DNA of 64,000 bases from contig CAKKNE010000001.1 in assembly GCA_918797485.1 (NCBI GenBank), positions 1,178,001-1,242,000 of the forward strand, given 5' to 3'. This stretch comes from Pelagomonas calceolata. Taxonomy: Eukaryota. Both the position numbers and the translations under genes were made by a program. This document shows positions 1 to 64,000 of this stretch, piece after piece. Below the pieces are notes generated by a model. The model made no database searches. It had not been told where the DNA came from and saw nothing but the letters and a program-made list of their open reading frames with translations. Position 1 is the first letter of the stretch, and the number at the start of each line of letters is the position of its first letter.

Positions 1-2188
1 AAGAATCCTTCCGCTGTTCCACAGCCGACTCGATGTCGGAGTCATCGGAACCCTGGGACATGTCGTCAGCGGAAGCCCGCGCCGCGCCGGCCGTCGGCGA
101 CGGCCACCCCGCGCTGCTGTCCGAGTCGGTCTCGATGGCCGCCCGCCGTGCCGCGACGGCGGCGTCGAGCGGCGACAGCTTCGGCGGCGCGGGCGCGGGC
201 GCGGGCGCCTCGTCGTCCCAGTCGTCAATGGTGTGGATCTCGCCCGACGTCTGCGCGACGGGCGCCGTCGACGACGACGCCTCGCGCGAGGGCGCGCCCC
301 AGTCGTCGCCGCTGTCCGAGTCGTCGTCATCATTACCACCGGTCGGCGCCGTGATACCCACGACGCCCTCGGCCGTGTCGTCCTGGCCGTAGCCACCTGA
401 AACGGGTTTGGCGTCGGGCCAGGCGTCGCCGCTGTCGTCGTCGCTGCCGTCGTCGGAGCGGATCGTGTCGAGGCGCCGCGGTGGCGCTTTCGATGGCATT
501 GCGGGCGTCGCCGCGGGCTCCGGCCAGCCCTCGCTGCTGTCGTCCGAGTCGCTCGGCGGCGCGGGGGGCGCGTCCTTCGTCGCTTGTGGTGGCGGTGGTG
601 GTTCGTCGACGTCGAAGGAGTACGCGGGCCCGCGGCCGCCGTCGTCCGACGCCGTCGGCGGCGCGGGCCAGCCCTCTTCGTCATCATCGTCCGACGGCGC
701 AGGCCTTCTGGGCGACGCCCGCGCGGCGTCGAGGGGCGTCGCCCGTCTTTGTGGAGGCGGCTCGGCCTCGTCGGAGGACGAGCTGTCTTTCACCGGCGAC
801 TTTGCCGACCGCTCGACCAGCTCCTCGTGGAGCCCTTCCAGCTCCGCGAGGTGCTGCTCCGCCTCCAATAACTCGTCATCATCAACATCCTCGTGGCCGT
901 CGAGGGCCTCCAATGTATTGGCGATGGACGCCTCGAGCGCCTGTAACCGGTCGTCGTGGGGCGGCTCTTTTTCAGCATGTTCGAGGACGGCCGCCGCGTG
1001 CTCCGCGACGGCGCGCTCCTTCTGCAGCCGTCGCTCCAGCTTCTGGACCTTCTTTTGCAAATCGCGCGCGGCGCGCGAATCCGGCGACTGCGGCGGCTTC
1101 GCCCGCTCCTTGTCTAGTTCGGACCGCACCTCTTGCAGTTGCGTCGACAACTCCCGTTCTCGCTCCGAAATCTGCTTCCGGCCCTGCAGCCGCAGCTCGT
1201 CGATGGAATGGGCGAGCTCCGCGTGTCTCAATGACGTGTCCACAAGCTGTGCCTCGGCCTCGGCGAGCCTCGCCTGGTGCGACGCGCTTTGAGCCGCATA
1301 CGCCTCCTTCTCTCTGAGGACGTCGTCGTGTGCTTTCCTCGTCTGCGTCAGCTCCTCCTCGAGCATCTGATATTGTTTGGAACTTTGATCCATGAATAAC
1401 CGTTCGTCGTCTTTTGATGATGACAGTAGCCGCTGCAATTCCGCCTCGCGCTGCGCGGCCTTCTTGTCGTGCTTCTTCAATGCATCCTCGAGGCGTATCT
1501 TCTCAGAATCGCGCTGCGTGAGCTCCGCTTGTAAACGAGCCGCCTCGACCTGGAGCCGCGCGGCCTCGATGCGCGCCTGCTTCGCCTCCTCGCGCGTCTC
1601 GTCCAAGACCTTCGACGAGGCGGCCTCTAACTTCAGTGGAGACCGCCGCGGCGCATCCAATGCGACCTGCTGGAGGCGCTTCGGTGAGTTTGGGGCCTTG
1701 CCCCGCGGCGACCACGGCGGTCTCGACGGGGACGAGGGAGCGTCGCCAACAGCGGCGTAGCCCGCCTTGTACGCCTCTTTAAGATGGGAGGCCGTGCCCG
1801 TCAGCAGGGCATCCTCATCATCATCCCACGTCGCCTCGATGGCTTTCGGAGAGGCTAATCTCAAGGAAGAATGCATCGACGGCGGCCGCCGTCGCGGCGC
1901 GCGGCGCTTCGGCGGCGGCCTTAAAGGTCGGCCCGAGGCCAGGACCTCCCTGGCTCTATGTGCATTAGTCCCATATGTCACCGCGCCGCCTCGTTCGACG
2001 CCGCGGTGGACGCCGCACCTTTTGGCGGCGTACGACTCCAGGAGCGTGCCGATGTCACCCACCGACGGCACTGGTCGTATACCCAAACCCATGAGGTAGC
2101 GGCGGTACTCGGCTCGCGTCCAGCTCGTCCCCAGAGGCATGGGCGCGCAGACCAACAAGCGGAAGGCGCGGCCGTCCGGCGCCGCCAT
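1..2188 (-). CDS. Hypothetical coiled-coil protein with acidic low-complexity C-terminal part (runs off window start)
   Basis: ATG at 2188 (MAAPDGRAF...). The frame is open where spot-checked down to base 1 and has an E/K/R/A-rich middle. The Ser-rich plus-strand ORFs 33-2099 are its antisense shadows. Confidence 0.7.
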   Translation of the reverse strand, partial: MAAPDGRAFRLLVCAPMPLGTSWTRAEYRRYLMGLGIRPVPSVGDIGTLLESYAAKRCGVHRGVERGGAVTYGTNAHRAREVLASGRPLRPPPKRRAPRRRPPSMHSSLRLASPKAIEATWDDDEDALLTGTASHLKEAYKAGYAAVGDAPSSPSRPPWSPRGKAPNSPKRLQQVALDAPRRSPLKLEAASSKVLDETREEAKQARIEAARLQVEAARLQAELTQRDSEKIRLEDALKKHDKKAAQREAELQRLLSSSKDDERLFMDQSSKQYQMLEEELTQTRKAHDDVLREKEAYAAQSASHQARLAEAEAQLVDTSLRHAELAHSIDELRLQGRKQISERERELSTQLQEVRSELDKERAKPPQSPDSRAARDLQKKVQKLERRLQKERAVAEHAAAVLEHAEKEPPHDDRLQALEASIANTLEALDGHEDVDDDELLEAEQHLAELEGLHEELVERSAKSPVKDSSSSDEAEPPPQRRATPLDAARASPRRPAPSDDDDEEGWPAPPTASDDGGRGPAYSFDVDEPPPPPQATKDAPPAPPSDSDDSSEGWPEPAATPAMPSKAPPRRLDTIRSDDGSDDDSGDAWPDAKPVSGGYGQDDTAEGVVGITAPTGGNDDDDSDSGDDWGAPSREASSSTAPVAQTSGEIHTIDDWDDEAPAPAPAPPKLSPLDAAVAARRAAIETDSDSSAGWPSPTAGAARASADDMSQGSDDSDIESAVEQRKDS

Positions 2189-2345
2189 GGCTGCTGCTCG
2201 AACCGATGCGGCTGCCCGACGGCGTCCGCTCCGACCGGCGGCGCTTCGAAACTATTGCTTGAATCGATTGCTTGAAATCGATGTGACCGAGGCTGCCCGA
2301 TGGGCGTCGCGCTGCGGATTCTAAGCTCACAAACCGCTCAGGATG

Positions 2346-2368
2346 CTAGTGTCTTACAAGCCGCTAGC
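2346..2368 (+). promoter_or_regulatory. CTAG-box (CTAGTGTCTTACAAGCCGCTAGC), upstream of the 2188(-) gene
   Basis: Recurrent 22-23 bp motif in upstream/divergent spacers; near-identical to the copies at 10850 and 25221. Confidence 0.6.
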
Positions 2369-2479
2369 TGCGGATTTCCTGGGGGAGTCGCGCTCCGACA
2401 ACGCGGGTTTCCGACGTCTCTCTCGGCGTGACATATATATAGTTGGTATCATCTTTATACTCCCGCGCGCGACGCCTAT

Positions 2480-2812
2480 TTAGAGCCCGAGCTTCTCGAC
2501 GAGGCGCGCCTTCAGGACGGCCTTGAGCCCGGAGGTCTCGCATCCGAGCTCCGTGAGCGCGGCCTTGAGCCTCGGGACGGTCATCGCGTTGACCTCAGCC
2601 TGGGACCACTTCGGCGTCGCTGGCGATGCCTCCGGCGCCGCCGTCGGCGAGGGCGAGGCGTCGGCGGCGCCTTTCTGGCTCTTGGCCGGCGGCGGCGCCG
2701 AGTCCGCCTCGTCTTGACACGCCTTATCGTTCCAGGTCTTCTGGGCCGCCTCGTCCAGCCCCTTCCACATCTGGGCGAGGGCTCTCGTCGCTTCTAGTCC
2801 CGTCACCGCCAA
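2480..2812 (-). pseudogene. 5'-truncated HMG-box + SAP-domain gene fragment
   Basis: C-terminal half of an HMG box (ALAQMWKGLDEAAQKTW) and a SAP motif (MTVPRLKAALTELGCETSGLKAVLKARL). No in-frame ATG lies ahead of the HMG half and there is an in-frame stop ~14 codons upstream. Confidence 0.6.
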
Positions 2813-3328
2813 CGTACTAACTTTAATCAGGATATCAGCGCGTGGAATACCTCTTCAGTGACCACCATGGAGGGCATGTTCGAATGCTGCACTCGATTCA
2901 ATCAGAATATCGGTGCCTGGGACGTCTCATCGGTTACGAATATGAGATCGATGTTTTGGGATGCTGAGCGCTATACAGGTGCAGGTATTGGCGCGTGGGA
3001 CGTTTCTTCGGTGACAGATACGTGGGGAATGTTCAATGGTGCTGTTGTCTTCAATGGTGACATCGGCGCCTGGGATCTGTCGTCGGCCGAGATTACGTCT
3101 GCCATGTTCTCAGGCGCGAGTTCTTTCTCTCGAGACCTCCGCGGCTGGAACGTCGCGCCAGCGCAGGCGTATGAAATGTTCGAGGACTGTGGTTCCTTCG
3201 ATTTGAGGAACCTGCCTCCGGCTCTCGTCGGACGGCAGCACGAGATCTTGGAGGAGGAGTTCAACGGCCGAGAGTCGGACACCGAGCCGGAGTCGGAGGA
3301 CGAGTGGGACTCGGACTCTGACGCGTAA
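2813..3328 (+). pseudogene. BspA-like / DUF285 repeat protein, 5'-truncated
   Basis: Repeats FNQDISAWNTSSVTTMEGMF, FNQNIGAWDVSSVTNMRSMF, FNGDIGAWDLSS. The frame begins mid-repeat at ~2813-2819, with an upstream stop at 2795. Confidence 0.7.
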
Positions 3329-3396
3329 GATTTTCTGTTTTCCATCGAAGCCATCGCCGCGCGCCCCGCAAACCAGAATTATATGTACAACAAGTA

Positions 3397-5736
3397 TTAT
3401 AGATACGGCGCCGACGCGGGCGGCGCGGAAGGAGGCGAGTCGTCCTCCGAGTCCGGCAGCGCCATGGCCCAGAAAGCGTGCGTGCCTTTTCTCTTCAGTA
3501 GTCTCATGGACCCCCGCACGACTCTGACGACGTCCGGTACTTCTCTGATAGCCTCAAATAATCGATCCAGGTGGTCCCGGTCGTCGACATGAACGGTATA
3601 TTGAAAAGCAGCTTGCCCACCGGGAGCGCGCGTCTCCGACATCACGTCGACGATGTTGACCATGGAGACCGCTTGCGAGACATCTAAGAGCATCCGCGTG
3701 CGGTCGCGCCCGAACACGACTAGTGAAGAATCATAGCCAAGGACTTCACCGGTAAAAGCGTCCTTGACTTTCGAGGAAGGACCTAAGGCCTGCCTCACGG
3801 CGTCGTAATCATCATCATTCATCGCTAGGGCCGCGCCGTCGACGAAGCGCGCCCCAGGTCGCTCTAGTTCCCTCCTCAAAACTTCGCAGTCGCAGTTGGC
3901 CCTATGTACGGTACCTCGCGTCGAGTGCTGGGCCGCCACCCCATGCACGGCATCACCCGGCAACGGCCGACAGACGCTACAAAGCTGCCAGGGCTCCCGC
4001 TCCTGTAAGGGCAGTTCTTCCTGGGCGGCAAAAGAAATAATATCGCCGTTCCGCAGGACGTAGGACGACGCCTCGGAGACCTCATTGACCAAGGCGCCGC
4101 CCTGCACGTCGATGCCCCAGTCGCCGCCCTGGATGACATGTGCCACCGCATCATTTAATGTTGCGCCCTTCGCGAGATTGAGAATCCTCCCTTGGGGCGC
4201 GAAGACAAAGACCCTACTGCCCAATAGCTCGTTACGTACAAGCTCCATAAATACCGAAGCCGAATCGACTTGGGCCTCCCATTCCCCAATAATCTGCAGC
4301 CAGGGTAGGGACGCGGTCTCGTCCTTATAAGACCAATGTGCTGCGGCGCCGAGCTCCGCGACGCGGTGCATGTCGTCGGTCCTTATTTGTACTTCTAGAG
4401 GCTGGGAACCAACTAACACTGTGGTATGTAAGGATCTATAACCATTGGGTTTTGGCGAACTAATATAATCTTTGAGCGTGCGAGGTAGGGGCGTCCACCG
4501 GCCATGCACCTTCCCTAGGACGTGATAACATAAAGCCGTGTCGTCTTCTACCGACTCTGTGGTGTCATCGGCCTCCAGAATGACGCGCAACGCCACGAGG
4601 TCGTCGACGCGCTCCAAGCCGCACTGCTGCCTTCTCATCTTCTTCCACGTACTATACGCTGATTTTGTTCTCCCTTCGACCCTAATTCTTCGAGCTCGAC
4701 CCCTCACAAGCTCGTCCCCGTACAGCATCTCCTCGAGTTGCTGCCGACAAGACTCGAGAGCGGCTTCGCACCTCTTCCTACGACCTTTGATAGCCGTATC
4801 CAGCGCCAGGTACTCGCCAGGGTATAAATGCCGGAAGGCTGCGTCTTCCAATTCGGTCTTGTACGTCCAGATACCTAACCGATGCGCTAACGGCGCGAAG
4901 ATCTCGAGCGTCTCGCGCGCGATCCTCGTCCGCTTCTTCGGCGGCATGAACTCCAGGGTGCGCATGTTGTGCAACCTATCAGCAAGCTTGACGACCACAA
5001 CCCTCCAGTCGCCGGCCATGGCCACGAACCTGCGCGGATATCAAGCTTTTACGGCGCGTTACGCCATCGACGCGACGCTTGCTCGACGGCGTGCACCCGA
5101 CGCACTGGTTTGATTTCCACACGCTGCCACGCACATGCTCCGCATGTTCTCGACCTGCTCCCGTTCGGCGTCCCAGTCCGGCGTATTTAACTCCCGGGCC
5201 ATCTTCGGGAGCTTCGAGACCTTCGTCTCGCCCTCGACGATGCCTCGCACGTCGCGCCCGAACATCGCCTCCACTTCTTGAAAGGTCATGTCCGTGTCTT
5301 CGACCGTGTCGTGCAATAATCCACTAACAACAGCGTCGCGGTCCATCCTCGTTTCTGCGAGGATGGATGCTACTGCAACAGGGTGAGTGACGAACGGCTG
5401 CCCGGAGCGCCGCGTCTGGCCGCGATGCGCCAAGAAGGCGACCTCGAGAGCGTACCTTACTGCTTGCCGCGCCGACGGCCGCAGATAAGTGGTAGCTTTC
5501 TGCAGCTGCTCCGCATAGGTCAACATCTCGAGCGCGTCTTCGGGCCGCGCGGTCTCGAGTCGTTCGAACAACGACGGGGCGTGCTCCCGGATTTCCGCAG
5601 CATAGGCGAAGGCCTCCTCCACGTTCTCGAGGTCGACCTTCGGTACGACGGCCTGGAACCTCGCGTGGGGGCGCCGCGAAGGAGGGCTCAGCCAGGCGCT
5701 GGCCGGGGCCGCGGCCAGGAGCCAGAGCAGCCGCAT
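3397..5736 (-). CDS. RSH: Plastid-targeted long RelA/SpoT homologue ((p)ppGpp synthetase/hydrolase); exons 5736-5135, 5029-3397
   Basis: Signal peptide + ASAWLSP. HD motif [47 protein letters not shown]-like segment, [15 protein letters not shown] zinc finger, ACT-like C-terminus. Splicing restores ENMRSM|FVAM. Confidence 0.93.
5030..5134 (-). mobile_element. Introner-derived intron (105 nt, GT-AG)
   Basis: GTGCGTGG...CGCGCAG, followed by exon GTTCGTGG (7/8 TSD). Contains GTGTGGAAATCAA and three blocks shared with the 30783-30960 element. Confidence 0.9.
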
Positions 5737-6105
5737 GCGGGTTGATCTTCTTCCCATGATCACTTCTAAGCAATTCTGATCATCTCCGTAGGCGCTTTAT
5801 CTCCCGATCCCGTGTTGCTCGCGTAAGCAGGAGCTAGCGAAATATCGTGCTATAGACACACTAGACCGGAGAGGCACCAAAGAGCAAGCGCCCAAACACC
5901 GTCGCTGTGCGTCGCCAGGGCCCGTTATCGCGTATCCGCTCTCCTTCTTGAAGCACCTGCAGCGGGCTGCAACGCCGCCGCTCGTCGCTACAGCCTAGGC
6001 ACTCAGCACTCCCTCGCCGCCGCTGTGTCAACTCAGAGCAGCGAGCGCGACGCAGTCAACCAGCCGCCGCCGCCGCATCAATAGCCGCGCGCAGCCGTAG
6101 CAAAG

Positions 6106-6795
6106 ATGCCGAGGCCACACCTCCTCCTCGCGCTCGCCATGACATCGGCCTTCGCGCCGGCGCCGCGCACGAAACAACGCCTGGTGGACCGCCAGATGAG
6201 GTGGCCCTGGCAAAAGAAACAACAAGCGGAAGAAGGGGAAGGCGGCGACGACATCACGAACTCGCCCGTCTTCCTCCAGAAGAAGGTCGGGGTCCTCCAG
6301 AACGAGCTCGTACAACTTGATAAGGACATCGCGGCCGCCGAGGCCAAGAAACAGGAGAACTGGGACGAGTGGGGCTCGCAGATCGAGAATATGAGGAATG
6401 AGTTCGCCGCCGTGAAGAAGCGGACGCAGGAAGCTCGTACTAGAGCAGAAGCTGTGGAAAGAGCGGGTGTGCTGGATCAGCTCCTAGGCCCGATCGACAA
6501 CTTCGACCGGGCCATTGTGGCGCAAAAAACTAGAGCTGATGCGAGCGAGGGCGTCCAGAAGGTCGTGGAGCGGTACACGGGTCCCGTGGCTGCTGCTTTT
6601 GACGAGGCCTTCAAGGAACTCGGCGCGGAGAAGATCGACGAAGTAGGTGTCCCGTTCGACCCCACGATCCACGAGGCGGCCATGACGGACTTCGATGAAA
6701 ATGCCGAGCCGGACACCGTCATCAAGGTGTTCCAGTACGGCGTCAAGGTGGGAGACCGGCTCATCCGGCCGGCGACGGTCGTCGTGAGCATGTAG
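6106..6795 (+). CDS. grpE: Plastid GrpE nucleotide exchange factor
   Basis: Signal + TSAFAP; IDNFDRA, GVPFDPTIHEA, VFQYGVKVGDRLIRPATVVVS. Confidence 0.92.
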   Translation: MPRPHLLLALAMTSAFAPAPRTKQRLVDRQMRWPWQKKQQAEEGEGGDDITNSPVFLQKKVGVLQNELVQLDKDIAAAEAKKQENWDEWGSQIENMRNEFAAVKKRTQEARTRAEAVERAGVLDQLLGPIDNFDRAIVAQKTRADASEGVQKVVERYTGPVAAAFDEAFKELGAEKIDEVGVPFDPTIHEAAMTDFDENAEPDTVIKVFQYGVKVGDRLIRPATVVVSM

Positions 6796-6936
6796 TCCCT
6801 AAGATAGTTAGATTTCAAACTTCGCGTCGATGGCGTGTTGGTGGGTAGAAGCGTGCCCAAACACGCCGTCGCCGCGGCGGCGGTACCTAGTACACTCATA
6901 TGTTACTGCCGCGCCGCCGGCGTTTAGATAAGAAAG

Positions 6937-8280
6937 CTACTCGAGCACGGTCACGACGCAGTTCGCGTGGCCCTCGCCACTCGCGCGGGCAGCCCGAACT
7001 TCGTCCATGGCCCGCAGGTGCATTTGGGCACGCTCGGACGCGTAGTCCCGCCGGAACTTGCGCGCCGGTACTTGTATGGCCGTCGCGCGGGGCACAAAAG
7101 ATAATGAAGAAGCGGACGCCCGCCACACGAGCGAGTAGCTCCTCACCACGTTGAACACGGCCCGCGGGCCCACGCGCAGCGTCAGAGCGGGATCATTGCC
7201 GTCTGATCCTTCAAAAGCAGCGAGCCACAGCTCCGCCGTTGTCGCGTGTTGGAGCGTCGCGTCGTGGGCTTCTATGGACGCGCGTCTTTTCAAAGTGCCG
7301 CCGCTCGTTCCCGCATACAAGTTCAAACGCCGTCCGGTCGCGTTGCGGATACAAACCGCGCACGCCCGTGATACTTCGTCCGGCGGCGCTTGTAACGCCT
7401 TTCCCAAGTTGTCCGGCGCCCGGACCGGCCTCGCGGGCGGCACGCGCGCCGCGACGACGTCATTTGTGCCCGTGAGGAACGTTGCGGTAGGGTTCTCAGG
7501 TTCCTCTTCGAACAGCAGCTCGACGTCCTCGCCGTTGTCCCTAGCTTCAAAGTAGGCGTCCTGGAACTCATCCAAATCCTCGAAGCCTATCAATCTCAAC
7601 CCCGCGCGCATCCATTCATATGAAGCTGCTTGTGACTTTGTATGTACTTTATGTACTACGATAGAACCGTCCTTCTTGCCCTCGAGCTCGAGGCCCATCG
7701 GACTTGAGGTAGAGAAGCGCGCGCGCGGCTCCTCCTTCTTCGGGGGTGGCGACGGCGGCCTATCGTACTCCGAGTCCGAGTCCGAGTCCCCGTACACCGA
7801 AGAAGCCGTCGTTAAAGCAACGGTAAAATCCCCCGGTGCATCTGACTCGTCGTCCATCTGCCCAGAGCGCAGCTTGACGCGCTTGCGGGAACGCGGTTGT
7901 AAGTATAACACTTTCAGTGCTTGGTCGTTGTCGTCTCTGCTTAGCCACAGCTCCGCTTCCTCAGTAGAATCATTTGCTATAACTAGTACCTCGTCCACAG
8001 CAGACTCAAAACCTTGGTAGGGCTTCGTGAACGTCTTCTTCTCGTCGATTACCACGCGCGGCGTCGGCGCCTCGCCGACGTTGTGTGGGGCTATGATGCC
8101 GTCCAAGTCCACATCTCTTAAATTCTTCGACGGGACGCGGAGCGGGATCTTGCGAGACGGTTTGCTGATCACGGGCTTGGTCGGTGTTGGGTGTCGAGCT
8201 ACGGCTGCGTCGGGCTCCCATTTGGTCGGCGACAGGTCCAAGCGGTCGAAGCGCGGCAGGCCGTTGTCCAGGCTCGACAT
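6937..8280 (-). CDS. Hypothetical protein with PDZ-like and VHL-beta-like segments
   Basis: 447-aa ORF. PMGLELEGKKDGSIVVHKVHTKSQA resembles PDZ; VCIRNATGRRLNLY...QHATTAELWLA resembles VHL beta. Both domain calls are by eye. Confidence 0.6.
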   Translation of the reverse strand: MSSLDNGLPRFDRLDLSPTKWEPDAAVARHPTPTKPVISKPSRKIPLRVPSKNLRDVDLDGIIAPHNVGEAPTPRVVIDEKKTFTKPYQGFESAVDEVLVIANDSTEEAELWLSRDDNDQALKVLYLQPRSRKRVKLRSGQMDDESDAPGDFTVALTTASSVYGDSDSDSEYDRPPSPPPKKEEPRARFSTSSPMGLELEGKKDGSIVVHKVHTKSQAASYEWMRAGLRLIGFEDLDEFQDAYFEARDNGEDVELLFEEEPENPTATFLTGTNDVVAARVPPARPVRAPDNLGKALQAPPDEVSRACAVCIRNATGRRLNLYAGTSGGTLKRRASIEAHDATLQHATTAELWLAAFEGSDGNDPALTLRVGPRAVFNVVRSYSLVWRASASSLSFVPRATAIQVPARKFRRDYASERAQMHLRAMDEVRAARASGEGHANCVVTVLE

Positions 8281-8555
8281 CGTTCGAGGGGGCTGCCCTG
8301 GTGCGTCGTCGCAAGAGGTGCGCGGCGGCGCCGAGGCGACTGCTGCTTTTGTTGGAGGTGGCCTCGCGGTCGTCGCGTCGAGCCGTGCCTCGCTCTATGG
8401 GCCTGCACGGCGCGGGGCAGCCCTTTGGCCGGCGCTGGCTGGGCTCCGTTTTGCAGGCTTTTGCAATTAATTTTAATTGCACCCGATGTGCGCAGGCGTC
8501 GTAGGCGCCTCCTCTGGGGCCTGAGGGGTCGCGCCGCGACCTGTGGAATGTGGTT

Positions 8556-8577
8556 GCTAGCGGCTGCAAGGCACTAG
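8556..8577 (-). promoter_or_regulatory. CTAG-box (CTAGTGCCTTGCAGCCGCTAGC) in divergent spacer
   Basis: Lies between 8280(-) and 8853(+). Confidence 0.55.
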
Positions 8578-8852
8578 GAAGCGCCCAGCCAGCTGATGCG
8601 AGTTGCTGCGCAGCAGTGCTCACGCGTTGCGCATCAGGACCTCGGCAGTGCACAGCATTAGTGCGCTGCAAACGTGCGGCATCGATAGCCTCGCTGCTGT
8701 GCTGCTGGAGCTGCCTGTGAGAGCTGCACCTGCTCAGCTCAGCGCTGCGCGGACCGCTGCCGCGACGCGTCATAATTCGCAGCCGCATACGCGTCGGAAC
8801 GGCTGCGCGCGTAGCTGCACGCCATCGCCGCGCCGCGCGCCACACGCCCGCG

Positions 8853-9050
8853 ATGGGACTCGTCCACGAGCGCCTCCTCAACGCCACCTACTGGAAAGAA
8901 ATCGTGGGAGACGCGCCGGAGGAGGGCGTCGACCCGCTCGTGCTCAAGCTGTTCGCGGGCGTCATGCTCCTCTGGGTCTTGTTTGGACCTTGCTTGACCT
9001 ACGCCGTGGAGCTGAGCGGTAGGAGGCGGAAGCGACTAAAGCAGGACTAG
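8853..9050 (+). CDS. Small single-pass membrane protein
   Basis: 65 aa, one hydrophobic helix followed by a basic tail; coding-like codon usage. Confidence 0.55.
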   Translation: MGLVHERLLNATYWKEIVGDAPEEGVDPLVLKLFAGVMLLWVLFGPCLTYAVELSGRRRKRLKQD

Positions 9051-9149
9051 TATTACGCATACCCCACCCGCACGCCATCGCCGCGACCGCGTCGACGGCG
9101 CGGAGAGGATACGACGTCGAAAAAAGAGGGAAACACAGTTAGAGAGAAA

Positions 9150-10439
9150 CTACCAGTCGCCGTACCGGTAGTCGTCGTAGCTCCCCGGCGCGTGGAAGAG
9201 CCAGAACGACGGGAAGACGCGCTCGCCCTCGAGCGTCTCGAGGTGCTCGACGAGCTCCATCGTCGAGATTTTAGAGGAGGCGTGCTCGGCCAGCTTCCCG
9301 ACGATCTCGTCGCGATGCGAGTTCAACTTCGCGTGCCACTTCATCTCCGAGATATAATGTTCCACGTTATGAATCTGCATGTAGTCGTACTCGTCGTCCT
9401 CGGGCTCCTCGGACGGCTCGAACTGATGGCAGCGGTGCTTCTTGAGCTGCGGTTCTAGGCTCTTCAGCTTCTTCTCCGCTTCCCGCCAGCTTAACCGGGG
9501 AGCCGTTTCATTACTACTGACAGCATCCCAAGCACCAGGATAGCCGAGCGCGTCGCCCAATTTTGTTAACTCCTCGAACAGCGGGTCCGCCTCCGTCAGC
9601 GTCGCCCGCGGTTGCAGGCCATCTTCTTTCGCCGCCGTATCATTGAAATGGTGCGCAAAACTCTCGGCGAAGTGCTCGACGACCTCATTCCGCCACTGCT
9701 CGTCGCGCTTCCGCGCCGCCTCTTCGTCGTAGTGGTCGTCGGACCAATTCGGCGTATAATCATCAGTGTGCTCCTGGAAGCCGTCTCCATCAATATCGCC
9801 CGGTTGCTGGTGCTTCGCCTTGAGAAAAGCATCTCGCTCGACCTTGTCCTTTCGTAACTCCTCGAGGACCTCCTGGTGGAGCGCGTCGTGCCTCTGCTTC
9901 GCCTGGGCACCTGAAGACATCATCGGTTGGAGGATTCTCGCATCAATAACAGTTCTGAGTTCCTCGAACAACGCATCCACGGCGTCCTCCAAGTAGGGCT
10001 TCACGGCATCTCTAGCTTGGAACGTGACCGCCGCGTCGCCGATGGCCGCGGCATCTAGAGCTCTCGTGACATTTTTTCTATGTAACTTCTCCAATTCTCT
10101 GAGTCGCGAACGCAACCGAAGGGCGATCTCCGTCTCCTTCATCTCCTGCTCGAGGTGCTGCTCGAGCTCCTGGCCGATGGACGTGAATCTACTATGGGCC
10201 GTGTGTTGCGCGGCTCGCGCGCGCGCTCGTTTCGCCGCGAGCATGGGGGCTATGCGTCTGAGAGCTGCGTCGCTCTGCCACACGAATAGACCGGCGGCGA
10301 GTAACACTAAGAAGATGCATGACAGATATTTACAGCACGTGTTCCGCTGGACGACCAACGCGGGCTCTTTCGAGTGCTCGTCCTTGGTTCTTCTAAAGCC
10401 GGCGGCGCCCTCCAAGTCCATGGCGGTCTGGGGGATCAT
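9150..10439 (-). CDS. Type II membrane coiled-coil protein
   Basis: 429-aa ORF with an N-terminal TM helix (CIFLVLLAAGLFVW) followed by coiled-coil/acidic regions. Confidence 0.75.
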   Translation of the reverse strand: MIPQTAMDLEGAAGFRRTKDEHSKEPALVVQRNTCCKYLSCIFLVLLAAGLFVWQSDAALRRIAPMLAAKRARARAAQHTAHSRFTSIGQELEQHLEQEMKETEIALRLRSRLRELEKLHRKNVTRALDAAAIGDAAVTFQARDAVKPYLEDAVDALFEELRTVIDARILQPMMSSGAQAKQRHDALHQEVLEELRKDKVERDAFLKAKHQQPGDIDGDGFQEHTDDYTPNWSDDHYDEEAARKRDEQWRNEVVEHFAESFAHHFNDTAAKEDGLQPRATLTEADPLFEELTKLGDALGYPGAWDAVSSNETAPRLSWREAEKKLKSLEPQLKKHRCHQFEPSEEPEDDEYDYMQIHNVEHYISEMKWHAKLNSHRDEIVGKLAEHASSKISTMELVEHLETLEGERVFPSFWLFHAPGSYDDYRYGDW

Positions 10440-10849
10440 TGTTATCTCGCGTCTTGTTCGGTCGCGCGGTGTTGATCGCTTCCGCGGCAGCGGCGTATTA
10501 TTGCTGCTGCTTGTGAGCGGCGGTGAGCGCGCGGTTTTTTGCTTTGCGGCGCGCGCGGCGGGACACGCGGCACTTTCTCCTGAGGCTGGGGCTGTGGGTC
10601 ACGGCTGATCCGCGGCCTCTGTGGTAACAAGCGCGCGCAGCTGCGCAGTCGTTCGCTAGAGGAGAGTTGCGCAACGACAGCTGCGCAACCTATTATAAGC
10701 TGGCGTGCAGGACGGCGGCGGCGACTTGGCTCGAGCTCTCTGTTTTTTTTGCGCCTAGCTCGGTCCACCAGCGCTCCGGTGGAGGATCGGAAGCGGTCGA
10801 GAGGCGTCCGCTTGACCGATTCACCGAAGATGGGTCCCGGAGCTTCCTG

Positions 10850-10872
10850 CTAGTGTCTTACAGGACGCTAAG
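10850..10872 (+). promoter_or_regulatory. CTAG-box (CTAGTGTCTTACAGGACGCTAAG) in divergent spacer
   Basis: Lies between 10439(-) and 11058(+); first 21 nt identical to the 25221 copy. Confidence 0.6.
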
Positions 10873-11057
10873 CCAGTCTCCGCAGGCTTGCCGAAAAAAA
10901 CGAGCTATTCGCAGCCGCTGAATCGTCAATCAGCCACACCGATCGCCATCTGAAGCCAGCAGCCGAGCGAAAGGAGCTGCCGAAGCGCGACGCGCCGAAA
11001 CGTTTTGGCCGCAGAGCACTGTGCCATAACACTGTGAGAGCCCACAACAACAAAAAC

Positions 11058-11573
11058 ATGTCCAATTCCGTCTCCAACCGCCACTTAGCCCCCGAGATTT
11101 ATGCAGCCTCGCGGCGCATGAAGGGCAAGTCCACAGAAACGGTAGTAGGCGACCTCACTACAAAAACGTTCCACGACCGGCAGCAACAACTCAACCCCCA
11201 CTCCGTCGTCGGCGCGAACCTCAAGAAGGAGGAGGACGCTTCTTTACACGGAAGGACCGCGCCCGTCCGCGGCAATCTGTACGGAGACATGACGGACTCG
11301 CCCCTCTACCCGCGCGAGCGCCCCGTGAACACGAGCGGGCACTCGGCGACGCCGCAGATCCAGTGGCAATGTGCGCAGGACGCCCAGGGCCGCACGTACT
11401 ACTACTCGTCGACGGGGCAGACTTCGTGGACGAAGCCGCCCGGTTTTGTGGACCAACCGTCACCGTGGGCGCCCCTCCAGGACTCGACGGGGCGGACCTA
11501 CTACTACAACGCGGCGACGGGGCAGACGAGCTGGCAGCCGCCGCCCCAACAACAGTACTACGCGCCCCGGTGA
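11058..11573 (+). CDS. Tandem WW-domain protein
   Basis: WQCAQDAQGRTYYYSSTGQTSWTKP and WAPLQDSTGRTYYYNAATGQTSWQPP. Confidence 0.85.
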   Translation: MSNSVSNRHLAPEIYAASRRMKGKSTETVVGDLTTKTFHDRQQQLNPHSVVGANLKKEEDASLHGRTAPVRGNLYGDMTDSPLYPRERPVNTSGHSATPQIQWQCAQDAQGRTYYYSSTGQTSWTKPPGFVDQPSPWAPLQDSTGRTYYYNAATGQTSWQPPPQQQYYAPR

Positions 11574-11724
11574 CCACGGCCCATTCGGCACCTCTCCTTT
11601 CTCCTTTATTGTTGGCGTCGGCCGGGTGGCTAGGCGGCCTAGCTCTAAGCAAAGCACTTGTAGTAAGTACACACATACATTAAACTTCTCGCTCGGCGCC
11701 GTCCGCAGAGGCGACAGCACTCTT

Positions 11725-11811
11725 CTCACAGCAGCTCGAGCGAGTTGCACACACGGCCACGCCATCGCCGCGACAAGGCGGCACTCACAGCAGCTCGAGC
11801 GAGTCGCACAC
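11725..11811. repeat. 28-bp direct repeat (1 mismatch) duplicating the end of the sulfotransferase CDS
   Basis: CTCACAGCAGCTCGAGCGAGT(T/C)GCACAC at 11725-11752 and 11784-11811. Confidence 0.85.
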
Positions 11812-13005
11812 CCGCTCGAAGATCGCGCGGTCGCCCGGGTACGCCAACGCGTATTCGGAAGCAGGAAACTCGGACAGGTGGAACGCGACGAGCTTTGACG
11901 CTCCCGCGAGGTCCTCGGGCGAGGGGTGCCTCGGCGATGGGTTCAGGTTTTTCAGAGGGGCTACTGAGGCCGCCCTCAGGTTTTTAATAGCGAAGGCCTC
12001 CCAGTCGCTCTGCAGCCGATCGTAGCACAATCCGACAATGCGCTTGGGCTGGGCCAGGAACTTCGTGCGGTTGATCCAGCGCTGGATGGGTAAGAAAGGA
12101 TTCGTTTCCACCGTGTCTTCTCGCGTGAAGTTCAGGCACGTCGTCGAAAGAGCGAATGGTGCCTTGACAAAAGCTTCGTCGACGGACGCATGTGCTCTTA
12201 GATTATCGTAGCACAGTCCCGTATTTGTTGTTATTCTCGATGCTCTATACCCGTCGCCGTCGCGCCAGTACCGCGCCGCCGAGGTCAGCCTTTGTAATGG
12301 ATCTCGGGCCACAAAGACGACCCTGACGAATCGAGGGAGCGAGTACATCGTCACCGACATCACCTGCAAGCGGGGAGGAAACACCTCCGGCGCGTTGGAG
12401 TGGGCCAGCGCGTGGGCCATCGTCGTGCCCGCGCTCTTGGCGACGTGCACGAAGTGCCACCGGTTGTTGTCGCACGACTTCTGTCGCATCAATAGGTCGT
12501 CCCTCAGCAGTCCAGCGAGGCACTTCTGCCCCGCTTCGAGAGCCGTCTCGCCGCATTGCGACACGAACAACGCATGCGGTAAAACCGCGGCGAAGGCGTC
12601 GGCCAAGGCGTCCCGCCGTGCGTCGGACGCCTCGACCCCAAATTGCACCTTCCAGGGGGGATTCCCCTCCTTGCCCACGGGGATCTCGTAGGGGCACCGC
12701 GACGCCGCGAAGGACCGCGCGTCGACCATCAAATCCCAGTTCGCCGGATGACTATAAGTTCTACAGGATCGCGTCGCGGCGACGCCGGCCTCGGCTATGT
12801 GCTGGACGTCGGCACCGGGAAACGTGACTGAAGCCCACTCGGCGATGGCGTCCCGCGCTAGATCATCATTTGCATCGGGGTCCACGCTGATCGGATGCGC
12901 GACGCCGTCGTGCGTGATTTCCGCAAGACAAGGTTTTCTTTCTGGGTTGTCGTAGCGCTGCTCGGCTAGCACGGTGGCTAGCAGAAAGGCTGCCCGGGGC
13001 CACAT
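11785..13005 (-). CDS. Secretory-pathway sulfotransferase-family protein
   Basis: Signal MWPRAAFLLATVLA; 5'-PAPS motif FVHVAKSAGTT; 3'-PAPS motif RDPLQRLTSA. Confidence 0.75.
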   Translation of the reverse strand: MWPRAAFLLATVLAEQRYDNPERKPCLAEITHDGVAHPISVDPDANDDLARDAIAEWASVTFPGADVQHIAEAGVAATRSCRTYSHPANWDLMVDARSFAASRCPYEIPVGKEGNPPWKVQFGVEASDARRDALADAFAAVLPHALFVSQCGETALEAGQKCLAGLLRDDLLMRQKSCDNNRWHFVHVAKSAGTTMAHALAHSNAPEVFPPRLQVMSVTMYSLPRFVRVVFVARDPLQRLTSAARYWRDGDGYRASRITTNTGLCYDNLRAHASVDEAFVKAPFALSTTCLNFTREDTVETNPFLPIQRWINRTKFLAQPKRIVGLCYDRLQSDWEAFAIKNLRAASVAPLKNLNPSPRHPSPEDLAGASKLVAFHLSEFPASEYALAYPGDRAIFERVCDSLELL

Positions 13006-13076
13006 GGGTGCTGTTTTCGAGAGATGCTGCCCTGGCGGCGCTGTTTTGGGCAGCTTTCGCATGGGCAGCGTCCATC

Positions 13077-13099
13077 CTAGTGTGTCTCTGAACGCTAGC
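13077..13099 (+). promoter_or_regulatory. CTAG-box (CTAGTGTGTCTCTGAACGCTAGC) in divergent spacer
   Basis: Lies in the 173-bp spacer between 13005(-) and 13179(+). Confidence 0.6.
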
Positions 13100-13178
13100 C
13101 CGCAGATTTTGCGCTCTTTTTGCTCTGAGCTCTTGCTACGCCCGCTCTCAAAAGCTGGGGTTGCAAGATTTGTAAACA

Positions 13179-13739
13179 ATGCTCCAAAGGACTATCGTAA
13201 GCCTCGTCGTATGCAGCGCTTCGGCTCTCAACGTCCGTAGTAGCAAGCTTGCCCCAGAGCTGCCTCCAGCAGCACTGTCTCGTCGTGCCTGGGGCGACGC
13301 GGCCGCGTGCGGAGCCGCGGCCGCATGGGTCGTCGCCGCGCCAGCCGCCCAAGCCTTGGTGACGAACCCGATCTGTGCCTCCGGCGTCGGCGACGGCTGT
13401 GCGGAGCTCGCCGCGGGGGAGTCGCCGCTCATCGCCGAGCTGCAGGCGCGGAGCGCCGAGAAGCGCGAGCAGCGCCGGAAAGAATCACTTGAAAGATACT
13501 CGGTGAACAATTTCAACGACTTCTTCGCCGTCGACAACAAATCGTTGGTAAGGCACGCGGACGGAACTTTCGAAGCCTTGCCGAAGGACGTCATCGCCGA
13601 GGGCCTGAAGAGCGGGCGCATCAAGTACGGCGCGCGGAGTGCGGGCATCGCGGACTTCAGTACGAGTCGCGCGCCGTTCGAGTTCAACGAGTCGTCTCCT
13701 GCGAGTCCTCCTAGTAGCAGTAATGAAAATTTGCAATAG
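13179..13739 (+). CDS. Thylakoid-lumen (Tat-type) protein, PsaN-like family
   Basis: Signal + ASAL, then SRR-hydrophobic-AQA lumenal transit; LQARSAEKREQRRKESLERYSVNNFNDFF resembles PsaN-like proteins. Confidence 0.6.
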   Translation: MLQRTIVSLVVCSASALNVRSSKLAPELPPAALSRRAWGDAAACGAAAAWVVAAPAAQALVTNPICASGVGDGCAELAAGESPLIAELQARSAEKREQRRKESLERYSVNNFNDFFAVDNKSLVRHADGTFEALPKDVIAEGLKSGRIKYGARSAGIADFSTSRAPFEFNESSPASPPSSSNENLQ

Positions 13740-13937
13740 CAACCCTTCCTGCGACGGACGCTAGCGTTTCGCGCTAGGAAAGCTCTCCATCCAGGCGGAG
13801 CTGAGCAGTGCGCGCTCGCCTTGCGCGAAGTTGTGGAGGAGCGGGCAGCCAGTTTGCGTACGGTATCTGCGCCAGCGTTGCTCGGTCGTCCGATCGGCAG
13901 CGATTACAGATCGGCAGCAAGATTACAGATCGGCAGC

Positions 13938-14408
13938 ATGGGTTTGAACTGGATCAGGGAACGCCGCCGAAGCAGCGACAAAGAGGTCGTACAGCGCAAG
14001 AAGGTCGTAAATCCGGACACGGGCGAGACGCCGGCCGGCTACAACAAAATGCTGCGCGACTGCGCGCGAATCGCCCTCGCGGGAGCGAGCGCCACGTTAC
14101 TATGCGGTTGGCCGCACGTCGCACTCGTCGCTTCCGCCGTCGCCGCGGGCTTGCTCCAGCAGGGGACGACCTACTCGATCAAAAACTGGAAGTGGACGGC
14201 CGTGTCGTGGTGTCTGCTCCCAGCATGCCTCACGGCATGGTTTCTGCGGTCCACCGCGGGAATGATCGACCCGGACCGCGGCTACTCGATTTATATCATT
14301 TTTGTGATGGTCGGACGCTTCACGGAATTCGCGGCCGGATCGACCGTTGCCATATTCCTCGCCTTCGCGCTGGCGGCGCCGCCCGACAAGTCCGGCGAGG
14401 CTCGATGA
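13938..14408 (+). CDS. Small multi-pass membrane protein
   Basis: 3-4 hydrophobic segments. The ATG is preceded by a tandem GATTACAGATCGGCAGCA duplication. Confidence 0.55.
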   Translation: MGLNWIRERRRSSDKEVVQRKKVVNPDTGETPAGYNKMLRDCARIALAGASATLLCGWPHVALVASAVAAGLLQQGTTYSIKNWKWTAVSWCLLPACLTAWFLRSTAGMIDPDRGYSIYIIFVMVGRFTEFAAGSTVAIFLAFALAAPPDKSGEAR

Positions 14409-14428
14409 CTAAGCACAACACTGTATAA

Positions 14429-15770
14429 TTAAGACTTCTCGACGGCCAGCAGCGTCCGCGCGCGCGTGCCGCCGAGGGCCTGCGTGGCCGCCGCGACGAC
14501 CGAGAGTGATGGAGGCAGCTCGTGCCCGATTTCGCTCGAGAGCTCCGGCGCGGCCGCCTGGCTCGACGGCACCCAGAACGCGAGCCGACGGCCGGCGCGG
14601 AGCCGCTTTGCCGCCAACTCAAACAGCGCCGGCCGCCACGGCGCCGCGCCCTCGACGCCGACGTCCACCCGCTCCCGGACGCCGTACGGCGGGTCGCAGA
14701 CGATCGCATCGACGGCGTCCACGGGCACAAAACCGCCGTCGAAGTAGTACTCCTCATCATCGAGGCGGCCGTCCAGAGCCGCCACGTCGGAGACGACGAG
14801 CCGCGGCGGGTCCAGGCCGCGGTCCAGGAAATTCCGCCGGATCGACGCGTCGCTCGCGAGGGACGGCTCGCCCCGTTTCTTTTCTCGTCGGCCCCCGACG
14901 TTGGCCATGTTCTGCGCCTTGCGCAGCCGCGCGTCGAGTTTCAAGGAGCCGTTTTCACAATTCGCTGTGCCGCGCAGCAGCGTCCGCGCGTCGGCGTCGG
15001 CGCCGATGCCGGGCCGCCGGGACATGTGACAAGCAGCCAAGAGGTTGCCGCCCGTGCCACAGAAGGGATCCAAAACAAGATCGCCGGGCCGCACGCGCGC
15101 GAACGACGCCGTCACGAAAGCGAGCGTCGCGTCCATCGTCGTCGAGCCTCTGTACGCTCTGTCCGCAACACGGTACCTGCGCGGCGATCGACCGGTGACG
15201 AAAGCACTGGAACTCGACGCAGGACCAAGACTGGCTCAGCAGCTGCGCCGCACAGCCGCGGGCGACGACACGTCCTACGACGACGGTCTCGCCTCGCAAC
15301 AGCACGGCCACGTCTTCCTCCGCGTCCTTGAGCCGCACCGGGCCCGGGAGTTCGTCCAGGACGCCGCCGAGCTCTTTGAAGAGGACCGGGTCGTGGGCGT
15401 TCACGAGGCCCGTGCGCCTTCCGGCTGCTTGCACGCGCACGCGCCACGACGCGCCGTTCGCGAGCGAGCCGTCGCTCGGTATGCGGGCTTGACTAGCAGC
15501 TTCTCGCAGCGTCGCGCCGGCGCCCCACTCCTCTAAAACGTAGCGCACGAGCACAGATCTCTCTGCCAGCGTCGCGGCGGCAGCATCGTCGGGCAGGTGC
15601 AGGCGCGCGCTCGTCGTCGAGACGTGTTCTACGCGACCGCCCAGGTCGTGCGCCGCGCTGTGAATATCTTCGCTGCGAAATGCTGCGTGCACATCTCGAA
15701 AAACGACTCGGTATGGGTGCAGTGACCAGGCGCAGGCGCTTAACAGCAGCAATACGTGCGAACGCGGCAT
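14429..15770 (-). CDS. TRM11: tRNA m2G10 methyltransferase TRM11-like; exons 15770-15232, 15176-14429
   Basis: Spliced LLSQ|YRVADRAYRGSTTMDA; LVLDPFCGTG SAM motif; DAIVCDPPYGVRE. The N-terminal signal-like peptide (AWSL) suggests organelle targeting. Confidence 0.8.
15177..15231 (-). other. 55-nt GT-AG intron, probably a decayed introner
   Basis: Needed to join the two frames; CTGCG...CGCAG mini inverted ends; contains ATCGCCGCG. Confidence 0.7.
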
Positions 15771-15929
15771 TAATCAATCAGTGCAAGTGGCGGCAGCCCT
15801 GAAACCTCGATCACTGCTTGCCGCAGCGCTGCTCTTTTTGCAATGAGCCGTTCGCTCTATCAAAAAGGAATGAAATGCCAGGATCTGCCGCGGGTTTCAT
15901 CAATAAATGCAGCTTTTTTCTGGCCGCGC

Positions 15930-15951
15930 GCTAGCGTCACAGAGGCACTAG
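15930..15951 (-). promoter_or_regulatory. CTAG-box (CTAGTGCCTCTGTGACGCTAGC) in divergent spacer
   Basis: Lies between 15770(-) and 16042(+). Confidence 0.55.
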
Positions 15952-16041
15952 CAAGCTATGCAACTCGGGCTCTGAGGACCGTACGAAGCCTGAAGTGCCT
16001 CCCAAAACGCCTCGCTGCAGGGAAGCACGCCCTCAGTCACC

Positions 16042-16924
16042 ATGAAGCTGGTCGCCATCCTTTTGGTCGGCGCCAGGGCAGGCATCAGCCCGAAGACCAA
16101 GTCCCGCCCAGCGTCCAATCTTTGCCGCGCGTACGCCGAGTGCATGCACTCAACGATCACCGACGCCGCCACCGCGCAGGATCGGCTACTCGACCGGCGG
16201 CGACACGAGTCTACCGATGGGCATCAACCCGACGGGGACCGTGTCGGTAGATTTACCTTTGGACGACCTGCCTATATCGGTAAGATTGAACGGCGAGTAC
16301 GAGATGTCCGAGAACGAGATGGCCCCGAAGGAGCTTACTGTCGATATTGATGCTGGTTCCGTCGGTCCCGTGGACGTTTCTGGTGTACTGACGATTGGTG
16401 ATCCACTAGGAGCGCGAGAGCTCACAGGAGAAGCGACGCTAGCGCACGAGTACGGCACGGTCACCTTCGATAGTACGGAGGCCATGCCCAAGGAGGTTAC
16501 GATCCGAGCACTGTCCAAGGCTGGGGTCGAGGTGCGGCCGTCCTGGAATCCTAGAATTGGCGCGCCCGAAGGTTTATCGTTTGATATTGACGCGAGACTA
16601 CAAGCCGATTCAGATAGAGCGGTGATCTACGCCACGGCGGCGCCCGGGAAAAGACCGGAGGTGCGGTTCCACTTCGGCTTTTCCGACGGAAGTCTGGACA
16701 TCACGCCCTTACTGGACGAGGGCGCGAAGGCTACAAAGTTTGAATATGTCAAGACGGGCCTGCCGAACGGCGCCTCGGCCAGGGCGACGCTCCAGGACAA
16801 GACGCTGACGCTCGGGGCGGAGGTCGCCGTGGCCGGCGGCGAGCTGCTGCCGGAGGTCACTGTGGACCTCAACGACGTGACGGCCGCGCCCAAATTGTCG
16901 CTGAAGCAGTCGTTCTCGCTCTAG
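16042..16924 (+). CDS. Signal-peptide protein rich in amphipathic beta strands; exons 16042-16100, 16180-16924
   Basis: MKLVAILLVGARA signal. A 79-nt GT-AG intron (16101-16179, ends CCGCGCAG) joins GISPKTK|IGYSTGG. The protein ends KLSLKQSFSL. Confidence 0.7.
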
Positions 16925-17522
16925 AAGTGCTGAGTCGTCGTGTAAGGAACCCTCAGTCTTAACAAATTCTTACGAATCACTCATCTGCTGCTGGTGGGCA
17001 TATCCGGGACAGTCCACCTTTTGGGTGCATCGGGTGGCATGCGGTCGGGTTCGGGTTTTATCCGGTTTCGCGCGGTCCCCGTAGGATGCCTCCAAAGCCC
17101 CCACGGACTGGTCGTCGGCGGCGGAGCAAAAGTCCTGCCAGACTCGACTAGTGAGGCAAGTCTTGGTGCGAGTAGTGCAGCGCCCCACATCGACTGGCGA
17201 AATACGCTGCTTCGCGTCAAAATTGGCACGCGCGCCCCACGCGCTGCTGCTACCGTACCTCCAGACGACCTCCAGCCGCGCTCCGGCCCGGCGGGGGGCA
17301 GCTTATACGCCGCGCCTTCGCCGCATCTCCCCCACTACCTTTCCGCGCTCTAGACCGCGCGCCACGCGGTACCGCGACGATCCGGCGGCCGAGGCAGTAT
17401 CCTCGGACCACGACCACGCAACGCGACGCTAGCTGGCGTATATCACGCGCAGAAAAGAAGAACCGCGACGCGCGTCCTGACGTCGAGGCAGAACTGACCC
17501 TCCCCTTGGTGTACCAGAGAAA

Positions 17523-18164
17523 ATGTCAGGAACGATTGAGCAGCTCAAGGAGCTCAAGGAGCTGCTCGATCAAGGCGTGCTGACGCAGGAGGAGTTCGAT
17601 GCTCAGAAGAAGGAGATCCTCGAGAAGCCCAAGACTACCCAGGTTGCACCGGAGCCGGCGATTGTCGCACAGCCGGCGACGATGCAGCCCGGCATGATGC
17701 AGCCCGGTATGATGCAGCCCGGTATGATGCAGCCCGGCATGATGCAGCCCGGTATGATGCAGCCCGGTATGATGCAGCCCGGTATGATGCAGTGCAATGC
17801 CGCCGGCCAGATGGTGGACGCATCTGGCAACATTGTCGTCATGGACGGAGGTGGGCGCGTGTGGTCCGCACCTTATTCCAAAATTATGGCCGACGAGTTC
17901 GACGGATGTTACTGCTCGTGGGGTCTGGTTCCGCTTTGGTCAGCTGCGAAGATCATTTCTCAAGGGGAGGACGCGTACACCGAGTCCGGCGTCTTTATGT
18001 TTTGGGGTATTTGGCCCTACTGGTTCAAGTATCTCCGTATCGCAAACACGAACACCTTCAAAAGGGAAAGGGGTCATCACACACAGAAATGGTCAAAGTC
18101 TAAAAAGGGAGCAATCAAGGTGGTCGACAACTGCCCTACCCTCTGCTGCATGCACAAGTGCTAG
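17523..18164 (+). CDS. SHOCT-domain protein with MQPGM repeats and Cys-rich C-terminus
   Basis: EQLKELKELLDQGVLTQEEFDAQKKEIL is a SHOCT motif. Confidence 0.8.
   Translation: MSGTIEQLKELKELLDQGVLTQEEFDAQKKEILEKPKTTQVAPEPAIVAQPATMQPGMMQPGMMQPGMMQPGMMQPGMMQPGMMQPGMMQCNAAGQMVDASGNIVVMDGGGRVWSAPYSKIMADEFDGCYCSWGLVPLWSAAKIISQGEDAYTESGVFMFWGIWPYWFKYLRIANTNTFKRERGHHTQKWSKSKKGAIKVVDNCPTLCCMHKC
17682..17792 (+). repeat. 15-bp coding tandem repeat ATGCAGCCCGG(C/T)ATG x7
   Basis: Read directly from the sequence; encodes (MQPGM)7. Confidence 0.95.
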
Positions 18165-18258
18165 GTATCGATCCCGCTGATGCAAGCCACGGTCAAGCGG
18201 AGAGGCGCGCGTGGAGTAGGTTTCCCCCTCCCTTTCTCCTATCCTTTTCTCACTACAT

Positions 18259-18543
18259 TCAAGCGTAATCATGATAAACTCTCATCCCGCCTCGCGTTCT
18301 AAGTTGAATTTTTGGATTTGAGGTAGTCGAGACTACCGCCATTTCTGCATGGCAGGTGTGACATTTGTGTCTTACGTATTCCTTGGTACATTTTTTGTTA
18401 CCCGAAAGTGAATTGCAACAGACTGAAAGCAATTTACCCCCTTTAAAGGCCGCTGCGATGTAGGGTTGGGCGAAAGTCGGGTTAGAGCGGGTCCGAAACG
18501 GTCCTAGTGTCGGCGGCAGTTTCGCGGCAAGGTGGGCTCGCAT
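18259..18543 (-). pseudogene. Truncated zinc-dependent (cytidine/dCMP) deaminase-like ORF
   Basis: IAAAFKGGKLLSVCCN...TCHAEMAVV matches the deaminase N-half (HAE). No PCxxC follows, and the DNA is AT-richer than its neighbours. Confidence 0.45.
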
Positions 18544-18689
18544 GGTTTTGAAAAGGTGCTCATCGGAACGCGGGGAGCGAGAGAAACGTTTTTACGGGGA
18601 CGGAAAGGGCGAGCGGCGAAGAACAGCGTTCTGACGAGCGGCGTAAAACAGCTTAAATGCTAGTGGCGCAAAACTCACTAGGGCCTGTG

Positions 18690-18717
18690 TGCCCCGTACC
18701 GTTAACGGTACGGGGCA
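18690..18717. repeat. Perfect 28-bp palindrome
   Basis: TGCCCCGTACCGTT|AACGGTACGGGGCA. Confidence 0.95.
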
Positions 18718-18874
18718 TAGTCCAGCCGGACGGGTGGGCCGGGGGGAGCGGGAGGGGTACGGGGGACCCCACGACGTAACTAGCCTGAGCCTGAGCCGGC
18801 CCGATACGATCACAACCACTGATCCGATCACTCGCCAGAGTGCGCCATCGACGCGCGTAGAAAGGAAACTAGAC

Positions 18875-19858
18875 TTACTTCTTCGCCTTCGCCTTGTTCT
18901 CGGCGTTCGCGTCCATGAGCCCCTTCCAGGCGACCGAGAAGAAGATCGAGGACAGACCGTTGCAGAGGATCTTCGCCGCGAGGCCTCTCCAGAGTAAGCC
19001 GGCAATGCCATCCCTATCAACAACCGCGAGCGCGGCCTCGACATACGTAATAGGAACCAACGACGTCTGGACCGCCGTCTTGACGACGCGCGTCGAGTTC
19101 GAGACGCAGTCGGCCACTACCGAAGAGGCGAAGCCGATGGCCGCTCTTCGTAATAGTTTTTTGGTGCGCGATTTTTTGGGCGGCGGCGGGACGCGGGCCT
19201 CCAGATAATTATTCGTGGCGAACCAAGGGTAGTGGCCCAGGAACGTCGCCACTATCGAGCCGAGAGCACCGGCCCACAAGACACCAGGGCCTTCGCTCGC
19301 GACGCGCTCCATCAATGTATTTAAGCCCGACGTGCCGTGGACCTGGAGCATGGTCTTTGCGGTATCGAGCGGTGATATTACTAAACGCCACAGCGCGGCC
19401 GCGGCCGAGGCGCACGCGGTCTGGGCCAGGATGGGCAGCGTAGACCCGTCGAGCACGTACAGCACCCCAGCGTTCGCCGCCGTGTCCCCGAATCGCGAGA
19501 GCGGTCCTTGTAATAAGGCATACTGTGCCCCGGCGTAAAATCTTCGAATGCCGCCCTCGGCATACAACGTTTCGATGACTTCTAATAACGACCCGCCGTG
19601 GCGCATCTGGTAGTTCACGGTAGTGCGTAACCACATCAAGAGCACGACCTGCAGCACCATGGCGACGGCGCCGGGCAGGCCCCCACCCAAGGCCTTCGTG
19701 AGGGCCGCGCGGACGTCGAAGCCGCTGGATGATGTTGCTTTGCGGGGCGCCGGCGACTTCTTGCGCGCCGCCGGCTTTCGCGCCGGGGACTTGGCTCGCG
19801 GCTTGCGCGGCGACGCTGCACCTGCGGCCGTGGCCCTTGCGGCTCGGGTGGCGACCAT
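18875..19858 (-). CDS. Mitochondrial carrier family (SLC25) protein
   Basis: PLDTAKTMLQ, WLRTTVNYQ, GIRRFYAG, GIAGLLWRGL; three-repeat carrier layout. Confidence 0.88.
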   Translation of the reverse strand: MVATRAARATAAGAASPRKPRAKSPARKPAARKKSPAPRKATSSSGFDVRAALTKALGGGLPGAVAMVLQVVLLMWLRTTVNYQMRHGGSLLEVIETLYAEGGIRRFYAGAQYALLQGPLSRFGDTAANAGVLYVLDGSTLPILAQTACASAAAALWRLVISPLDTAKTMLQVHGTSGLNTLMERVASEGPGVLWAGALGSIVATFLGHYPWFATNNYLEARVPPPPKKSRTKKLLRRAAIGFASSVVADCVSNSTRVVKTAVQTSLVPITYVEAALAVVDRDGIAGLLWRGLAAKILCNGLSSIFFSVAWKGLMDANAENKAKAKK

Positions 19859-20221
19859 GGTGTGTAGCTGCGCAGTGCTCTTGTAAATTTGTAGGCTGGA
19901 ACTTGGCGATATATAGGTTCGATCAAATGCAAAACTTGGGTCTGCGGGTGCACGCTACGGCTAATGCAGGTGCAATTTGCAAGTCTGCTTGTCTCCGGTA
20001 CCCGCACGAAACGAGCGCGCTCCTCCTCGCCTTCCGGCGCTGCGGAGGCGTGCTCTCATCACGAATGAACCGGGACGAGGCGAGAGATCGGTGCGGACGG
20101 AGATGAGAGATTTTGATGGGGTGACCTCAGAGAGGTAAAGCTGTACCACACGGCACTCTGCAAAGCGCATTCGGAGCTCTCTGCCCTTCATAAACGCTGC
20201 ACGGTGCACCCCAGGAACGAT

Positions 20222-21146
20222 ATGCAGCGAAAAGTCGTCGCACTCGCCCTCGCGGCCACCGCCGTGGCGGCATGGCAGCCGGCCACTCGCATCAGCAGCC
20301 GCGCGACGCCGCTGAAGATGAGCGAGCAGCTCACGGACGACGAGGAGGCCGAGATCATTGCGAACGCGCAGAAAATCGCGAAGAAGAAGCGCTCGAACCT
20401 CTACAACGAGGAGGGCGTCGCCTACGTGCGGTGCAGCGCATCAATCAAATTGTATAAAGTGCTCCGCCAACGCTGCATCAGGCCCTCCACGCCGTCGACG
20501 CGCCGCCGGCGCAACGGCGGGGCGGTCTGGGACTTGCGCCCCTCCATGCGGCCAGCGCGGCCTCGCGCACCCGACTCACCGGTTCATTCACACGCAGGCG
20601 CCCTGGATGGTCAGGCAGGTCGACGAGGACGCCGTCGCCGCGGCGCGCGCGATGCGCGGCTACGAGAAACGGCGGGAGCGCATCGCGCTCGAGGAGAAGC
20701 AGGGTACGATCAACATCTTGGACGCTGCCTCCTCGGAACTCACGGGGTTGGGACTGAAGGCCAAGGTCTTGTCGGAGGACGAGGTCGAGCTGACGTGGTC
20801 GACGGACGACGAGGAGGCCAACCGGGGCTTCCTGGTGGAGAGAAAAGCTGTGGGCTACAGCGACTGGGATGAAGTCGCCTCCTACCAGTCGTGGTCGCCC
20901 CTCAAATCCAAGGGCACGCTGGGCGGCGCCTACTCGTACATCGACGCGACGGTGTCCGAGGGCGAGTGGCTCTACCGTATCGTCGCGGAGCAGTCCGACA
21001 ATAGCCGCGCGATTGTCTGTCAGGTCGGCGTCTCCGTCGAGAACTCGGGCCAGCAGCTCCAGACCAAATTGGTTGTGGGCGGGTTTGCGGCGCTCGTGCT
21101 GGGCGCGCTCGCGGCGGGCGCGCTGCTGGACCCGATCAAGGGCTAG
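20222..21146 (+). CDS. Plastid-targeted protein with FN3-like fold and C-terminal TM helix; exons 20222-20425, 20598-21146
   Basis: Signal + AAWQP; spliced GVAY|APWM; VELTWST..GFLVERK..YSYIDATV..WLYRI is FN3-like. Confidence 0.75.
20426..20597 (+). mobile_element. Introner-derived intron (172 nt), inserted in the opposite orientation to the kinesin copy
   Basis: GTGCGG...CACGCAG. The 3' end GCACCCGACTCACCGGTTCATTCACACGCAG resembles GCACCCGACGCACTGGTTGATTTCCACACAG; contains CCACGCCGTCGACGCG. Confidence 0.85.
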
Positions 21147-21184
21147 CTCGATTCTCTTAGTGGTAAAATGTTTCTCTCGAGTTG

Positions 21185-22369
21185 TTAGGCTATAGGGCAT
21201 GTGGGAGACTTCTTCGCAGCGACGGCCGTGGCCATGGTCGTGAGGACGTCGCTCACGGCCGCGACGCGGCCGCCCCCCGGATTTAAGAACACGTCCAAAA
21301 GGCCGCCGATCACGATACCGGGACGACCGTCGCCGCAGTACTCTGCGAGCAGCTTGGCCCTGGCGGCCTCGTTCGTCATGACGGCGATGTAGGCGTAGAC
21401 GACGACCGTGGCGGCGTCGAAAGGACACGGCGCGTCCGACGGCGCCGTCGCGCCCCACAAGATGCGCAGCTTGCGGATGAGGTCGCCGTCCGTGTCGATC
21501 GTCCACGTCTCGGTGCGCTCGTCGAAGTGCTCGCCCAGGAGGCCGAACTCGACGAGGCGCCGGCCGTAGTACGACATCGTGTCGCGCGCGCTGGCCGCCT
21601 CGACGGGCGCCTCTCGCCTCGCGGTGGTCTCCTCGAAATCCATAAAGAGCAGGAAGTAGCCGAGGGCGAACGCGGCGAGAACCGAGACGACGCCGACGAG
21701 CAGCGAGAGCTGGAACTCCGCAGCCACGTTGCAGTGGTCCTCGTCGAAGAACAGCGCGAGTATGACTCGTACTCCTTTTTGGGCCGGGTCGGAGCCGTGT
21801 CGCACCATCGCGCCATGGATGACGGCAGCGCCCTTCGCGGGAAACAGCGTCACATTGTCGAAGTCCTCGAAGCGCGTGCCGCCGCCGCCGAAGAAACCGT
21901 CGCCGATGAGCACCGTCGCGGAGAAGCGGCCGTGGTCTTTATGCTGCGGCAGCCCGGCGCCGAACGCCGAGCCCGGCGCCGACGCGTCATATTTTTTCAC
22001 GAGCGTCGCGACCTCGATGAGCTCGCCCGCGCCGCAGTGCTCCTGGAGCGCCGCGATGACCGCTCGCTGCGCTTTCGCGACGAGCTCCGTCTTCTCTGTC
22101 AGGAACGCCGGCAATTCTTCCGTGCGATGCGCGGGGTTCGGGCGTCGATACCCGCCGGACGCGTCCGCCGCGGCGACGAGCGCGTCGGCCTCATCGGGCG
22201 TCAGCACGTCGTCGACGAGGAGCGGCGCGCAGTTTTCCCGCGCGTCGCCCGCGCCGCGTTGTGGATGACACTTCGCCATGGCCTCGCGGCCGCGGTCATA
22301 CCAGCGTCGCGCGTCCTCGAGTGAAGCTGAAGCAGTAAGGAGGATCACAAGTGTGGCCTTTGCATACAT
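21185..22369 (-). CDS. 2OG-Fe(II) oxygenase (prolyl/lysyl-hydroxylase-like), membrane anchored
   Basis: Signal peptide; LPQHKD (HxD), FFGGGGTRF, VRHG, GVRVILALF; followed by a TM helix. Confidence 0.75.
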   Translation of the reverse strand: MYAKATLVILLTASASLEDARRWYDRGREAMAKCHPQRGAGDARENCAPLLVDDVLTPDEADALVAAADASGGYRRPNPAHRTEELPAFLTEKTELVAKAQRAVIAALQEHCGAGELIEVATLVKKYDASAPGSAFGAGLPQHKDHGRFSATVLIGDGFFGGGGTRFEDFDNVTLFPAKGAAVIHGAMVRHGSDPAQKGVRVILALFFDEDHCNVAAEFQLSLLVGVVSVLAAFALGYFLLFMDFEETTARREAPVEAASARDTMSYYGRRLVEFGLLGEHFDERTETWTIDTDGDLIRKLRILWGATAPSDAPCPFDAATVVVYAYIAVMTNEAARAKLLAEYCGDGRPGIVIGGLLDVFLNPGGGRVAAVSDVLTTMATAVAAKKSPTCPIA

Positions 22370-22622
22370 GATTTATCGGTGCTCGGGGCGCCAGGATTCA
22401 CGCGTATCGAGGCGCGCTCGATACGATAAGCTACGGCGTAGAGTGACGGGCTCTACACGCCCAACGCGCGTCAGGTTCGCGCATGCCAAAATCGACTGGA
22501 AAAACCCGTCACTGAGAGATTAGTAACAATATTAGCTATGTACAGCAAGCAGTTTGTGGGGGGAAGGCCAAAAGCGACTGGCCCGTCGACGGGATAACAA
22601 TGAAACAAGTGGCAGAGCGTCG

Positions 22623-23831
22623 TCAGAAGCTCTGGAGGCCGCGCCGCTGCGCGTTTTCCGCGTCCAACTGTGCATCGAGCACAACGCCATACACGGGGCC
22701 CTCGCAGACGGGGCACACGTCTTTCGTGACGCGCCAGCGCGAGAGGCAGTCCGCGCAGGCGACGTGGGCACACCCCGCCACGCGCGCCGCCGTCTCCACC
22801 GCCCCAAAGCAGATAGGGCACTGGTGGACACCTGTGTGGAAATCAAATTTCGGGCGCCCCACGCCGTCGACGCGACGTGATCCCGTGACGGCCATCGGCT
22901 CGAGAACCTAACTCACTTGTTGATTTCCACACGGGTGCACACCGGAGGCTCCTTGACCCGCCAAGGAACGAGCGAGTTTTCTCGCGAGGACCTTGTCGGA
23001 AAAGCTCGACGGACCGCTCTCGAAAGAGGACGGCCGCGAGTCGGGCGGCGTGGTATCGGTGGGAGGAAGCGGCGGCGGCTTCCAGCCCGCCGGCGTGGCG
23101 TCCGACGCGGGGACCAAAGGTGGAGGCGGGATGTCCTCGTTCTGCGTCGCGAGGCGCGCTCTATCTAATAAAGAGCACAAGACCGTCTGCGCGAGCGTCG
23201 CCGCGGCGCCGTTTGCTGCGGGAGCCCTCACGAGCCGTTCCCCAAAGTAGATGACGATGACGGCCGAGGGAGCTCTAGGCCCGCCCGGCGTCTTCGCGGG
23301 CGGCACCACGGGTAGAGCGATGGCCGTGCGCACTCCAGCATTGAGCGCCGCCTCCTGCCTCGCGTACGTCGACGACGCGCCGACCGCCGGGACGTCCACA
23401 ACTTCGGCGACGCCTAACAACCACACTCGACCAACTAAACCAATACCAGGACTGAAAGTGACGTGCGAGGCCACCCTTAACATCTTGGCGGTCGGGTCCT
23501 CGAGACACCTCATACAAGTATGGCCTCTCGGCGCGCGCATCGGCGAGTAGCAGCCGCGCTGCGCGCCGGCGCCGAACACGAGCGAGATCTGCTCGACGTC
23601 GTCATCGGTCACCGGTGTCGGTTCCGGGTTCGAGGGCGGCGGCCCCCAGCCGGCGGGGATGCGCGCCTGGCGCCCTTGCGCGCGCCAGATCTCGCAGACG
23701 CTCCAGGGCGCCGTCGTGTTTTGCGTCGCGCTGCAGAGCTCCGACGCGAGCCATTCCACATACGCCGTGTCGTCGCGCGGCACGACCAATGCGGTGGAGG
23801 GCACCCCCGTCGCGTCGCCGCCGCCGCCCAT
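22623..23831 (-). CDS. GAF-like domain + C3HC4 RING-finger protein; exons 23831-22943, 22831-22623
   Basis: FSPGIGLVGRVW...YARQEAALNAGVRTAIALPV (GAF-like), spliced GAS-G|VHQ to CPICF..CAHVACADC..W..CPVC (RING). Confidence 0.8.
22832..22942 (-). mobile_element. Introner intron (111 nt) with TIRs and 7/8 TSD
   Basis: Plus strand reads GTGGACAC-CTGTGTGGAAATCAA...TTGATTTCCACACGG-GTGCACAC. Confidence 0.93.
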
Positions 23832-24411
23832 GGCCGCGGCCTGGGGCTTCGGCGTCACGACGCCGTCCGCCGTGGTGCTTGCTGCCCGTCTCCGCGGTCT
23901 CGGCGGCCGGGTTTAGCGAGCGAGAGGCGAGCTCGGTTTTAATGAATCGCCGCGCGCGGGATCCCGTCCTCCGGGCCGGCGCGGCGGGTTTCTGCCGATT
24001 TTACTGCTGCGGCCGTTTGCAGACGGGTCCTCGCAGTGCTTCGCAGTGCTTCGGCCACGCGCGCGCGCCTTGTTCAGGCGCTTTTCAGGCGGACGAACAC
24101 TGAAACTGAGGGCTGACTTTTGTTTCCTGCAGCACCAGGAAGCCTAAGGGAGCCGCAGCGCGTCCAGCCGTTCCTGAGGCTATTCGACGACTACAGCAGC
24201 GGCCCGACGCCGCGAAGCCCAGCGGCTCGTCGCGCTCCCGGAGAGGGTCAATGTAGACGCCAGAGCGCCGTGGCGCCCAGTCGCGAAGAGTTGGACAGCC
24301 ACGTCTCGACGAGGCGTGCAAGACGGGAGGCCTCGTCCCCCCACCCTACGTACGCTTAAGCTACAAAATTTACCCAACAAACGAGAGACGCGCGCGACCA
24401 GACAAAAAACC

Positions 24412-24960
24412 TCACGCCTTCCGCAGCCCCCGAGGACAAACAAGGAACACCCCCTCCGACGGCGCCTCGCGCTTCAATGCCGCGGCGCGCAACCTGTCAT
24501 ACGCCGCGTCGAGCGCCGCGCGGACCTCGTCCTTACGCGAAGAGGACGCGTCCCTGAGCGGAAACGCGTACTCCACGAGCGTCTGGGGCGGCTCGCGCCC
24601 GAACCGCTCCTTGTACGCATTCAAAAATTGCATGGAGACCTCGTCGGCCGAATCCCGATAATATTGGTCAAAGTCCCGCGACTTTTCCTCGTAGAGTCTC
24701 CGGCCAGGGTCGCGGTCTGCAAACAGCCTCTTCACGATCCAGGCGTACTCCTCGTCCAGTTGTGCGGACGTGAGGTACGATAACTGATCAGTGGGCGCCC
24801 GGAGCGACGCTCTTCTATCCAGGTCCGCAACTAAGTTCTCCATCTGGCCCACGAGTTTCGTTTGCTGCATTTCCTCGGGCGTGACGCCGCGCAGCCCGTC
24901 TGCCGCTCTGTAGGACTCGGGGTAGTCCTCGGCGAACCGCTCATTGACCTGGTTCGCCAT
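24412..24960 (-). CDS. Hypothetical protein
   Basis: 182-aa ATG ORF with coding-like composition. Confidence 0.6.
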   Translation of the reverse strand: MANQVNERFAEDYPESYRAADGLRGVTPEEMQQTKLVGQMENLVADLDRRASLRAPTDQLSYLTSAQLDEEYAWIVKRLFADRDPGRRLYEEKSRDFDQYYRDSADEVSMQFLNAYKERFGREPPQTLVEYAFPLRDASSSRKDEVRAALDAAYDRLRAAALKREAPSEGVFLVCPRGLRKA

Positions 24961-25220
24961 GGTTGCGTGCTGGGCGCGGCGCCGGCGTTGTTACGGTAGT
25001 GTAGATGACCTCTCGGGGTCGCGCCGATGGCGTGCGGCGCTTCTACAACCGCTAGGAGCTTCGCACTTGCAAGGCCACCACTGCTTTTTGTGCGGAATCG
25101 ACGCACCGCCGCGCAGCGATCGTGAGGCACAATATTTTGGTCACAGTTATGCTATCCGAGCACTGTTCTGCCGTCCGATGGCCCACAAGAGTCGTGTGTG
25201 CCGCAAGCGTAAAGCCGAGT

Positions 25221-25243
25221 GCTAGCGTCCTGTAAGACACTAG
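25221..25243 (-). promoter_or_regulatory. CTAG-box (CTAGTGTCTTACAGGACGCTAGC) in divergent spacer
   Basis: Lies between 24960(-) and 25474(+). Confidence 0.6.
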
Positions 25244-25473
25244 CAACAGCGCTCGTCTCGGCGCGGCCGCGGAGAGCTGGGCCATCAGCGGCCGCTGGGC
25301 GCCACCGACCTGCCAGAGGTCGTACTCTCTCGCACCAAGGCGTCCGGAGCGGCGTGGTCCCACAAAACAGCAGGGCCAGCCCCCATCACACTGGGCCAGA
25401 CAGCCAGAGAGGGGCAGCCGGTACGGCAGCCAGGGGCGGCCCAAAAGATACCTGACAGGACAGCCAAAACAAA

Positions 25474-28400
25474 ATGACGGAGCGCCAGCACCTCGGCCGC
25501 GGCCTCGAGGTGTCAAGAAGGACGACGGCCGACTCCGAGGACCTGGATCTGCTCGCGGATTTCAACGTCGAGCGCATCCAGCAGTTCCTCAACAAGCCCT
25601 TCGAGCGCGTGGGCGAAGCGCTGGAAAAGGTCGAGGAAAGACTAAAGGCACAGAACATCACGCTCGTGGACGACTTGAAGCGCGAGAACGACCGGTCACC
25701 GAGACCACGTCGAGAACAAGTGAAAAGGGACCCGACGCTGTCCTCGACACGAAAAATGGGGCCCCGCGCCCGCTTCGGCGACGGCGACGGCGGGTTCTGG
25801 GATAGGTGGCTCACGGACGCGGGCTGCGCTTCGGGTTCAGGTGACTACGCGATGCCTACGAACGATGTTGCTGCTGGTTATGTGGCGCCTAAATCGGGCT
25901 TCAAGGCTCCTTTAGGTGAAGAGGTGCCGTCGCCGCCGCCGCGCCGGGTTTCTTCTCCTCCAAAACCAGAGCAGGTTGCTGTGGATGTTGATGGAAGGTT
26001 TTACAAAGCCTACGGTATTGATGAAGAGGACCTGAAACCGTCCGAGCGGCGCATGTTGCGGGCCCTCGACGCGTCTTCCTCATCTAAAGTGTCCGTGGCT
26101 GCCCAGCATTTGATGGACGACGAGGCCACTGCCTTAGGTAGGGCGCTGACACGCGCCGACGTTGAGCTGACTTCATTGGATGTGTCGCGCAACGCCCTCG
26201 GGAAGGGTTTGAATGCTGTCCTGCGCGGCGCCGCCTCTTTCTCAAAGCTCGAGACCTTCGACGCGTCGGGCGTCAGCCCCTTCGCTATGGACGCCTTGGC
26301 CTCGGCATTGACGGGTGGCTTTGACGGACTGCGGGTCCTGCGCCTCGCGCGGTGCCAGCTGCGCGACGGTTCAATGGTAGAACTGTGCCGCGCGCTGCGG
26401 TCGCGGGACGCGCCGCCCCTCGAGGTGCTGGATTTGAGCAACAACGCCCTCGGCGACGGCGACCCGCAAGGTCAGGACGACGCGGCCTGGTACCGGGCCC
26501 CCTTCTTCGGGCCGCTCGGGGCGCTCGTCGGCGACGCGTCTACGCTGGACGACGCCGACAAAGAAAAGGACCTCGTCGAGGGCGAGCGGCGGGACGGGCC
26601 GCTGTCGCTGACCTCGCTCGACGCGTCCGGCAACCGGCTGCGGCCCGAGAACGTGCGGGGCATCGCGCACGGCCTGAGCGTGTCGCGGCTGCGCCACCTC
26701 TCCCTGAATGACAACCCGGACGTTGGTAACCAGGGTGGCATCGCTCTTGGCGCAGCGATCCGCACGGTTCGGGCCGGCGTCCTTTCATTCAACGTGCGCG
26801 CGTCGCGACGACGTGGTCTCCTCGACGACGTTGTTGCCGCGATGGCGTCGAGGTGGACCGCCATATAAACGCGAGAAACACGCAGGCGGCGCTGCTCGAG
26901 GAGCTGTCCCTCGCGCGAACTGGACTAAATGCGACGGGCGCTGTGGTCGTGGCCGTCGGCGCGCGACGTTCAAGGTATGTTCACCGCCTGGACGTCTCGG
27001 GGAATGCCGTAGGTGCTGCCGGTGTTATCCTCACGTCGCTCGCGCTAGACGAAGAACGAAATTGTTCAGTGGTGATGCGGGACTGCGACTTCGTCGCGGC
27101 GTCGGAGGAGGTGGTCGTAGACTGGCTCCACCAGATCACCGTGTCGCGCAAGTCGCGGCCGCCTTTGCGGTACGAGTTCCATGTCGAGGACCCGCTCGAC
27201 GCGGCGCTGGCGTCCGAGACGCTGCGGCTGTGCGCGCGGGACGACTTCGCCGTCGCGGGCGCCGTGGCCCGCGTCGCCGCGCCAGTGAGGAGGCCCGTCG
27301 AGGCGCCGCGGACGGACGCCCGGGCGCGGCGGCCAGCGATGATCGCTCCGAAAACCTTCGACGCGTTCCGCCTGCGGCGCCCGCAAGAGAATACCAAAGA
27401 CGTGCTCGACGCGCGAACCGTGAAGAAGGTCCGGGCGGAGCTCGAGCCGAAATTAGCGCGGCGCGGCAAGGCCGTCGCCCGAGAGACGCTCGACCTCACG
27501 AAGATGGAGAAGCTCCTCAAGTCCGTGGACAGTAATGCCACGTCAAAGGACGCGGAGCGCGCGCTCCGATTCCTGGACTTTGACGAAAGGGGGACGGTCG
27601 ACGCGTTCGCGGCGTATCGCTACGCGCTCGAAGACACGCCCCAGCTTTTGCGGCAGCGCGCGGCGGGCGCCGCGCCTCCGCGACCTCTGCGCAAGGAGGA
27701 TGACGCCTTCGACGTGCCGGTGACGGGCGTCCTGCAGCTGCGGTGTTTCCTGGAGCGCACAGTGCGCGGTTCTCGGAGTGCGAACGTCCTCAAGCTTGCT
27801 CAGGACCTGGACGATTGCGTCGCGGCGGCACACCTCGCTTGTAAGGCGCGCGTCAAGCTGGACGTCGACGACGCCCTGGCGCTGGCTCTGTCGCTCGCGC
27901 AGCGCGACGACTGCACGGACATTTCGGCCGTGGCCCTCGTGGTGCCGCTGACCGTGGACCCGAGGGACGCGCGCTGCGTCCGCGACGCTTTGTTGGGGCG
28001 GCTGTTTTCGTACAAAGCCGACGCGGAGGAGCGTCTCTCGATCGTGGAGCGGTACCGCGCCTTGCGGGCCAAGCTCGGGCCCGGCCACCGCGCCTTCCTC
28101 GGGCCCCGCGACGGCCGCTACGCCCTCGATTTGTCGCGGCCCGGCGACCGCACGGCGCTGCGCGAGCTGTTCGCGGTCGATGCGTTCCGCAACTGCCGCG
28201 TCGACGGCTCCTACCAGCCCCTCGGCATCACAATCGGCGGGGAGCCGAAGCGCGACGCGCAGCTCGCGGCGCTGTTCGCATCCGAGGGAGCGCCCTCGCT
28301 CGGTTCGCGAACGGACGGCCACGTGGTCGTCGACGTCGCGTCGCCCGCCCCGCCCCAACCGGAGACGACGCCCGCGCTGGATTCGACTGTCTTTGTGGAC

Positions 28401-29450
28401 GCCTGCGAGGCGTTCGGTTGGTGCCGATCCGACGAGCAGCGGCGCGCCTGGGCGACGCTCGTGGAAGGGCCCCGACCGGCGGACAAGCCGACTAAACGTT
28501 TATTCGGCGGCAATCGTTGCGCCGCGGCGGCGTTCGTCGAGCTCTTCCGGCTCCGGTCGCTCGTCAAAGCAGGTCTTCCCGACGTTCGGCGACGGCGACA
28601 GCCCGAGACGCTCACGGTGGCCGGGTCGTGCGAGTCTCTCGGCAGAGCGCGGCGCCGCAGCTCCGATGCTTCCCAGCGACGAGTAGCACCCGACGTGGCC
28701 CTCGAGGACGCGCTGGATCTAGTCGGCGCGGCTCCGTCCGTGACGGTGAACCAGGCCCGAGCGTTATTACGATGGTGCCCCTTGGCCGACGACGGGCTGC
28801 CCGCGCAAGTTCCAAATGACGACGACGACGCCTGGGCCACGGAGGAGGACGCGTGCTCGGGCCGGAGGGCTCGCCTTACCTGTGCGCTGCTGGCGAAGCT
28901 CAGAGGGCCGATTGACTTAGCAGCGCTGTTCGAAATTTTGACACCACCCGAGCGGGCGCGCGTCGTGAACCAGGCGGGCTGGGCGAATGTCTGGTCCCCG
29001 CTTCGGCCGGACGGGTGCTACGTGCTGAACCTGGCGCTACCAGAAGATCGGCAGATAGCACGCTCTTTGACGCATATCGAAGCGAGCGAGACCTACTCGC
29101 AATTGCTAGATCTGCGGCTGCTCGACGTGCCTTCCATTGATAACTGGGCGACGCCCGCCGCAGAAAAGGTTGTAGCCGACAATCCGTGGCGGCGCGAGCT
29201 GCCCGCGAAAGGCACCTGGGGCATCACATTCCGGTCGAAATCCGATGATCCTCGCGACAGCGACTTAGCGCTCCGGGCAGCGTTAGCTGTGTTGACGACG
29301 GCGGCGCCGCCCGAGGCGTTCGCCCTGGTGCCGGATGCGCCCTTCGGAAAATCGACGCCTGCGATTGTCGCGCGCAAGTCGCGGAGCCAGCTGAAGGGGG
29401 CTTGCCGGTTGGAGGATGCGGTGTACGACTGGGAGCGGCCTATTGTTTGA
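25474..29450 (+). CDS. Large RI-like leucine-rich-repeat protein; exons 25474-26766, 26886-29450
   Basis: LTSLDVSRNAL, LEVLDLSNNALG, LRHLSLNDN, LEELSLARTGL; repeated DGRYALDLS/DGCYVLNLA motifs. Confidence 0.8.
26767..26885 (+). mobile_element. Decayed introner-like intron (119 nt)
   Basis: GTTCGG...ACACGCAG joins the frames; contains the reverse-complement core GCGATGGCGTCGA. Confidence 0.7.
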
Positions 29451-29543
29451 GCCCCGCCGCCGTCGCGACCCCCTGTAGCACGCGCCCCACCGCCGCCACC
29501 GCCGCCACCGGATATGTTAGTAAGAATGTAACAAAACACAAAC

Positions 29544-31922
29544 TTAGAACGCCCCGACCGCATCCCCCCGCCCCGGCCCGTACATCTCGCCAAGCTGGGG
29601 CAGCATCTCCGAGCCCTTGCACGGCGACGTCGTCACGTAGCCCGTCGCGGCCACCGGGTTGTTGGTCAGCTTCTTCTTGCGGCGAGGTCTGCGGCGCGGC
29701 CCGCCGCGCCGCGCCAGCGCGTGCGAGAGCGATAAGGGCGTCGTGGAGGGAGGGGCTTCCGGCGGTGTCTCCCTGCCGTTCCCAGCCTTCAGGCACTTGA
29801 TCGACTTGTCGAAGAGGTCGTGCCACTTCTTCTCGCCGTCGTCGTAGGCGACACAATGTAATCCACGTTTCGGATCGTACGAGACGACGTCCCCAGCATA
29901 AGCCCGGTTGAACCGGAAGCTAAACACTTCGACGCGACCGCCGACGTCTCTCATGTCACCATACAATATCGCCGTAGGTTCCTCCGGCGGCGGCGACTGG
30001 ACGATTGGTGCCGGGGCTGGTTTCCGCCGCCGGCGGCGCCGCTGGGGCCGGGGCGGCGTTTTTTGTGGAGGCGGCGGCTCGTCGACCGCCTCCATCTCGG
30101 CCAGCTGCCTCTCCAATTCCTCGCGCTCCCGCCGGATCCGCTCGAACTCGGCCTCGTCCTGCGACAGCTCCTCCTCGACCTGGGCTTGGCGTTCCGCCAG
30201 CATCTTAGAAGCTGCCTTCTCTTCAAGCTTGGCAGCCTCCGCTGCTAAGCTATCGGAGGAGGCCCGCGCGGCCGACGTCGGCCGCGGGCCCACGACGGTA
30301 TCCAGCTTCTCGAGCCGCTGCTGGAACTGTGTTATACTAACGTCGTCGGGCTGCGACGACGGCCGCGGCGGCCGCCCCCGCTGCTTCTTCTTCTTCCGCG
30401 GCGACGTCCGCGAGACCATATCTGCTGAGGGGACCGCCTTGACGCTGGCCGCCATCTGAGGATCCAAGAGCTTCCTCAACTGTTCATTTTCCGCGCGAAG
30501 CGCCGCGACCTCGGCCTGGAGGCTCTTCGTCACGTCGACGAGCTGCATCTGCTTCACGAAGGACGGCGGCTTGACCGGCGATGCGCTCCTCAAAGCCTCC
30601 TTGAGGCGCCGGATCTCGTCCTTGGCCTTTTTGAGGGCCGTCGCGAGCGTCGCGTCGGACGCCGACGGCACGACGTCGCGATTCGCGTAGACGCGCGCGA
30701 GGACGCGCTGCGCGCGGTCCGCAAATTTCAAAGTAGACACGGACTCGTCCGCGTAGATCGATTCGGGGGCGCAGCACGCCACCTGTGTGGAAATCAAAAT
30801 TTTACGGCGCGTTCATCCTGAATCGCCGCGTCGACCTCCACGCCATCGACGCGACGCCTGCTCGATGGCTTGGCGATGCCGATTCCTCGCCGCTCGACAG
30901 AGCCAGCGCGGCCACGCCATCGCTGAGAAGCACCCGACGCACTGGTTGATTTCCACACAGCACGCCACAATTGCCGTCCGCGTATTCCCCCCCAATGAAT
31001 CCTGCAACAACCGCGTCAGCGTGCTGTCTCTATAAGGGACGTGCGGCCGTTTCGTCGGCCCGTCGCTGAGGGCCGACACCACGTTCCCCAGAGCGCTTAA
31101 CGAACGGTTGATGTCCACGTGTTCTTTGAAGCGCTGCGTCTCCGAGGGGTTGTACATTTTGGACGGGCTGCCCTCCGCGTCGTCCTCGAGGGCCGAGGCC
31201 CGTTCGCTTCCAGCTAAATCAACCAAATATAATCGAGACTTGACGACCTCTACATCATCCGTTTTCTCGATGTCGACCCTCAACACGGCGTGCGATCTAC
31301 TAGAAGCGTCGTTTCTTTTGGTCGAGCGCTCTCGTCTCCCTTTCAAGCCCCGATTCACAACTTTTAAAGCTGCCTCGGCGTCGTCCACCACGATGGAGGA
31401 CAACCCAGACACGTAGAGCTCATCGGTAACACGGGAGGCCAGCCGCACCCTCAGCGGTATTTCTGATGAAGGCGATAGGAGGTCCTCGAGCTTCTCGCCC
31501 AGGATTTGCAACAAACTGACGGAGACTTTGGCCGCTCTAGGTGCTGGAGTTTGGGCAACAGGTGTGGGCGGCTCGTCGCTCCCGAGCTTGTCAAATAGAG
31601 CGTTCAAAGCCTTCGGAATGATACCGTCGTTATCGCCGAGCATCGTATGTGTTTTGCCGGCCCCGGTCTGCCCATAAGCCATGACGCACGCGTTAATACC
31701 TTCGGTTGTTTGTAATACGACGTCCTCGACCTTGCGGTAGACGTCATTCTGCGTCGCTGCGGGCCCCAATATATCAGCAAACGCACCCGTGAAGCGCTTC
31801 CCATCACCACAATCCACCTCGAGCTGGTCCCCGCATGTGACAGCCTCCGTCTTTGTTTTATCTTGTGCCGGGCGCACCCTTACTACAACCCTGATGTTGG
31901 ACAGCTCGGCGGGCTCGTCCAT
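29544..31922 (-). CDS. Kinesin motor protein with coiled coil and C-terminal Tudor-like domain; exons 31922-30969, 30782-29544
   Basis: IRVVVRVRP, GQTGAGKT, SSRSH, LVDLAGSE, HVPYRDSTLTRLLQDSLGGN; spliced TAI|VACCAP; tail HCVAYDDGEKKWHDL. Confidence 0.92.
30783..30960. mobile_element. Intact introner element (178 bp) with 15-bp TIRs and perfect 8-bp TSD; intron = 30783-30968
   Basis: CACGCCAC(30775-82) CTGTGTGGAAATCAA...TTGATTTCCACACAG CACGCCAC(30961-68). On the minus strand the GT donor comes from the TSD and the AG acceptor from the TIR. Confidence 0.97.
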
Positions 31923-32327
31923 CGTGCGAGCGTTCTGCACCGGTCCGCTGCTCGCTGCGCGTGCGCTGCGTGGCGCCGCTTCTCGTTGGGCAGCCTATGG
32001 GCAGCCTCGTCGAGCAACCGCTTCTCGGCCAAGCTCCATGTTTTTTTTCCGAAAAACGGCTCCGACGCCAGGAGCACGTATCCGCCGGCCCGTCGTACCG
32101 CTGCTACTTGGAAAACGAAGTGCCAAATCGCGCTAAAAAACAAAGGGCGGGCTGCTTAACCGCGGCAAAGACAAAGCGTGCCAAGCGCACCCAGCCGAGC
32201 GCCGGGCTGCCCCAGGAGCAGCTTGCGGGCCCTCTTGGACGCCGTCGACGAGCGCGAGCGTGCGGAACGCATCGACCGCGCCGCACCGGCTAGCACCAAC
32301 AGCTGCCCCCCAACTCGCCGCGCCAAG

Positions 32328-33866
32328 ATGCCGCGCGACTCCAGCAGCAGCGATTCCGACGACGCGCCGGCGCGCCGCGCGCCCACCAGACGCAAGAGCT
32401 CGGACGAGGACGCGCCGGCGCGGCGCGACAACGGCGATCGACGAGCGCGGTTGGAGGCGCGGCGGCGCGCGGCCGAGAGTTCGGACGAAGAAGAGAGAGC
32501 GCCGCGGCGGCGATTAGATGACGAGGCCCTGACGCAGCGCGCGGGCGCCGACGCGCGGAAACGTGTTGATGAAGCGTCGCGCGACATTAACGAAGGCCTG
32601 TCCGCGCGGGAAATGGCCCGCAGGCGCGTGCTGGCGCGGCGGAAGGCCCGGGAGGAAGCGAATGACTCCGACGCGGACGTGGAGAACACGGGCGAGCAGC
32701 CCGTCGACCCTGTAAATCCAAGGGGCGACGGCCGCGCGCGCGCGCTGGAGCGGAGAGATCGCATGAAGCGCGCGGAAGATGATGATGCTTTGGTGCCGAC
32801 GTCCCCAAAGGACGAGGAGACCGGGCTGACGGCGCGGGAGAAGGCGCGGAAGCGCGTTTTAGAAAGGAGGAAGCTCCGGGAGGCCCAAGCTAAAAATGAA
32901 GACGGAGATGGTGAAGACGACGACAAGAAGCCTTCGATGGACACTACTGGTTTGCTCGGTGAGTTAGGGAAGGACGGCGACGGCACGAAGTTGGTCAGGA
33001 GGGCCACGATCCTACGCTGGGCCGACGGCGCGTCGGTTTTTGCGATGCTCGCGTTCATGACGTGTTACGTGGGCTTCTTCTGGCTGTGTCTGTGGGACAA
33101 CCAGTGCATCGTCCACGGGTCGAAGGACCGGCACCAGAACGATCCCGCGATATTGGAGGAGTCCTACGCCGCCCGAAGCTTGTTCTGGGTGTTGGTAGTT
33201 TGCGGTTTTGTCGTCGTGCCCTACGTCATCGTCGCCACGGATTCTGCGAGGCGTATTCGCGTGCTGCGGGTTGCGGGCGAAGCGGCGCAAAAAAGGAACC
33301 CGCAGCACTGGTATTACGACCGCAAATATCTATGGCAGGCTGTTGTACTAGCATTGATCACTTCCTTGGTCTTAATTGCCGCGGCGTCGGAACGGTCGAC
33401 GAAGATCCGCCACCAGTACAAGTCCGTTTCCAGAAACTGGGAGCGCTGCGAAAGGGAAGCGGCTTCGAACGGCGTCTGGATCGAGCACGGGAGTTGCCCC
33501 TGGGACAATTCGGTAAGGCTCTTCTACAAACCGGAGGAGGGCGACGAGGTCGAGGCGCGCGGGCGGCCGGCGACGATCTATAGGGACAGAGGCGATTCCT
33601 ACGACGTTGATTATTTAGATGGGGAGTTAGAGCGGGAGGAGCACCTCAAGCGGAGTGACATGCTCTGGAACGAGGCCGGGACGATAAGGCGGAAGCGTAG
33701 GACTTTCCTCGAGCACCAGGTCATCGTCGCGGCGACCGAGGCGGCTTGCTTGATGGCGGCGGCTCTCTGCCTGATGGCGTCGTACCCGGCCGGTGCGGGC
33801 GGCGGTTTTAGTGGAGACACGCTGCGGCTCAAGAAGCCGCTCCGGGCCTCTGGAGGGGGGAACTAA
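32328..33866 (+). CDS. Multi-pass membrane protein with charged N-terminus and Tudor/SH3-like loop
   Basis: Long ORF with about 4 TM helices; RGDSYDVDYLDGELE. Confidence 0.7.
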   Translation: MPRDSSSSDSDDAPARRAPTRRKSSDEDAPARRDNGDRRARLEARRRAAESSDEEERAPRRRLDDEALTQRAGADARKRVDEASRDINEGLSAREMARRRVLARRKAREEANDSDADVENTGEQPVDPVNPRGDGRARALERRDRMKRAEDDDALVPTSPKDEETGLTAREKARKRVLERRKLREAQAKNEDGDGEDDDKKPSMDTTGLLGELGKDGDGTKLVRRATILRWADGASVFAMLAFMTCYVGFFWLCLWDNQCIVHGSKDRHQNDPAILEESYAARSLFWVLVVCGFVVVPYVIVATDSARRIRVLRVAGEAAQKRNPQHWYYDRKYLWQAVVLALITSLVLIAAASERSTKIRHQYKSVSRNWERCEREAASNGVWIEHGSCPWDNSVRLFYKPEEGDEVEARGRPATIYRDRGDSYDVDYLDGELEREEHLKRSDMLWNEAGTIRRKRRTFLEHQVIVAATEAACLMAAALCLMASYPAGAGGGFSGDTLRLKKPLRASGGGN

Positions 33867-34359
33867 GTGGGTATCTCAGCATCCTCGTCTGTAACGGTCC
33901 GGGTGTGACTCGGAGGACTAGTGGGAGGAGCCCCTGGGGAGACTGGCACCGGACGCGATCATCGTCGCGATGCCGGCGCAGGCCCTCCACGCCATCGAGC
34001 AGACGCGGCTACGAATCAGAGGTACTGAATTTCATTGGCTCAGCCTGAGGTTAGCTGGTTGTGGTAGCATTAAGGCTTCGCCGGCTGCCCGTCAGCAGCC
34101 GCCACCCCACTCTGCTTTTGTCTGACTTGTGACAGGCACAACCAGAGTGATTGGGGGATTATTTTTTCATTCTTCTCGACCGCCCCACGGCGGCGACGAG
34201 CGTTCTAACAGCGCGTTAAGCACGTTTCTCGTGTAGGTGCCGATACAACCGCGAGCGCAGGGGAGCCGCCGGAGCGGCGGGGGACTTAGAGGGTTCTGAA
34301 GGACGGAGAATGACGAGGCCGACGCGTGTCACCGCGCGCCTCCGGGAGAGCGCACCGCT

Positions 34360-35632
34360 CTACCAGCGGCCGCAGCCCCGCGGGTCGTGGGGCGGCGGCG
34401 ACGCCGGCGGCGGCGGGGGCGGGCCCCACGGGTGACCGTGGCAGCCCTTGCCCTCGCCCTCGCCCTTGCCCCACGGGTGACCGTGGCCGCGGCCCTTGCC
34501 GTGGCAGCCGCGGCCCTCGCGCGAGCGCGAGCGGCGCCCGTGGCAGCCCTTGCCGTGGCCGCCGCGGCGGCCCCAGCGGTGCTCCTCCTCCATCGACACC
34601 TCGAAGGCCCAGCCGGCGCCGCGACCGTGGCAGCGGCCGCGCCCGTGGAGCCCGCGGCCCCAGCCCTTGCCTCCCTTGCCGTGGCCGCCCTTGTTGCGGA
34701 ACCACTCCTTGGCGCACGCGCGCCCGCCCAACTTGTAGGCCTGGCGCGCGGCCTTGACGTCCTCGACGAGGCCCAGTTTCACAAATCTAGCCGGGCGGCA
34801 GTGGAGCATGCGTAGTAAAGCATGCAAAGTGTTGGAGTCGAGCTTCACGCCCTTCCCCGTCACCGCCTCGAGCACGACATCATGAGTACCGTACTCCTCG
34901 GCTTGGAGTTTGGCAGCTAAAGCGGCGTCGTCCAACGTCGCGTCGGCCTCCTTGTCTTCGATAGATAAAGCCTCGACCACTAACACGTCCTCGGGCTCCT
35001 CGGCCTCGTCTCCTTTGGCAGTGCACTTCAAAGCTTTCGGAGGCGCAAGGCCGCACTTGACCAGGCGCCGCGGCTTGAACTGGAGCACGTCCAACAGCTT
35101 CTTGAGCTCGGTTGAAGGCGCATCCAACCCATGCTTGGCGAGCTCCGCCGCCGCGTGGTCGAAGACATTGCGCGTGTCGACTTCCGTCGACGTGATCTTG
35201 AGCGGCTCGGAGCCGTGCTTCTTGGCCAACGCGAGGTCGGCGTCGTCGAGGAGCTGGAGGTGATCTGAGTCCTGCTCGTTGAGCTGGTAGGTGAGCGTGC
35301 CCTGTGTGCGACGCGACCGGTCAGTAACCCCCAGATTAGAAGTCTCCAAGCGGTTGGACAGGCTGCAATTCATAAAAATCTTTCAATTTTTTGGATTTTG
35401 AGATTGCTGTGAGCAGCCTTACCGCGGGTGATTTCCGGACACTGATCTGAACCTTCGAGGCCTCCTCGCCGTGCGCGCGCTTGAACGCCGCCCGTAGCTC
35501 GTCGATGCCGAGGTCGCACTCGGCCAAACGAGCCGAGCCCGCGAAGACGAGCTTGGCCAGGAGCGTGCGGCCGTCTGCTCTGACGACTACGCCGTCGTGC
35601 GTGTCTTTCATCTGGATGTTGCTGGGGTTCAT
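34360..35632 (-). CDS. PB1-like domain protein with Gly/His/Cys/Lys-rich tail; exons 35632-35453, 35301-34360
   Basis: Spliced EEASK|GTLTYQLNEQDSDHLQLLDDADLALA (PB1 acidic motif-like); tail has GHGKG/CHG repeats. Confidence 0.7.
35302..35452 (-). mobile_element. 151-nt AT-rich intron with degenerate introner-like ends
   Basis: GTTCAGATCAGTGTCCGGAAATCA...GCGTCGCACACAG; phase-0 join. Confidence 0.65.
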
Positions 35633-36512
35633 GGTTGCTTGTTGTTCTTCTTTTTTTTACGCTTTCGTTTAGTATTCTACTTGGCCGAAAGGATGCCTGC
35701 GCGCGTGGTGGTTGCGTCTCGCTCCTTTTTGGGGGAGGCGCGTCCGGGCTCGCCTCTCGTTTTTTGGCTCGCCTCTCGTTTTTGGGCGATTTTTGTATCC
35801 GGCTCGCGAGCGGCGCGCATTTGTACAGGCTGCAAAAAGAAACTCGTTGTTTTTTTTGGGATTGCTGTGAGCAGCCTTGCGCGCCGCGATCCCGTCGGGC
35901 CCGGAGCTCCTTTGACGCCCGCGCGCGCACAAATAGTGTTCCTGGGCTCTCGAGGGCAATTTGTAACCGGTGGAGCAGCGCGCGCTGCGCGACTTCGCAC
36001 ACGGCCGCGCGAGCGATAGTTTGAAGTGATGCGGTGGTGGAATGGGTTTGGGACCTCGCGCGCGCGTCTACGTACCTGTTTGTGTGAGATCACTGCCTGA
36101 GAGAGTGTTCGGCGTGCGGGTACAAATCCGCCGCTCGTTCCGCAGGTGATTTGGACCAAAGTTGAAATCTTTAGAGACGTTTGTGTACGTCTAACGAAGT
36201 CGCGGACCGCTTTTAGCAGCGCAAGTCCCGCTCGGCCGCGCCCGCGGGTGGGACGTGGAGAAAGCCTGAGTCGGCCTCAATGTTTGTTGCATTAGTTTGA
36301 ATGAGACGTTGCGACGGCTTATATACGTATTCTCAGAGAATCGCGGCCTTCGGGAAGCAAGGCTCAAAACAGGTTTTGCATTGTGGCAGCAATTGCAATA
36401 GAACGCGGCGATCAGCCACGACAGATCATATTTGAGGCCTCGTCGAATACGTGTCGACCGGTCTGAGGCCACTGCTGCTGCCAGGCAACTCTCGGAAAGC
36501 GCTGCCAGCAAG

Positions 36513-38268
36513 ATGCCAAAGGCATCCTCACTGCTGCTGCTGCTGCACGCCGCCGCCGCGCTGTGGAGCAAAACCGACTGGCGCACCATGTTCCGCACGG
36601 CCAGCGAGTGCCCGCGACGCACGCCGCTCGACGTCGTGCACGGTGCCATTCCCGCAGCGCTGCGCGGCACGGCCTACAAGGTCGGTCCGGGAAGATTTGG
36701 CGTCGGCAGCGAGGATTACGCACACTGGCTCGACGGCGACGGCTACGTCTTCGCGCTGGATTTCGCCGACGGCGGCGCTACATACTGCGCACGCTTCGTG
36801 GAGACGGCCGGCTACGTCGAGGAGCAGGAGAAGATCACATGGAGGACCACGTTCGGAACGCAAAGGCCGGGCGGCCCGCTGGCGAACGCCTTCGACCTGA
36901 AACTCAAGAATCCAGCAAACACGAACGTGTTGGCAATCCCGGGCCGCGACCGCGTCCTGGCGCTGTGGGAAGCGGGCGCGCCGCACGCCCTCGACATGGA
37001 GACACTTCACACAGTAGGCGTCGACTCGCTGGACGAGAGAGTCGTCCCGGGACCACCCGGCGCGCTCCCGCTAGACCTGCCGCTGCCCTTCACGGGAGAC
37101 GCCGTGAGCGCGCACTACGCCGCGTGCGCGACGACGAAGCAGACCGTGGCGTGGTCGTGGCGACGGCCCGCGTTGGGCGACGACCTCTTCGTGAAGCTCC
37201 ACGAGCTCTCGGACGTCAGCGGCCACGCCGAGGGCGGCGTCGATGGCGTCCTCGAGGGCGTGTCGTTCGCGCCCCATGATATAGGAGCGACGCCCACCCG
37301 TGCTTGTTTCTTAGCCGCACCGGCGCGAGGTCAGCGTCGACATTCACGCCATCGCCGCGGCTCATATTCACACGCAGGCAAGCGTCGAGGTGCTGGGCTA
37401 CGTCCTGGGCTTCCGCGGCCCGGCACAGGGCGTGTTCTTCGACGACAAGCGAATACGCGCGGGAGAGGGCACGACGCTCCATGCCCTCGACCGCAGAAAC
37501 GGCGGAACGGCGGAGCGGTACGTGTGCCCCGACGCGCACGACGCAGCGTCGGAATCAACGCGTCGATGGCGTCAGACATGTCCACGCAGGTACCATCCTA
37601 TTCACGTCGCCAACGCCTGGGACGACGAGACATCGGGCTGCCCGTCCATGATCGCGGCGTGCTGGCCTCCAGACTGCGTCAACGCGATGGCGTCCGAACG
37701 ACGGGACATCCTCGGCGACTGGGCACCGCTCCTCGGCGGCGATTTTTCGGGAGCTGCGGTGACGCAGCTCGTGTCGTTTAGCGGCCACGGCGGCGGCGCG
37801 AGGGCGCGCGTGCTGTGTAGCGGTGCGCATTTGGACCACTGTAAGGTGCACCCGGCCGCCGGTGGCCTCGAGAACAAATTCGTCTACGCCTCCGCCGGCG
37901 CCGCCGTCGCGCGTGGTGACATCAATGACCTCACTTATGCTGCACCGCAACCGCCCCAGGCGTTCGTCCGCGTCGACGTATCTGAGGATGCCGTCGTCGA
38001 TTCGTGGTTCTGCGGCGAGCGGCGGTTCACGGACGACGCGGTGCTCGCGGCAACAGGGGAGGACGAGACTGATGCCTATCTTATAGCGCCGGTCTACGAT
38101 GCCGCGACGCAGCGGTCTACGATTATAGTGCTCGACTGCGGTGACCTCGCCGCGGGACCGGTCTGCGAGCTCGCCCTGCCCGACGACGCGCCATTTATCC
38201 CGTGGGGCCTACATGGCGCCTGGAGCCCCGCAGCGAACGGTGCTACCCGCGCCACCGAGCATGTATGA
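36513..38268 (+). CDS. CCD: Carotenoid cleavage oxygenase (RPE65/CCD family), probably plastid-targeted; two short introns
   Basis: HWLDGDG, KNPANTNV, LALWEAGAPH, AVSAH, FAPHD, IHVANAWD, PWGLHGAW (four Fe-binding His). Introns 37323-37377 and 37518(or 37536)-37589. Confidence 0.88.
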
Positions 38269-38301
38269 ATACCCACGCCGCCGAGCAAAATGAAAAAAAA
38301 A

Positions 38302-38931
38302 CTAACGTGTTGTTGTATTACTACTAGCAGCCGCCCGCCGCCGCGCCCGCCGCACGCGGAACTCGTCCGACGTGAAGAAGTCGCTCACGGCCCTCTCTAC
38401 CAATAAGCGAAGGCCGTCGACGACGAGCTCGCGCGTCGCTCCATCATAAGTCTCGAAGGCGTATGCCTGATCCCCGACCTCAAAAACGAATTCATTCTCA
38501 GCAAAGCCGTTCTTCACCGTCGCGTCCGCGAGCGCGAACGACTGACCCGCGAAGGACACGTCCCGACAAGAACGCGACAACCTCAGAATACAAGAGGCAC
38601 CAGAATGCCGCACGCGCAGGCCGCGCTTCGTCAGTAAATCGACAAATTCGCAGACGAACTCCGTCATCGCGACCGCGTCCTCGTAGGACTTCGGCAATGA
38701 TTCATCATCATTTTCGCGGACGGGCGCGAAGCCCATGGGTTGCTCGCGGATGTAGTTGGGCGGCGGCGGCGCGTCGGCGCCGTCCGAGACGTAGCGCAGG
38801 ATGGGGTATTTCGGTAGGCCCGTGCGCTCGTCTAGCGTATCTACGACGGACCTCCACGCCTGCTGCGGCAGGTCCGTCAATGAATCGACGAGGCTCGGCT
38901 CCGGCTCGGTAGACTTCTCCTCGGCGGCCAT
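38302..38931 (-). CDS. Hypothetical protein with PH-like C-terminal part
   Basis: 209-aa ORF; YAFETYDGATRELVVDGLRLLV resembles a PH terminal strand-helix. Confidence 0.6.
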   Translation of the reverse strand: MAAEEKSTEPEPSLVDSLTDLPQQAWRSVVDTLDERTGLPKYPILRYVSDGADAPPPPNYIREQPMGFAPVRENDDESLPKSYEDAVAMTEFVCEFVDLLTKRGLRVRHSGASCILRLSRSCRDVSFAGQSFALADATVKNGFAENEFVFEVGDQAYAFETYDGATRELVVDGLRLLVERAVSDFFTSDEFRVRRARRRAAASSNTTTR

Positions 38932-39445
38932 TTCTGAAATTCGGCCGTGTTTAACGAGCGAGAGGCGAGCTCGGAGCTTTTGTGCGGCGACAGCTGTGCA
39001 GCCTGTCGGCTGGTGCTACCACAGGCGTGGCTTGCAGCGGTTCTTTTGGTGTGCGGTCGCGCGAGGGCTGCCTCCGCACCGGTCGCTACGCGTGCGCGAG
39101 GCCTTTGGCTGCCCTTGGCTGCCCTGAATCCAATTGTGCCGTGGCTGTGTGGAAAAAAAGGAACAACCCGCACGCGCGAGTGGAGGTAGCCGAAGCCACG
39201 GAAGGCCTACGGAGCCCTCTATAGGCCTCTCGTGTCCCTGTCGCTCGCGCGCACTCAGTGCGCGCGTCTGCGAAGCCGCCCAGCGCCATGCACAGCGCAT
39301 CAGTGGTTGCTGTCGCGACAAAAGCGCAAGGCACCGTCACAAGCAGCACACACGCATCGCACCGACGCCGTCGACGCGCTGGCTTAGTGATCGGGCAGCC
39401 CGGCGGACCAGAAGAACAGCCCCAAGTACGGCAACCACCCACACC

Positions 39446-40345
39446 ATGGCCCACGTCCTCGCCGAGGCGCCCGCGCCGCCGGTGAGGGCGCCCACGCCCG
39501 CGCCGCAGCCGCGGCCGCGCATCTACGAGGGTCACGCGATCGACGCCGCGCTGGAGCAGCGGCTGAGCCTCGACGCGAAGCGCAGGAGCGCGCTCGACAA
39601 GCGCGAGGCGCTGATCATCCGGGCGCTCGCGGCCGTCAAGCGCCGCGAAGCTGCCGTTGCCGAGCGCGAGCGGCGGCTGGACGCGCGGACCGAGGCGCTC
39701 GACCGGCGCGAGCGGATATTAAGGGCGCGGGAAGACACGGAGGCGCGCCGCGCGAAGCGCCTCGAGGATGCTACAATGAGTGCGGACCCGCGATTGCCGG
39801 AGATCGCGAAGCGCTTGGAGGCGGTGGAGAAACTCGTGGACGAGACGGCGGAGGTCGTCTCACCTAGTAAAGAGGAAGAGGCGCAGTGGCGCAAGCGCGC
39901 GAAGCGGCGCGCGGCCACCCCCACTTACGATACGCCGCAGTCGCGGCAGAAACAGGTCGAGGGCTACCTGAACAAGAAGGCCTACCTGAAGAAATCCGGG
40001 AGGCCGCGCACGGCACCACCAAAGAAAACGGGCCGCGAGCCGCCGCACCTCGACGACATGGCCGTCGCGCGCGAGATCTGCCGGTCCCTCGACGTGCTAT
40101 CGCGCGAGACGGGCGAGTCGCGCGAGGCGTGGCGCACGAAAATCTTCGGCGCGAGCCCGCCGCCGAAGCGGCAGGTCTCGGTGACGATGCCGGTCGCCTC
40201 GGCCCCGTTCGCCGTGGCCGAGACGTGCCGGCAGGCCGTCATGTCCGTCGACACGTTACCGGGCGGGCCGCAGGCCCCGCGAGACGTCGACCGGGCCCGG
40301 TTGGAGGAGACGCTGCGCGGGCGGCTCCGTCGCGCGCGCATGTAA
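39446..40345 (+). CDS. Hypothetical coiled-coil protein
   Basis: ATG in ACCATGG context; R/E/A heptad-rich. Confidence 0.65.
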   Translation: MAHVLAEAPAPPVRAPTPAPQPRPRIYEGHAIDAALEQRLSLDAKRRSALDKREALIIRALAAVKRREAAVAERERRLDARTEALDRRERILRAREDTEARRAKRLEDATMSADPRLPEIAKRLEAVEKLVDETAEVVSPSKEEEAQWRKRAKRRAATPTYDTPQSRQKQVEGYLNKKAYLKKSGRPRTAPPKKTGREPPHLDDMAVAREICRSLDVLSRETGESREAWRTKIFGASPPPKRQVSVTMPVASAPFAVAETCRQAVMSVDTLPGGPQAPRDVDRARLEETLRGRLRRARM

Positions 40346-40531
40346 CATATGAATGTACTATTACTTTCGCGGCGACGGCGTGCTGGTGGTACGCGCTTCG
40401 ACCCCACCGGGGCGCACTTGACCCCACCAATACGCCCGGGCCGTCGACGCGGCGAAGTTTTTGAGAGAACATGGATTACACAGGGCGGGACTTTGACGGA
40501 CGAGCTTGGATTTTCTTTTTCCGGCTCGGCC

Positions 40532-40912
40532 CTAATCGGCCACGAGCTCGTCCGGCACGACGCCGCTCTCGAGGACCTTCTCCGCCGTGTAGTCGAACGC
40601 GGCCTTGATGGTGCGTACGACTAAGGGCTCAGGGTCTTCAATCTCACACGCCTCGGCCGTCTCGCGTGCCGAGACGTCGAGGAGCGCGCCTCCTCTGATG
40701 CCGAGGACCTTCAACGGATAGGTCACGGCGCTCTTGATCGTCTTCACGACTTCTTTTTCGGGCTCTTCGATGCCACACTGCTCTCCAGTTTGATGGGCGT
40801 CGAAGCCGAAGGTCCCGCCGCGTACTCTGAGCGCCGCGGCGCCGTGGGCGGGCTTCTTGATGGCCAGCGCGGGGGCGCTGAGGGCGAGGGCGAGCAATGC
40901 TGTTTTGTACAT
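40532..40912 (-). CDS. Small signal-peptide protein with two internal repeats, each preceded by xRGG
   Basis: MYKTALLALALSAPALA; LRVRGG-TFGFDAHQTGEQCGIEEPEKEVVKTIKSAVTY / LGIRGG-ALLDVSARETAEACEIEDPEPLVVRTIKAAFDY. Confidence 0.75.
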   Translation of the reverse strand: MYKTALLALALSAPALAIKKPAHGAAALRVRGGTFGFDAHQTGEQCGIEEPEKEVVKTIKSAVTYPLKVLGIRGGALLDVSARETAEACEIEDPEPLVVRTIKAAFDYTAEKVLESGVVPDELVAD

Positions 40913-41436
40913 CTTTGGGCTCTCCGAAAGCGGTGAAACTTGGGTCACGGCTGCGGGGTTGCTGGGACTTAACGCAGCGGGCACGATTCTCGCTGTGGCT
41001 CGCTGTGGCGCTCGCGCAGGGGCTCAGCAATGCCAGAGTGGCACTTGATGCCAACTCTGATTTTCTCTAGTGGGGTCCGCGGAAACGTCCAAATCACGCA
41101 CCAAGCGCGCCGGCAGCGCCTACTGCGACGTCTCTACGCTTCAAAGGAATCGTGCTTGCCCTAAGTGCGTAGAGATGCTCTTGGGCAGATCAAATATCAC
41201 TTGAGCATCAGTGCGCGGCCGAACAAGCCGCAGTTCACAACCAGAGGCCGCTGGGCGCAGCAACGTAACGCCCTTACCTAGCCCACGCCGCCAACGCGAA
41301 AGAAACGACGCGTTATAGCCGGCACACTGTGCAACCAAGTTGGCGCCATCTTAGCAGCAAGTGTTCGCGGCAGCGTGAGCGCATTGTACATAGCACAAAC
41401 TCAGCGCAGCAGCGCACCGCACAACACAAGAACACC

Positions 41437-41733
41437 ATGCGAGTCCTCAACCTCCTGCTCCTGTGCCTCGGAGCCACCACCGCGCTCGTCTACCACCCGT
41501 CGAGCTTATTACAGCACCGCGGCACGCACGTCCTGCTCTCGTCGGAGGCCGACGAAGCCGACGCCGACGAGGCGCCGGCCGCCGCGGACCCGCCCGCGCC
41601 GGCCGCGGCCGCCGACGGAGGCGGCGTCGACGGCAAGCTCGTCGTGCAGGGCGCGGCCGTGGCCGCCATGGGCGCGGCGCTCTACTTCCTGAACACGCTG
41701 CCGGGGCCGACTTCGGGCTGGGCCGCGAAATAG
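41437..41733 (+). CDS. Small plastid-targeted single-TM protein
   Basis: Signal + TTAL, acidic Ala/Pro linker, C-terminal helix. Confidence 0.6.
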   Translation: MRVLNLLLLCLGATTALVYHPSSLLQHRGTHVLLSSEADEADADEAPAAADPPAPAAAADGGGVDGKLVVQGAAVAAMGAALYFLNTLPGPTSGWAAK

Positions 41734-41762
41734 GACCGAGGCTAAGACCGAAACAATACTAA

Positions 41763-42599
41763 TTAGGGGAACTTCGTCTTCTCGATCACCTTGGCCGCGA
41801 TCTCGAGGCCCGTCGGGATCTGGTAGTAGGCGAACAGACCAAAAGTCACGGCGTTGACGCCGATGTGCGCCGTGCGCGCCCACTCCTTGCCCTTCTGCAT
41901 CTCCGGGACGAGCGCCGCGGCGATGGCCCAGAGCGACGCGACGCCGACGCCCGCGTAGACGTGGGGCCCCGGGAAGAGCTTGCCCGCGCGCATGTACGTG
42001 TTCACCGGGCCCTCGAGGGCCATGGGGATGCCCACGGCGAGCAGAATCGTCCCGAGCTGGTAGTGCCTATCTCTGAAGTTGCCCGCTTGGATGGCGGACC
42101 GCTTCTCCGTCAGGGCGGCGACGGTCGCGTCGGCGTCGGACGCCGCTTGCACCAATGATGGCGGCGGCGGCGCCAGGGCCTCCTCGTCGGAGGCGCCGGC
42201 GCCGGCGTGCTCCTGCACGGCTTTTTGTGCGGCCGAGGCCGCGGCGCGCGCCTCCTTCAATTCAACGCCCAATTCCCTTAACATGCGCCACTGGAGGCCC
42301 GTGTAGCCCGCGTACAGCGTCGCCAGGAAGCAGCCGCCCATCGCTACCGGATGAGCTAAAGAAATGATGCGGCCCTCGGCTAACCCATATTCACCTCCCT
42401 TGGCGACCGCCGCTTCCGGCAGCATTGATGTGGCCAGAGCGGCAGCGCTCACGATCGCCGCGGTCTCCCTGGACGGCTGTCTGACAGGGTCAAGTTGGCT
42501 AAGGCGCCCGGCATCGCGCGCAGCCAAGCCGATCGGGTCGAAACTCGGTCGGAGGCCATTGGCCGCACCAATGACAGCAATGAGACGCGGCCAATGCAT
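41763..42599 (-). CDS. DUF4079-like plastid membrane protein
   Basis: LAHPVAMGG..GLQWR, FRDRHYQLG, GKLFPGPHVYAG, MQKGKEWARTAH, QIPTGLEI. Confidence 0.8.
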   Translation of the reverse strand: MHWPRLIAVIGAANGLRPSFDPIGLAARDAGRLSQLDPVRQPSRETAAIVSAAALATSMLPEAAVAKGGEYGLAEGRIISLAHPVAMGGCFLATLYAGYTGLQWRMLRELGVELKEARAAASAAQKAVQEHAGAGASDEEALAPPPPSLVQAASDADATVAALTEKRSAIQAGNFRDRHYQLGTILLAVGIPMALEGPVNTYMRAGKLFPGPHVYAGVGVASLWAIAAALVPEMQKGKEWARTAHIGVNAVTFGLFAYYQIPTGLEIAAKVIEKTKFP

Positions 42600-42845
42600 T
42601 GCGGCGAACAGCAGTGGCGCCTTCTACTCCGTCTACCGTCAGTTTTTAGCTAAATTTAGCAAATAGTCTTGCGGGTTGTGAACTTCAACCACCCATCCCG
42701 GCGAGAAGCACGCTCTACGACGCCCCCCGTACATTATTCACGCAAAACAAACACCAACGAAAACACAGCGTCGTGACGGCGACGTCCGCGCTGAGACGGC
42801 GGACGCGAGACGAGTCCTATCTTAAATCATTCTTAAAAATCCCCA

Positions 42846-45800
42846 CTACGAGGGCGACGTCGGCGGCGACGCCGCCTGCAAACTCCGCCGCCGTTCCCGC
42901 CGCGCCGCGAGCTGCCGCTCGAGCTCCTCGGTCTCAGGTTTCAACTTCTCGAGCTCGGCCTCGGCTTGGTGGCGCCGCGCTGAGGACAACGCCCGCTTCT
43001 CCTCGGCCTCCTTTGCACGAGTAGCTAATTCTTCCACTTCCAACTTGAGCTTCTCCGCGAGCTCCTCTTTCACTTGAGCCTCGCGCTCCATGGCCTCCGC
43101 CTCAACGACGACCTTCTCGATCTCCGGCGAGAGAGCTGCGGCCTTTTCGCGTAGAGGCGACCGAGGTGGAGTTGCGGGCACGTCCGGCGCCGGCAGCGAC
43201 TCCTCGAACAGCGCATCGACGCGTCGCTCGACGACGTCGAAGACGGCCTCGTCGTCGGTCTCACTCTGCACCGATGGCTGTTCGATCTCCAGGGAAGGAC
43301 GTTCACGTCTTTTCCGGGCCGACTTGCCGACCATGATCCTACCTTGTCGACCGCGCTCGGCCGCTTGGAGTGTCGTGGCCATCTTCTGCTCCGTGAGACG
43401 CTGCGACCGTTCGGCGTGGCCCCGGTACCGAGCTTGTAGGGTCGTAGCGCACGCGTCGACGTCATTTATCGATTCTTCATCAGACGTCTCCTCCTCATCC
43501 ACATAGTGCGACGACATAGGTTGTCCTTTGACGGGCGTGGGGTCCGCGAACCTCGCGCGAGGCCCTTCTCTACTTCGCGTCTCTCTTTGTTGATCAACAT
43601 CTTGCTTGATCTCATCTTCATCCCTATCTACTTCTCTACCGTCGGGAAACACGGGCTCGTCACCGGTCGCGAACCGTACCGAAGTGCGGGAAGGTGGTCG
43701 CTCCGGCTCCTCTTCGTGGAACCGCTGCGTCTCCTCCCAGGCCTCCATGGCGGCCCTACTTTGTCTACGAGCTTCGACGTGGTGGCCTTGAGCTGCTAAA
43801 GAGCGCTCGAACTCCAACTCCTCGATGGCCGCCGCGTGTATTTTCGCGGCGGCGCCTCGAGGTACTAAACCTTCGAGTAATTGGAACACGGTCGGTTCTT
43901 GCTCCGACGCGACGACCTGCACCAGAAACTCCCATCCGAGGTCCTCCCGCACCAGTCGTTCCGCACACAACCGCGGCTGCCTTATACTACACTTCTCGAG
44001 GATCAGTTCCAGTTGTTCCGCCTCGGCTTGAGATCTTGGTGATAACGGCTCTAGGGCCGATCCTAATCTGCCAGCTCCGCTACGTAATAGCGCTCGGAGC
44101 TCCTCGAGCTCTTCGGGACTGAACGGCATGCCGCTCTCGAGGAATTGATCCGAGGGCGTGAAAGGCGGCGGTGGCGACGCCCCGTCGTCCTCATAGATTC
44201 CGAGGTCGGCGTCCTCGCCGTAGGCGAAGGAACGGGGCGCGGGCGTCGGCCGTCTCTCTAATCGTTTCGGCGCCGGCGCCGGGCTGAACGTCGCGGGGTC
44301 CACGAGCTCGCAGACGCGTTTTGATAGCATATCAGCATCTTCATGTGACAGGTCTTCGTCGGCGCCCTGCATCGCCAGTTCGGCGATGTCCTCGGAGCGC
44401 ACCGTCGCTATTGATTTGCGCGCGGACCCCAAGGACGTCGCCTCGACATCGACGGACCCGTCCGCTCTTGCTACCACAGCGCAGAGCAGTAATTTCTCGT
44501 CGAAGCGCTTGCCCAGCGTCCGCACGCGTCGCCCGCGCGCGGGCTCGCCCGCGATGGCGACGCGCTTTGTCGTTCGCGCATTGCGGCCCCTTACTCTAGC
44601 TTGCAGCTTCGTGGCCGCGCGGTCGTCGTCGTTTGGTGAAGGCAGCGCGTCGCCGAGCGCCGTCCCGCCGTCCTCGGCCATGTCGGCTTCGACGGTTGTT
44701 TCGCCGGCGGCGAGGACGTCCGGTTCCTCCGCGGTCGTCGGCTCGGCCACGGGCTCGGTTGTGGGCTCTGCAGTGGGCTCGGCCGTCGGCTCGGCCGTGG
44801 GCTCGGTTGTGGGCTCCGCCGTCGGTTCCACCGTCGGCTCCGCAGTGGGCTCCGCGGTCGGCTCCGCCGTAGGTTCGGCCGTAGGCTCCGCTGCATCGGC
44901 TGCGGGCGCCGGCGGCTCAGATGCGGGCGCCGGCGCCGCCTCGTCCGCGGTCGGCTCTGCTGCTGGCGCGGGCGCGGCCTCCTCCGCGGTGGGCTCAGCG
45001 GCTGGCGCCGGCGCGCCCTCGTCCGCAGTGGGCTCCGCAGTGGGCTCGGCCGTAGGCTCCGCGGCAGGCTCGGCCGTAGGTTCCGCGGTCTCCTCGGCGG
45101 CTGGTGCCGGCGGCGTTGCGGCTGTGGGTTGCTCGTCACCGGCGGTCTCGGCTGCGTCCGCTTCTGCCGCCGGGGCTGGGGCTTGAGTGTCTGGTGCCGG
45201 CGTCGGCGGCGCGGCGTCGGCTGTCTCGGCCGCCGGCGCCAGCTCCGCCTCTTCGGCGGCCGGGACCGTCGGTGCCGCCACGGACGTAGGCGAGGGCGTA
45301 TCCGCCTCTGCTGAGGGCGCTGGGGCTTGTGCGTCTATTGCCGGCACCGGCGGCTCCGCGGCGGCTGCGGGTTGCTCGGCCTCTTCTGCGGCGGGCGCCG
45401 CCTCGGCCGTAGGCGCGGCCGCGTCCACGGCCTCCGCCGCGGGGGCCGGGGCTTGAGCGTCTGTTTCAGGCGCAAGCGGCTCCGCGGCGGCCGCCGGTGG
45501 GTCCACGGCAGTGGCCTCGGCCGCCGGAGCCGGCGCGGCGTCTTCCGCGGCGGGCGCGGGCGTGGTCGTTTCTGCATCGGCGGTCGGTTCCGCTGCTGGC
45601 GCCGGCGCGGCCTCGTCGGTCGGCTCGACTGCCGGCGCGGGCGCAGCCTCCTCCGCGGTGGGCTCCGCTGCTGGCGCCACGGCGTCCTCCGCAGGCGGCT
45701 CGGCTGCCGGCGCCGGCGCGGCCTCGTCAGCGGGCGGCTCGGCTGCAGGCGCGGGCGCCGCCTCGTCCGCGGCAGGCTCTGCTGCTGGCGCCGGCGCCGC

Positions 45801-48800
45801 CTCCTCTGCGGGCGGCTCGGCTGGCGCAGGCGCCGCCTCGTCAGCGGGCGGCTCGGCTGCAGGCGCGGGCGCGGCCTCCTCCGCGGCAGGCTCAGCGGCT
45901 GGCGCCGGCGCGGCCTCGTCGGTCGGCTCAGCTGCCGGCGCCGGCGCGGCCTCGTCGGTCGGCTCGGCTGCTGGCGCCGGCGCCGCCTCCTCTGCGGGCG
46001 GCTCGGCTGGCGCAGGCGCCGCCTCGTCAGCGGGCGGCTCGGCTGCAGGCGCGGGCGCGGCCTCCTCTGCCGTCGGCTCGGCTGCTGGCGCCGGCGCCGC
46101 CTCCTCTGCGGTGGGCTCAGCGGCTGGCGCCGGCGCGGCCTCGTCGGTCGGCTCGGCTGCAGGTGCCGGTGCCGCCTCGTCGGTCGGCTCGGCTGCTGGC
46201 GCCGGTGCCGCCTCGTCGGTCGGCTCGGCTGCTGGCGCCGGCGCGGCCTCCTCTGCAGGCGGCTCGGCTGGCGCAGGCGCCGCCTCGTCCGCGGGCGGCT
46301 CGGCTGCTGGCGCGGGCGCCGCCTCCTCTGCCGTGGGCTCGGCGGCTGGCGCCGGCGCGGCCTCCTCCGCTGCAGGCGCGTCAGCGGCAGGCGCAGGCGA
46401 CTCGGCGTCTGCCGCTGGCGCCGGTGGCTCCGCAGCAGCTGCTGGCGCCGGCGGTTCCGCATCGGCTGCCGGGGCCGGCGGCTCGGCCGCGTCTGCCGCG
46501 GGCGCCGGCGCGGCCTCCTCGGCATCCGCCGCCGGCGCCGGCGCGGGTGGCTCCTCGGCTGCGGGCTGCTCGGCCGCCGGTGCGGGCGCCGCCTCTTCCG
46601 CGGCGGGCGCGGGCGGCTCCGCGGCGACGGCAGGCGCCGGTGGCTCCGCTGCTTCTGTCGCTGGCGCGGGCGCGGCCTCCTCTGCTGCGGGCGCCGGCGG
46701 CTCGGCGTCGGCTGATGGTGCCGGCGGTTCCGCTGCCGGCGCGGGCGCGGCCTCCTCTGCTGCGGGCGCAGGCGGTTCAGCAGCTGCCGCCGGCGCTGGT
46801 GGCTCTGCTGCTGGTGCCGGCGCGGTCTCCTCCGCGGCAGGCGCCGGCGGCTCTGCTGCATCAGCTGCGGGCGCCGGTGGCTCTGTGGCCGGCGTAGGCG
46901 CGGCTACTTCTGCAGCTGGCGCAGGCGCGGCCTCTGGTGCGGGCTCGGCGTCTGCCGCCGGCGCCGGCGGTTCCGCGGCAGCCGCGGGGGCGGGCGGCTC
47001 AGCTGCCTCCGCTGCGGGCGCTGGGGGTTCCGTCGCGACGGCGGGCTCCGCCGCCGGCGCAGGCGCGGCCTCGTCCGCGACCGGCGCCGGCGGTTCGGCG
47101 GCGGCCGCGGGCGGCTCCGCTGCGTCCGCGGCAGGGGCCGGCGGTTCGACAGCGGCTGGTGCCGGTGGCTCCGCTGCCGGCGCGGGCGCGGCCTCCTCCG
47201 CGGCAGCCGGGGGCTCTGCGGGTTTTTCCGCATCCGCGGCCGCGGGCTCGCCGTCGGCGGCGGGCGCGGGGGGCTCCGCCGCCGGAGCGCCCGGCTCCTC
47301 GCCGGCCGGCGGCGCCGCTGGCTCGGCCAGGGCGGTCCCGGCGTCGGCCGCGGCTTCCGGCCCAGGCTCCGCAGCTTGCTCCGCCGGCGGCGCCGCGGCG
47401 GCTTCTTCGGTCGCAGGCGGCGCCGCGGCGGCTTCTTCCGCGGCAGGCGCAGCTTCCGCAGCAGGCTCTGCCGCTGGCTCCGCCGCCGCCGCGGCTGCAT
47501 CCTCGGGAGTAGGCTCGGCTGCTTCCGCTGGCGGCGCCGCGGCGGCCTCCTCGGCCGCAGGCGTAGCTTCCGCGGTCGGCTCGGCCGCGGGCTCTGCGGT
47601 CGGCTCGGTCGCGGGCTTGGCCGCGGGCTCGGCCGCGGGCTCCGCAGTGGGTTCCGCAGTTGGCTCGGCCGCGGGCTCGGCGGTGGGCTCGGCCGCGGGC
47701 TCGGCCGCGGGCTCTGCGGCCGGCTCGGACGCAGGCTCGGTCGCGGGCTCTGCGGCCGGCTCGGCCGTAGGCTCGGCCGCCGGCTCGGCCGCGGGCTCGG
47801 CCGCCGGCTCGGCCGCGGGCTCGGCCGCCGGCTCGGCCGCGGGCTCGGCCGCCGGCTCGGCCGCGGGCTCGGCCGCGGGCTCGGCCGCGGGCTCTGCGGC
47901 CGGCTCGGCCGTAGGCTCGGCCGCCGGCTCGGCCGCCGGCTCGGCCGCCGGCTCGGCCGCGGGCTCGGCCGCCGGCTCGGCCGCGGGCTCGGCCGCGGGC
48001 TCGGCCGCGGGCTCTGCGGCCGGCTCGGCCGTAGGCTCGGCCGCCGGCTCGGCCGCCGGCTCGGCCGTAGGCTCCGCTGCGGGCTCGGCCGCGGGCTCGG
48101 CCGTGGGCTCGGCGGCCGGCTCGGCCGCGGGCTCGGCGGCCGGCTCGGCCGCGGGCTCGGCGGTCGGCTCGGCCGCGGGCTCTGCGGTAGGCTCGGCCGC
48201 GGGCTCGGCCGCGGGCTCGGCCGTGGGCTCTGCGGCAGCAGGCTCTGCCGCTGGCTCCGCCGGTGGCGCCGCAGCGGCCTCCTCGGCCGCGGCCGGCGCC
48301 GCGGCGGCCTCTTCCGCGGCCGCCGCTATCTCCGCCCGTTCGTGGGGCAACTTGTAGTCGCTCGCGGGCGGCGCCGCGGCGGCCTCGTCGCTCGCCGGCG
48401 GCGCCGCGGGCTCGGCCAGGGCGGTCCCCGCGTCTTCGGCGGCGGGCGCGGTCGCCGGCGCCGCCGCGGCGTCGTCGAACGTCGGGGGCGCCGCGGCCGG
48501 CGCCTCCTTAATTGGCGACGCCGCGGGCGATCCCGGAGAGACGGCCGGCGCCTCGCTCGCCGCCGGCGCCGGCGCCGGCGCGGCCGCCGGCGGCGGGAAG
48601 AGCGCCGCTAATCTTAACCGTTCGGCCTCGGCCGCGGCCTCCTGCTCCAGTCTCAAAGCCTCGGCCGCCTCGGCTAACGCGTCGCGCTTCGCCTCGGCGG
48701 CTGCCAAGTCGTCGACGCCCGCCTTCGCCGCGCGTTCCAGAGCCGCCTCCAACACTTCCAGAGAGTCGCCTTCTAAAGCCGCAGCGAGCGCCTCAGTAGC

Positions 48801-50738
48801 GTCAACCTTCTCCTTGGCCCGGCGCGCCTTGTCGGCCGCGAGCTCCTCTCGTAGGCGCTTCGCCTCCTCCTCGGCCGGGTCCGGCGCAAATTCCCGCTTG
48901 ACGTGCACAACTTTCACCAGCTGGCACTTGAGCTTCGTGAACCTACCCTTGCCTTGTAACGCGAGAGACTCGACGATAGCCTCGCCGACGTCATAGGCAT
49001 GTTCGCTCCAGTCCTTACCTACTAACGCTTTGTTCTCCCAGTCCAGATCCTCTTGCTTCAGTACGAGCTGGGACGCTTTGCCGGTGTCCGAAGGCGTGAC
49101 GTCACACGTGATAGCTTCAGGTGAATGAGTGCACTTGATGGTACATACTCTTCCTGAAAGCTCGCCTTCCTTCTCGATGGGATATTCTCTCGCAGGCGGT
49201 GGAGGTTTAGCAGCTTCCTCGGCCGCCAAGCGTTCCGCCTCCTCCTTCGCACGTTGTTCCGCAGCTAGTCTCTTGGCCTCCTTCTCCTTGAGCATCTTCT
49301 CCTTGGCTGCCGCCTCGTCTATCTTAGCTTGTTCTGCTAACCTTACCTTCTCGGCCTCGGCCTCGATAGCCAGCTGCTTGGCGACCTCGCGCTTCTCCTC
49401 CTCGGCCTTGGCCAACCGTATGGCCTGCTCGGCCATCTCCTTGTCCTCCCTCAGCAATCTAGCTTCATAATCTTTAACAGCTTGAATGGCCGCTTCCGCC
49501 TTCTCGCGATCGATCCTCAGTTCTTCTTGGTGGTAGAACTCGACCAGCCAGATCTTTGTCAGCCTCGCGACGGCGTCCGCGACGGCCCGCTCGGCCCGCG
49601 CCCGGTCGCGCTTCCGCTCCCTTTGTTTGATTCGGAGCTCGGCGGCGGCTTTTTTCGCTTTCGCCCTTTTAGCTAAGGCCTCGTCCCGACCCATGAAGGA
49701 CGTGATGTCACTCATCACTAATTTATCCAACCAGTCCTGCGCAGCGTCAGCGGCGTCCTGCGCGGCTTTGCGGTCGGCCTCGAGCCGCGCCTGGTGCTCC
49801 GCGCGCATCTTCTTGACCATCGACACTCTCCCATCAGCTCGCACAATAATATCGCCCTTCGGAACCTCTTCCGCCTCCTTCTGGCGCCACCGCTCCTCCG
49901 CTTGGATCTGCAGTCGCACGCGTTCCAACTTCGCGCGCCGTTCCCGGTCCTTTTCCTCCTGAATCCTCCTCTCTTCAGCTTCTCGGATCTTCCGATTCCG
50001 GATCTGCACGGAGCACATCCTTCTCGCATATTTCTGGAGCACCGTCGCCGCGGGCTGCGTGTATTTATTTAACTCAATCAGGAAATCCGCCATCAGTTCG
50101 TCCCAATCTACGCTCGCCAAAATCTTCTCCTTCTCGGCTTTAGTCGGGACCCTGTACTCGTCCGGTATCGTTGCGGGATCTGGCGTTAAGGGGTCGTATT
50201 TTTTCTTTTTTCTTTTTGTGGGCGGTCTCCCGTAGATCTTCTGCGAGGGCTTGTACAACTTCTTGCGCGTCGGAAAGTCGTCCCAGGCCGATTTTAGTTG
50301 GATGGATCCATAGTCCAACGTCTCGCCGTACTGGCTGTCGGTCATCAGTACCGACTTACTTAGTGTTTCATCGAGCCACGACTCATCTTTCTTCTGGACA
50401 CGCCTGACGGCCTTGGGCATGATCTGGATCTTGCCGTTGAACGACGCGACGGGAAAGTAGGGCTCCCGCGTGCCCCGCACCTGGCCGGCTTGGCCGACGA
50501 ACGCAAATCTAGGTGGTAAGTACTGCTGCTCGATATTGGCTTTGATGGCTTCTCGTAGATGTGTTAATGACGCATCTCCACCAATGGGTATGATGCCCAG
50601 AGGCTTCTTGACGCCCTTCAATGAAACTTCGATCGTCGTCTGCGCGCCCTCGACGCTGTCGAGCTTGGGCTTGCCGCTGTCGGCCGTCCATGCGGCGCGC
50701 GGCGACGCTTCGGGCGGTGGCGCGTCGGTCTCCGCCAT
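42846..50738 (-). CDS. Giant (~2630 aa) protein: coiled coils, ~1200-aa Ala/Glu/Pro repeat linker, IQ motifs
   Basis: Single open frame. IQ-like motifs LQKYARRM, LQARVRGRNAR, LQARYRGHAER, LQAAERGRQGR. Confidence 0.85.
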   Translation of the reverse strand: MAETDAPPPEASPRAAWTADSGKPKLDSVEGAQTTIEVSLKGVKKPLGIIPIGGDASLTHLREAIKANIEQQYLPPRFAFVGQAGQVRGTREPYFPVASFNGKIQIMPKAVRRVQKKDESWLDETLSKSVLMTDSQYGETLDYGSIQLKSAWDDFPTRKKLYKPSQKIYGRPPTKRKKKKYDPLTPDPATIPDEYRVPTKAEKEKILASVDWDELMADFLIELNKYTQPAATVLQKYARRMCSVQIRNRKIREAEERRIQEEKDRERRAKLERVRLQIQAEERWRQKEAEEVPKGDIIVRADGRVSMVKKMRAEHQARLEADRKAAQDAADAAQDWLDKLVMSDITSFMGRDEALAKRAKAKKAAAELRIKQRERKRDRARAERAVADAVARLTKIWLVEFYHQEELRIDREKAEAAIQAVKDYEARLLREDKEMAEQAIRLAKAEEEKREVAKQLAIEAEAEKVRLAEQAKIDEAAAKEKMLKEKEAKRLAAEQRAKEEAERLAAEEAAKPPPPAREYPIEKEGELSGRVCTIKCTHSPEAITCDVTPSDTGKASQLVLKQEDLDWENKALVGKDWSEHAYDVGEAIVESLALQGKGRFTKLKCQLVKVVHVKREFAPDPAEEEAKRLREELAADKARRAKEKVDATEALAAALEGDSLEVLEAALERAAKAGVDDLAAAEAKRDALAEAAEALRLEQEAAAEAERLRLAALFPPPAAAPAPAPAASEAPAVSPGSPAASPIKEAPAAAPPTFDDAAAAPATAPAAEDAGTALAEPAAPPASDEAAAAPPASDYKLPHERAEIAAAAEEAAAAPAAAEEAAAAPPAEPAAEPAAAEPTAEPAAEPAAEPTAEPAAEPTAEPAAEPAAEPAAEPAAEPTAEPAAEPAAEPTAEPAAEPAAEPTAEPAAEPAAEPAAEPAAEPAAEPAAEPAAEPAAEPAAEPTAEPAAEPAAEPAAEPAAEPAAEPAAEPAAEPAAEPAAEPAAEPAAEPTAEPAAEPATEPASEPAAEPAAEPAAEPTAEPAAEPTAEPTAEPAAEPAAKPATEPTAEPAAEPTAEATPAAEEAAAAPPAEAAEPTPEDAAAAAAEPAAEPAAEAAPAAEEAAAAPPATEEAAAAPPAEQAAEPGPEAAADAGTALAEPAAPPAGEEPGAPAAEPPAPAADGEPAAADAEKPAEPPAAAEEAAPAPAAEPPAPAAVEPPAPAADAAEPPAAAAEPPAPVADEAAPAPAAEPAVATEPPAPAAEAAEPPAPAAAAEPPAPAADAEPAPEAAPAPAAEVAAPTPATEPPAPAADAAEPPAPAAEETAPAPAAEPPAPAAAAEPPAPAAEEAAPAPAAEPPAPSADAEPPAPAAEEAAPAPATEAAEPPAPAVAAEPPAPAAEEAAPAPAAEQPAAEEPPAPAPAADAEEAAPAPAADAAEPPAPAADAEPPAPAAAAEPPAPAADAESPAPAADAPAAEEAAPAPAAEPTAEEAAPAPAAEPPADEAAPAPAEPPAEEAAPAPAAEPTDEAAPAPAAEPTDEAAPAPAAEPTDEAAPAPAAEPTAEEAAPAPAAEPTAEEAAPAPAAEPPADEAAPAPAEPPAEEAAPAPAAEPTDEAAPAPAAEPTDEAAPAPAAEPAAEEAAPAPAAEPPADEAAPAPAEPPAEEAAPAPAAEPAADEAAPAPAAEPPADEAAPAPAAEPPAEDAVAPAAEPTAEEAAPAPAVEPTDEAAPAPAAEPTADAETTTPAPAAEDAAPAPAAEATAVDPPAAAAEPLAPETDAQAPAPAAEAVDAAAPTAEAAPAAEEAEQPAAAAEPPVPAIDAQAPAPSAEADTPSPTSVAAPTVPAAEEAELAPAAETADAAPPTPAPDTQAPAPAAEADAAETAGDEQPTAATPPAPAAEETAEPTAEPAAEPTAEPTAEPTADEGAPAPAAEPTAEEAAPAPAAEPTADEAAPAPASEPPAPAADAAEPTAEPTAEPTAEPTAEPTVEPTAEPTTEPTAEPTAEPTAEPTTEPVAEPTTAEEPDVLAAGETTVEADMAEDGGTALGDALPSPNDDDRAATKLQARVRGRNARTTKRVAIAGEPARGRRVRTLGKRFDEKLLLCAVVARADGSVDVEATSLGSARKSIATVRSEDIAELAMQGADEDLSHEDADMLSKRVCELVDPATFSPAPAPKRLERRPTPAPRSFAYGEDADLGIYEDDGASPPPPFTPSDQFLESGMPFSPEELEELRALLRSGAGRLGSALEPLSPRSQAEAEQLELILEKCSIRQPRLCAERLVREDLGWEFLVQVVASEQEPTVFQLLEGLVPRGAAAKIHAAAIEELEFERSLAAQGHHVEARRQSRAAMEAWEETQRFHEEEPERPPSRTSVRFATGDEPVFPDGREVDRDEDEIKQDVDQQRETRSREGPRARFADPTPVKGQPMSSHYVDEEETSDEESINDVDACATTLQARYRGHAERSQRLTEQKMATTLQAAERGRQGRIMVGKSARKRRERPSLEIEQPSVQSETDDEAVFDVVERRVDALFEESLPAPDVPATPPRSPLREKAAALSPEIEKVVVEAEAMEREAQVKEELAEKLKLEVEELATRAKEAEEKRALSSARRHQAEAELEKLKPETEELERQLAARRERRRSLQAASPPTSPS
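44740..48300 (-). repeat. Coding minisatellite arrays (12-bp AEP[A/T] units and ~30-36-bp EEAAPAPAAEP units)
   Basis: GGCTCGGCCGC[G/C] arrays at ~47570-48230 and ~44740-44890, with longer units between. Confidence 0.9.
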
Positions 50739-51085
50739 CGCTGCGGTGTTTGGTTGGGGTGCAGCGCTGCGCTTGCTGTGTTTGGTGCACCGCCGCGGCA
50801 CGCTCCGGCGCGGCTGAGGAGGGGCTGCCTATATGTTTGCTATATAGCGCGGCTCTGCCCTTCGCGGCGCAGCCCTTCGATGCGCACCGCCTGTTATGCG
50901 CACGCTGGCTTCTATACGGCGCCACGGGCTGCCTCTTTGCGCTTCCCTCGCGGCTCGCGGCCCCGCTCTCTGTGGCGCTGAATGCCGAAGTAATCCTAGT
51001 GTCCTAGTGTGCGGGGTTGGTATAGCTGTCCAGGGATCGACGCCCGGTCCAGCCGGACGGCTAGGGAACGCTGGATCCCGCGTGG

Positions 51086-51108
51086 GCTAGCGGCCTGTGA
51101 CACACTAG
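51086..51108 (-). promoter_or_regulatory. CTAG-box (CTAGTGTGTCACAGGCCGCTAGC) in divergent spacer
   Basis: Lies between 50738(-) and 51239(+). Confidence 0.6.
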
Positions 51109-51238
51109 GCATGCCCTGGCAAGTAAGCTGGACCTCAGCCGCGGCGGCGTAAACGCGCCTAGTTACGCATGCGCGGCGCTGCAGGCATCACCATAGATCA
51201 ATAACAAACCAGCGCGCGCATCGCCGTGGAACGCATCG

Positions 51239-52312
51239 ATGCTACGCACAGCATCGCGCCTCGCCGCGCGCACCACGCTGGTGCAAAGGCGCCGCGCGTC
51301 GCGCGTCGTCAAGGTCAAGGCCCTGCCCTTCGACCTCAACACGGAGGCGTTGCTAAGAAACGCCTTTAGTGAGCAAGACATCTCACCAACAAACATCGAG
51401 CTGCGCCAGCGTTCCAGCGGCCGCTTCAACGGTGCTGCCTCATTAACCTTCGACGACGTCGACGAAGCCACGAAGGCCTTCCGACGACTGCGCCACGACG
51501 GCGTCGAAATAGGAAATCGGAAAGTAGAAGTCGCGTGGGGCACGACACCGTTCGAGCCCGAGCCCGAACCCACACGAGAGGAATTGGAGGAGGACCCCCT
51601 GAAGGTACTTACACGAGTATTAGATGAGCGCCGACTACCCACATTGGATCAAATACGAGCGGAGATGCTGCAGAACGACCAGCACGACATCGTCCGAGAG
51701 GCGCGGTTTCCCGGTCTTATTATGGGTGAAGATGAGGTAGACGAGGAACCCCCACAACCGAAGAAGAAGAAGGTCGTGGACCCGTCAGAACCGTTAGGAA
51801 AGTGGGCCGAGACCATCGTCAAGATCAATCGGGTCCAAAAAGTCGTAAGGGGAGGGACGATTATGAGGTACCGAGCGTTAGTTGTGGTCGGTAATTTGAT
51901 GGGCGCCGGCGGCTTCGCCTATGGGAAAGGTCATTCACCGAGGGACGCCGTGGCTCGTGCATCAAAAGCCGCGAAACGGGACCTGCGCTTCGTCGAAAGG
52001 TTTAGGGACACGTCGCTGTTGCACGACGTGCGGGGCAAGCACAACAACTGCATTGTGGACATCTACGCGAAGCCGCCCGGTTCTGGGATCGTCGGCGGGC
52101 CTCTTGGTAGGCGTATCCTGACGCAGCTCGGGTTTTCGTCGTTCACGATCAAAGCAAGGGGTAGGAGGACGCCTTATAGCTACTGCGCGGCGGCCTTCGA
52201 CGCGTTATCAAAGCATCGCTCTGTTGAAGAAATAGCGCGGAGTCGCGGGCGACGTATTTTAGAGATCGAGCACGCGGCGGCGCGGCACGCGCGGTCACCA
52301 TTTAAGGCTTAG
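51239..52312 (+). CDS. MRPS5: Mitochondrial ribosomal protein uS5m with N-terminal RRM-like domain
   Basis: Arg-rich mitochondrial presequence; IVKINRVQKVVRGG..YRALVVVGN..GGFAYGKG S5 signature. Confidence 0.88.
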   Translation: MLRTASRLAARTTLVQRRRASRVVKVKALPFDLNTEALLRNAFSEQDISPTNIELRQRSSGRFNGAASLTFDDVDEATKAFRRLRHDGVEIGNRKVEVAWGTTPFEPEPEPTREELEEDPLKVLTRVLDERRLPTLDQIRAEMLQNDQHDIVREARFPGLIMGEDEVDEEPPQPKKKKVVDPSEPLGKWAETIVKINRVQKVVRGGTIMRYRALVVVGNLMGAGGFAYGKGHSPRDAVARASKAAKRDLRFVERFRDTSLLHDVRGKHNNCIVDIYAKPPGSGIVGGPLGRRILTQLGFSSFTIKARGRRTPYSYCAAAFDALSKHRSVEEIARSRGRRILEIEHAAARHARSPFKA

Positions 52313-52444
52313 TTAGTGTTATTCACAACAGGGACATTACGCGACGCCTCGCGCCGATGGCGTGGCGGTGGTGTAGCTCTCGCCGGCACGCCATCGCCGC
52401 GACGGCGTCGAGGCGGCGTGACAGCACGTCGACCATCGCCAAGA

Positions 52445-53230
52445 CTAGGTGGCCCACCCACCCATGAAGATAGACTTGGCGACCTGCTCCTTGCGCTTGA
52501 CCCCGCCCTCGACCCGGGCGTCCTGGAACTTGTCGTACTCCTCGCCGCGCTTCTCGTAGGCTTGCTGGAGGGCGTCCACCGGCTCTTTCGCAGGCTTCGC
52601 CTTGCCCGCGCCGAAGATGCGGTAAGCTAATGAACCGGGCTTCCGTCCCGCCGGCGCGGAGACCGGTCTATTGGAAGGGAGCCGCTTGCCGAAGCTGTCT
52701 CTCTCAATCACCTCGGCCTTCGCCTCCTTCCGCCTAAAACCTAAACGGGCCGAGAGCGGCCTCTTTTGTTTCCGGCCCTCGGCGCGCACCATCGCGAGCC
52801 ACTCCGGCGGCTTCCTCTCTTTTTCCCTTGCTAAAATCCGGGCGTCCCGCGCCAGGCCGTCGTAGATGGGCGTCGGCTCGTAGCAGGGCCTTCTATGAGG
52901 CACGTGGAGCTCCGCCCGTTCCCGCCCGTACCTCGTTAATGTCGTATTTTTGGCGTACTTCGCCCGCCACCGCGCCAGCTCCATCGCCTCGAGGGAGACG
53001 TGTAAATCTTCGTGCTCCTTGCGGTACTGCTGGGCCTTGGATAGCGGTCTTGCGGCCGGCGGCGTGTTGTAGCCCCGCAACCGGTCTAGAATCGTTTCCG
53101 TACCGCTGAGCGTATCCCCTAACTCCTTTTTCCTGAGTTTGGACGTGTAGCCCGTGATCTGGGGCCGCAGGTGGCGGTGCTTGCCGTCCTTGGGCAGGGC
53201 GTTCATCTGCCGGCTGTTGGGGGCCGCCAT
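52445..53230 (-). CDS. Hypothetical basic protein
   Basis: ATG (MAAPNS) in ACAATGG context; coding-like composition. Confidence 0.6.
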   Translation of the reverse strand: MAAPNSRQMNALPKDGKHRHLRPQITGYTSKLRKKELGDTLSGTETILDRLRGYNTPPAARPLSKAQQYRKEHEDLHVSLEAMELARWRAKYAKNTTLTRYGRERAELHVPHRRPCYEPTPIYDGLARDARILAREKERKPPEWLAMVRAEGRKQKRPLSARLGFRRKEAKAEVIERDSFGKRLPSNRPVSAPAGRKPGSLAYRIFGAGKAKPAKEPVDALQQAYEKRGEEYDKFQDARVEGGVKRKEQVAKSIFMGGWAT

Positions 53231-53590
53231 TGTTGTTATGGCCGGCGGGGCAGCGCTTCCTGCGTGCCCTCGGACCGTCCGCCGGGCGTGATGCCCGTGG
53301 GGCGTGCGCGGGGTGCGGCGCGGTGAGCCTGCTCTCCCTTGCGTAATTATTTTTTGCCAGCTAGCGTTTAAACGCACTTAGATTAAGCCCAGCTCCCTCG
53401 AGCGACAAGCAGCCCTACAGCTCCCCGTTGGCCTCTCCGGCGTATTGTGTGATCATCACGCTCTTGCCACAGCGCTGCGGCAAGCTTCTCACGCGAGCAT
53501 CACACGCCCAGCGAGCCCAGCAGCCGCGGCCCCATCCCAGCATTAGCTACACGCACGCCGCAGCCGCGACGCCGCCGCCGCGACGCAAAA

Positions 53591-54382
53591 ATGTACAACG
53601 GCATCGGTCTCAGGACCGCGCGCGGCTCGGGCACGAACGGCTACGTCCAGTCCAACCGCGCCTTCGTGAAACCGGTCAACGTGAGAAGAGCCGAGGAGAT
53701 CAACCGGACCGGAGGAATAGGAGCCAGAGACGGCGAGTGGAAGGCGCGGACGGCGGTCGAGGGGAACAAGGAGATCAACGAGCACAACCGCAAACGCGAG
53801 GTCGAGGCCCAGGTCTACGCGTTGCGGGACGAGCTCGAGGAAGAAGACGTTCCCGAGGCCGAGATCGACAAAAAATGCGACGAATTACGCCAGGAATTAC
53901 TCGCGAAGATGCCCACACCAAAGAAGGTCGGCACAGACTCGCACCAGAACGCCGAGGCGAAGGCGAGAGATGATCAAAAGCTCCGCGACGCGTTCGGGAT
54001 CCGGGACGATCGGCACGTCCCCGGGGCGGCCTTCGACCGGGAACTGCAGGACCAGCTCAAGGCGCAACGCCAGGCGGAGCGCGAGGCGCGGGCGCTCGAG
54101 GAGGCGGAGCGCGCGCGGGCGCGGAAGCAGAAGGATCTTGATAGACGAGAGCGCGAACTTAAAGAGAAGGAGAAGGCTTTGAAGCGGCGCGAGCGGAAGC
54201 GCGACGGCGGCGACGATGGTCGGGCGCCGAAGCGGCGGCGGGCGCGGTCTGCGTCGTCTTCCTCCTCGTCCTCGTCCTCGTCGTCCTCGTCCTCGTCGTC
54301 CTCATCATCCTCGTCGTCGTCGTCGTCGAGCTCCTCCAGCTCTTCGTCGTCGTCGTCTAGCTCTTCGTCCTCGAGTTCGTAG
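53591..54382 (+). CDS. CWC21: Splicing factor CWC21/SRRM2-like with poly-Ser tail
   Basis: MYNGIGLRTARGSGTNGYVQSN, EHNRKREVE, LRDAFGI, GAAFDRELQ. Confidence 0.92.
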   Translation: MYNGIGLRTARGSGTNGYVQSNRAFVKPVNVRRAEEINRTGGIGARDGEWKARTAVEGNKEINEHNRKREVEAQVYALRDELEEEDVPEAEIDKKCDELRQELLAKMPTPKKVGTDSHQNAEAKARDDQKLRDAFGIRDDRHVPGAAFDRELQDQLKAQRQAEREARALEEAERARARKQKDLDRRERELKEKEKALKRRERKRDGGDDGRAPKRRRARSASSSSSSSSSSSSSSSSSSSSSSSSSSSSSSSSSSSSSSSSSS

Positions 54383-54639
54383 TGTGATAACTTGAGGAGA
54401 CCTGTAGCTTTGTTGTGACCGGAGGCCCCGAGGCCCCGGACGCGACGACGCCGTCGGAGGCCTCAGAGGCCCCGACGCCGGATTCGCCTGCGCGGACGCT
54501 CGACGATCTCGCCGCTGCGTCGCCGTCTCCGCCGCCGCCCGCGCTCACGGTCCGCCAAAGTGACGCGCTCGCCTCGTCCCTGGCACTCCTGCCGGAGATG
54601 CTCAAGCAACAGGCGCCCGCGCCTGCCGCGGAGGCGCCA

Positions 54640-55130
54640 TAGCCGATCGCCGAGTCCAAATATTCACGGGTAGCATCCAAGGAACATACCCTCGCGGCCC
54701 CCTGAGAAGTCCCTTTTTTGTCCCGAGGCTCTGTTTCAGAAATCTGGGTCCTTTCGCAGCGATGGCGCGTCTGGACTACATTGGACTACATTAAAATATT
54801 AAATATTCATATCTGTAGGTAAGGACACGGGGTTGTTAATAAGTGGATGTATTAATCTTATATACGGATAATGATCATCGGCGACGCCGACGCCTCTGTA
54901 GACGCCGGGCGCCGCAATTTATATATTTACTAGTCCTTAGCAATGATAAGCTCCCTAGTCCTTAGCAAAAGCACCCCGGATACCTAGCGTAACCGACTTA
55001 CTAGCAAATTCAAAGATACGCTTCGATAGCGTCAAAAGAATGACCAAAATTCAGAACACATCCTAGTCGTTCGCCGAGACCAAATATGTCAGAGTAGCGG
55101 CCCGGGAACATACCCTCGCGCCTCCCGGAA
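54640..55130. repeat. ~65-bp diverged direct repeat pair 424 bp apart
   Basis: TAGCCGATCGCCGAGTCCAAATAT...GGAACATACCCTCGCG at 54640 and TAGTCGTTCGCCGAGACCAAATAT...GGAACATACCCTCGCG at 55064. Confidence 0.8.
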
Positions 55131-56637
55131 GGCACCGCCCGCGACATTCGCGGATCAGTCTTACGGCTCGCCAAAGTGCGCCAGCGATTAACGCCGCCAT
55201 CTACCGTCCAAATGGGACATTATATCAACTCCAGCCCAGTTTTCATACACAATCGACGGAACCGGAGCCGACGGCCCGCGCTCGGAGGGCGGGAGAAGAA
55301 TTCTACTAGACAACTCTCGCGTTTATGTTCGTTTCCTTCCGTTTGTTGGGGGTAGATTCCATCCTGACCGCCACGACGCCGACGAGGCACATTAAGTGCT
55401 CCGTTGAAGCCGCTCGAAACGACGAATCCGCGACCCTGCGTTTACGTGATAAGTGGCTCAGAACCTAGACCTGCGAGTATCAGCGACGCCACCATCCAAA
55501 TGAACCATAACGCCGTTGTTCTATTCACAATCGACCGACTTGCCCGTTCTCCGCGGGCGACGGTGCGTACGCGGGGCACTGAATTGGCCCCAGACCGGTG
55601 GTTTATAAAATAAATTTGCATTTCAGGCGCTTTAGTAGTGGGACGGGCCAGATAACCGGCCTGAGCGTCTACTACATTTGATTTCCTATTGCCAAATGCT
55701 CCCGCGCCTTGTCGGTCTCGAGACCCCACTATCTCGATTAGATGGGCTTTAAACCTGGACCTGCGACCATCAGCCCGTGTACCATCACCATGGACCATAA
55801 TGCGACCGTTTGTTCTATGACCGACCGACTTACGCGAGCTCCAGATAAAGATGTTCACGTCCCGAGCGTGGGCAGCCCAAAGTACCCTTCTCGCGGTGTA
55901 GATGTCGTATACTTGTAATTGACTATCGCTGGGGTAGTATGGGGTCCGACGAGACCGCTACGGCGACTACTGGGGCCCCTCGGGTAATTGACGTTTTTGA
56001 CGGGAACGGGGCGCCATCGGGTCCAAATTGCACACTTTTTTCGGGGGCAGATCGGCTCCCGGACTCCCTCTGGGATAGGTCCGAGGTCGGATAGTCGCCT
56101 ACGCCGCATGCGCCGATTCTTGGAGCTCTTCGGGGAGCTCTGGATCGAAAACCTTGGGGACTTGGGCTGGAGACAGATGCGTGGCTGAGAGAATTGCCTC
56201 ATATGTCTCTACCGATGGAAGCGCCCGCGCATGCGGCGTAGGCGATTGCCCACGTCTTATACCGACCCTAGGTGGCCTCGGGGACACCTCCGGGCCCCAA
56301 ATCGACAGGATTCCACCGATGCGCCCGCCATGGCGGCGTCGTCAATTTCGCGAATTAAAAAATTAATTTTTTTCGCCCCCTAGTAAGTGTCCCATTGATC
56401 TCTTTGGACCATTAGCGAACGGAACGATACTCAAACGGCTGCATGTCGTCTTGTGTTCCCAAACCTAGTGTGTCTCCACCCTAGCTTGCTGGGTCAAACT
56501 TAAAAAACAAAGCTGCCCATTTGCCTGCCAGAGCTCATCTGCACAGCATCAGGAGAGCATCAGTCGTAGCAGCACAAATAGGCTGCCCCACGCTAGTCGG
56601 CGCGGCATCTATAACACTACTCAAAACATAGCATACC

Positions 56638-57304
56638 ATGTCGACGACAGCGCGACCCGCCTGGAGCGACGACTGCTTCAAACCACAGCCAGAGCGCCAC
56701 TACAGAGGCAAAAGGCCCTCGCGGCGGTTGGTTGCGGGAAACTCGGCGAGGACGACAAGTGTAGCATCGATCGTCACCCAGGACGGAGTCCATCCGGACG
56801 AGGCGGCAGATTGGTTGGGCCTCGGGGCACGGCGCCGCGGTCCCGAAAGTGTGCCGCCGCCGCCGAGCGGGACGAGGAGCCTGCGCGAGGCGCTGGAGGC
56901 GAGCGCCGCACCGACCCAGCACGCCGCCGGCCAAACCACGGCGCGCAAGTCAATGCGTGAGCCGGCGGAGCGCTACCAGCGCGAGCTGCCGCCGCCTCCA
57001 GTGGCAACCCCAGCAGAGCCGGAGCCGCCAGCGCCGCCCCCGCCGCCGCCGCCCGCGCTGACACAAACAGATTCCCGGCGCCTTGGCCGCAGACACTTCG
57101 GCGGCGCGAGGACGCGGCCCGAGGGCTTCCTCGTTTGGGACGAGTCGGCCCACGAAGCGGCGGTGCGCGCGCGGGCACCGACGGCCACGCGGATATCGGT
57201 ACGCGCTCGCCAGGGCGCGCCGGCGCCCGCGCGGCCGCCTGATACTTCCCTGGGGAGCGTCATAGGTTGTGATAATGTTGACACCTTATTATTATTGCTC
57301 GTGA
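56638..57304 (+). CDS. Hypothetical Pro-rich protein (possible intron 57199-57265; 3' end uncertain)
   Basis: ATG with a CTAG-box variant upstream (56465). A GTACGC...CATAG candidate intron avoids the long antisense overlap. Confidence 0.45.
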
Positions 57305-58152
57305 TTCGTCTCCCGCCGCCTCGTACAACTCGAAAGCAAGCGCACACTGGCGAACGACAGCAGAAACACGGCATAGGACGCGAGGTAGGGATAGGACGGA
57401 GCCGCCGGCGCCGGCGCTTCCGCCGCGGGGAGCCGGGCGCAAAACGCGTGGTCGTGGTAGATGCCGTGCCCGCCGACGCGGCAGCCGCTCGTCCGATAGG
57501 CGTCCTCGATCTCCCAGACCGTCGCCGTTCCGTCGTCGACGGCCTGCCGGAACACCAATGCCGCCGCCCACTCGTTGTGCACGCGGCGGCCGAGGAGCCG
57601 CGGCCCGTGCGCCCATAAGGAGTGATTCATCGCCGTCGGCCGGGCGGCGAAGAAGTCCGTGCAGATTGCGGGATGCGACGTGTTGCGCGGGCAGCAGCGC
57701 TCGAGCACTGCGACCTTTGGCTCTATCATCCGTGCTGCGAGAAACTTTGTGTCTTCGAAGCGCACGTCAGGGTTCGTGCGCACGATCCAAGCATAGCGAT
57801 CGAACCAGCCGCGCCGGGCGGCGATCATCATCGCGGAGAGAGCTCCTTCTTGGAGTCCGGGATTCCATCGCGTCCAGGCGAGCGTCGCATTACGCACAGG
57901 GAGCGCCGCGAGGGCGTGCGCCCACGACGCAACGTCGGCGGCGAGCTGGTTGGAGCCGGCGTAGAGGAGCACGTCGGCTTCTCCTAACAACGGCGAGCGC
58001 CGGAGCGCGTTGGGCCAACACGAACGTAAAGTAGAGAGGTGGCATTCCGAGCAGTGGGTCGTGAGGTAGAGTAGAATCGACGCCGATGGGCCGCGATCGC
58101 GGCGAATGGGAATCACGGCGAGGGCGCGGTCGGGCAACGCTGCGGCGGGCAA
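57292..58152 (-). pseudogene. 5'-truncated hypothetical (glycosyltransferase-like) gene
   Basis: GWFDRYAWIVRTNPDV, CTDFFAARP. No ATG at the start and an in-frame stop 18 codons upstream. Confidence 0.5.
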
Positions 58153-58550
58153 CTCTCTGGACCTTCGTCTCGGTGCTCTGGTCGCGCGGCATCCGCTACG
58201 TCGTCATCGGCGCGCGCCTGCTGGACGCGATCAAACGCGCGGGCCACGAACGGATGTATACTGGGGGCGTCGCGGGTTTGCTTGGTATGATGATATTCAA
58301 CGCCGTCGTCATCGCGGACTGCGCGCGGCGGCTCTGGAAGTTCGGCGTCCGGACGCCGATGCCTCGGCCTCCAATTCAACCCTCGGAGCGACTCCACGGC
58401 TTCATGCTCTTCTCGAAGGAGATGCGTCCCTACGTCGAGCGCGACGACCCGTCGCTCACGTATGGCCAGGTCGGCAAGCGCCTCGCCGAGCTCTGGCGAT
58501 GCCTGACGGACGCGGAGAAGGCCAAGTATGCACTGCCGAGGAGGCGCTAA
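58086..58550 (+). CDS. HMG-box protein (5' end probably truncated)
   Basis: GFMLFSKEMRPYVERDDPSLTYGQVGKRLAELWRCLTDAEKAKY. Confidence 0.7.
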   Translation: MGRDRGEWESRRGRGRATLRRATLWTFVSVLWSRGIRYVVIGARLLDAIKRAGHERMYTGGVAGLLGMMIFNAVVIADCARRLWKFGVRTPMPRPPIQPSERLHGFMLFSKEMRPYVERDDPSLTYGQVGKRLAELWRCLTDAEKAKYALPRRR

Positions 58551-58607
58551 CTACAGTAGGATTCTTAACGTAGTGGACAGGGGGGGACAGTGGACAGGGG
58601 GGATTGT

Positions 58608-60716
58608 TCATACCGGTACAGCCGTCTCGGCCGCCGGTTTAATGACGGCCTTGAGCGCCGCCGCGTCGAGCGTCTCGTGCTCGACCAGCGCGTCGGCCAA
58701 AGCACGAATAATGCTCTCGTGGTCCTTCACGAGTTGCAAGGCGCGTGCTTCCGCCTCGACAAGCTCCGCGCGCACAGCTGCGTCGCCATCCTCGCCACCA
58801 ATTTCATGCCTCTTGCCATATTCATCAATCCAAGACGTGAAGACGGCGCCGTCCTGCGACAACCCATACGTCTTGACGATGGCCTCCGCTAAGACAGCAG
58901 CTCTCCGGACGTCGTCGGCCGCGCCCGTCGACGCGTCTCCTAGCAAGTGGGCCTCGGCGGCCTTGCCCGCGAGCATCATCACAACTCTATCACGTAATTC
59001 GGCCCGTCTCAGATTCGTCGCGTCGCCGGCGCCGAACATCGTGACTCCTAGCGAGCCGCCGCTCCGGGGCCTTACCGACGCGCGCGTCGCCTCGTCCACA
59101 TTTTCCAGAAAGAAGCTCGAGACCGCATGCCCGGCCTCGTGGACGGCGATCCGATGGTCCGGTTTCGGGGACGCGCCGTCCGGGTGCGTGGGGATGCCCA
59201 GTATAGCATCTTCAAGGGCTCTCAAATAGTCGTCCCTCGTCGCGTAGTCTTGGTCCTTGTCCAACGCGGCCAGGGCTGCATCGTTGACGACCGCAGCAAC
59301 ATCCGCACCCACCAACCCGGGAGATAAATCAGCCAGAGTCGAGGCGAGGTCAGTATCATTCTCGACCTTCGAACCGCCCTCGTAAGATACAGAAAATGAA
59401 ACATCTTCTGAACCGCTCTTGCGCTGCGCCCTCCTACCCTGGGCCCTTGCAATAATAGCTTCCAGGTCGCGCGCATCTAACCTAGCGGTATTATTGGCAA
59501 ACAACGTCGCTTTTGCTCTCAACCCGGCCGCCTTGACGGGCTTGAAGACTCGCAACGTCGTATTGTCGAGGGCCTGGCAGGCAACTTCGGTATTATCGAC
59601 CTTGAACGTAATCTCGCGCGCCAGGAACGCCGACCGCTGCCTGCCGACGTAGTGCTCGAATAAAGCTTCTCTTCCATCTCTATCCGGCGCCGCCATCTCG
59701 ACCACCCTATCAAAACGGCCTCTTCTGGTAAGAGCGGGATCGAGCATGTCCCGCCTATTCGTCGCGGCTAGGACGACAACATCGGGATTGGAGGCATCTC
59801 TCACCCCAAAGCCGTCCATCTCGACCAGTAATTGGTTCAGCGTGTTGTCGTGGTCCGCACCTACTGCCGACGCGTCGCCGCCTCGGACTCTTCCACACGA
59901 GTCGAGCTCATCAATAAAAACCACGGCGAGTCTGCCCGTACTTCGCGCGGCCACGCGTCTCGCAGCCGCGAACAGCGTGCGCACTCGTTCGACGCCGACG
60001 CCCGCGTACTTGCCCTTGACGATTTCAGCTGCCGAGGCTACCAACAAAGGCGCGTCGAGCTGCGCGGCCGCCGCTCGGGCTATCAATGTTTTTCCCGTCC
60101 CCGGCGGACCAGCTAGTAAGACGTTGCGCGGCGGCGTCGCGCCGGCCCTCCGGGCTTTTTGTGAGGCGTCGGCCGCGCCGGCCACGCGTAGTATTCTTCT
60201 CAACTCCGACACCGCCGCGGGCGCACCTACCACGTCGTCCCAGGTCGTGGCGTCCGGTCCACTTCCGCCGCCGTAGACCGTGATGAAATCGTCGACGCCC
60301 TCCTCGTTCAAAATAACGCCTTCTCTACCCAACTTCTTCTTGATCGATTGGGTTATACTTCGAAACGTGTACGCGCAGGACCGCGGTGCTAACACGCAGC
60401 CCTGGAGCAGCGCTAGAGCTAGTCTTGCCGCCGTTTTAGGACCGGTGAAGCGTTTTGTGGTCGCGGTCGTGTTCGCGACGAAGCCTTCTTCCGGTGCCGT
60501 GTGCGAGGCGTTCTTGCCGCCGCCACTTGGCGGCTTAGGCTTGGGGGCCCGGGGCGCTTTGCGGGTCTTGCGGCGCGGGGCGAGGGGCGTGCTGCCGGCG
60601 GCGGTCGCCAGCAGCACCACGCAGCCGAGGTTTACCGCATGACCGACCCCAATGAGAGGACTGAAACCCAGTGCCCAAAAAAAGGCTGTGATCAGGACGG
60701 GGATCGGCGTACGCAT
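58608..60716 (-). CDS. ftsH: FtsH/AFG3-like AAA+ zinc metalloprotease
   Basis: N-terminal TM; GPPGTGKT, VFIDELD, NQLLVEMDGF, ATNR..LDPALTRRGRFDR, HEAGH, STGAADD. Confidence 0.9.
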   Translation of the reverse strand: MRTPIPVLITAFFWALGFSPLIGVGHAVNLGCVVLLATAAGSTPLAPRRKTRKAPRAPKPKPPSGGGKNASHTAPEEGFVANTTATTKRFTGPKTAARLALALLQGCVLAPRSCAYTFRSITQSIKKKLGREGVILNEEGVDDFITVYGGGSGPDATTWDDVVGAPAAVSELRRILRVAGAADASQKARRAGATPPRNVLLAGPPGTGKTLIARAAAAQLDAPLLVASAAEIVKGKYAGVGVERVRTLFAAARRVAARSTGRLAVVFIDELDSCGRVRGGDASAVGADHDNTLNQLLVEMDGFGVRDASNPDVVVLAATNRRDMLDPALTRRGRFDRVVEMAAPDRDGREALFEHYVGRQRSAFLAREITFKVDNTEVACQALDNTTLRVFKPVKAAGLRAKATLFANNTARLDARDLEAIIARAQGRRAQRKSGSEDVSFSVSYEGGSKVENDTDLASTLADLSPGLVGADVAAVVNDAALAALDKDQDYATRDDYLRALEDAILGIPTHPDGASPKPDHRIAVHEAGHAVSSFFLENVDEATRASVRPRSGGSLGVTMFGAGDATNLRRAELRDRVVMMLAGKAAEAHLLGDASTGAADDVRRAAVLAEAIVKTYGLSQDGAVFTSWIDEYGKRHEIGGEDGDAAVRAELVEAEARALQLVKDHESIIRALADALVEHETLDAAALKAVIKPAAETAVPV

Positions 60717-60836
60717 CCTGCCAAGGTGATCAGCGGTAGGTGGGTGATAGCCGCGAACTTTGTGACGTGTTTTTGACGGCTCTAGGTAGGCCAATGCAGA
60801 GAAGTAGCCTCGAGAGCTGACGGTGTTTTTTTGTTT

Positions 60837-60859
60837 CTAGTGTGTCAATCAACGCTAGC
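60837..60859 (+). promoter_or_regulatory. CTAG-box (CTAGTGTGTCAATCAACGCTAGC) in divergent spacer
   Basis: Lies between 60716(-) and 61071(+). Confidence 0.6.
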
Positions 60860-61070
60860 TCGGCTGCTCGGCAAAAAAGCGTGCGATACGTGCCAAAATC
60901 AGCGCGCTGTGCCAGCAAACAGTAGCGACGGACGCATCGTTCAACTCTCGCAATCGTTCGGCAGCGTTTCATTGCTGCACAGCCTCCAGTGACAAGTGCC
61001 TCCCAGCAGTGCACAGCTCATAGCACTCGTACGACTCGTGCTGCTGTGCTGATAGCGCTCAGAAAACTGG

Positions 61071-62129
61071 ATGCGACTCGTGCTGACAAGCATAGCTCTC
61101 GCGTCGAGCATGGAGCCGCGCCGCTCTTTCGGCACCGAGATAGCGTCTGCTGCATCCCCGAAACCGCCGCGCTTCGTCGACGTCGACAAGTTCGACGTCG
61201 CCGACGGCGCCGCGGCGCGCGCACACCTCGACGAGCGCGGCTTTGTGGTCTTCCGAGGCGTGCTCGATCAAGGAGAGGTCGCGCGCGCGAACGAGCTCTT
61301 CTTCGACTATGTGGAAGCGTTGGGTAGCGGTGTCGACCGCAACGACGTAAATACTTGGGGCGACGACCGCTGGCCGCCGTGCGCAGGGGATGCTGGTATC
61401 CTTCCATGGTTCGGCGTCGGTCAGTCTCCTTTTATGTGGTACGTCCGCACGCGGACGAAGGTCGCCAAGGCCTACCGCCAGGCGTGGGGTTTGGACGCGG
61501 ACGCTCCCCTGGCGACGAGCTTCGACGGCTGTTGCGCCTGGCGGCCCGGGCAGGTCACGCGCTCGGGCTGGCTGCACGTGGACCAGGATGCGCTGAGAGG
61601 CAATCAGCGCGAGATGCTCCAGGGCCTCGTACACCTGACGGCGCCGGTCTCCGAGAGTACGGGCGGCCTCGTGCTCGTCGATCGTTCTCATCGCACCGTC
61701 TTCCCGCGCCTCGCCGATCAGTACGGAGATGCGCTGAAAGCGAATAACGGTGATGACTACTTCGAGCTCGGCGCCGACGACGCCGCGTACGCCGACCCGA
61801 TCTGCTGCCGCCTCGAGCCCGGCGAACTTATTATTTGGGACTCGCGAGTGGCCCACGCGTCGCACCCGCCGAGCGAGCCGGCCGCGGACCCGCACGCGCT
61901 CGTGCGCCTCTGTGCATATGTATGTATGGCACCTCCGTCAGGAGACGAATCTGTGCAGCGCGCGCGGCGCGAGGCGTTCGAGGAAGGGCAGACGACGACG
62001 CATTGGCCCACGAAGGTCGTCACGACGGACGTCTACGAGAGCTTCGCCGCGCTGCCGGATCACGTCCGACTGCGGTACGGCGAGGCGCCGCGCGCCGCGC
62101 GGACTCCGGAGGTCGAGGCGTTGCTGTGA
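61071..62129 (+). CDS. Phytanoyl-CoA dioxygenase-family (2OG-Fe) protein
   Basis: LDERGFVVFRGVL, WLHVDQ, GGLVLVDRSH, PGELIIWDSRVAH, RLCAYVCMAP, TTTHWP. Confidence 0.82.
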   Translation: MRLVLTSIALASSMEPRRSFGTEIASAASPKPPRFVDVDKFDVADGAAARAHLDERGFVVFRGVLDQGEVARANELFFDYVEALGSGVDRNDVNTWGDDRWPPCAGDAGILPWFGVGQSPFMWYVRTRTKVAKAYRQAWGLDADAPLATSFDGCCAWRPGQVTRSGWLHVDQDALRGNQREMLQGLVHLTAPVSESTGGLVLVDRSHRTVFPRLADQYGDALKANNGDDYFELGADDAAYADPICCRLEPGELIIWDSRVAHASHPPSEPAADPHALVRLCAYVCMAPPSGDESVQRARREAFEEGQTTTHWPTKVVTTDVYESFAALPDHVRLRYGEAPRAARTPEVEALL

Positions 62130-62212
62130 CTCTCGCGGCGATGACGCCATCGCCGCGACGTTTGTAATACTGGTCTTGTGAACGTGAGTTATGTGTGAGA
62201 GAGATAAAGGGC

Positions 62213-63206
62213 CTAGATGCCGAGGAGGTCGTCGATGTCGTCCGTGTCCGCAGCCGTGAAGTGCGTCTCCTGCTGAGACGGCGCCGGCGCTTTCGCGGGA
62301 GACGCGCCAGCTCTGGTGCCGACGTCGCGCTGACACAAAGGACAAGACCTATTGCGTAAGAGCCACTGGTCCAGGCACTCCGCGTGCTCCGCGTGGCGGC
62401 ACGGTAAGATCCGGACAATATCATCATCATCATACTCGCAGCGGCAGACCGCGCACTGCTCGCCGAGAATAGCAAACGTTTCACCCTTGCTCTTGGCTTC
62501 ACCGTACGTGCAGGTCGGCAGGTCGTCGAGCTGCTTCTGGTCCGTGCCTTTGGATACTTTCCCGACGTTCTCCCCTAGCTGTAAAAGTTGATCATAGGTC
62601 ATCTGCGACGGCGACAGCGATCTTTCAGTAGCTCCTTCCGGAGGTTCGATCCCGCCGTTCATCGCCATGAGCAGGGCCCTATCGTCGTCCTCCTGCTGGA
62701 GGCGCCAGGCCAGCGCTAAGCTCTCGTCGTAGTCGTCCTCCTCCTCCTCTTCGTCGCCTTCGTCGCCTGTGTTGACATCGACCGGTGAGTTCGGTTGATA
62801 CGCCATCGAGCCGACGAAGGCATGGTTTCCACGCAGATCTGTCACCCTCGTCGTCCTCACCGTCGGACGAAGCCTCCTCGCGCCGCCTCTGGGAAAGCTC
62901 CGCATGTCTAGCTGCTCCCTCCTCCTGCTCCCGCGCGTACCGCTCCTCGCGCTCCTGGAGCTCGAGGGCCAGTCTGAGGGATTCCTCCTCGGCGTTCTCG
63001 GGCTCGTCGGGCGGCGGGCTCTCGCGGCGCCGCTCGCGCACCGGCGTCGGCGCCTCGCTCGGGTCGCAGTTCGCGCTCGGGTCCCGGTACGGAGACAGGG
63101 GCGGGCCGGCCGGCGTCGGCGCCTCGCTCGAGGTGGCGGAGGCGAACGCGAGCGTCCGTTTCGCGCGGTCGGCCTGGACGGGCGTGTCCTCGGCGTAGCT
63201 CGCCAT
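62213..63206 (-). CDS. RING-H2 E3 ligase with UIM-like helices (BIG BROTHER-like layout); exons 63206-62846, 62766-62213
   Basis: EESLRLALELQ, DESLALAWRLQ, MTYDQLLQLGENVG, CAVC..LPCRHAEHAECLDQWL..CPLC. Confidence 0.85.
62767..62845 (-). mobile_element. Decayed introner intron (79 nt)
   Basis: GTGACAGAT-CTGCGTGGAAACCA...GATGTCAACACAG, then exon GCGACGAA; contains CTCGATGGCGT. Confidence 0.85.
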
Positions 63207-63741
63207 TTCTTCCTGTGTCCGCTTGGAAATGGTTCCTCGGGCGCTCTTACGCGCCGCCTGGCTGCGCTGGGATTGAGTGCAGTGCCACAGGAACGGCTTT
63301 TTTTTCGACGTGCGTTGCCTTCCGGCGGCTAACGCTTCACGCAGGTCGACGGCGTGAACCAGAAATGCGTGTGCGCTGCTCAGCAGTCCACGAAACGGAC
63401 GGCTGCGAGCTACGCGGCGGCTCGATAACGGCGCTGAGCAGGACCTCGTTGTGATGCCGCATGCTGGAAAGCCTCCCAGCAGCCGTGCAAGTCATCACAA
63501 GGCGTCCGTCTACCAGTAGACTCGACGTCAATAGGCACGGGTGCTTCCCAAAAACGTGCGGGAGTTGATGCCTGTGGCTTTTTGAGCGCCGGGACCCGCC
63601 TGCCGCTGCTGGCCGCTTAGCTGTCGATCTGACACGCAAACCTGTTCATCAGGACGCTAACGCATCACCGCGAACCGCTGCGAGCGCACGCCGCGTGCCC
63701 AGGAGCGCAGCCGGACCAGTCCCTCCTTAAAAGCAGTGTGA

Positions 63742-63801
63742 CCACTGCGCGCCGCGCGCAACCTTAAGGACCCACTGCGCGCCGCGCGCAACCTTAAGGA
63801 C
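63742..63801. repeat. 30-bp tandem duplication upstream of the ATG
   Basis: CCACTGCGCGCCGCGCGCAACCTTAAGGAC x2. Confidence 0.9.
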
Positions 63802-63829
63802 CGCGCGCGCCCTCACAAGCCGCGCATCG

Positions 63830-64000
63830 ATGCCGAGGAAGGCCCCCCTCCAAGAAAACGCGATGGAGGACGACGACGATGAGGCGCCGCCCCCTCAAAA
63901 GCCCCAGCAAAAGAAGCGCAAGCGCCGCGAAGCTAAAGATAGGACGCCCGTCATGGACGGCCAGACGGAGGAGGAACGCCGGATTCTGAGGCAGGAGCAG
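63830..64000 (+). CDS. 5' part of a gene, possibly the Smc5/6 kleisin NSE4
   Basis: MPRKAPLQEN...KKRKRR...GQTEEERRILRQEQ; only 57 codons are visible. Confidence 0.45.
   Translation, partial: MPRKAPLQENAMEDDDDEAPPPQKPQQKKRKRREAKDRTPVMDGQTEEERRILRQEQ

Follow-up and report, generated by a model that had tools for sequence, protein, structure and literature searches.

A twin-CTAG element positioned just upstream of transcription starts at head-to-head and tandem genes of Pelagomonas calceolata

Many spacers in a 64-kb stretch of Pelagomonas calceolata DNA (the whole stretch is called the window below, and positions are counted from its first letter) contain a two-part sequence with CTAG at each end, which raises the question of whether this sequence is a genuine signal and what it does for the neighbouring genes. 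The exact pattern CTAGTG-N9/10-CGCTAGC occurs seven times in the window (2346, 8556, 13077, 15930, 25221, 51086 and 60837); 200 blockwise dinucleotide shuffles gave it 0.005 times on average and never more than once. All coordinates given in the first-pass annotation contain the sequence described, and seven of its eight bipartite copies are exact, but the eighth (10850) ends in CGCTAAG and is a variant. A matrix trained on metagenome copies only, without those of the window, found 8 copies in the window (23.8–40.1 bits) and yielded no match of at least 16 bits in 15 shuffled windows. The spacing from CTAG to CTAG peaks at 17–18 nt (9 of the 29 pairs closer than 60 nt). The twin-CTAG element is real and apparently previously undescribed; no description of a pelagophyte promoter motif was found in the literature searched.

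The element is a polar quasi-palindrome of 23–28 bp, composed of a TG half and a CG half separated by a spacer of 8–11 nt whose core, T(C/G)TTACA, is softer. Information content is at background level immediately beyond the motif edges (126 aligned copies). Among 40 unselected CTAG pairs, 23 were TG+CG, none was CG+CG and one was CA+TG, which rules out CpG decay of a perfect palindrome as the source of the asymmetry. The halves are better conserved than the spacer: in 16 unselected copies the halves were perfect and the spacers mostly decayed or altered by indels, and a reverse search for intact cores returned five, all with the CTAGs intact or with one mismatch. An RFX-type half-site, used for comparison, is a poor match; just 6% of the aligned copies have G at position −4. 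The features of the window are as follows; 5' ends and contig ends are those of RNA, and distances are in nt outward from the element.

2346..2368, plus strand: full element, 10-nt spacer, 37.8 bits; tandem setting, TG half toward the minus-strand gene starting at 2188; RNA contig end at 2319 (27 nt out), contig of another run ending at 2255
5833..5864, minus strand: long-spacer variant between a RelA/SpoT gene (minus) and GrpE (plus); minus 5' end at 5805 (18/77 molecules)
8556..8577, minus strand: full element, 9-nt spacer; divergent spacer 8280/8853; closest mapped 5' end at 8425 (131 nt off)
10755..10758, unstranded: lone CTAG; a minus-strand 5' end (10725) lies 30 nt downstream
10850..10872, plus strand: element with variant CG half, 29.0 bits; divergent spacer 10439/11058; plus 5' ends at 10895 and 10902 (23 and 30 nt out)
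13077..13099, plus strand: full element; divergent spacer 13005/13179; minus contig ends at 13049 and 13050 (27 nt out)
13760..13777, minus strand: short-spacer CG/CG variant directly after a stop codon; tandem; plus 5' end at 13802 (25 nt out)
15930..15951, minus strand: full element, 9-nt spacer; divergent spacer 15770/16042; plus 5' end at 15965, 14 nt from the near edge and 31 from the far CTAG
18659..18681, unstranded: TG/TG variant within a longer dispersed repeat; convergent spacer
25221..25243, minus strand: full element nearest the consensus, 40.1 bits; divergent spacer 24960/25474
50996..51009, plus strand: pair of TG half-sites in tandem; a minus 5' end at 50972 lies 24 and 32 nt downstream of them
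51086..51108, minus strand: full element preceding the ribosomal protein S5 gene (plus); plus contig start at 51128 (20 nt out)
53360..53381, minus strand: variant with A/T-rich spacer, midway between two RNA starts 76 nt apart, minus at 53332 (12/22) and plus at 53408 (15/53; 12/44)
54983..55004, minus strand: weak variant, 12.0 bits, without a mapped 5' end, in a repeat-like block of higher AT content
56465..56485, plus strand: 8-nt-spacer variant, 10.5 bits, upstream of the ORF at 56638 (plus); plus contig start at 56503
60837..60859, plus strand: full element between an AAA/M41 protease gene (minus) and a PhyH-family gene (plus); minus contig end at 60822 (15 nt out)
63649..63661, plus strand: CG-half remnant in a 5' leader, downstream of the RNA start

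Two of these variants (18659–18681 and 54983–55004) had been missed by the first-pass annotation. The dispersed repeat around the former is also present in two metagenome loci (L030 and L079), and this TG/TG variant is probably not a promoter element proper. The half-site near 63649 is present but lies inside the leader, about 50 nt past the plus 5' ends at 63597/63598. The variant at 5833 appears, from its sequence, to consist of a decayed CG half and a newer CG half 8–9 nt further out.

Gene context was assessed in the window and in Pelagomonas-type metagenome contigs, where a scan gave 142 further exact copies across 121 loci (locus L115 was left out as a 98% duplicate of L015). The copies had been described as marking most bidirectional promoters and as lying mostly between head-to-head genes. 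Within the window, 9 of the 15 definable divergent spacers contain a full or variant element (6 have none), and copies such as those at 8556 and 15930 fit this picture, but those at 2346 and 13760 are in tandem settings; plus-strand RNA was essentially nil in the 600-nt bins covering 2201–3400, around the former. For the 25 metagenome copies with both neighbours called, by a crude gene caller, 10 settings were divergent, 13 tandem and 2 convergent-looking. A bidirectional-promoter-specific element is rejected by this lack of confinement. Since metagenome copies are more often tandem than divergent, the twin-CTAG element is therefore a general promoter element, found at head-to-head and tandem genes alike. 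Resolved sides of metagenome copies faced a gene start in 78 of 103 cases (P=1.6e-7); neither neighbour was called for 64 of the 142 copies, which are excluded here. The claim that coding and convergent DNA are free of the element held for coding DNA, none of the 142 metagenome copies falling inside predicted CDS (149 of the 334 kb of these loci), but the TG/TG variant at 18659–18681 occupies a convergent spacer. Sampled neighbouring proteins clustered with named P. calceolata proteins in 7 of 10 cases, on contigs of five different chromosome-scale sizes. Overall, the element is over-represented and non-coding in the window and the metagenome loci, at many genes of unrelated function.

The position of the element relative to transcription was determined from 5' ends in stranded RNA-seq (raw reads and contig ends, neither of them cap sites). 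One sample supplied all three raw-read runs, and ends at 4021 and 59304, within coding regions, were left out. The RNA-seq ends listed, not cap-mapped, fell 14–30 nt outside the element on 11 of the 15 sides with data (1.8 expected, P about 3e-7), and a second, independent stretch alone gave 5 of 6 sides (0.64 expected, P 6e-5). On the remaining four sides the 5' end was 64–131 nt away. The distance from the near CTAG to the raw-read 5' end was 23–30 nt for six ends and 14 nt for one, and contig ends lay at 13–27 nt; the farthest contig ends were at 13–20 nt in five of seven cases near full or variant elements. A CTAG or CTTAG/CTAAG ended 20–36 nt upstream (a range picked after the first data had been seen) of 8 of the 11 raw-read 5'-end clusters listed, with 1.3 expected; the clusters at 8425, 17190/5 and 63597 had no CTAG there. 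For the element at 53360, starts at 53332/53409 were predicted beforehand and 53332/53408 were observed. 5' ends fell within the ±6-nt windows set in advance on only two of the six sides that had data (P=0.08), and three further sides were contig ends 8–13 nt nearer the element. Judged by these RNA-seq ends, which are not cap-mapped, the element is positioned just upstream of transcription starts.

Orthologous sites were compared in a relative (metagenome locus L028) with about 87% coding identity and 51–75% spacer identity to the window. The element was kept at two of three sites, one of which (2346, 22 of 23 positions identical) is ascertained because this locus was retrieved via its copy of that site. 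The ortholog of the 5833 site contains an element with a 10-nt spacer (19.1 bits), and the lost CG half at 5833 appears, on sequence comparison, to have been replaced. At the ortholog of the 8556 site the element is absent; the stretch there has been replaced and does not form a clean empty site.

Because a fixed signal precedes many genes and mRNAs start about 15–30 nt from its edges, the element is likely to be a landing site for a start-setting protein. The explanation that we consider the most probable is a site for an abundant factor that sets transcription starts, similar to CGCG/BANP (BANP is the binder of the vertebrate CGCG element) or DRE/DREF. Such a general DNA-binding factor would bind ahead of many Pelagomonas genes and open their promoters, placing RNA polymerase II starts about 15–30 nt beyond either edge, with a single copy serving two genes if these are head-to-head (as at 53332/53408) and one gene if they are tandem; the site itself may have originated as a short mobile repeat that was later retained. 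The two CTAG halves would be the main protein contacts and the element a cause of the start sites, not a mere companion. The initial suggestion of a dimeric-factor core promoter element is backed by RNA 5' ends and gene context as far as a factor-bound core promoter is concerned, but a site for a simple symmetric homodimer is a poorer fit because the halves are not equivalent (23 of 40 pairs TG+CG, none CG+CG).

Broader, and unlikely when taken as a whole, is a scenario in which the two-CTAG module has replaced the TATA/BRE core in Pelagomonas. It would then be the docking point of the basal machinery, or of a dedicated factor in the TBP slot, fire either way, form complete two-gene promoters of only about 76 bp and owe its spread to some thousands of genes to a tiny mobile repeat. 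The element could also be a docking site for the basal machinery itself, a lineage-specific TATA/BRE replacement readable both ways, with TBP occupying either the A/T-richer core or one CTAG half and TFIIB/TFIIA-type contacts on the flanking halves. The near CTAG ends 23–30 nt ahead of most raw-read 5' ends, which is the slot of a TATA box; if true starts are nearer the farthest contig ends, the core would be near −30 from either side, and the copy with the tightest two-sided starts (53360) has a spacer core that is all A/T. Compared by eye with the BRE and TATA consensus, however, the halves do not match BRE and most cores are not TATA-like (column frequencies); the 126 aligned copies show no clear or sharp initiator signal at a fixed distance, and one element could not carry two complexes simultaneously. 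We regard this docking site as rather unlikely, even with the precedent of the related oomycetes, in which, according to the relevant part of PMC3599244, TATA boxes are absent and own core elements are used.

A mobile origin of the element is possible: its copies have the look of repeat descent because one identical 23-mer accounts for 38 of 126 strict copies and about 10 of 149 copies run on into a common 30–50 nt on the CG side, with ragged far ends. It is distinctly unlikely that the copies are merely inert remnants of a tiny mobile element favouring open promoter DNA, with start proximity reflecting landing preference only. Tandem units of the extended repeat at two loci, one or two CTTG units adjoining 32 of 141 copies like a short tail, further CTAG-rich repeats in the same spacers and the missing element at the 8556 ortholog are in line with such remnants, and inverted halves are present, around a body of only 8–11 nt. 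The domesticated micro-MITE put forward in the first-pass annotation nevertheless fails on target-site duplication, which was not detected at fixed boundaries (k=2–9, all P≥0.5) and exceeded expectation only slightly when the boundaries were left free (16 against 9.4 at ≥7 nt; 3 against 2.2 at ≥8 nt). Most flanks have no sequence in common, the halves outlast the spacers, a lost half was apparently replaced at 5833, and insertion bias alone would not readily produce the symmetric starts at 53332/53408. The replaced stretch at the 8556 ortholog, the one element-less ortholog, also offers no clean empty site for CTAG as the duplicated target of a 14-nt insert. Protein-free action as a hairpin, cruciform or intrinsically nucleosome-repelling DNA is highly improbable, since only the near-perfect copy at 25221 folds well (z=−3.7), but the other five of six folded copies are unremarkable (z −0.9 to +0.25), the stem is broken by the fixed TG/CG asymmetry and by the commonest spacer, and the conserved property is sequence, not pairing; a structured RNA or conserved hairpin is likewise rejected, with one of six copies folding above shuffles and no Rfam family on any copy.

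Yeast Abf1, Reb1 and Rap1 sites are long (Abf1 gapped and two-part) and occur at many promoters of unrelated function, a likeness to the Pelagomonas element; their spacer is rigid and the start is farther away, whereas here the spacer is variable and the start closer. The portion of PMC6192621 dealing with the vertebrate CGCG element describes a palindromic motif of TATA-less GC-rich promoters with divergent starts on both sides, in one case two starts 30 nt apart around a single copy. That element is 10 bp and one-part, with starts spread over 20–70 nt and peaking near 50 (PMC6192621, same portion), in contrast to the 23–28 bp, two-part, variably spaced, polar and CTAG-based Pelagomonas element with starts clustering at 14–30 nt. 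Drosophila DRE/DREF, BEAF-32 and M1BP sites are presented in the pertinent section of PMC12549938 as lineage-specific housekeeping-promoter motifs near starts, often between close divergent genes; they are short, have known binders and are unrelated in sequence to the Pelagomonas element, whose binder is putative. The oomycete INR, FPR and DPEP, as excerpted from PMC3599244, are likewise lineage-specific core motifs of TATA-less stramenopile promoters; they sit at the start or beyond it in the downstream direction, whereas the Pelagomonas element is upstream and in either orientation to the gene. In the part of the P. infestans binding-site atlas available to us (PMC11267843), CTAG is named only within an HSF site, and the quasi-palindromic Paulinella promoter was rejected as a counterpart, being restricted to one gene family in the corresponding extract of PMC9191642. 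The same genome carries pelagophyte introner elements/MITEs, which are also abundant short repeats whose ends are inverted (bioRxiv 10.1101/2021.10.25.465678, in part); these are about 210 bp and intronic, whereas the twin-CTAG element is about 25 bp, intergenic and without target-site duplication.

One of the most abundant picoeukaryotes of the open ocean is a pelagophyte, and a rough extrapolation gives about 2,500–4,000 sites in the genome. A long start-linked motif at so many sites would be a first handle on transcription initiation in the compact Pelagomonas genome. It could be used as a minimal bidirectional promoter in genetic tools and as a gene-start marker in metagenome bins, and it is a tractable system in which to ask whether mobile repeats give rise to lineage-specific core promoters. 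Outside Pelagomonas, the tight consensus had no match in the viral collection, and 11 single matches to a looser pattern, on AT-richer, mostly CTAG-rich contigs without the pelagophyte intron motif, were read as chance. The one match in prokaryote genomes (L134), the sole one in a 4.1-Mb bin, is near a contig end with rising GC and CpG and is probably a chimeric join.

The window is eukaryotic sequence of 64% GC with dense genes and few introns. Exact CTAGTG-N9/10-CGCTAGC elements, a TG half and a CG half around a spacer, occur seven times in it, compared with a mean of 0.005 across 200 shuffles. The variants that the first-pass annotation listed were confirmed in the window sequence. Its copy at 10850 is present, but with an altered rather than canonical CG half. 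Two extra variants were found at 18659 and 54983, each within a repeat.

Wider evidence was drawn from RNA sequencing runs and a single scan of metagenomes. The scan returned at least 125 stretches with the strict 23-nt pattern; 122 loci were stored and a duplicate (L115) was left out. The remaining loci hold, among the matches listed, 126 strict and 142 exact copies (spacers 8–11 nt). Of 10 neighbouring proteins sampled, 7 share a 90% cluster with a named P. calceolata protein, on contigs of five different lengths; the other three had no named member among the cluster members listed. The matches listed represent at least two lineages, about 84–87% alike, and show none more distant. In these copies the motif exceeds the length first noted by about five biased bases ahead of the TG half, the four free positions of the core show strong fixation (A 0.93, C 0.92, A 0.82, G/T 0.86), and information outside the motif is at background level. 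Composition is fixed at one TG and one CG half. In 16 copies chosen independently of the strict pattern, perfect halves occurred solely with spacers of 8–11 nt, most of these being degraded forms of that core. Three coincidences among samples suggest roughly 2,900 strict sites and the window density roughly 2,500, for a genome of ∼32 Mb as inferred from passages of the pelagophyte pangenome preprint.

Gene context was assessed in both data sets. In the window, TG/CG-type half-sites are densest in divergent spacers (3.1 per kb), followed by convergent spacers (1.75) and coding DNA (0.25). Coding calls at the metagenome loci came from a simple codon model that used window sequence for training, and the resulting counts are approximate because the caller misses genes. 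None of the 142 exact copies listed lies in predicted coding DNA, and a gene start is faced on 78 of 103 sides with a called neighbour; neither side was called for 64 copies. The element had been said to mark most bidirectional promoters. Within the window this agrees, narrowly, with the 15 divergent spacers definable from ORFs and RNA (nine with a full or variant element, two with lone CTAGs only, four with no CTAG), but among the 25 metagenome copies listed with both sides called, tandem arrangements (13) outnumber divergent ones (10; two look convergent). It is a feature of promoters in general.

RNA 5' ends were mapped on 1001-19000 and 50001-64000 from stranded polyA reads (three runs of one sample) and from the transcript contigs of two runs, and those in the second stretch were predicted in advance from the first. 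At 53360-53381, starts were predicted at 53332 and 53409 and reads piled up at 53332 and 53408. Three further sides gave contig ends only, 15–20 nt out and 8–13 nt closer than predicted; one side was off prediction (50972, preceded by two tandem half-sites 24 and 32 nt upstream), and no start was found for the copy in the repeat block. Under a null in which the start is uniform between element and ATG, with copy 2346 scored by the farther of two contig ends, ±6 nt prediction windows matched 2 of 6 sides (P=0.08), and the 14–30 nt range fixed by the first stretch held 5 of 6 in the second (P=6e-5). Overall, 11 of 15 sides with data have a 5' end 14–30 nt out, whatever the element orientation. 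The mapped ends are fragment ends and probably lie some nucleotides short of the cap. A CTAG-type word ends 20–36 nt upstream of 8 of the 11 raw-read 5'-end clusters listed (two rows within coding regions were left out of the start counts), among them the start at 10725 with a lone CTAG 30 nt upstream.

The element is a real, lineage-specific promoter element, combining a defined motif and polarity with a flexible spacer, a promoter location and nearby 5' ends on either side. We consider it moderately likely that an abundant factor grips both CTAG halves; once bound, it would keep the DNA open, and polymerase II starts would be placed 15–30 nt outside the element. The polarity and spacer play are the reason for proposing a heterodimer or two-module protein. 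BANP, Abf1, RFX and TATA/BRE positions form the general background to our comparisons. The element appears to work like known general promoter-factor sites, but it has its own architecture, and its distance to starts is unusually tight, in the TATA-slot range. Direct docking of basal factors on the element in such a slot is an alternative of low probability. Other comparison systems were drawn from PMC6192621, PMC12549938, PMC9191642, PMC3597505, PMC11267843 and PMC3599244. The element is apparently undescribed: no Pelagomonas or pelagophyte promoter motif was found in the open-access full texts searched, and the main texts of the P. calceolata genome and pelagophyte pangenome preprints contain neither 'promoter' nor 'motif', though their supplements could list it as an unclassified repeat.

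That the copies are inert mobile remnants is improbable. For the counter-case named in the first-pass annotation, the element lying inside longer transposable-element copies with target-site duplications, no such duplication is seen when the copies' boundaries are fixed and little when they are left free. Among the matches listed, an identical 23-mer accounts for 38 of 126 strict copies and CTTG units adjoin 32 of 141; on their CG side, about ten copies run on into a common, raggedly ending sequence of 30–50 nt, and two loci (L094, L105) carry tandem units. These features make a repeat-like birth followed by retention plausible, which is compatible with the two-half-gripping factor. The companion sequence follows the CG half at L020:741-790 and in L015, L030, L034, L035, L049, L054, L089, L094 and L105; in several copies that side faces a gene end. 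A protein-free structure is highly improbable. Hairpin stability is not conserved among the copies folded, and Rfam has no family on any element copy.

Locus L028 is syntenic with 3-10336. Of the five coding regions compared, four are ∼86–89% identical and one is 72% identical; spacers show 51–75% identity. Copy 2346 is 22/23 identical in L028, which was itself retrieved through that copy. The orthologous 5833 site carries a regular element with a 10-nt spacer; in the window the original CG half has apparently decayed, and its apparent replacement sits 8–9 nt beyond it, at 29 nt from the start. Copy 8556 is absent from its orthologous L028 site, which sits in a replaced stretch.

Other features of the window and related loci were as follows.

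2480-2824, minus strand: SAP-domain reading frame
2867-3328, plus strand: DUF285 fragment, no plus-strand RNA
5028-5133, 30781-30961, 9070, 11760, 52388: short abundant repeat in 3' regions as well as introns, of the introner type seen in pelagophytes
18461-18798; also L030:3791-4095, L079:1-81, L040:1908-1959, L012:4716-4782: mosaic repeat
34057-34143, minus strand: twister-P3 ribozyme match (Rfam, 42 bits; gathering score 39.9)
42846-50738, minus strand: 2630-aa ORF that carries an IQ motif and long repeats rich in Ala, Pro and Glu

Compared with its alignment blocks, L028 is missing ∼470 nt near the DUF285 fragment. A 105-nt intron in the RelA/SpoT gene was confirmed by RNA. The mosaic repeat combines units resembling telomeric sequence with a long palindrome (near 18690-18717); several of its junctions carry CTAG, and its hairpin-then-CTAG order may be likened to Helitron 3' ends. 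The twister-P3 match, in a convergent spacer next to a dispersed repeat (33914-33942), points to a pelagophyte self-cleaving RNA that perhaps belongs to a small retroelement. At 11615-11656, within a 3' region, lies a small hairpin repeat with CTAG; reads in the hundreds and several contigs originating at other loci match it, so it is a common transcribed 3'-end repeat. The AT-richer block at ∼54700-56450, with two ORFs without Pfam match, is likely a transposon remnant; mapped reads differ from it at many positions, so other transcribed copies exist. The sole match in a prokaryote-collection scan, L134:1750-4023, where GC and CpG jump near the contig end, is probably a piece of algal sequence that became attached to a bacterial bin. 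The 5' part of the 2630-aa ORF is covered by plus-strand (antisense) reads.

Follow-up and report, generated by a model that had tools for sequence, protein, structure and literature searches.

We found that a single short word of 14-15 nt, ACGCC(A/G)TCG(A/C)CGCG, which forms the core of the introners of Pelagomonas calceolata, recurs in introns and at the edges of genes, alone or in pairs. The reading that we tentatively prefer, somewhat short of calling it probable, is that introners bring in the word as a protein-binding site, which selection then maintains within introns and along the edges of genes, both its binder and its function being putative.

In the window (the whole stretch of 64 kb that was analysed) the exact sequence CGCCATCG(A/C)CGCG occurs 11 times, and 16 copies with at most one mismatch were counted against 0.09 expected from shuffles. 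A reading made from the sequence alone had placed the word at 14 sites, and the word or a variant was indeed found at all of them: exact at seven (6823, 8818, 9071, 11758, 18842, 52388 and 62143), with one or two letters changed at 3350, 6862, 9088, 39364, 40440 and 52354, and as a half-word at 33988. The density per kb in the window (at most one mismatch to CACGCCRTCGMCGCG) is 0.04 in CDS, 5.4 in introns, 3.7 in convergent, 0 in tandem and 0.41 in divergent spacers, so that the frequency in coding DNA is far below that in introns and convergent spacers. A GC artefact was rejected, since 300 permutations of the word with composition and CpG count unchanged averaged 0.02 spacer matches and never exceeded 1, against 8 for the word itself, and dinucleotide shuffles gave 0.23 against 34. 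A codon artefact was rejected for the three 5' copies of the window, which are out of frame; in frame the word encodes H/D-A-I/V-D/A-A, and 8 of the 14 near-matches in CDS of the window use that frame. A scan of viral sequences with a 17-mer returned 62 single matches, which we take as chance.

The connection of the word to a TIR- and TSD-bearing introner family was confirmed. The bait matched 124 times in 120 loci, both TIRs being present in 91 of the matches, and the word occupies positions 57-71 of the 203-nt consensus of this MITE. The TIR measures 15 nt (CTGTGTGGAAATCAA) and has a GT five bases into it, the TSD measures 8 bp (at most one mismatch in 68 of 83), and an internal inverted pair makes the intact introner show CACGCCATCGA on both strands. 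The TSD length, the sole pointer here, may place the family in the hAT superfamily. An independent sample consisted of 115 metagenome loci (239 kb) that were baited with the right end of the introner and therefore favour introner-rich regions; compartments were labelled by an HMM built for the present analysis, and 89 of 119 bait sites were labelled intron. Among the loci retrieved, none was orthologous to genes of the window.

That nearly all introns here carry the word, as had been claimed, was overstated: it is present with at most one mismatch in 6 of the 11 introns of the window and as an 8-mer core in 8, and RNA confirmed four of the 11. One of these four, at 16101, measures 79 nt and is spliced with a mere 3-mismatch remnant of the word; the introner intron at 5030-5134 has its splice joint in two raw runs and one contig. 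Besides the intron at 16101, the introns concerned are:

5030..5134, minus strand, RNA-confirmed introner intron, a deleted copy with one decayed TIR; word at 5060 plus inverted half-partner
20426..20597, plus strand, RNA-confirmed intron without TIRs; word kept at 20488
22832..22942, minus strand, predicted introner intron with both TIRs; word at 22860
26767..26885, plus strand, predicted intron; antisense word degenerate and reduced to its 8-mer core
30783..30968, minus strand, near-full introner as predicted kinesin intron, with TIRs and 8-bp TSD; word at 30839
37330..37377, plus strand, predicted 48-nt intron, the word (37345) making up about one third of its length; acceptor predicted from sequence
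37522..37589, plus strand, predicted 68-nt intron; antisense word at 37559
62766..62844, minus strand, RNA-confirmed intron with a half-word

Outside introns the word was found at the following places, two of which (the perfect minus-strand copy at 40368 and the word at 25020) are additional to the 14 sites:

3347..3361, plus strand, solo word variant in a convergent spacer, 27 nt past the inferred 3' end (3389) of a RelA/SpoT-like mRNA
6823..6876, no strand assigned, inverted word pair past the GrpE stop; hairpin z -3.6; unspliced, contig 6807-8345 continuous
8818..8832, plus strand, solo word 20 nt upstream of ATG 8853; sense, out of frame
9071..9102, no strand assigned, inverted pair whose copies are 2 nt apart, 25 nt past the inferred RNA 3' end 9128
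11758..11772, plus strand, solo word 12 nt past the stop of the minus-strand gene 11785-13062; unspliced, contig 11670-13050
18841..18855, plus strand, solo word just past the contig end (18869) of a mitochondrial carrier mRNA
25020..25034, minus strand, solo word 59 nt upstream of ATG 24960
33985..34013, plus strand, remnant of an introner subfamily, from its inverted half-partner region, with the longest flank homology among the window spacer sites
39364..39378, plus strand, word variant 67 nt upstream of ATG 39446
40368..40451, no strand assigned, inverted pair in a convergent spacer: the perfect copy at 40368 and a 2-mismatch copy at 40437
52350..52409, no strand assigned, inverted pair accompanied by a degenerate third copy; no joint; hairpin z -4.9
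62134..62157, no strand assigned, truncated reverse copy that pairs with a forward copy in a short hairpin; contig 60873-62765 continuous, no splicing

The copies upstream of ATGs that had been proposed are thus exact at 8818 and a variant at 39364, and the former is placed in a 5' UTR by a read depth of 63-65 at 8797-8801 and the lack of a joint. The geometry of the pair at 9071..9102 is identical to that at L064:12518, the segment 11754-11775 matches the introner's third internal copy in foreign reads, and 52388-52420 is common to other transcribed loci. The site at 33988 was considered as a coding remnant and rejected, as it has no Pfam match and instead matches an introner subfamily. As to the hairpins, several pairs fold well (z -3.6 for 6815-6885, -4.9 for 52335-52425 and -4.0 for 62128-62165, with -2.2 for 9060-9110 and -1.1 for 40360-40460), the scores being post hoc and inverted pairs folding by construction, but hairpins make up a minority of the copies and the two single copies that were folded are unremarkable.

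Deletions within introners spare the word. In 85 copies with two TIRs, 9 of 50 distinct internal deletions touch it against 19.8 expected (p 0.0002). Of 24 deletions anchored on the right, 2 begin before position 72 against 9.3 expected. The introner copies are related to one another, and the ends of many deletions lie at microhomologies; the word is deleted in 8% of the copies, versus 15-35% for equally GC-rich parts of the introner. A transposase in need of the word should leave the same sparing in two-TIR copies, which weakens the reading by selection. In a strong rival explanation, which we consider possible though rather unlikely, several introner families have the word in common as an internal motif to which a transposase binds, and the solo copies are harmless leftovers: the word would have been kept only while the elements were mobile, slippage and fold-back would have multiplied it, and copies would have been left where insertions were tolerated. 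In line with this, the word also forms the core of a second family of intron repeats, whose ends differ (L092 and L095), it is locally duplicated within introns in tandem and inverted form, relics with clear flank homology exist at 33988 and L086:4726, and convergent spacers shorter than 60 nt never carry it (0/6 in the window, 0/7 in the loci). Binding of an internal motif by a transposase is described for the Emigrant MITE, and intergenic partial introners for Micromonas, in the accessible parts of the respective papers (PMC1636448, PMC4815162).

Leftovers should, however, include the TIR ends and other parts of the element, and these are rare in spacers: among 13-nt introner tiles, those of the word gave 21, 16 and 9 spacer matches, against 6 for the tile overlapping its start, 4 for the TIR tiles and 0-4 for the others. 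Decay should also be even, yet in 52 non-coding matches compared with the ancestral word changes are frequent at positions 1, 7 and 11 (46, 23 and 37%, respectively), the remaining 12 of 15 positions change in at most 7%, and the four CpGs are intact. This profile, with its sharp edges and position-specific tolerance, resembles that of a binding site; the three variable positions may stem from few founder families. Moreover, the word lies 57 nt inside the element and does not adjoin the TIR, and flank homology to any intron copy was not significant at 19 of the 24 spacer sites in the window and weak at five (when bait elements were left unmasked, 5/15 significant rows were whole or deleted introners in 'spacer' stretches). 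If the leftover explanation holds, the word would still serve to mark old introner-derived introns and would be a candidate site for the transposase.

Introns without TIRs bear on the question in two ways. Of 38 such introns 13 carry the word, 12 of them without other introner similarity (a comparison of low power), which together with the second repeat family we counted in favour of a binding site; the 25 without the word, and the fact that most gene ends lack it, count against a site that is kept.

Another finding was a peak of the word 22-41 nt past stop codons in the independent 239 kb. Seven of nine independent 3'-flank matches are centred 25-50 nt past the stop (p 6e-5; five of nine in the window), and a de novo search for 8-mers in 3' flanks ranked fragments of the word highest. 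The earlier suggestion of a co-opted signal is plausible, favoured by this peak and by the position-specific invariance, the signal's binder and function being putative. In the independent loci the density per kb is 1.0 in convergent spacers, 0.13 in CDS, 0.32 in tandem and 0.41 in divergent spacers. Long convergent spacers carry the word in 6 of 10 cases in the window and in 5 of 22 elsewhere, where other spacers carry it in 8 of 51 (p 0.51); the enrichment that had been seen in convergent spacers is therefore real in the window but weaker, and not significant against tandem and divergent spacers, elsewhere. Of 159 3' flanks, 19, 25 and 34 contain the word at 1, 2 and 3 mismatches, respectively (12-21%), and CTAG was found in 42 of the 159 80-nt 3' flanks and in 80 of 141 250-nt 5' flanks. 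With the word at so few gene ends, also before ATGs, hairpins in a minority, and two sharp RNA ends (18263 and 21157-62) devoid of it, a general start/stop punctuation together with the CTAG-box did not hold up; the word is an optional site at about one sixth of gene ends and no universal terminator. A CpG cluster of the DNMT5 type in a nucleosome linker would be expected to keep phase with a CpG periodicity in the coding DNA around it. We observed no CpG or nucleosome periodicity around the words, in a sample that showed no detectable CpG periodicity at all.

The orientation of the word is of importance for the level at which it would act. In introns with TIRs it is sense in 5, antisense in 9 and both in 1, and in 3' flanks sense in 6 and antisense in 12; these mixed orientations, together with three words outside the mature RNA (at 3347, 9088 and 18841), were counted for a site on DNA. 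In transcribed DNA there is a bias that counts against a DNA site and fits an RNA element, as all 12 words in 5' flanks are sense (one counted also among the 3' matches), like 10 words in TIR-less introns (2 antisense, 1 both). Such an element, a sense word or hairpin bound on the pre-mRNA that aids splicing of old introns and affects UTR stability or 3' processing, seems improbable to us. The double-stranded display of CACGCCATCGA by intact introners, the well-folding pairs and the contigs with words in 3' UTRs (6823, 11758, 52387 and 62143) would suit it, but 3' copies are mostly antisense and three lie past the RNA end, single copies do not fold, no Rfam family matched at the word sites, and the intron at 16101 is spliced with its remnant.

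We consider it very improbable that the word is a polar roadblock terminator between convergent genes, comparable to yeast Reb1/Rap1 sites, even though it is abundant in the convergent spacers of the window and follows two sharp inferred RNA ends (9128 and 3389) at 25 and 27 nt and a contig end (18869) at about 14 nt; in yeast the roadblocks were called at 5-25 bp upstream of such sites (PMC5052057, in its accessible part). Introns contain the word in either orientation, among them those at 5030 and 20426, whose genes are well expressed. Spacer words are traversed by four contigs, and the word is missing from 17 of 22 long convergent spacers outside the window and from the sharp ends named above. 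Poly(A) ends are, moreover, cleavage sites and not polymerase stops. A second read set gave no sharp 3' ends.

The proposal that the spacer copies are many unannotated introner introns in UTRs is refuted as a general claim and has next to no likelihood: RNA-seq reads cover 8 of the 11 loci concerned (3350, 6823/62, 8818, 9071/88, 11758, 18842, 52354/88 and 62134, with 33988, 39364 and 40440 outside their coverage), and none of the eight has a joint over the word among the joints listed (15/18 in the first read set), the same read sets detected four true introns, and no TIRs or TSDs surround the spacer words, which leaves 40368..40451, where a GT and a CACAG acceptor-like site flank the pair (40346-40531), as the best remaining candidate.

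A protein-binding site could have come about as follows. Introners, with their 8-bp TSD and hAT-like character, would insert in genes and at gene edges, deletions would strip the inserted element and leave the word, and the word would sometimes be duplicated locally to give tandem or inverted pairs; some solo words may have arisen de novo. We propose that the word owes its persistence to a DNA-binding factor, either of the host or domesticated, which recognises it and may contribute to the organisation of chromatin or boundaries where non-coding gaps are short. The more specific version, in which the site is that of a putative host chromatin or boundary factor, delivered by introners that the host then trims to the word, we regard as unlikely. 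If true, thousands of introns and gene edges share one transposon-spread cis-element, and both the tolerance of introners and the fact that shrunken introns stop at the word would be explained.

Topic searches returned no description of the word in the accessible literature, and the string 'cacgccatcgacgcg' does not occur in the main texts searched (supplements and subscription papers lay outside the scope). Bacterial REP sequences are short repeats past stop codons that derive from mobile elements. Similar repeats occur in 3' UTRs as the SIDERs of Leishmania (PMC2323293, accessible part). Unlike both, the present copies are mostly single and not hairpins, and several lie outside mRNA. The Reb1/Rap1/Abf1 sites of yeast are likewise short DNA sites that lie close to RNA ends in a minority of loci, many of the sites being read through (PMC5052057, as far as accessible), but their motif is unrelated, and the present word is transposon-borne, densest in introns and has a putative binder. 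A motif required besides the TIRs, as in Emigrant/Lemi1, would survive among mobile deletion derivatives; such a motif does not account for words that persist in TIR-less introns or alone, and the elements are pogo-like there versus an 8-bp TSD here (PMC1636448).

For P. calceolata itself, repeated introns of about 200 nt with TIRs, GT/GC donors and an AG acceptor were described, with 956 putative IEs (PMC9481584), and pelagophyte introners also in Aureococcus sp. (bioRxiv 2022.06.06.494994). The 8-bp TSD and the 4 nt of the element left in mRNA fit the TSD and GT position found here, and the accessible descriptions (leaving aside logo figure S3 and one supplement) mention no internal word, deletion sparing or solo copies at gene edges. 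A further counterpart is Micromonas CCMP1545, with single-motif partial introners, multiplication of the motif in introns and 349 intergenic partial copies, where the elements are almost all sense-oriented, partial copies were interpreted as decay, and the accessible text reports no position-specific constraint or post-stop peak (PMC4815162). Partial copies have so far been read as decay, and in the present alga, which is marine and abundant, one defined word makes the fate of introners after insertion and their retention by the host a testable question.

Copies of the word, the 14-15-nt core of the introner (a MITE), are strongly over-represented in the window, which is gene-dense and eukaryotic with a GC content of 64%: CACGCCATCGMCGCG occurs 16 times with at most one mismatch, vs. 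0.09 in shuffles. The sequence-only reading had placed the word after stop codons and between convergent genes, and this pattern is real, though partly overstated with respect to the convergent bias; the exact word has 11 copies in the window and was found at seven of the 14 coordinates listed in that reading, the remainder being only variants. Among 25 matches to one window protein, the named relatives came from Chrysophaeum taylorii (51%) and Aureococcus anophagefferens (44%), and the lineage is therefore pelagophyte. The hand annotation, made using ORFs and reads, contains 41 genes and 11 introns, four of which (5030, 16101, 20426 and 62766) were confirmed by RNA reads; the donor of the intron near 15177 is uncertain. 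It includes a 2,630-aa ORF (42846-50738, minus strand) in which low-complexity tandem repeats take up ~4 kb (44.7-48.6 kb).

Copies of the word per compartment of the window (R at position 7, at most one mismatch)
Coding sequence: 2 in 48,791 nt
Introns: 6 in 1,106 nt
Convergent spacers: 9 in 2,408 nt
Tandem spacers: 0 in 4,421 nt
Divergent spacers: 3 in 7,274 nt

The word was present in six of the 11 introns (its 8-mer core in eight) and in 6/10 convergent spacers of at least 60 nt (8/10 with two mismatches), and in none of the six shorter ones. Outside the window we used metagenome loci that matched a 26-nt query from one end of the introner (at least 120), from which, among the matches listed, 115 loci (239 kb) remained after removal of five overlapping ones. 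These were labelled by a gene HMM that, in cross-validation on the window, was correct for 46,169/48,791 coding, 13,496/14,103 intergenic and 737/1,106 intron bases. With the bait elements masked, word density per kb was 0.13 in coding sequence, 3.7 in introns, 1.0 in convergent, 0.32 in tandem and 0.41 in divergent spacers. Convergent spacers differed from coding sequence (p 0.0008) and were not separated from other spacers (p 0.08 per base, 0.51 per spacer), the word being found in 5/22 long convergent, 3/23 tandem and 5/28 divergent spacers. The window is a rich case. What is replicated is the position of the word relative to gene ends: 7/9 matches in 3' flanks begin 22-41 nt downstream of the stop (p 6e-5), and 8/9 matches in 5' flanks are no more than ~70 nt from the ATG. 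Among de novo 8-mers, pieces of the word rank highest in 3' flanks, but the word itself is present in only 19 to 34 of 159 such flanks (short spacers counted from both sides).

The top words of 5' flanks were GGCTGCCC and GGGCAGCC (21/141 flanks each) and the CTAGTGTCTTAC type (~10/141), for instance at 10848-10872 and 25222-25245. Plain CTAG was not start-specific, and the proposed start/stop punctuation by the word and a CTAG-box is not supported. A short CTAG-rich stretch (11615-11656), also found in another locus's spacer (L108), is common to several hundred foreign reads, and the repeat is frequent in other transcripts.

Among the matches listed (at least 120 loci) were 124 introner matches, 91 with both TIRs, of which 89 were unique and 85 used. 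These copies give a 203-nt consensus whose TIRs are 15 nt long, and an 8-bp TSD (at most one mismatch) flanks 68/83 copies; in the metagenome loci the 8-bp target shows a weak palindromic preference, opening with G-T and closing with A-C. The word occupies positions 57-71, with an inverted half-partner at ~78-90. When 57 kb of spacers were searched with 13-nt introner tiles, the word tiles gave 21, 16 and 9 matches, the tile overlapping its start 6 and the remaining tiles 0-4; judged from these matches, spacer copies appear to be solo words rather than general introner debris. Flank homology to an intron copy (p <0.05) was seen at 5/24 window spacer sites and clearly extended only at 33988. 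In the same convergent spacer, adjoining this relic, lies an Rfam type-P3 twister ribozyme match (34057-34143, minus strand; 42 bits vs. a gathering score of 39.9) with aligned conserved core letters, which may mark a retroelement fragment.

We tentatively favour the word as a protein-binding site that introners bring with them and that selection would retain in introns and at gene edges. Positions 57-90 are deleted in ~8% of introner copies, 32-40 in 28% and 150-168 in 44%; distinct deletions touching the word number 9/50 (expected 19.8) and its substitutions 3.0% vs. ~7% elsewhere (4.7% with columns >15% removed), in copies that are related and with deletion ends that track microhomologies. 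Among 52 matches with at most two mismatches to the ancestral word, changes fall at positions 1, 7 and 11 (elsewhere at most 7%), a profile that would suit a binding site or a few founder variants. Another repeat family, whose ends differ, also contains the word (three introns, in loci L092 and L095). Neutral relics of a transposase motif (cf. the available text of PMC1636448 and PMC4815162) would be a less probable, though serious, explanation.

Orientation bears on an RNA element, which we consider improbable. The word is sense in 5, antisense in 9 and both in 1 of the TIR introns, 10, 2 and 1 in TIR-less introns, sense in 12/12 5'-flank matches, and sense in 6 and antisense in 12 of the 3'-flank matches. 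The sense bias in transcribed DNA favours an RNA role or a family-fixed orientation and weighs against the protein-binding site. Four of five word pairs, and neither of two single copies, folded more stably than shuffled sequences; four opposite-orientation pairs occur in spacers outside the window, and foreign reads from other loci contain related pairs and a 33-nt unit resembling 52388-52420. No CpG periodicity was seen.

A roadblock terminator (cf. the available text of PMC5052057) seems less probable still. In stranded poly(A) reads (2500-22400 and 51000-63400; ~6% of each raw run), read piles at 3389 and 9128, probably RNA 3' ends, are followed by words at 27 and 25 nt, and a contig end at 18869 by one at 14 nt; no word accompanies the RNA ends at 18263 and 21157-62. 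Contigs, which can merge neighbouring transcripts, cross the words at 6823, 11758, 52387 and 62143 unspliced, and the 8818 word lies within a 5' UTR. That spacer words are UTR introns, as had been suggested, is very improbable, since no splice joint was found at any of the eight listed spacer loci covered by poly(A) reads (15 of 18 joints listed for one read set).

Other repeats were also observed. A ~28-nt direct repeat (~11723-11752 and 11783-11810) duplicates the last codons of gene 11785-13062 beyond the 11758 word. A 1.2-kb non-coding repeat (54984-56157) shares 86% identity with metagenome locus L121 (7706-8877), and reads show divergent copies to be transcribed. Short non-coding stretches (18505-18552 and 18747-18796) are 92% shared with L121 and L093 and also occur in foreign contigs. 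L121 further holds four similar 44-49-nt introns without the word, starting GTCC(A/G)TCGA, a separate small intron family.

In the main texts and topic listings searched, neither the word nor its selective persistence was described. The type of introner family is already known, its features agreeing with those of pelagophyte introners in the available parts of PMC9481584 and bioRxiv 2022.06.06.494994, and intergenic introner fragments are known from Micromonas (PMC4815162, in the text available).

Follow-up and report, generated by a model that had tools for sequence, protein, structure and literature searches.

A kinesin gene of Pelagomonas calceolata is interrupted by a 178-bp member of a repeat family whose ends are inverted repeats, which is read, with high confidence, as most likely a non-autonomous cut-and-paste DNA transposon of the introner type; the element, together with one 8-bp duplicate of its target (186 bases in all), is missing from the RNA. 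The features on which this reading is based are collected in Table 1, where positions refer to the window, i.e. the whole stretch of 64,000 nucleotides that was analysed.

Table 1. Features of the interrupted kinesin gene, of the element contained in it and of the decayed relatives of the element found in the window.
Feature	Position	Strand	Evidence and remarks
Kinesin exon 1 (318 codons), with the larger part of the motor domain	30969..31922	-	Pfam PF00225, E 5e-75; 100% to P0001
Kinesin exon 2, 412 codons and stop	29544..30782	-	the joined frame equals P0001 (730 aa)
Intron, 186 nt, phase 0, GT-AG; in-frame stop if retained	30783..30968	-	RNA joint, 4/4 RNA runs
Non-coding element, very probably a MITE-type introner, 178 bp	30783..30960	.	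anatomy; in DNA contigs, the same ends adjoin dozens of other flanks
Terminal inverted repeat, intron 3' end; T-rich tract and acceptor AG	30783..30797	-	sequence, RNA joint
Terminal inverted repeat, intron 5' side (intron positions 9-23)	30946..30960	-	sequence
Target-site duplication, copy 1 (8 bp), intron nt 1-8, source of donor GT	30961..30968	-	sequence, RNA joint
Target-site duplication, copy 2 (8 bp), exon 2 nt 1-8, Val-Ala-Cys codons	30775..30782	-	sequence
Internal GT, donor in gene model CAH0364340.1, adding 10 residues	30933..30938	-	absent among the RNA joints listed
Decayed relative	5030-5134	-	removal leaves a 764-codon open frame; duplication 7/8
Decayed relative	22832-22942	-	removal leaves a 392-codon open frame; duplication 7/8
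Decayed relative	20426-20597	+	removal leaves a 285-codon open frame; duplication 5/8

A 178-bp element with 15-bp terminal inverted repeats (TIRs) and a perfect 8-bp target-site duplication (TSD) had been proposed in an earlier, sequence-only reading of this DNA, and the description proved exact on recheck. The two inverted arms, 15 nt each, are 100% complementary, and the two 8-mers are identical (8/8), reading GTGGCGTG on the minus strand. On that strand GT opens the 8-mer and AG closes the element. Both tips of the element end in AG, each on its own strand, so that either orientation can work as an intron. The direct repeat spans 11 nt, since bases 1-3 of the element are the same as the three exon bases past the 8-mer. 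Loose ends of other family copies, seen in RNA and DNA alignments, fall at 30781-30783 and at 30960; they set the ends of the element and a duplication of 8 bp, and by the same token a duplication of 11 bp was ruled out.

The TIR 15-mer is matched six times in the window at no more than two mismatches, against 0.02 matches expected, and its recurrence is not due to chance. A looser structure, defined by an 8-bp direct repeat and inverted ends of only 10 bp, 50-3000 bp apart, occurs once in the window and was found in one of 20 simulated windows. The intron is predicted to fold with its TIRs paired (-86.2 kcal/mol, z -2.85); such pairing would bring the intron ends together but would also hide the acceptor.

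Excision of the intron yields a 730-aa frame, which reads TAIVACCAP across the joint and equals P0001, a Pelagomonas calceolata kinesin of 730 aa from a transcriptome collection, letter for letter. In the search with exon 1, the other named matches were pelagophytes, and the motif at the insertion site is ungapped in all the aligned homologues (9/9). If the insert is kept, the kinesin frame stops after 369 aa; neither exon contains a frameshift or a stop.

The sequence-only reading had placed the donor GT in the first TSD copy and the acceptor AG at the TIR end, with TAIVACCAP restored, and had proposed an RNA-seq junction at 30968/30783 as a check; a 186-base joint, present in 4/4 RNA runs (X21, X22, X12 and X13), agrees with both. 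In X21 five reads, with four distinct starts, skip the 186 bases at an exon depth of about 5-7, and one read does so in X22; the two runs derive from one sample, about 6% of either run was read, and raw junction reads total six. X12 and X13, both presumed to be RNA, contribute one contig each. The skip allows 12 equivalent cut placements, of which only 30968/30783 gives GT-AG ends. The exon reads all run in one direction, which fits a transcript from the minus strand, given a stranded library of the usual kind.

Any intron-retention signal at this locus is masked, as the element is covered a hundredfold by reads from other copies. Among poly(A) reads, those from other copies run in both directions, give the ends of the element a depth hundreds of times that of the exons, and include a common variant with a different interior. 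This deep cover indicates that many copies are part of transcripts, either mature or unspliced.

Splicing might involve a donor inside the element, at 30938 or 30956, as the main site, in which case the insertion would alter the motor domain. The donor at 30938, 30 nt inside, reproduces exactly the NCBI model CAH0364340.1 (P0015, 740 aa), which exceeds the transcriptome protein by 10 residues, VACCVEINQC; a donor at 30956 would keep the frame and add four residues, and a mode adding 12 nt is described, in the part of PMC9860276 concerned (Fig. 2F), for a family of Aureococcus sp. The RNA joints were judged on the 15 listed out of 52. Among those 15, skips of 156 or 174 bases, i.e. the other junctions, are absent, while the skip of 186 recurs in 4/4 RNA runs; the five junction reads of X21 compare with an exon depth of about 5-7, the transcriptome protein P0001 is scarless, and the insert is absent from every other protein spanning the site. 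A main donor inside the element is accordingly rated as very unlikely, and CAH0364340.1 probably reflects an annotation error, or a minor form at best.

The family also has, at one of its ends, an internal donor word that resembles the consensus and is located about 18 nt from the tip; here this word lies at 30942 on the minus strand, and it has counterparts in relatives at 22832-22934, 20426-20597 and 62767-62836. Use of the donor at 30942 would shift the kinesin frame.

RNA alone cannot separate splicing from an empty allele, because the scarless product equals the empty sequence. The strains of the RNA runs might thus lack the element, so that the gap would be an empty allele; in the strain of the window the gene might then be broken. 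A spliced and an empty sequence are necessarily the same, and the RNA samples (S4, S8 and S9) are different from the DNA samples (S1, S2, S3 and S10); moreover P0017, an identical, uninterrupted protein encoded on a 2.3-kb contig of unstated molecule type, may be either a transcript or an empty allele. Against this, the site is filled in 4/4 DNA runs, three of which share the organism code of the RNA runs, and the flanks are without differences in the pieces listed, in DNA and RNA runs alike; the gap ends in GT-AG, and both exons are free of frameshifts and stops. An empty allele in the RNA strains is therefore extremely unlikely. Splicing of the filled gene within one strain is inferred from the identical flanks and the shared organism code.

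In each of the four DNA runs (X1, X2, X3 and X14) contigs lead into the element from the left and from the right flank, without a single deviating letter (0), and no skip of 186 bases was found among the 15 of 105 joints listed for these runs. No empty allele was seen within P. calceolata; the flanks are identical in the four DNA runs, which may be one clone, and this makes them a weak test of presence or absence. The sequence-only reading had asked for presence/absence polymorphism among strains: none was seen in 4/4 filled DNA runs, possibly one clone, and an empty site was found in a relative.

This relative was found by a metagenome scan, which returned six loci, of which only one, L054, covers the site, so that 1/1 covering locus is empty. 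L054 aligns over window positions 34368-30090, including the upstream neighbour region, and for this reason is likely DNA. It is without exactly the 186 bases at the orthologous site, where it reads Ile-Ile-Ala-Cys, the target being without GT. As judged by divergence, with differences at 98/273 four-fold sites, L054 is a sister lineage and not a strain. The empty orthologous site implies that the intron was gained after the split from that lineage. That an old intron was later hit by the element, or that the intron was lost in the relative, has a negligible probability: only one orthologue is available as DNA, and it is as distant as stated, but the intron is made up of the element and a single duplicate of the 8 exon bases that follow, and nothing else, L054 is empty and without GT at the site, and the anatomy alone nearly refutes this possibility.

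Gain of the intron by insertion of the element is the preferred reading, and its age can be bracketed: the insertion postdates the sister-lineage split, yet is not brand new. Compared to the family majority, as derived from DNA contigs, the kinesin copy has another letter at 6-7 of 178 sites, and at three of the differing sites at least 95% of the sequences, by depth, carry the other letter in X1. Long pieces of the other loci listed differ by 3-9 letters in 72-101. The kinesin copy is the best preserved one in the window, as judged against its decayed neighbours. The perfect TSD had been taken to suggest a young insertion; this claim is weaker, in view of the 6-7 differences and of the 4/4 filled DNA runs, and a perfect TSD is here poor evidence of youth, because one of its copies lies in coding sequence and the donor lies in the other. 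Similarly, to describe the element as caught creating an intron is an overstatement, given the same 6-7/178 differences, no empty allele of the same species and no matching transposase found. Six uninterrupted proteins (P0013, P0014, P0016, P0017, P0025 and P0031), showing 94-100% identity and encoded on contigs of 2-20 kb, give a hint of possible empty sites in nearer relatives.

The TIR-bounded sequence is not single-copy. In each of the four DNA runs, 30-47 contigs exit the right end of the element into other flanks, and 18-31 per run exit on the left side, at 30781; dozens of other flanks are thus found in DNA contigs. Beyond the right end, the majority letters start with GT in five runs and with GC in one (RNA and DNA together). 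This would be expected if the targets of many oppositely oriented copies started with a donor as well. The summed depth of element contigs is about a thousand times that of the flanks, a value not taken as copy number.

Three decayed relatives in the window (Table 1) appear to follow the same scarless intron rule, in both orientations, since their removal leaves open frames; the relative at 20426-20597 is oriented opposite to its gene. The one at 5030-5134 splits the HD domain of a RelA/SpoT-type gene, with Pfam positions 1-106 and 106-156 on either side.

Other sequences of the window resemble parts of the element. TIR-like remnants ending in CAG, without a clear duplication, were observed at 62767-62836 and at about 37260-37377, and the remnant near 37300 lies within an RPE65-family gene. 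A 17-base core of the element has 13 matches in the window at no more than two mismatches, against 0-1 in simulations. Eight core matches, at 6821, 8818, 9071, 11758, 25018, 52348, 52387 and 62143, have no visible TIRs and several of them are intergenic; they are either old remnants or a separate functional motif. The window also contains, at 42846-50738 on the minus strand, an open frame of 2630 codons, which has IQ motifs and whose middle part is repetitive and very rich in GC.

Outside the alga, the TIR 15-mer was found in viral contigs at 53 loci, with one match each, which was read as chance: one of the 53 loci has a loose inward pair, none is similar to the interior of the element, and a 27-mer of the element end has no matches in viral contigs. 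A 21-mer has one match in prokaryote genomes, located at the extreme end of L060, a contig of a bacterial metagenome-assembled genome, which ends, at 2630-2675, in about 45 bases of the element end. No transposase-like frame was recognized by eye in L060, and the match is probably due to an assembly chimera with algal DNA.

Formation of the intron can be described in terms of established cut-and-paste transposition, from which the steps of transposition are deduced; the ends, the duplication, the RNA junction, the other copies and the empty orthologue were directly observed. A transposase supplied in trans, probably of the hAT type, would make an 8-base staggered cut in the target, and repair would duplicate the 8 bases. 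As the target starts with GT, the first duplicate would become a splice donor, and the terminal AG of the inverted repeat, behind a T-rich tract, would become the acceptor. The spliceosome would then excise the element along with one duplicate, to give an mRNA as before the insertion.

As to the mobilising enzyme, the window had been described as free of transposases, and indeed Pfam detected no transposase families in 45 of its 67 ORFs of at least 150 aa. In the published annotation, one transposase-labelled gene, Tc1-like, is present among 14,639 of 16,667 genes. Tc1-like transposases make 2-bp duplications, and this gene is therefore unfit as a mobiliser, the duplication being 8 bp here. 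A TSD of 8 bp is a feature of the hAT superfamily, although other superfamilies with 8-bp duplications exist; the 8-bp TSD observed here fits hAT elements and those other superfamilies as well. The mobilising transposase is probably of the hAT type, a label taken, by description, from the table of Gozashti et al. 2025.

The kinesin intron is a tidy, RNA-supported teaching case, in which a DNA transposon makes an intron, the protein is unchanged and an empty orthologue proves the gain. The sole practical gain is the likely correction of one public gene model (CAH0364340.1). The case would acquire greater weight if P. calceolata proved to have empty alleles and the transposase that mobilises the element. 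It is considered unlikely that the family is still jumping, with filled and empty kinesin alleles segregating in wild P. calceolata by the action of a hAT-like transposase missing from the published annotation; if true, a still-jumping family would make P. calceolata a live system for watching the birth of introns, and a minor motor isoform, 10 residues longer and produced from an internal donor, would be a bonus.

The characteristics found for the kinesin copy are those of TIR-type introners: it has TIRs, a TSD which is single at the empty site, an interspersed multi-copy family, GT-AG removal (in unmatched RNA and DNA samples), one splice site carried and the other taken from the duplication, and an orthologue without the intron. 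Introner elements were reportedly described in Aureococcus anophagefferens by Huff, Zilberman and Roy in 2016. In Aureococcus introners, according to the account cited in 10.1101/2020.10.14.339549, one splice site is carried and the other derives from the TSD, in either orientation; those of A. anophagefferens are also cited in the portions of PMC9860276 and PMC11282704 considered. Likened by these descriptions, they share with the kinesin copy the rule of one carried and one recruited splice site, in another genus. The link to the Aureococcus mechanism made by the sequence-only reading stands as to identity and mechanism, as shown by the RNA junction, the multiple copies and the empty orthologue; the family has, however, been reported in P. 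calceolata too, and not in Aureococcus alone. Family 4 of Aureococcus sp., as depicted in PMC9860276 (Fig. 2F), resembles the kinesin copy in belonging to a pelagophyte and in its 8-bp TSD. In that figure both splice sites belong to the element, and 12 nt are added, whereas the kinesin RNA is scarless; the +12 option is also present in the TIR of the kinesin copy.

For P. calceolata itself, 956 putative introner elements are reported by Guerin et al. 2022 (PMC9481584, Supplementary Note 3; preprint 10.1101/2021.10.25.465678), described there as about 200 bp long, with conserved TIRs, a GT/GC donor and an AG acceptor. In the passages compared, species (by protein identity), similar size, splice ends and TIRs agree with the kinesin copy; the comparison is by description, TSD length and TIR sequence of the introners not being given in those passages. 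In the parts of Gozashti et al. 2025 (PMC12130899) considered, 11 introner families are listed for P. calceolata, including family 2 (table sd07), with 340 copies, TIR DNA/hAT, annotated 'co-opt 5' carry 3''; its hAT class derives from a match to hATv-2N1_EHux, and the element starts 7 columns after the donor. By that description, family 2 and the kinesin copy are alike in species, TIR class and splice rule, and differ in length (202 bp as listed vs 178 bp) and TIR (13 vs 15). The TIR 13-mers of the element have no match in the 14 supplementary files of PMC12130899, which give no family sequences. As matched by description in this table, the kinesin copy likely belongs to family 2 of P. calceolata, and may alternatively belong to families 1, 5 or 24. 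Nothing is new in kind, the same splice rule having already been published for P. calceolata introners: the kinesin intron belongs to a type of introner for which descriptions from P. calceolata exist.
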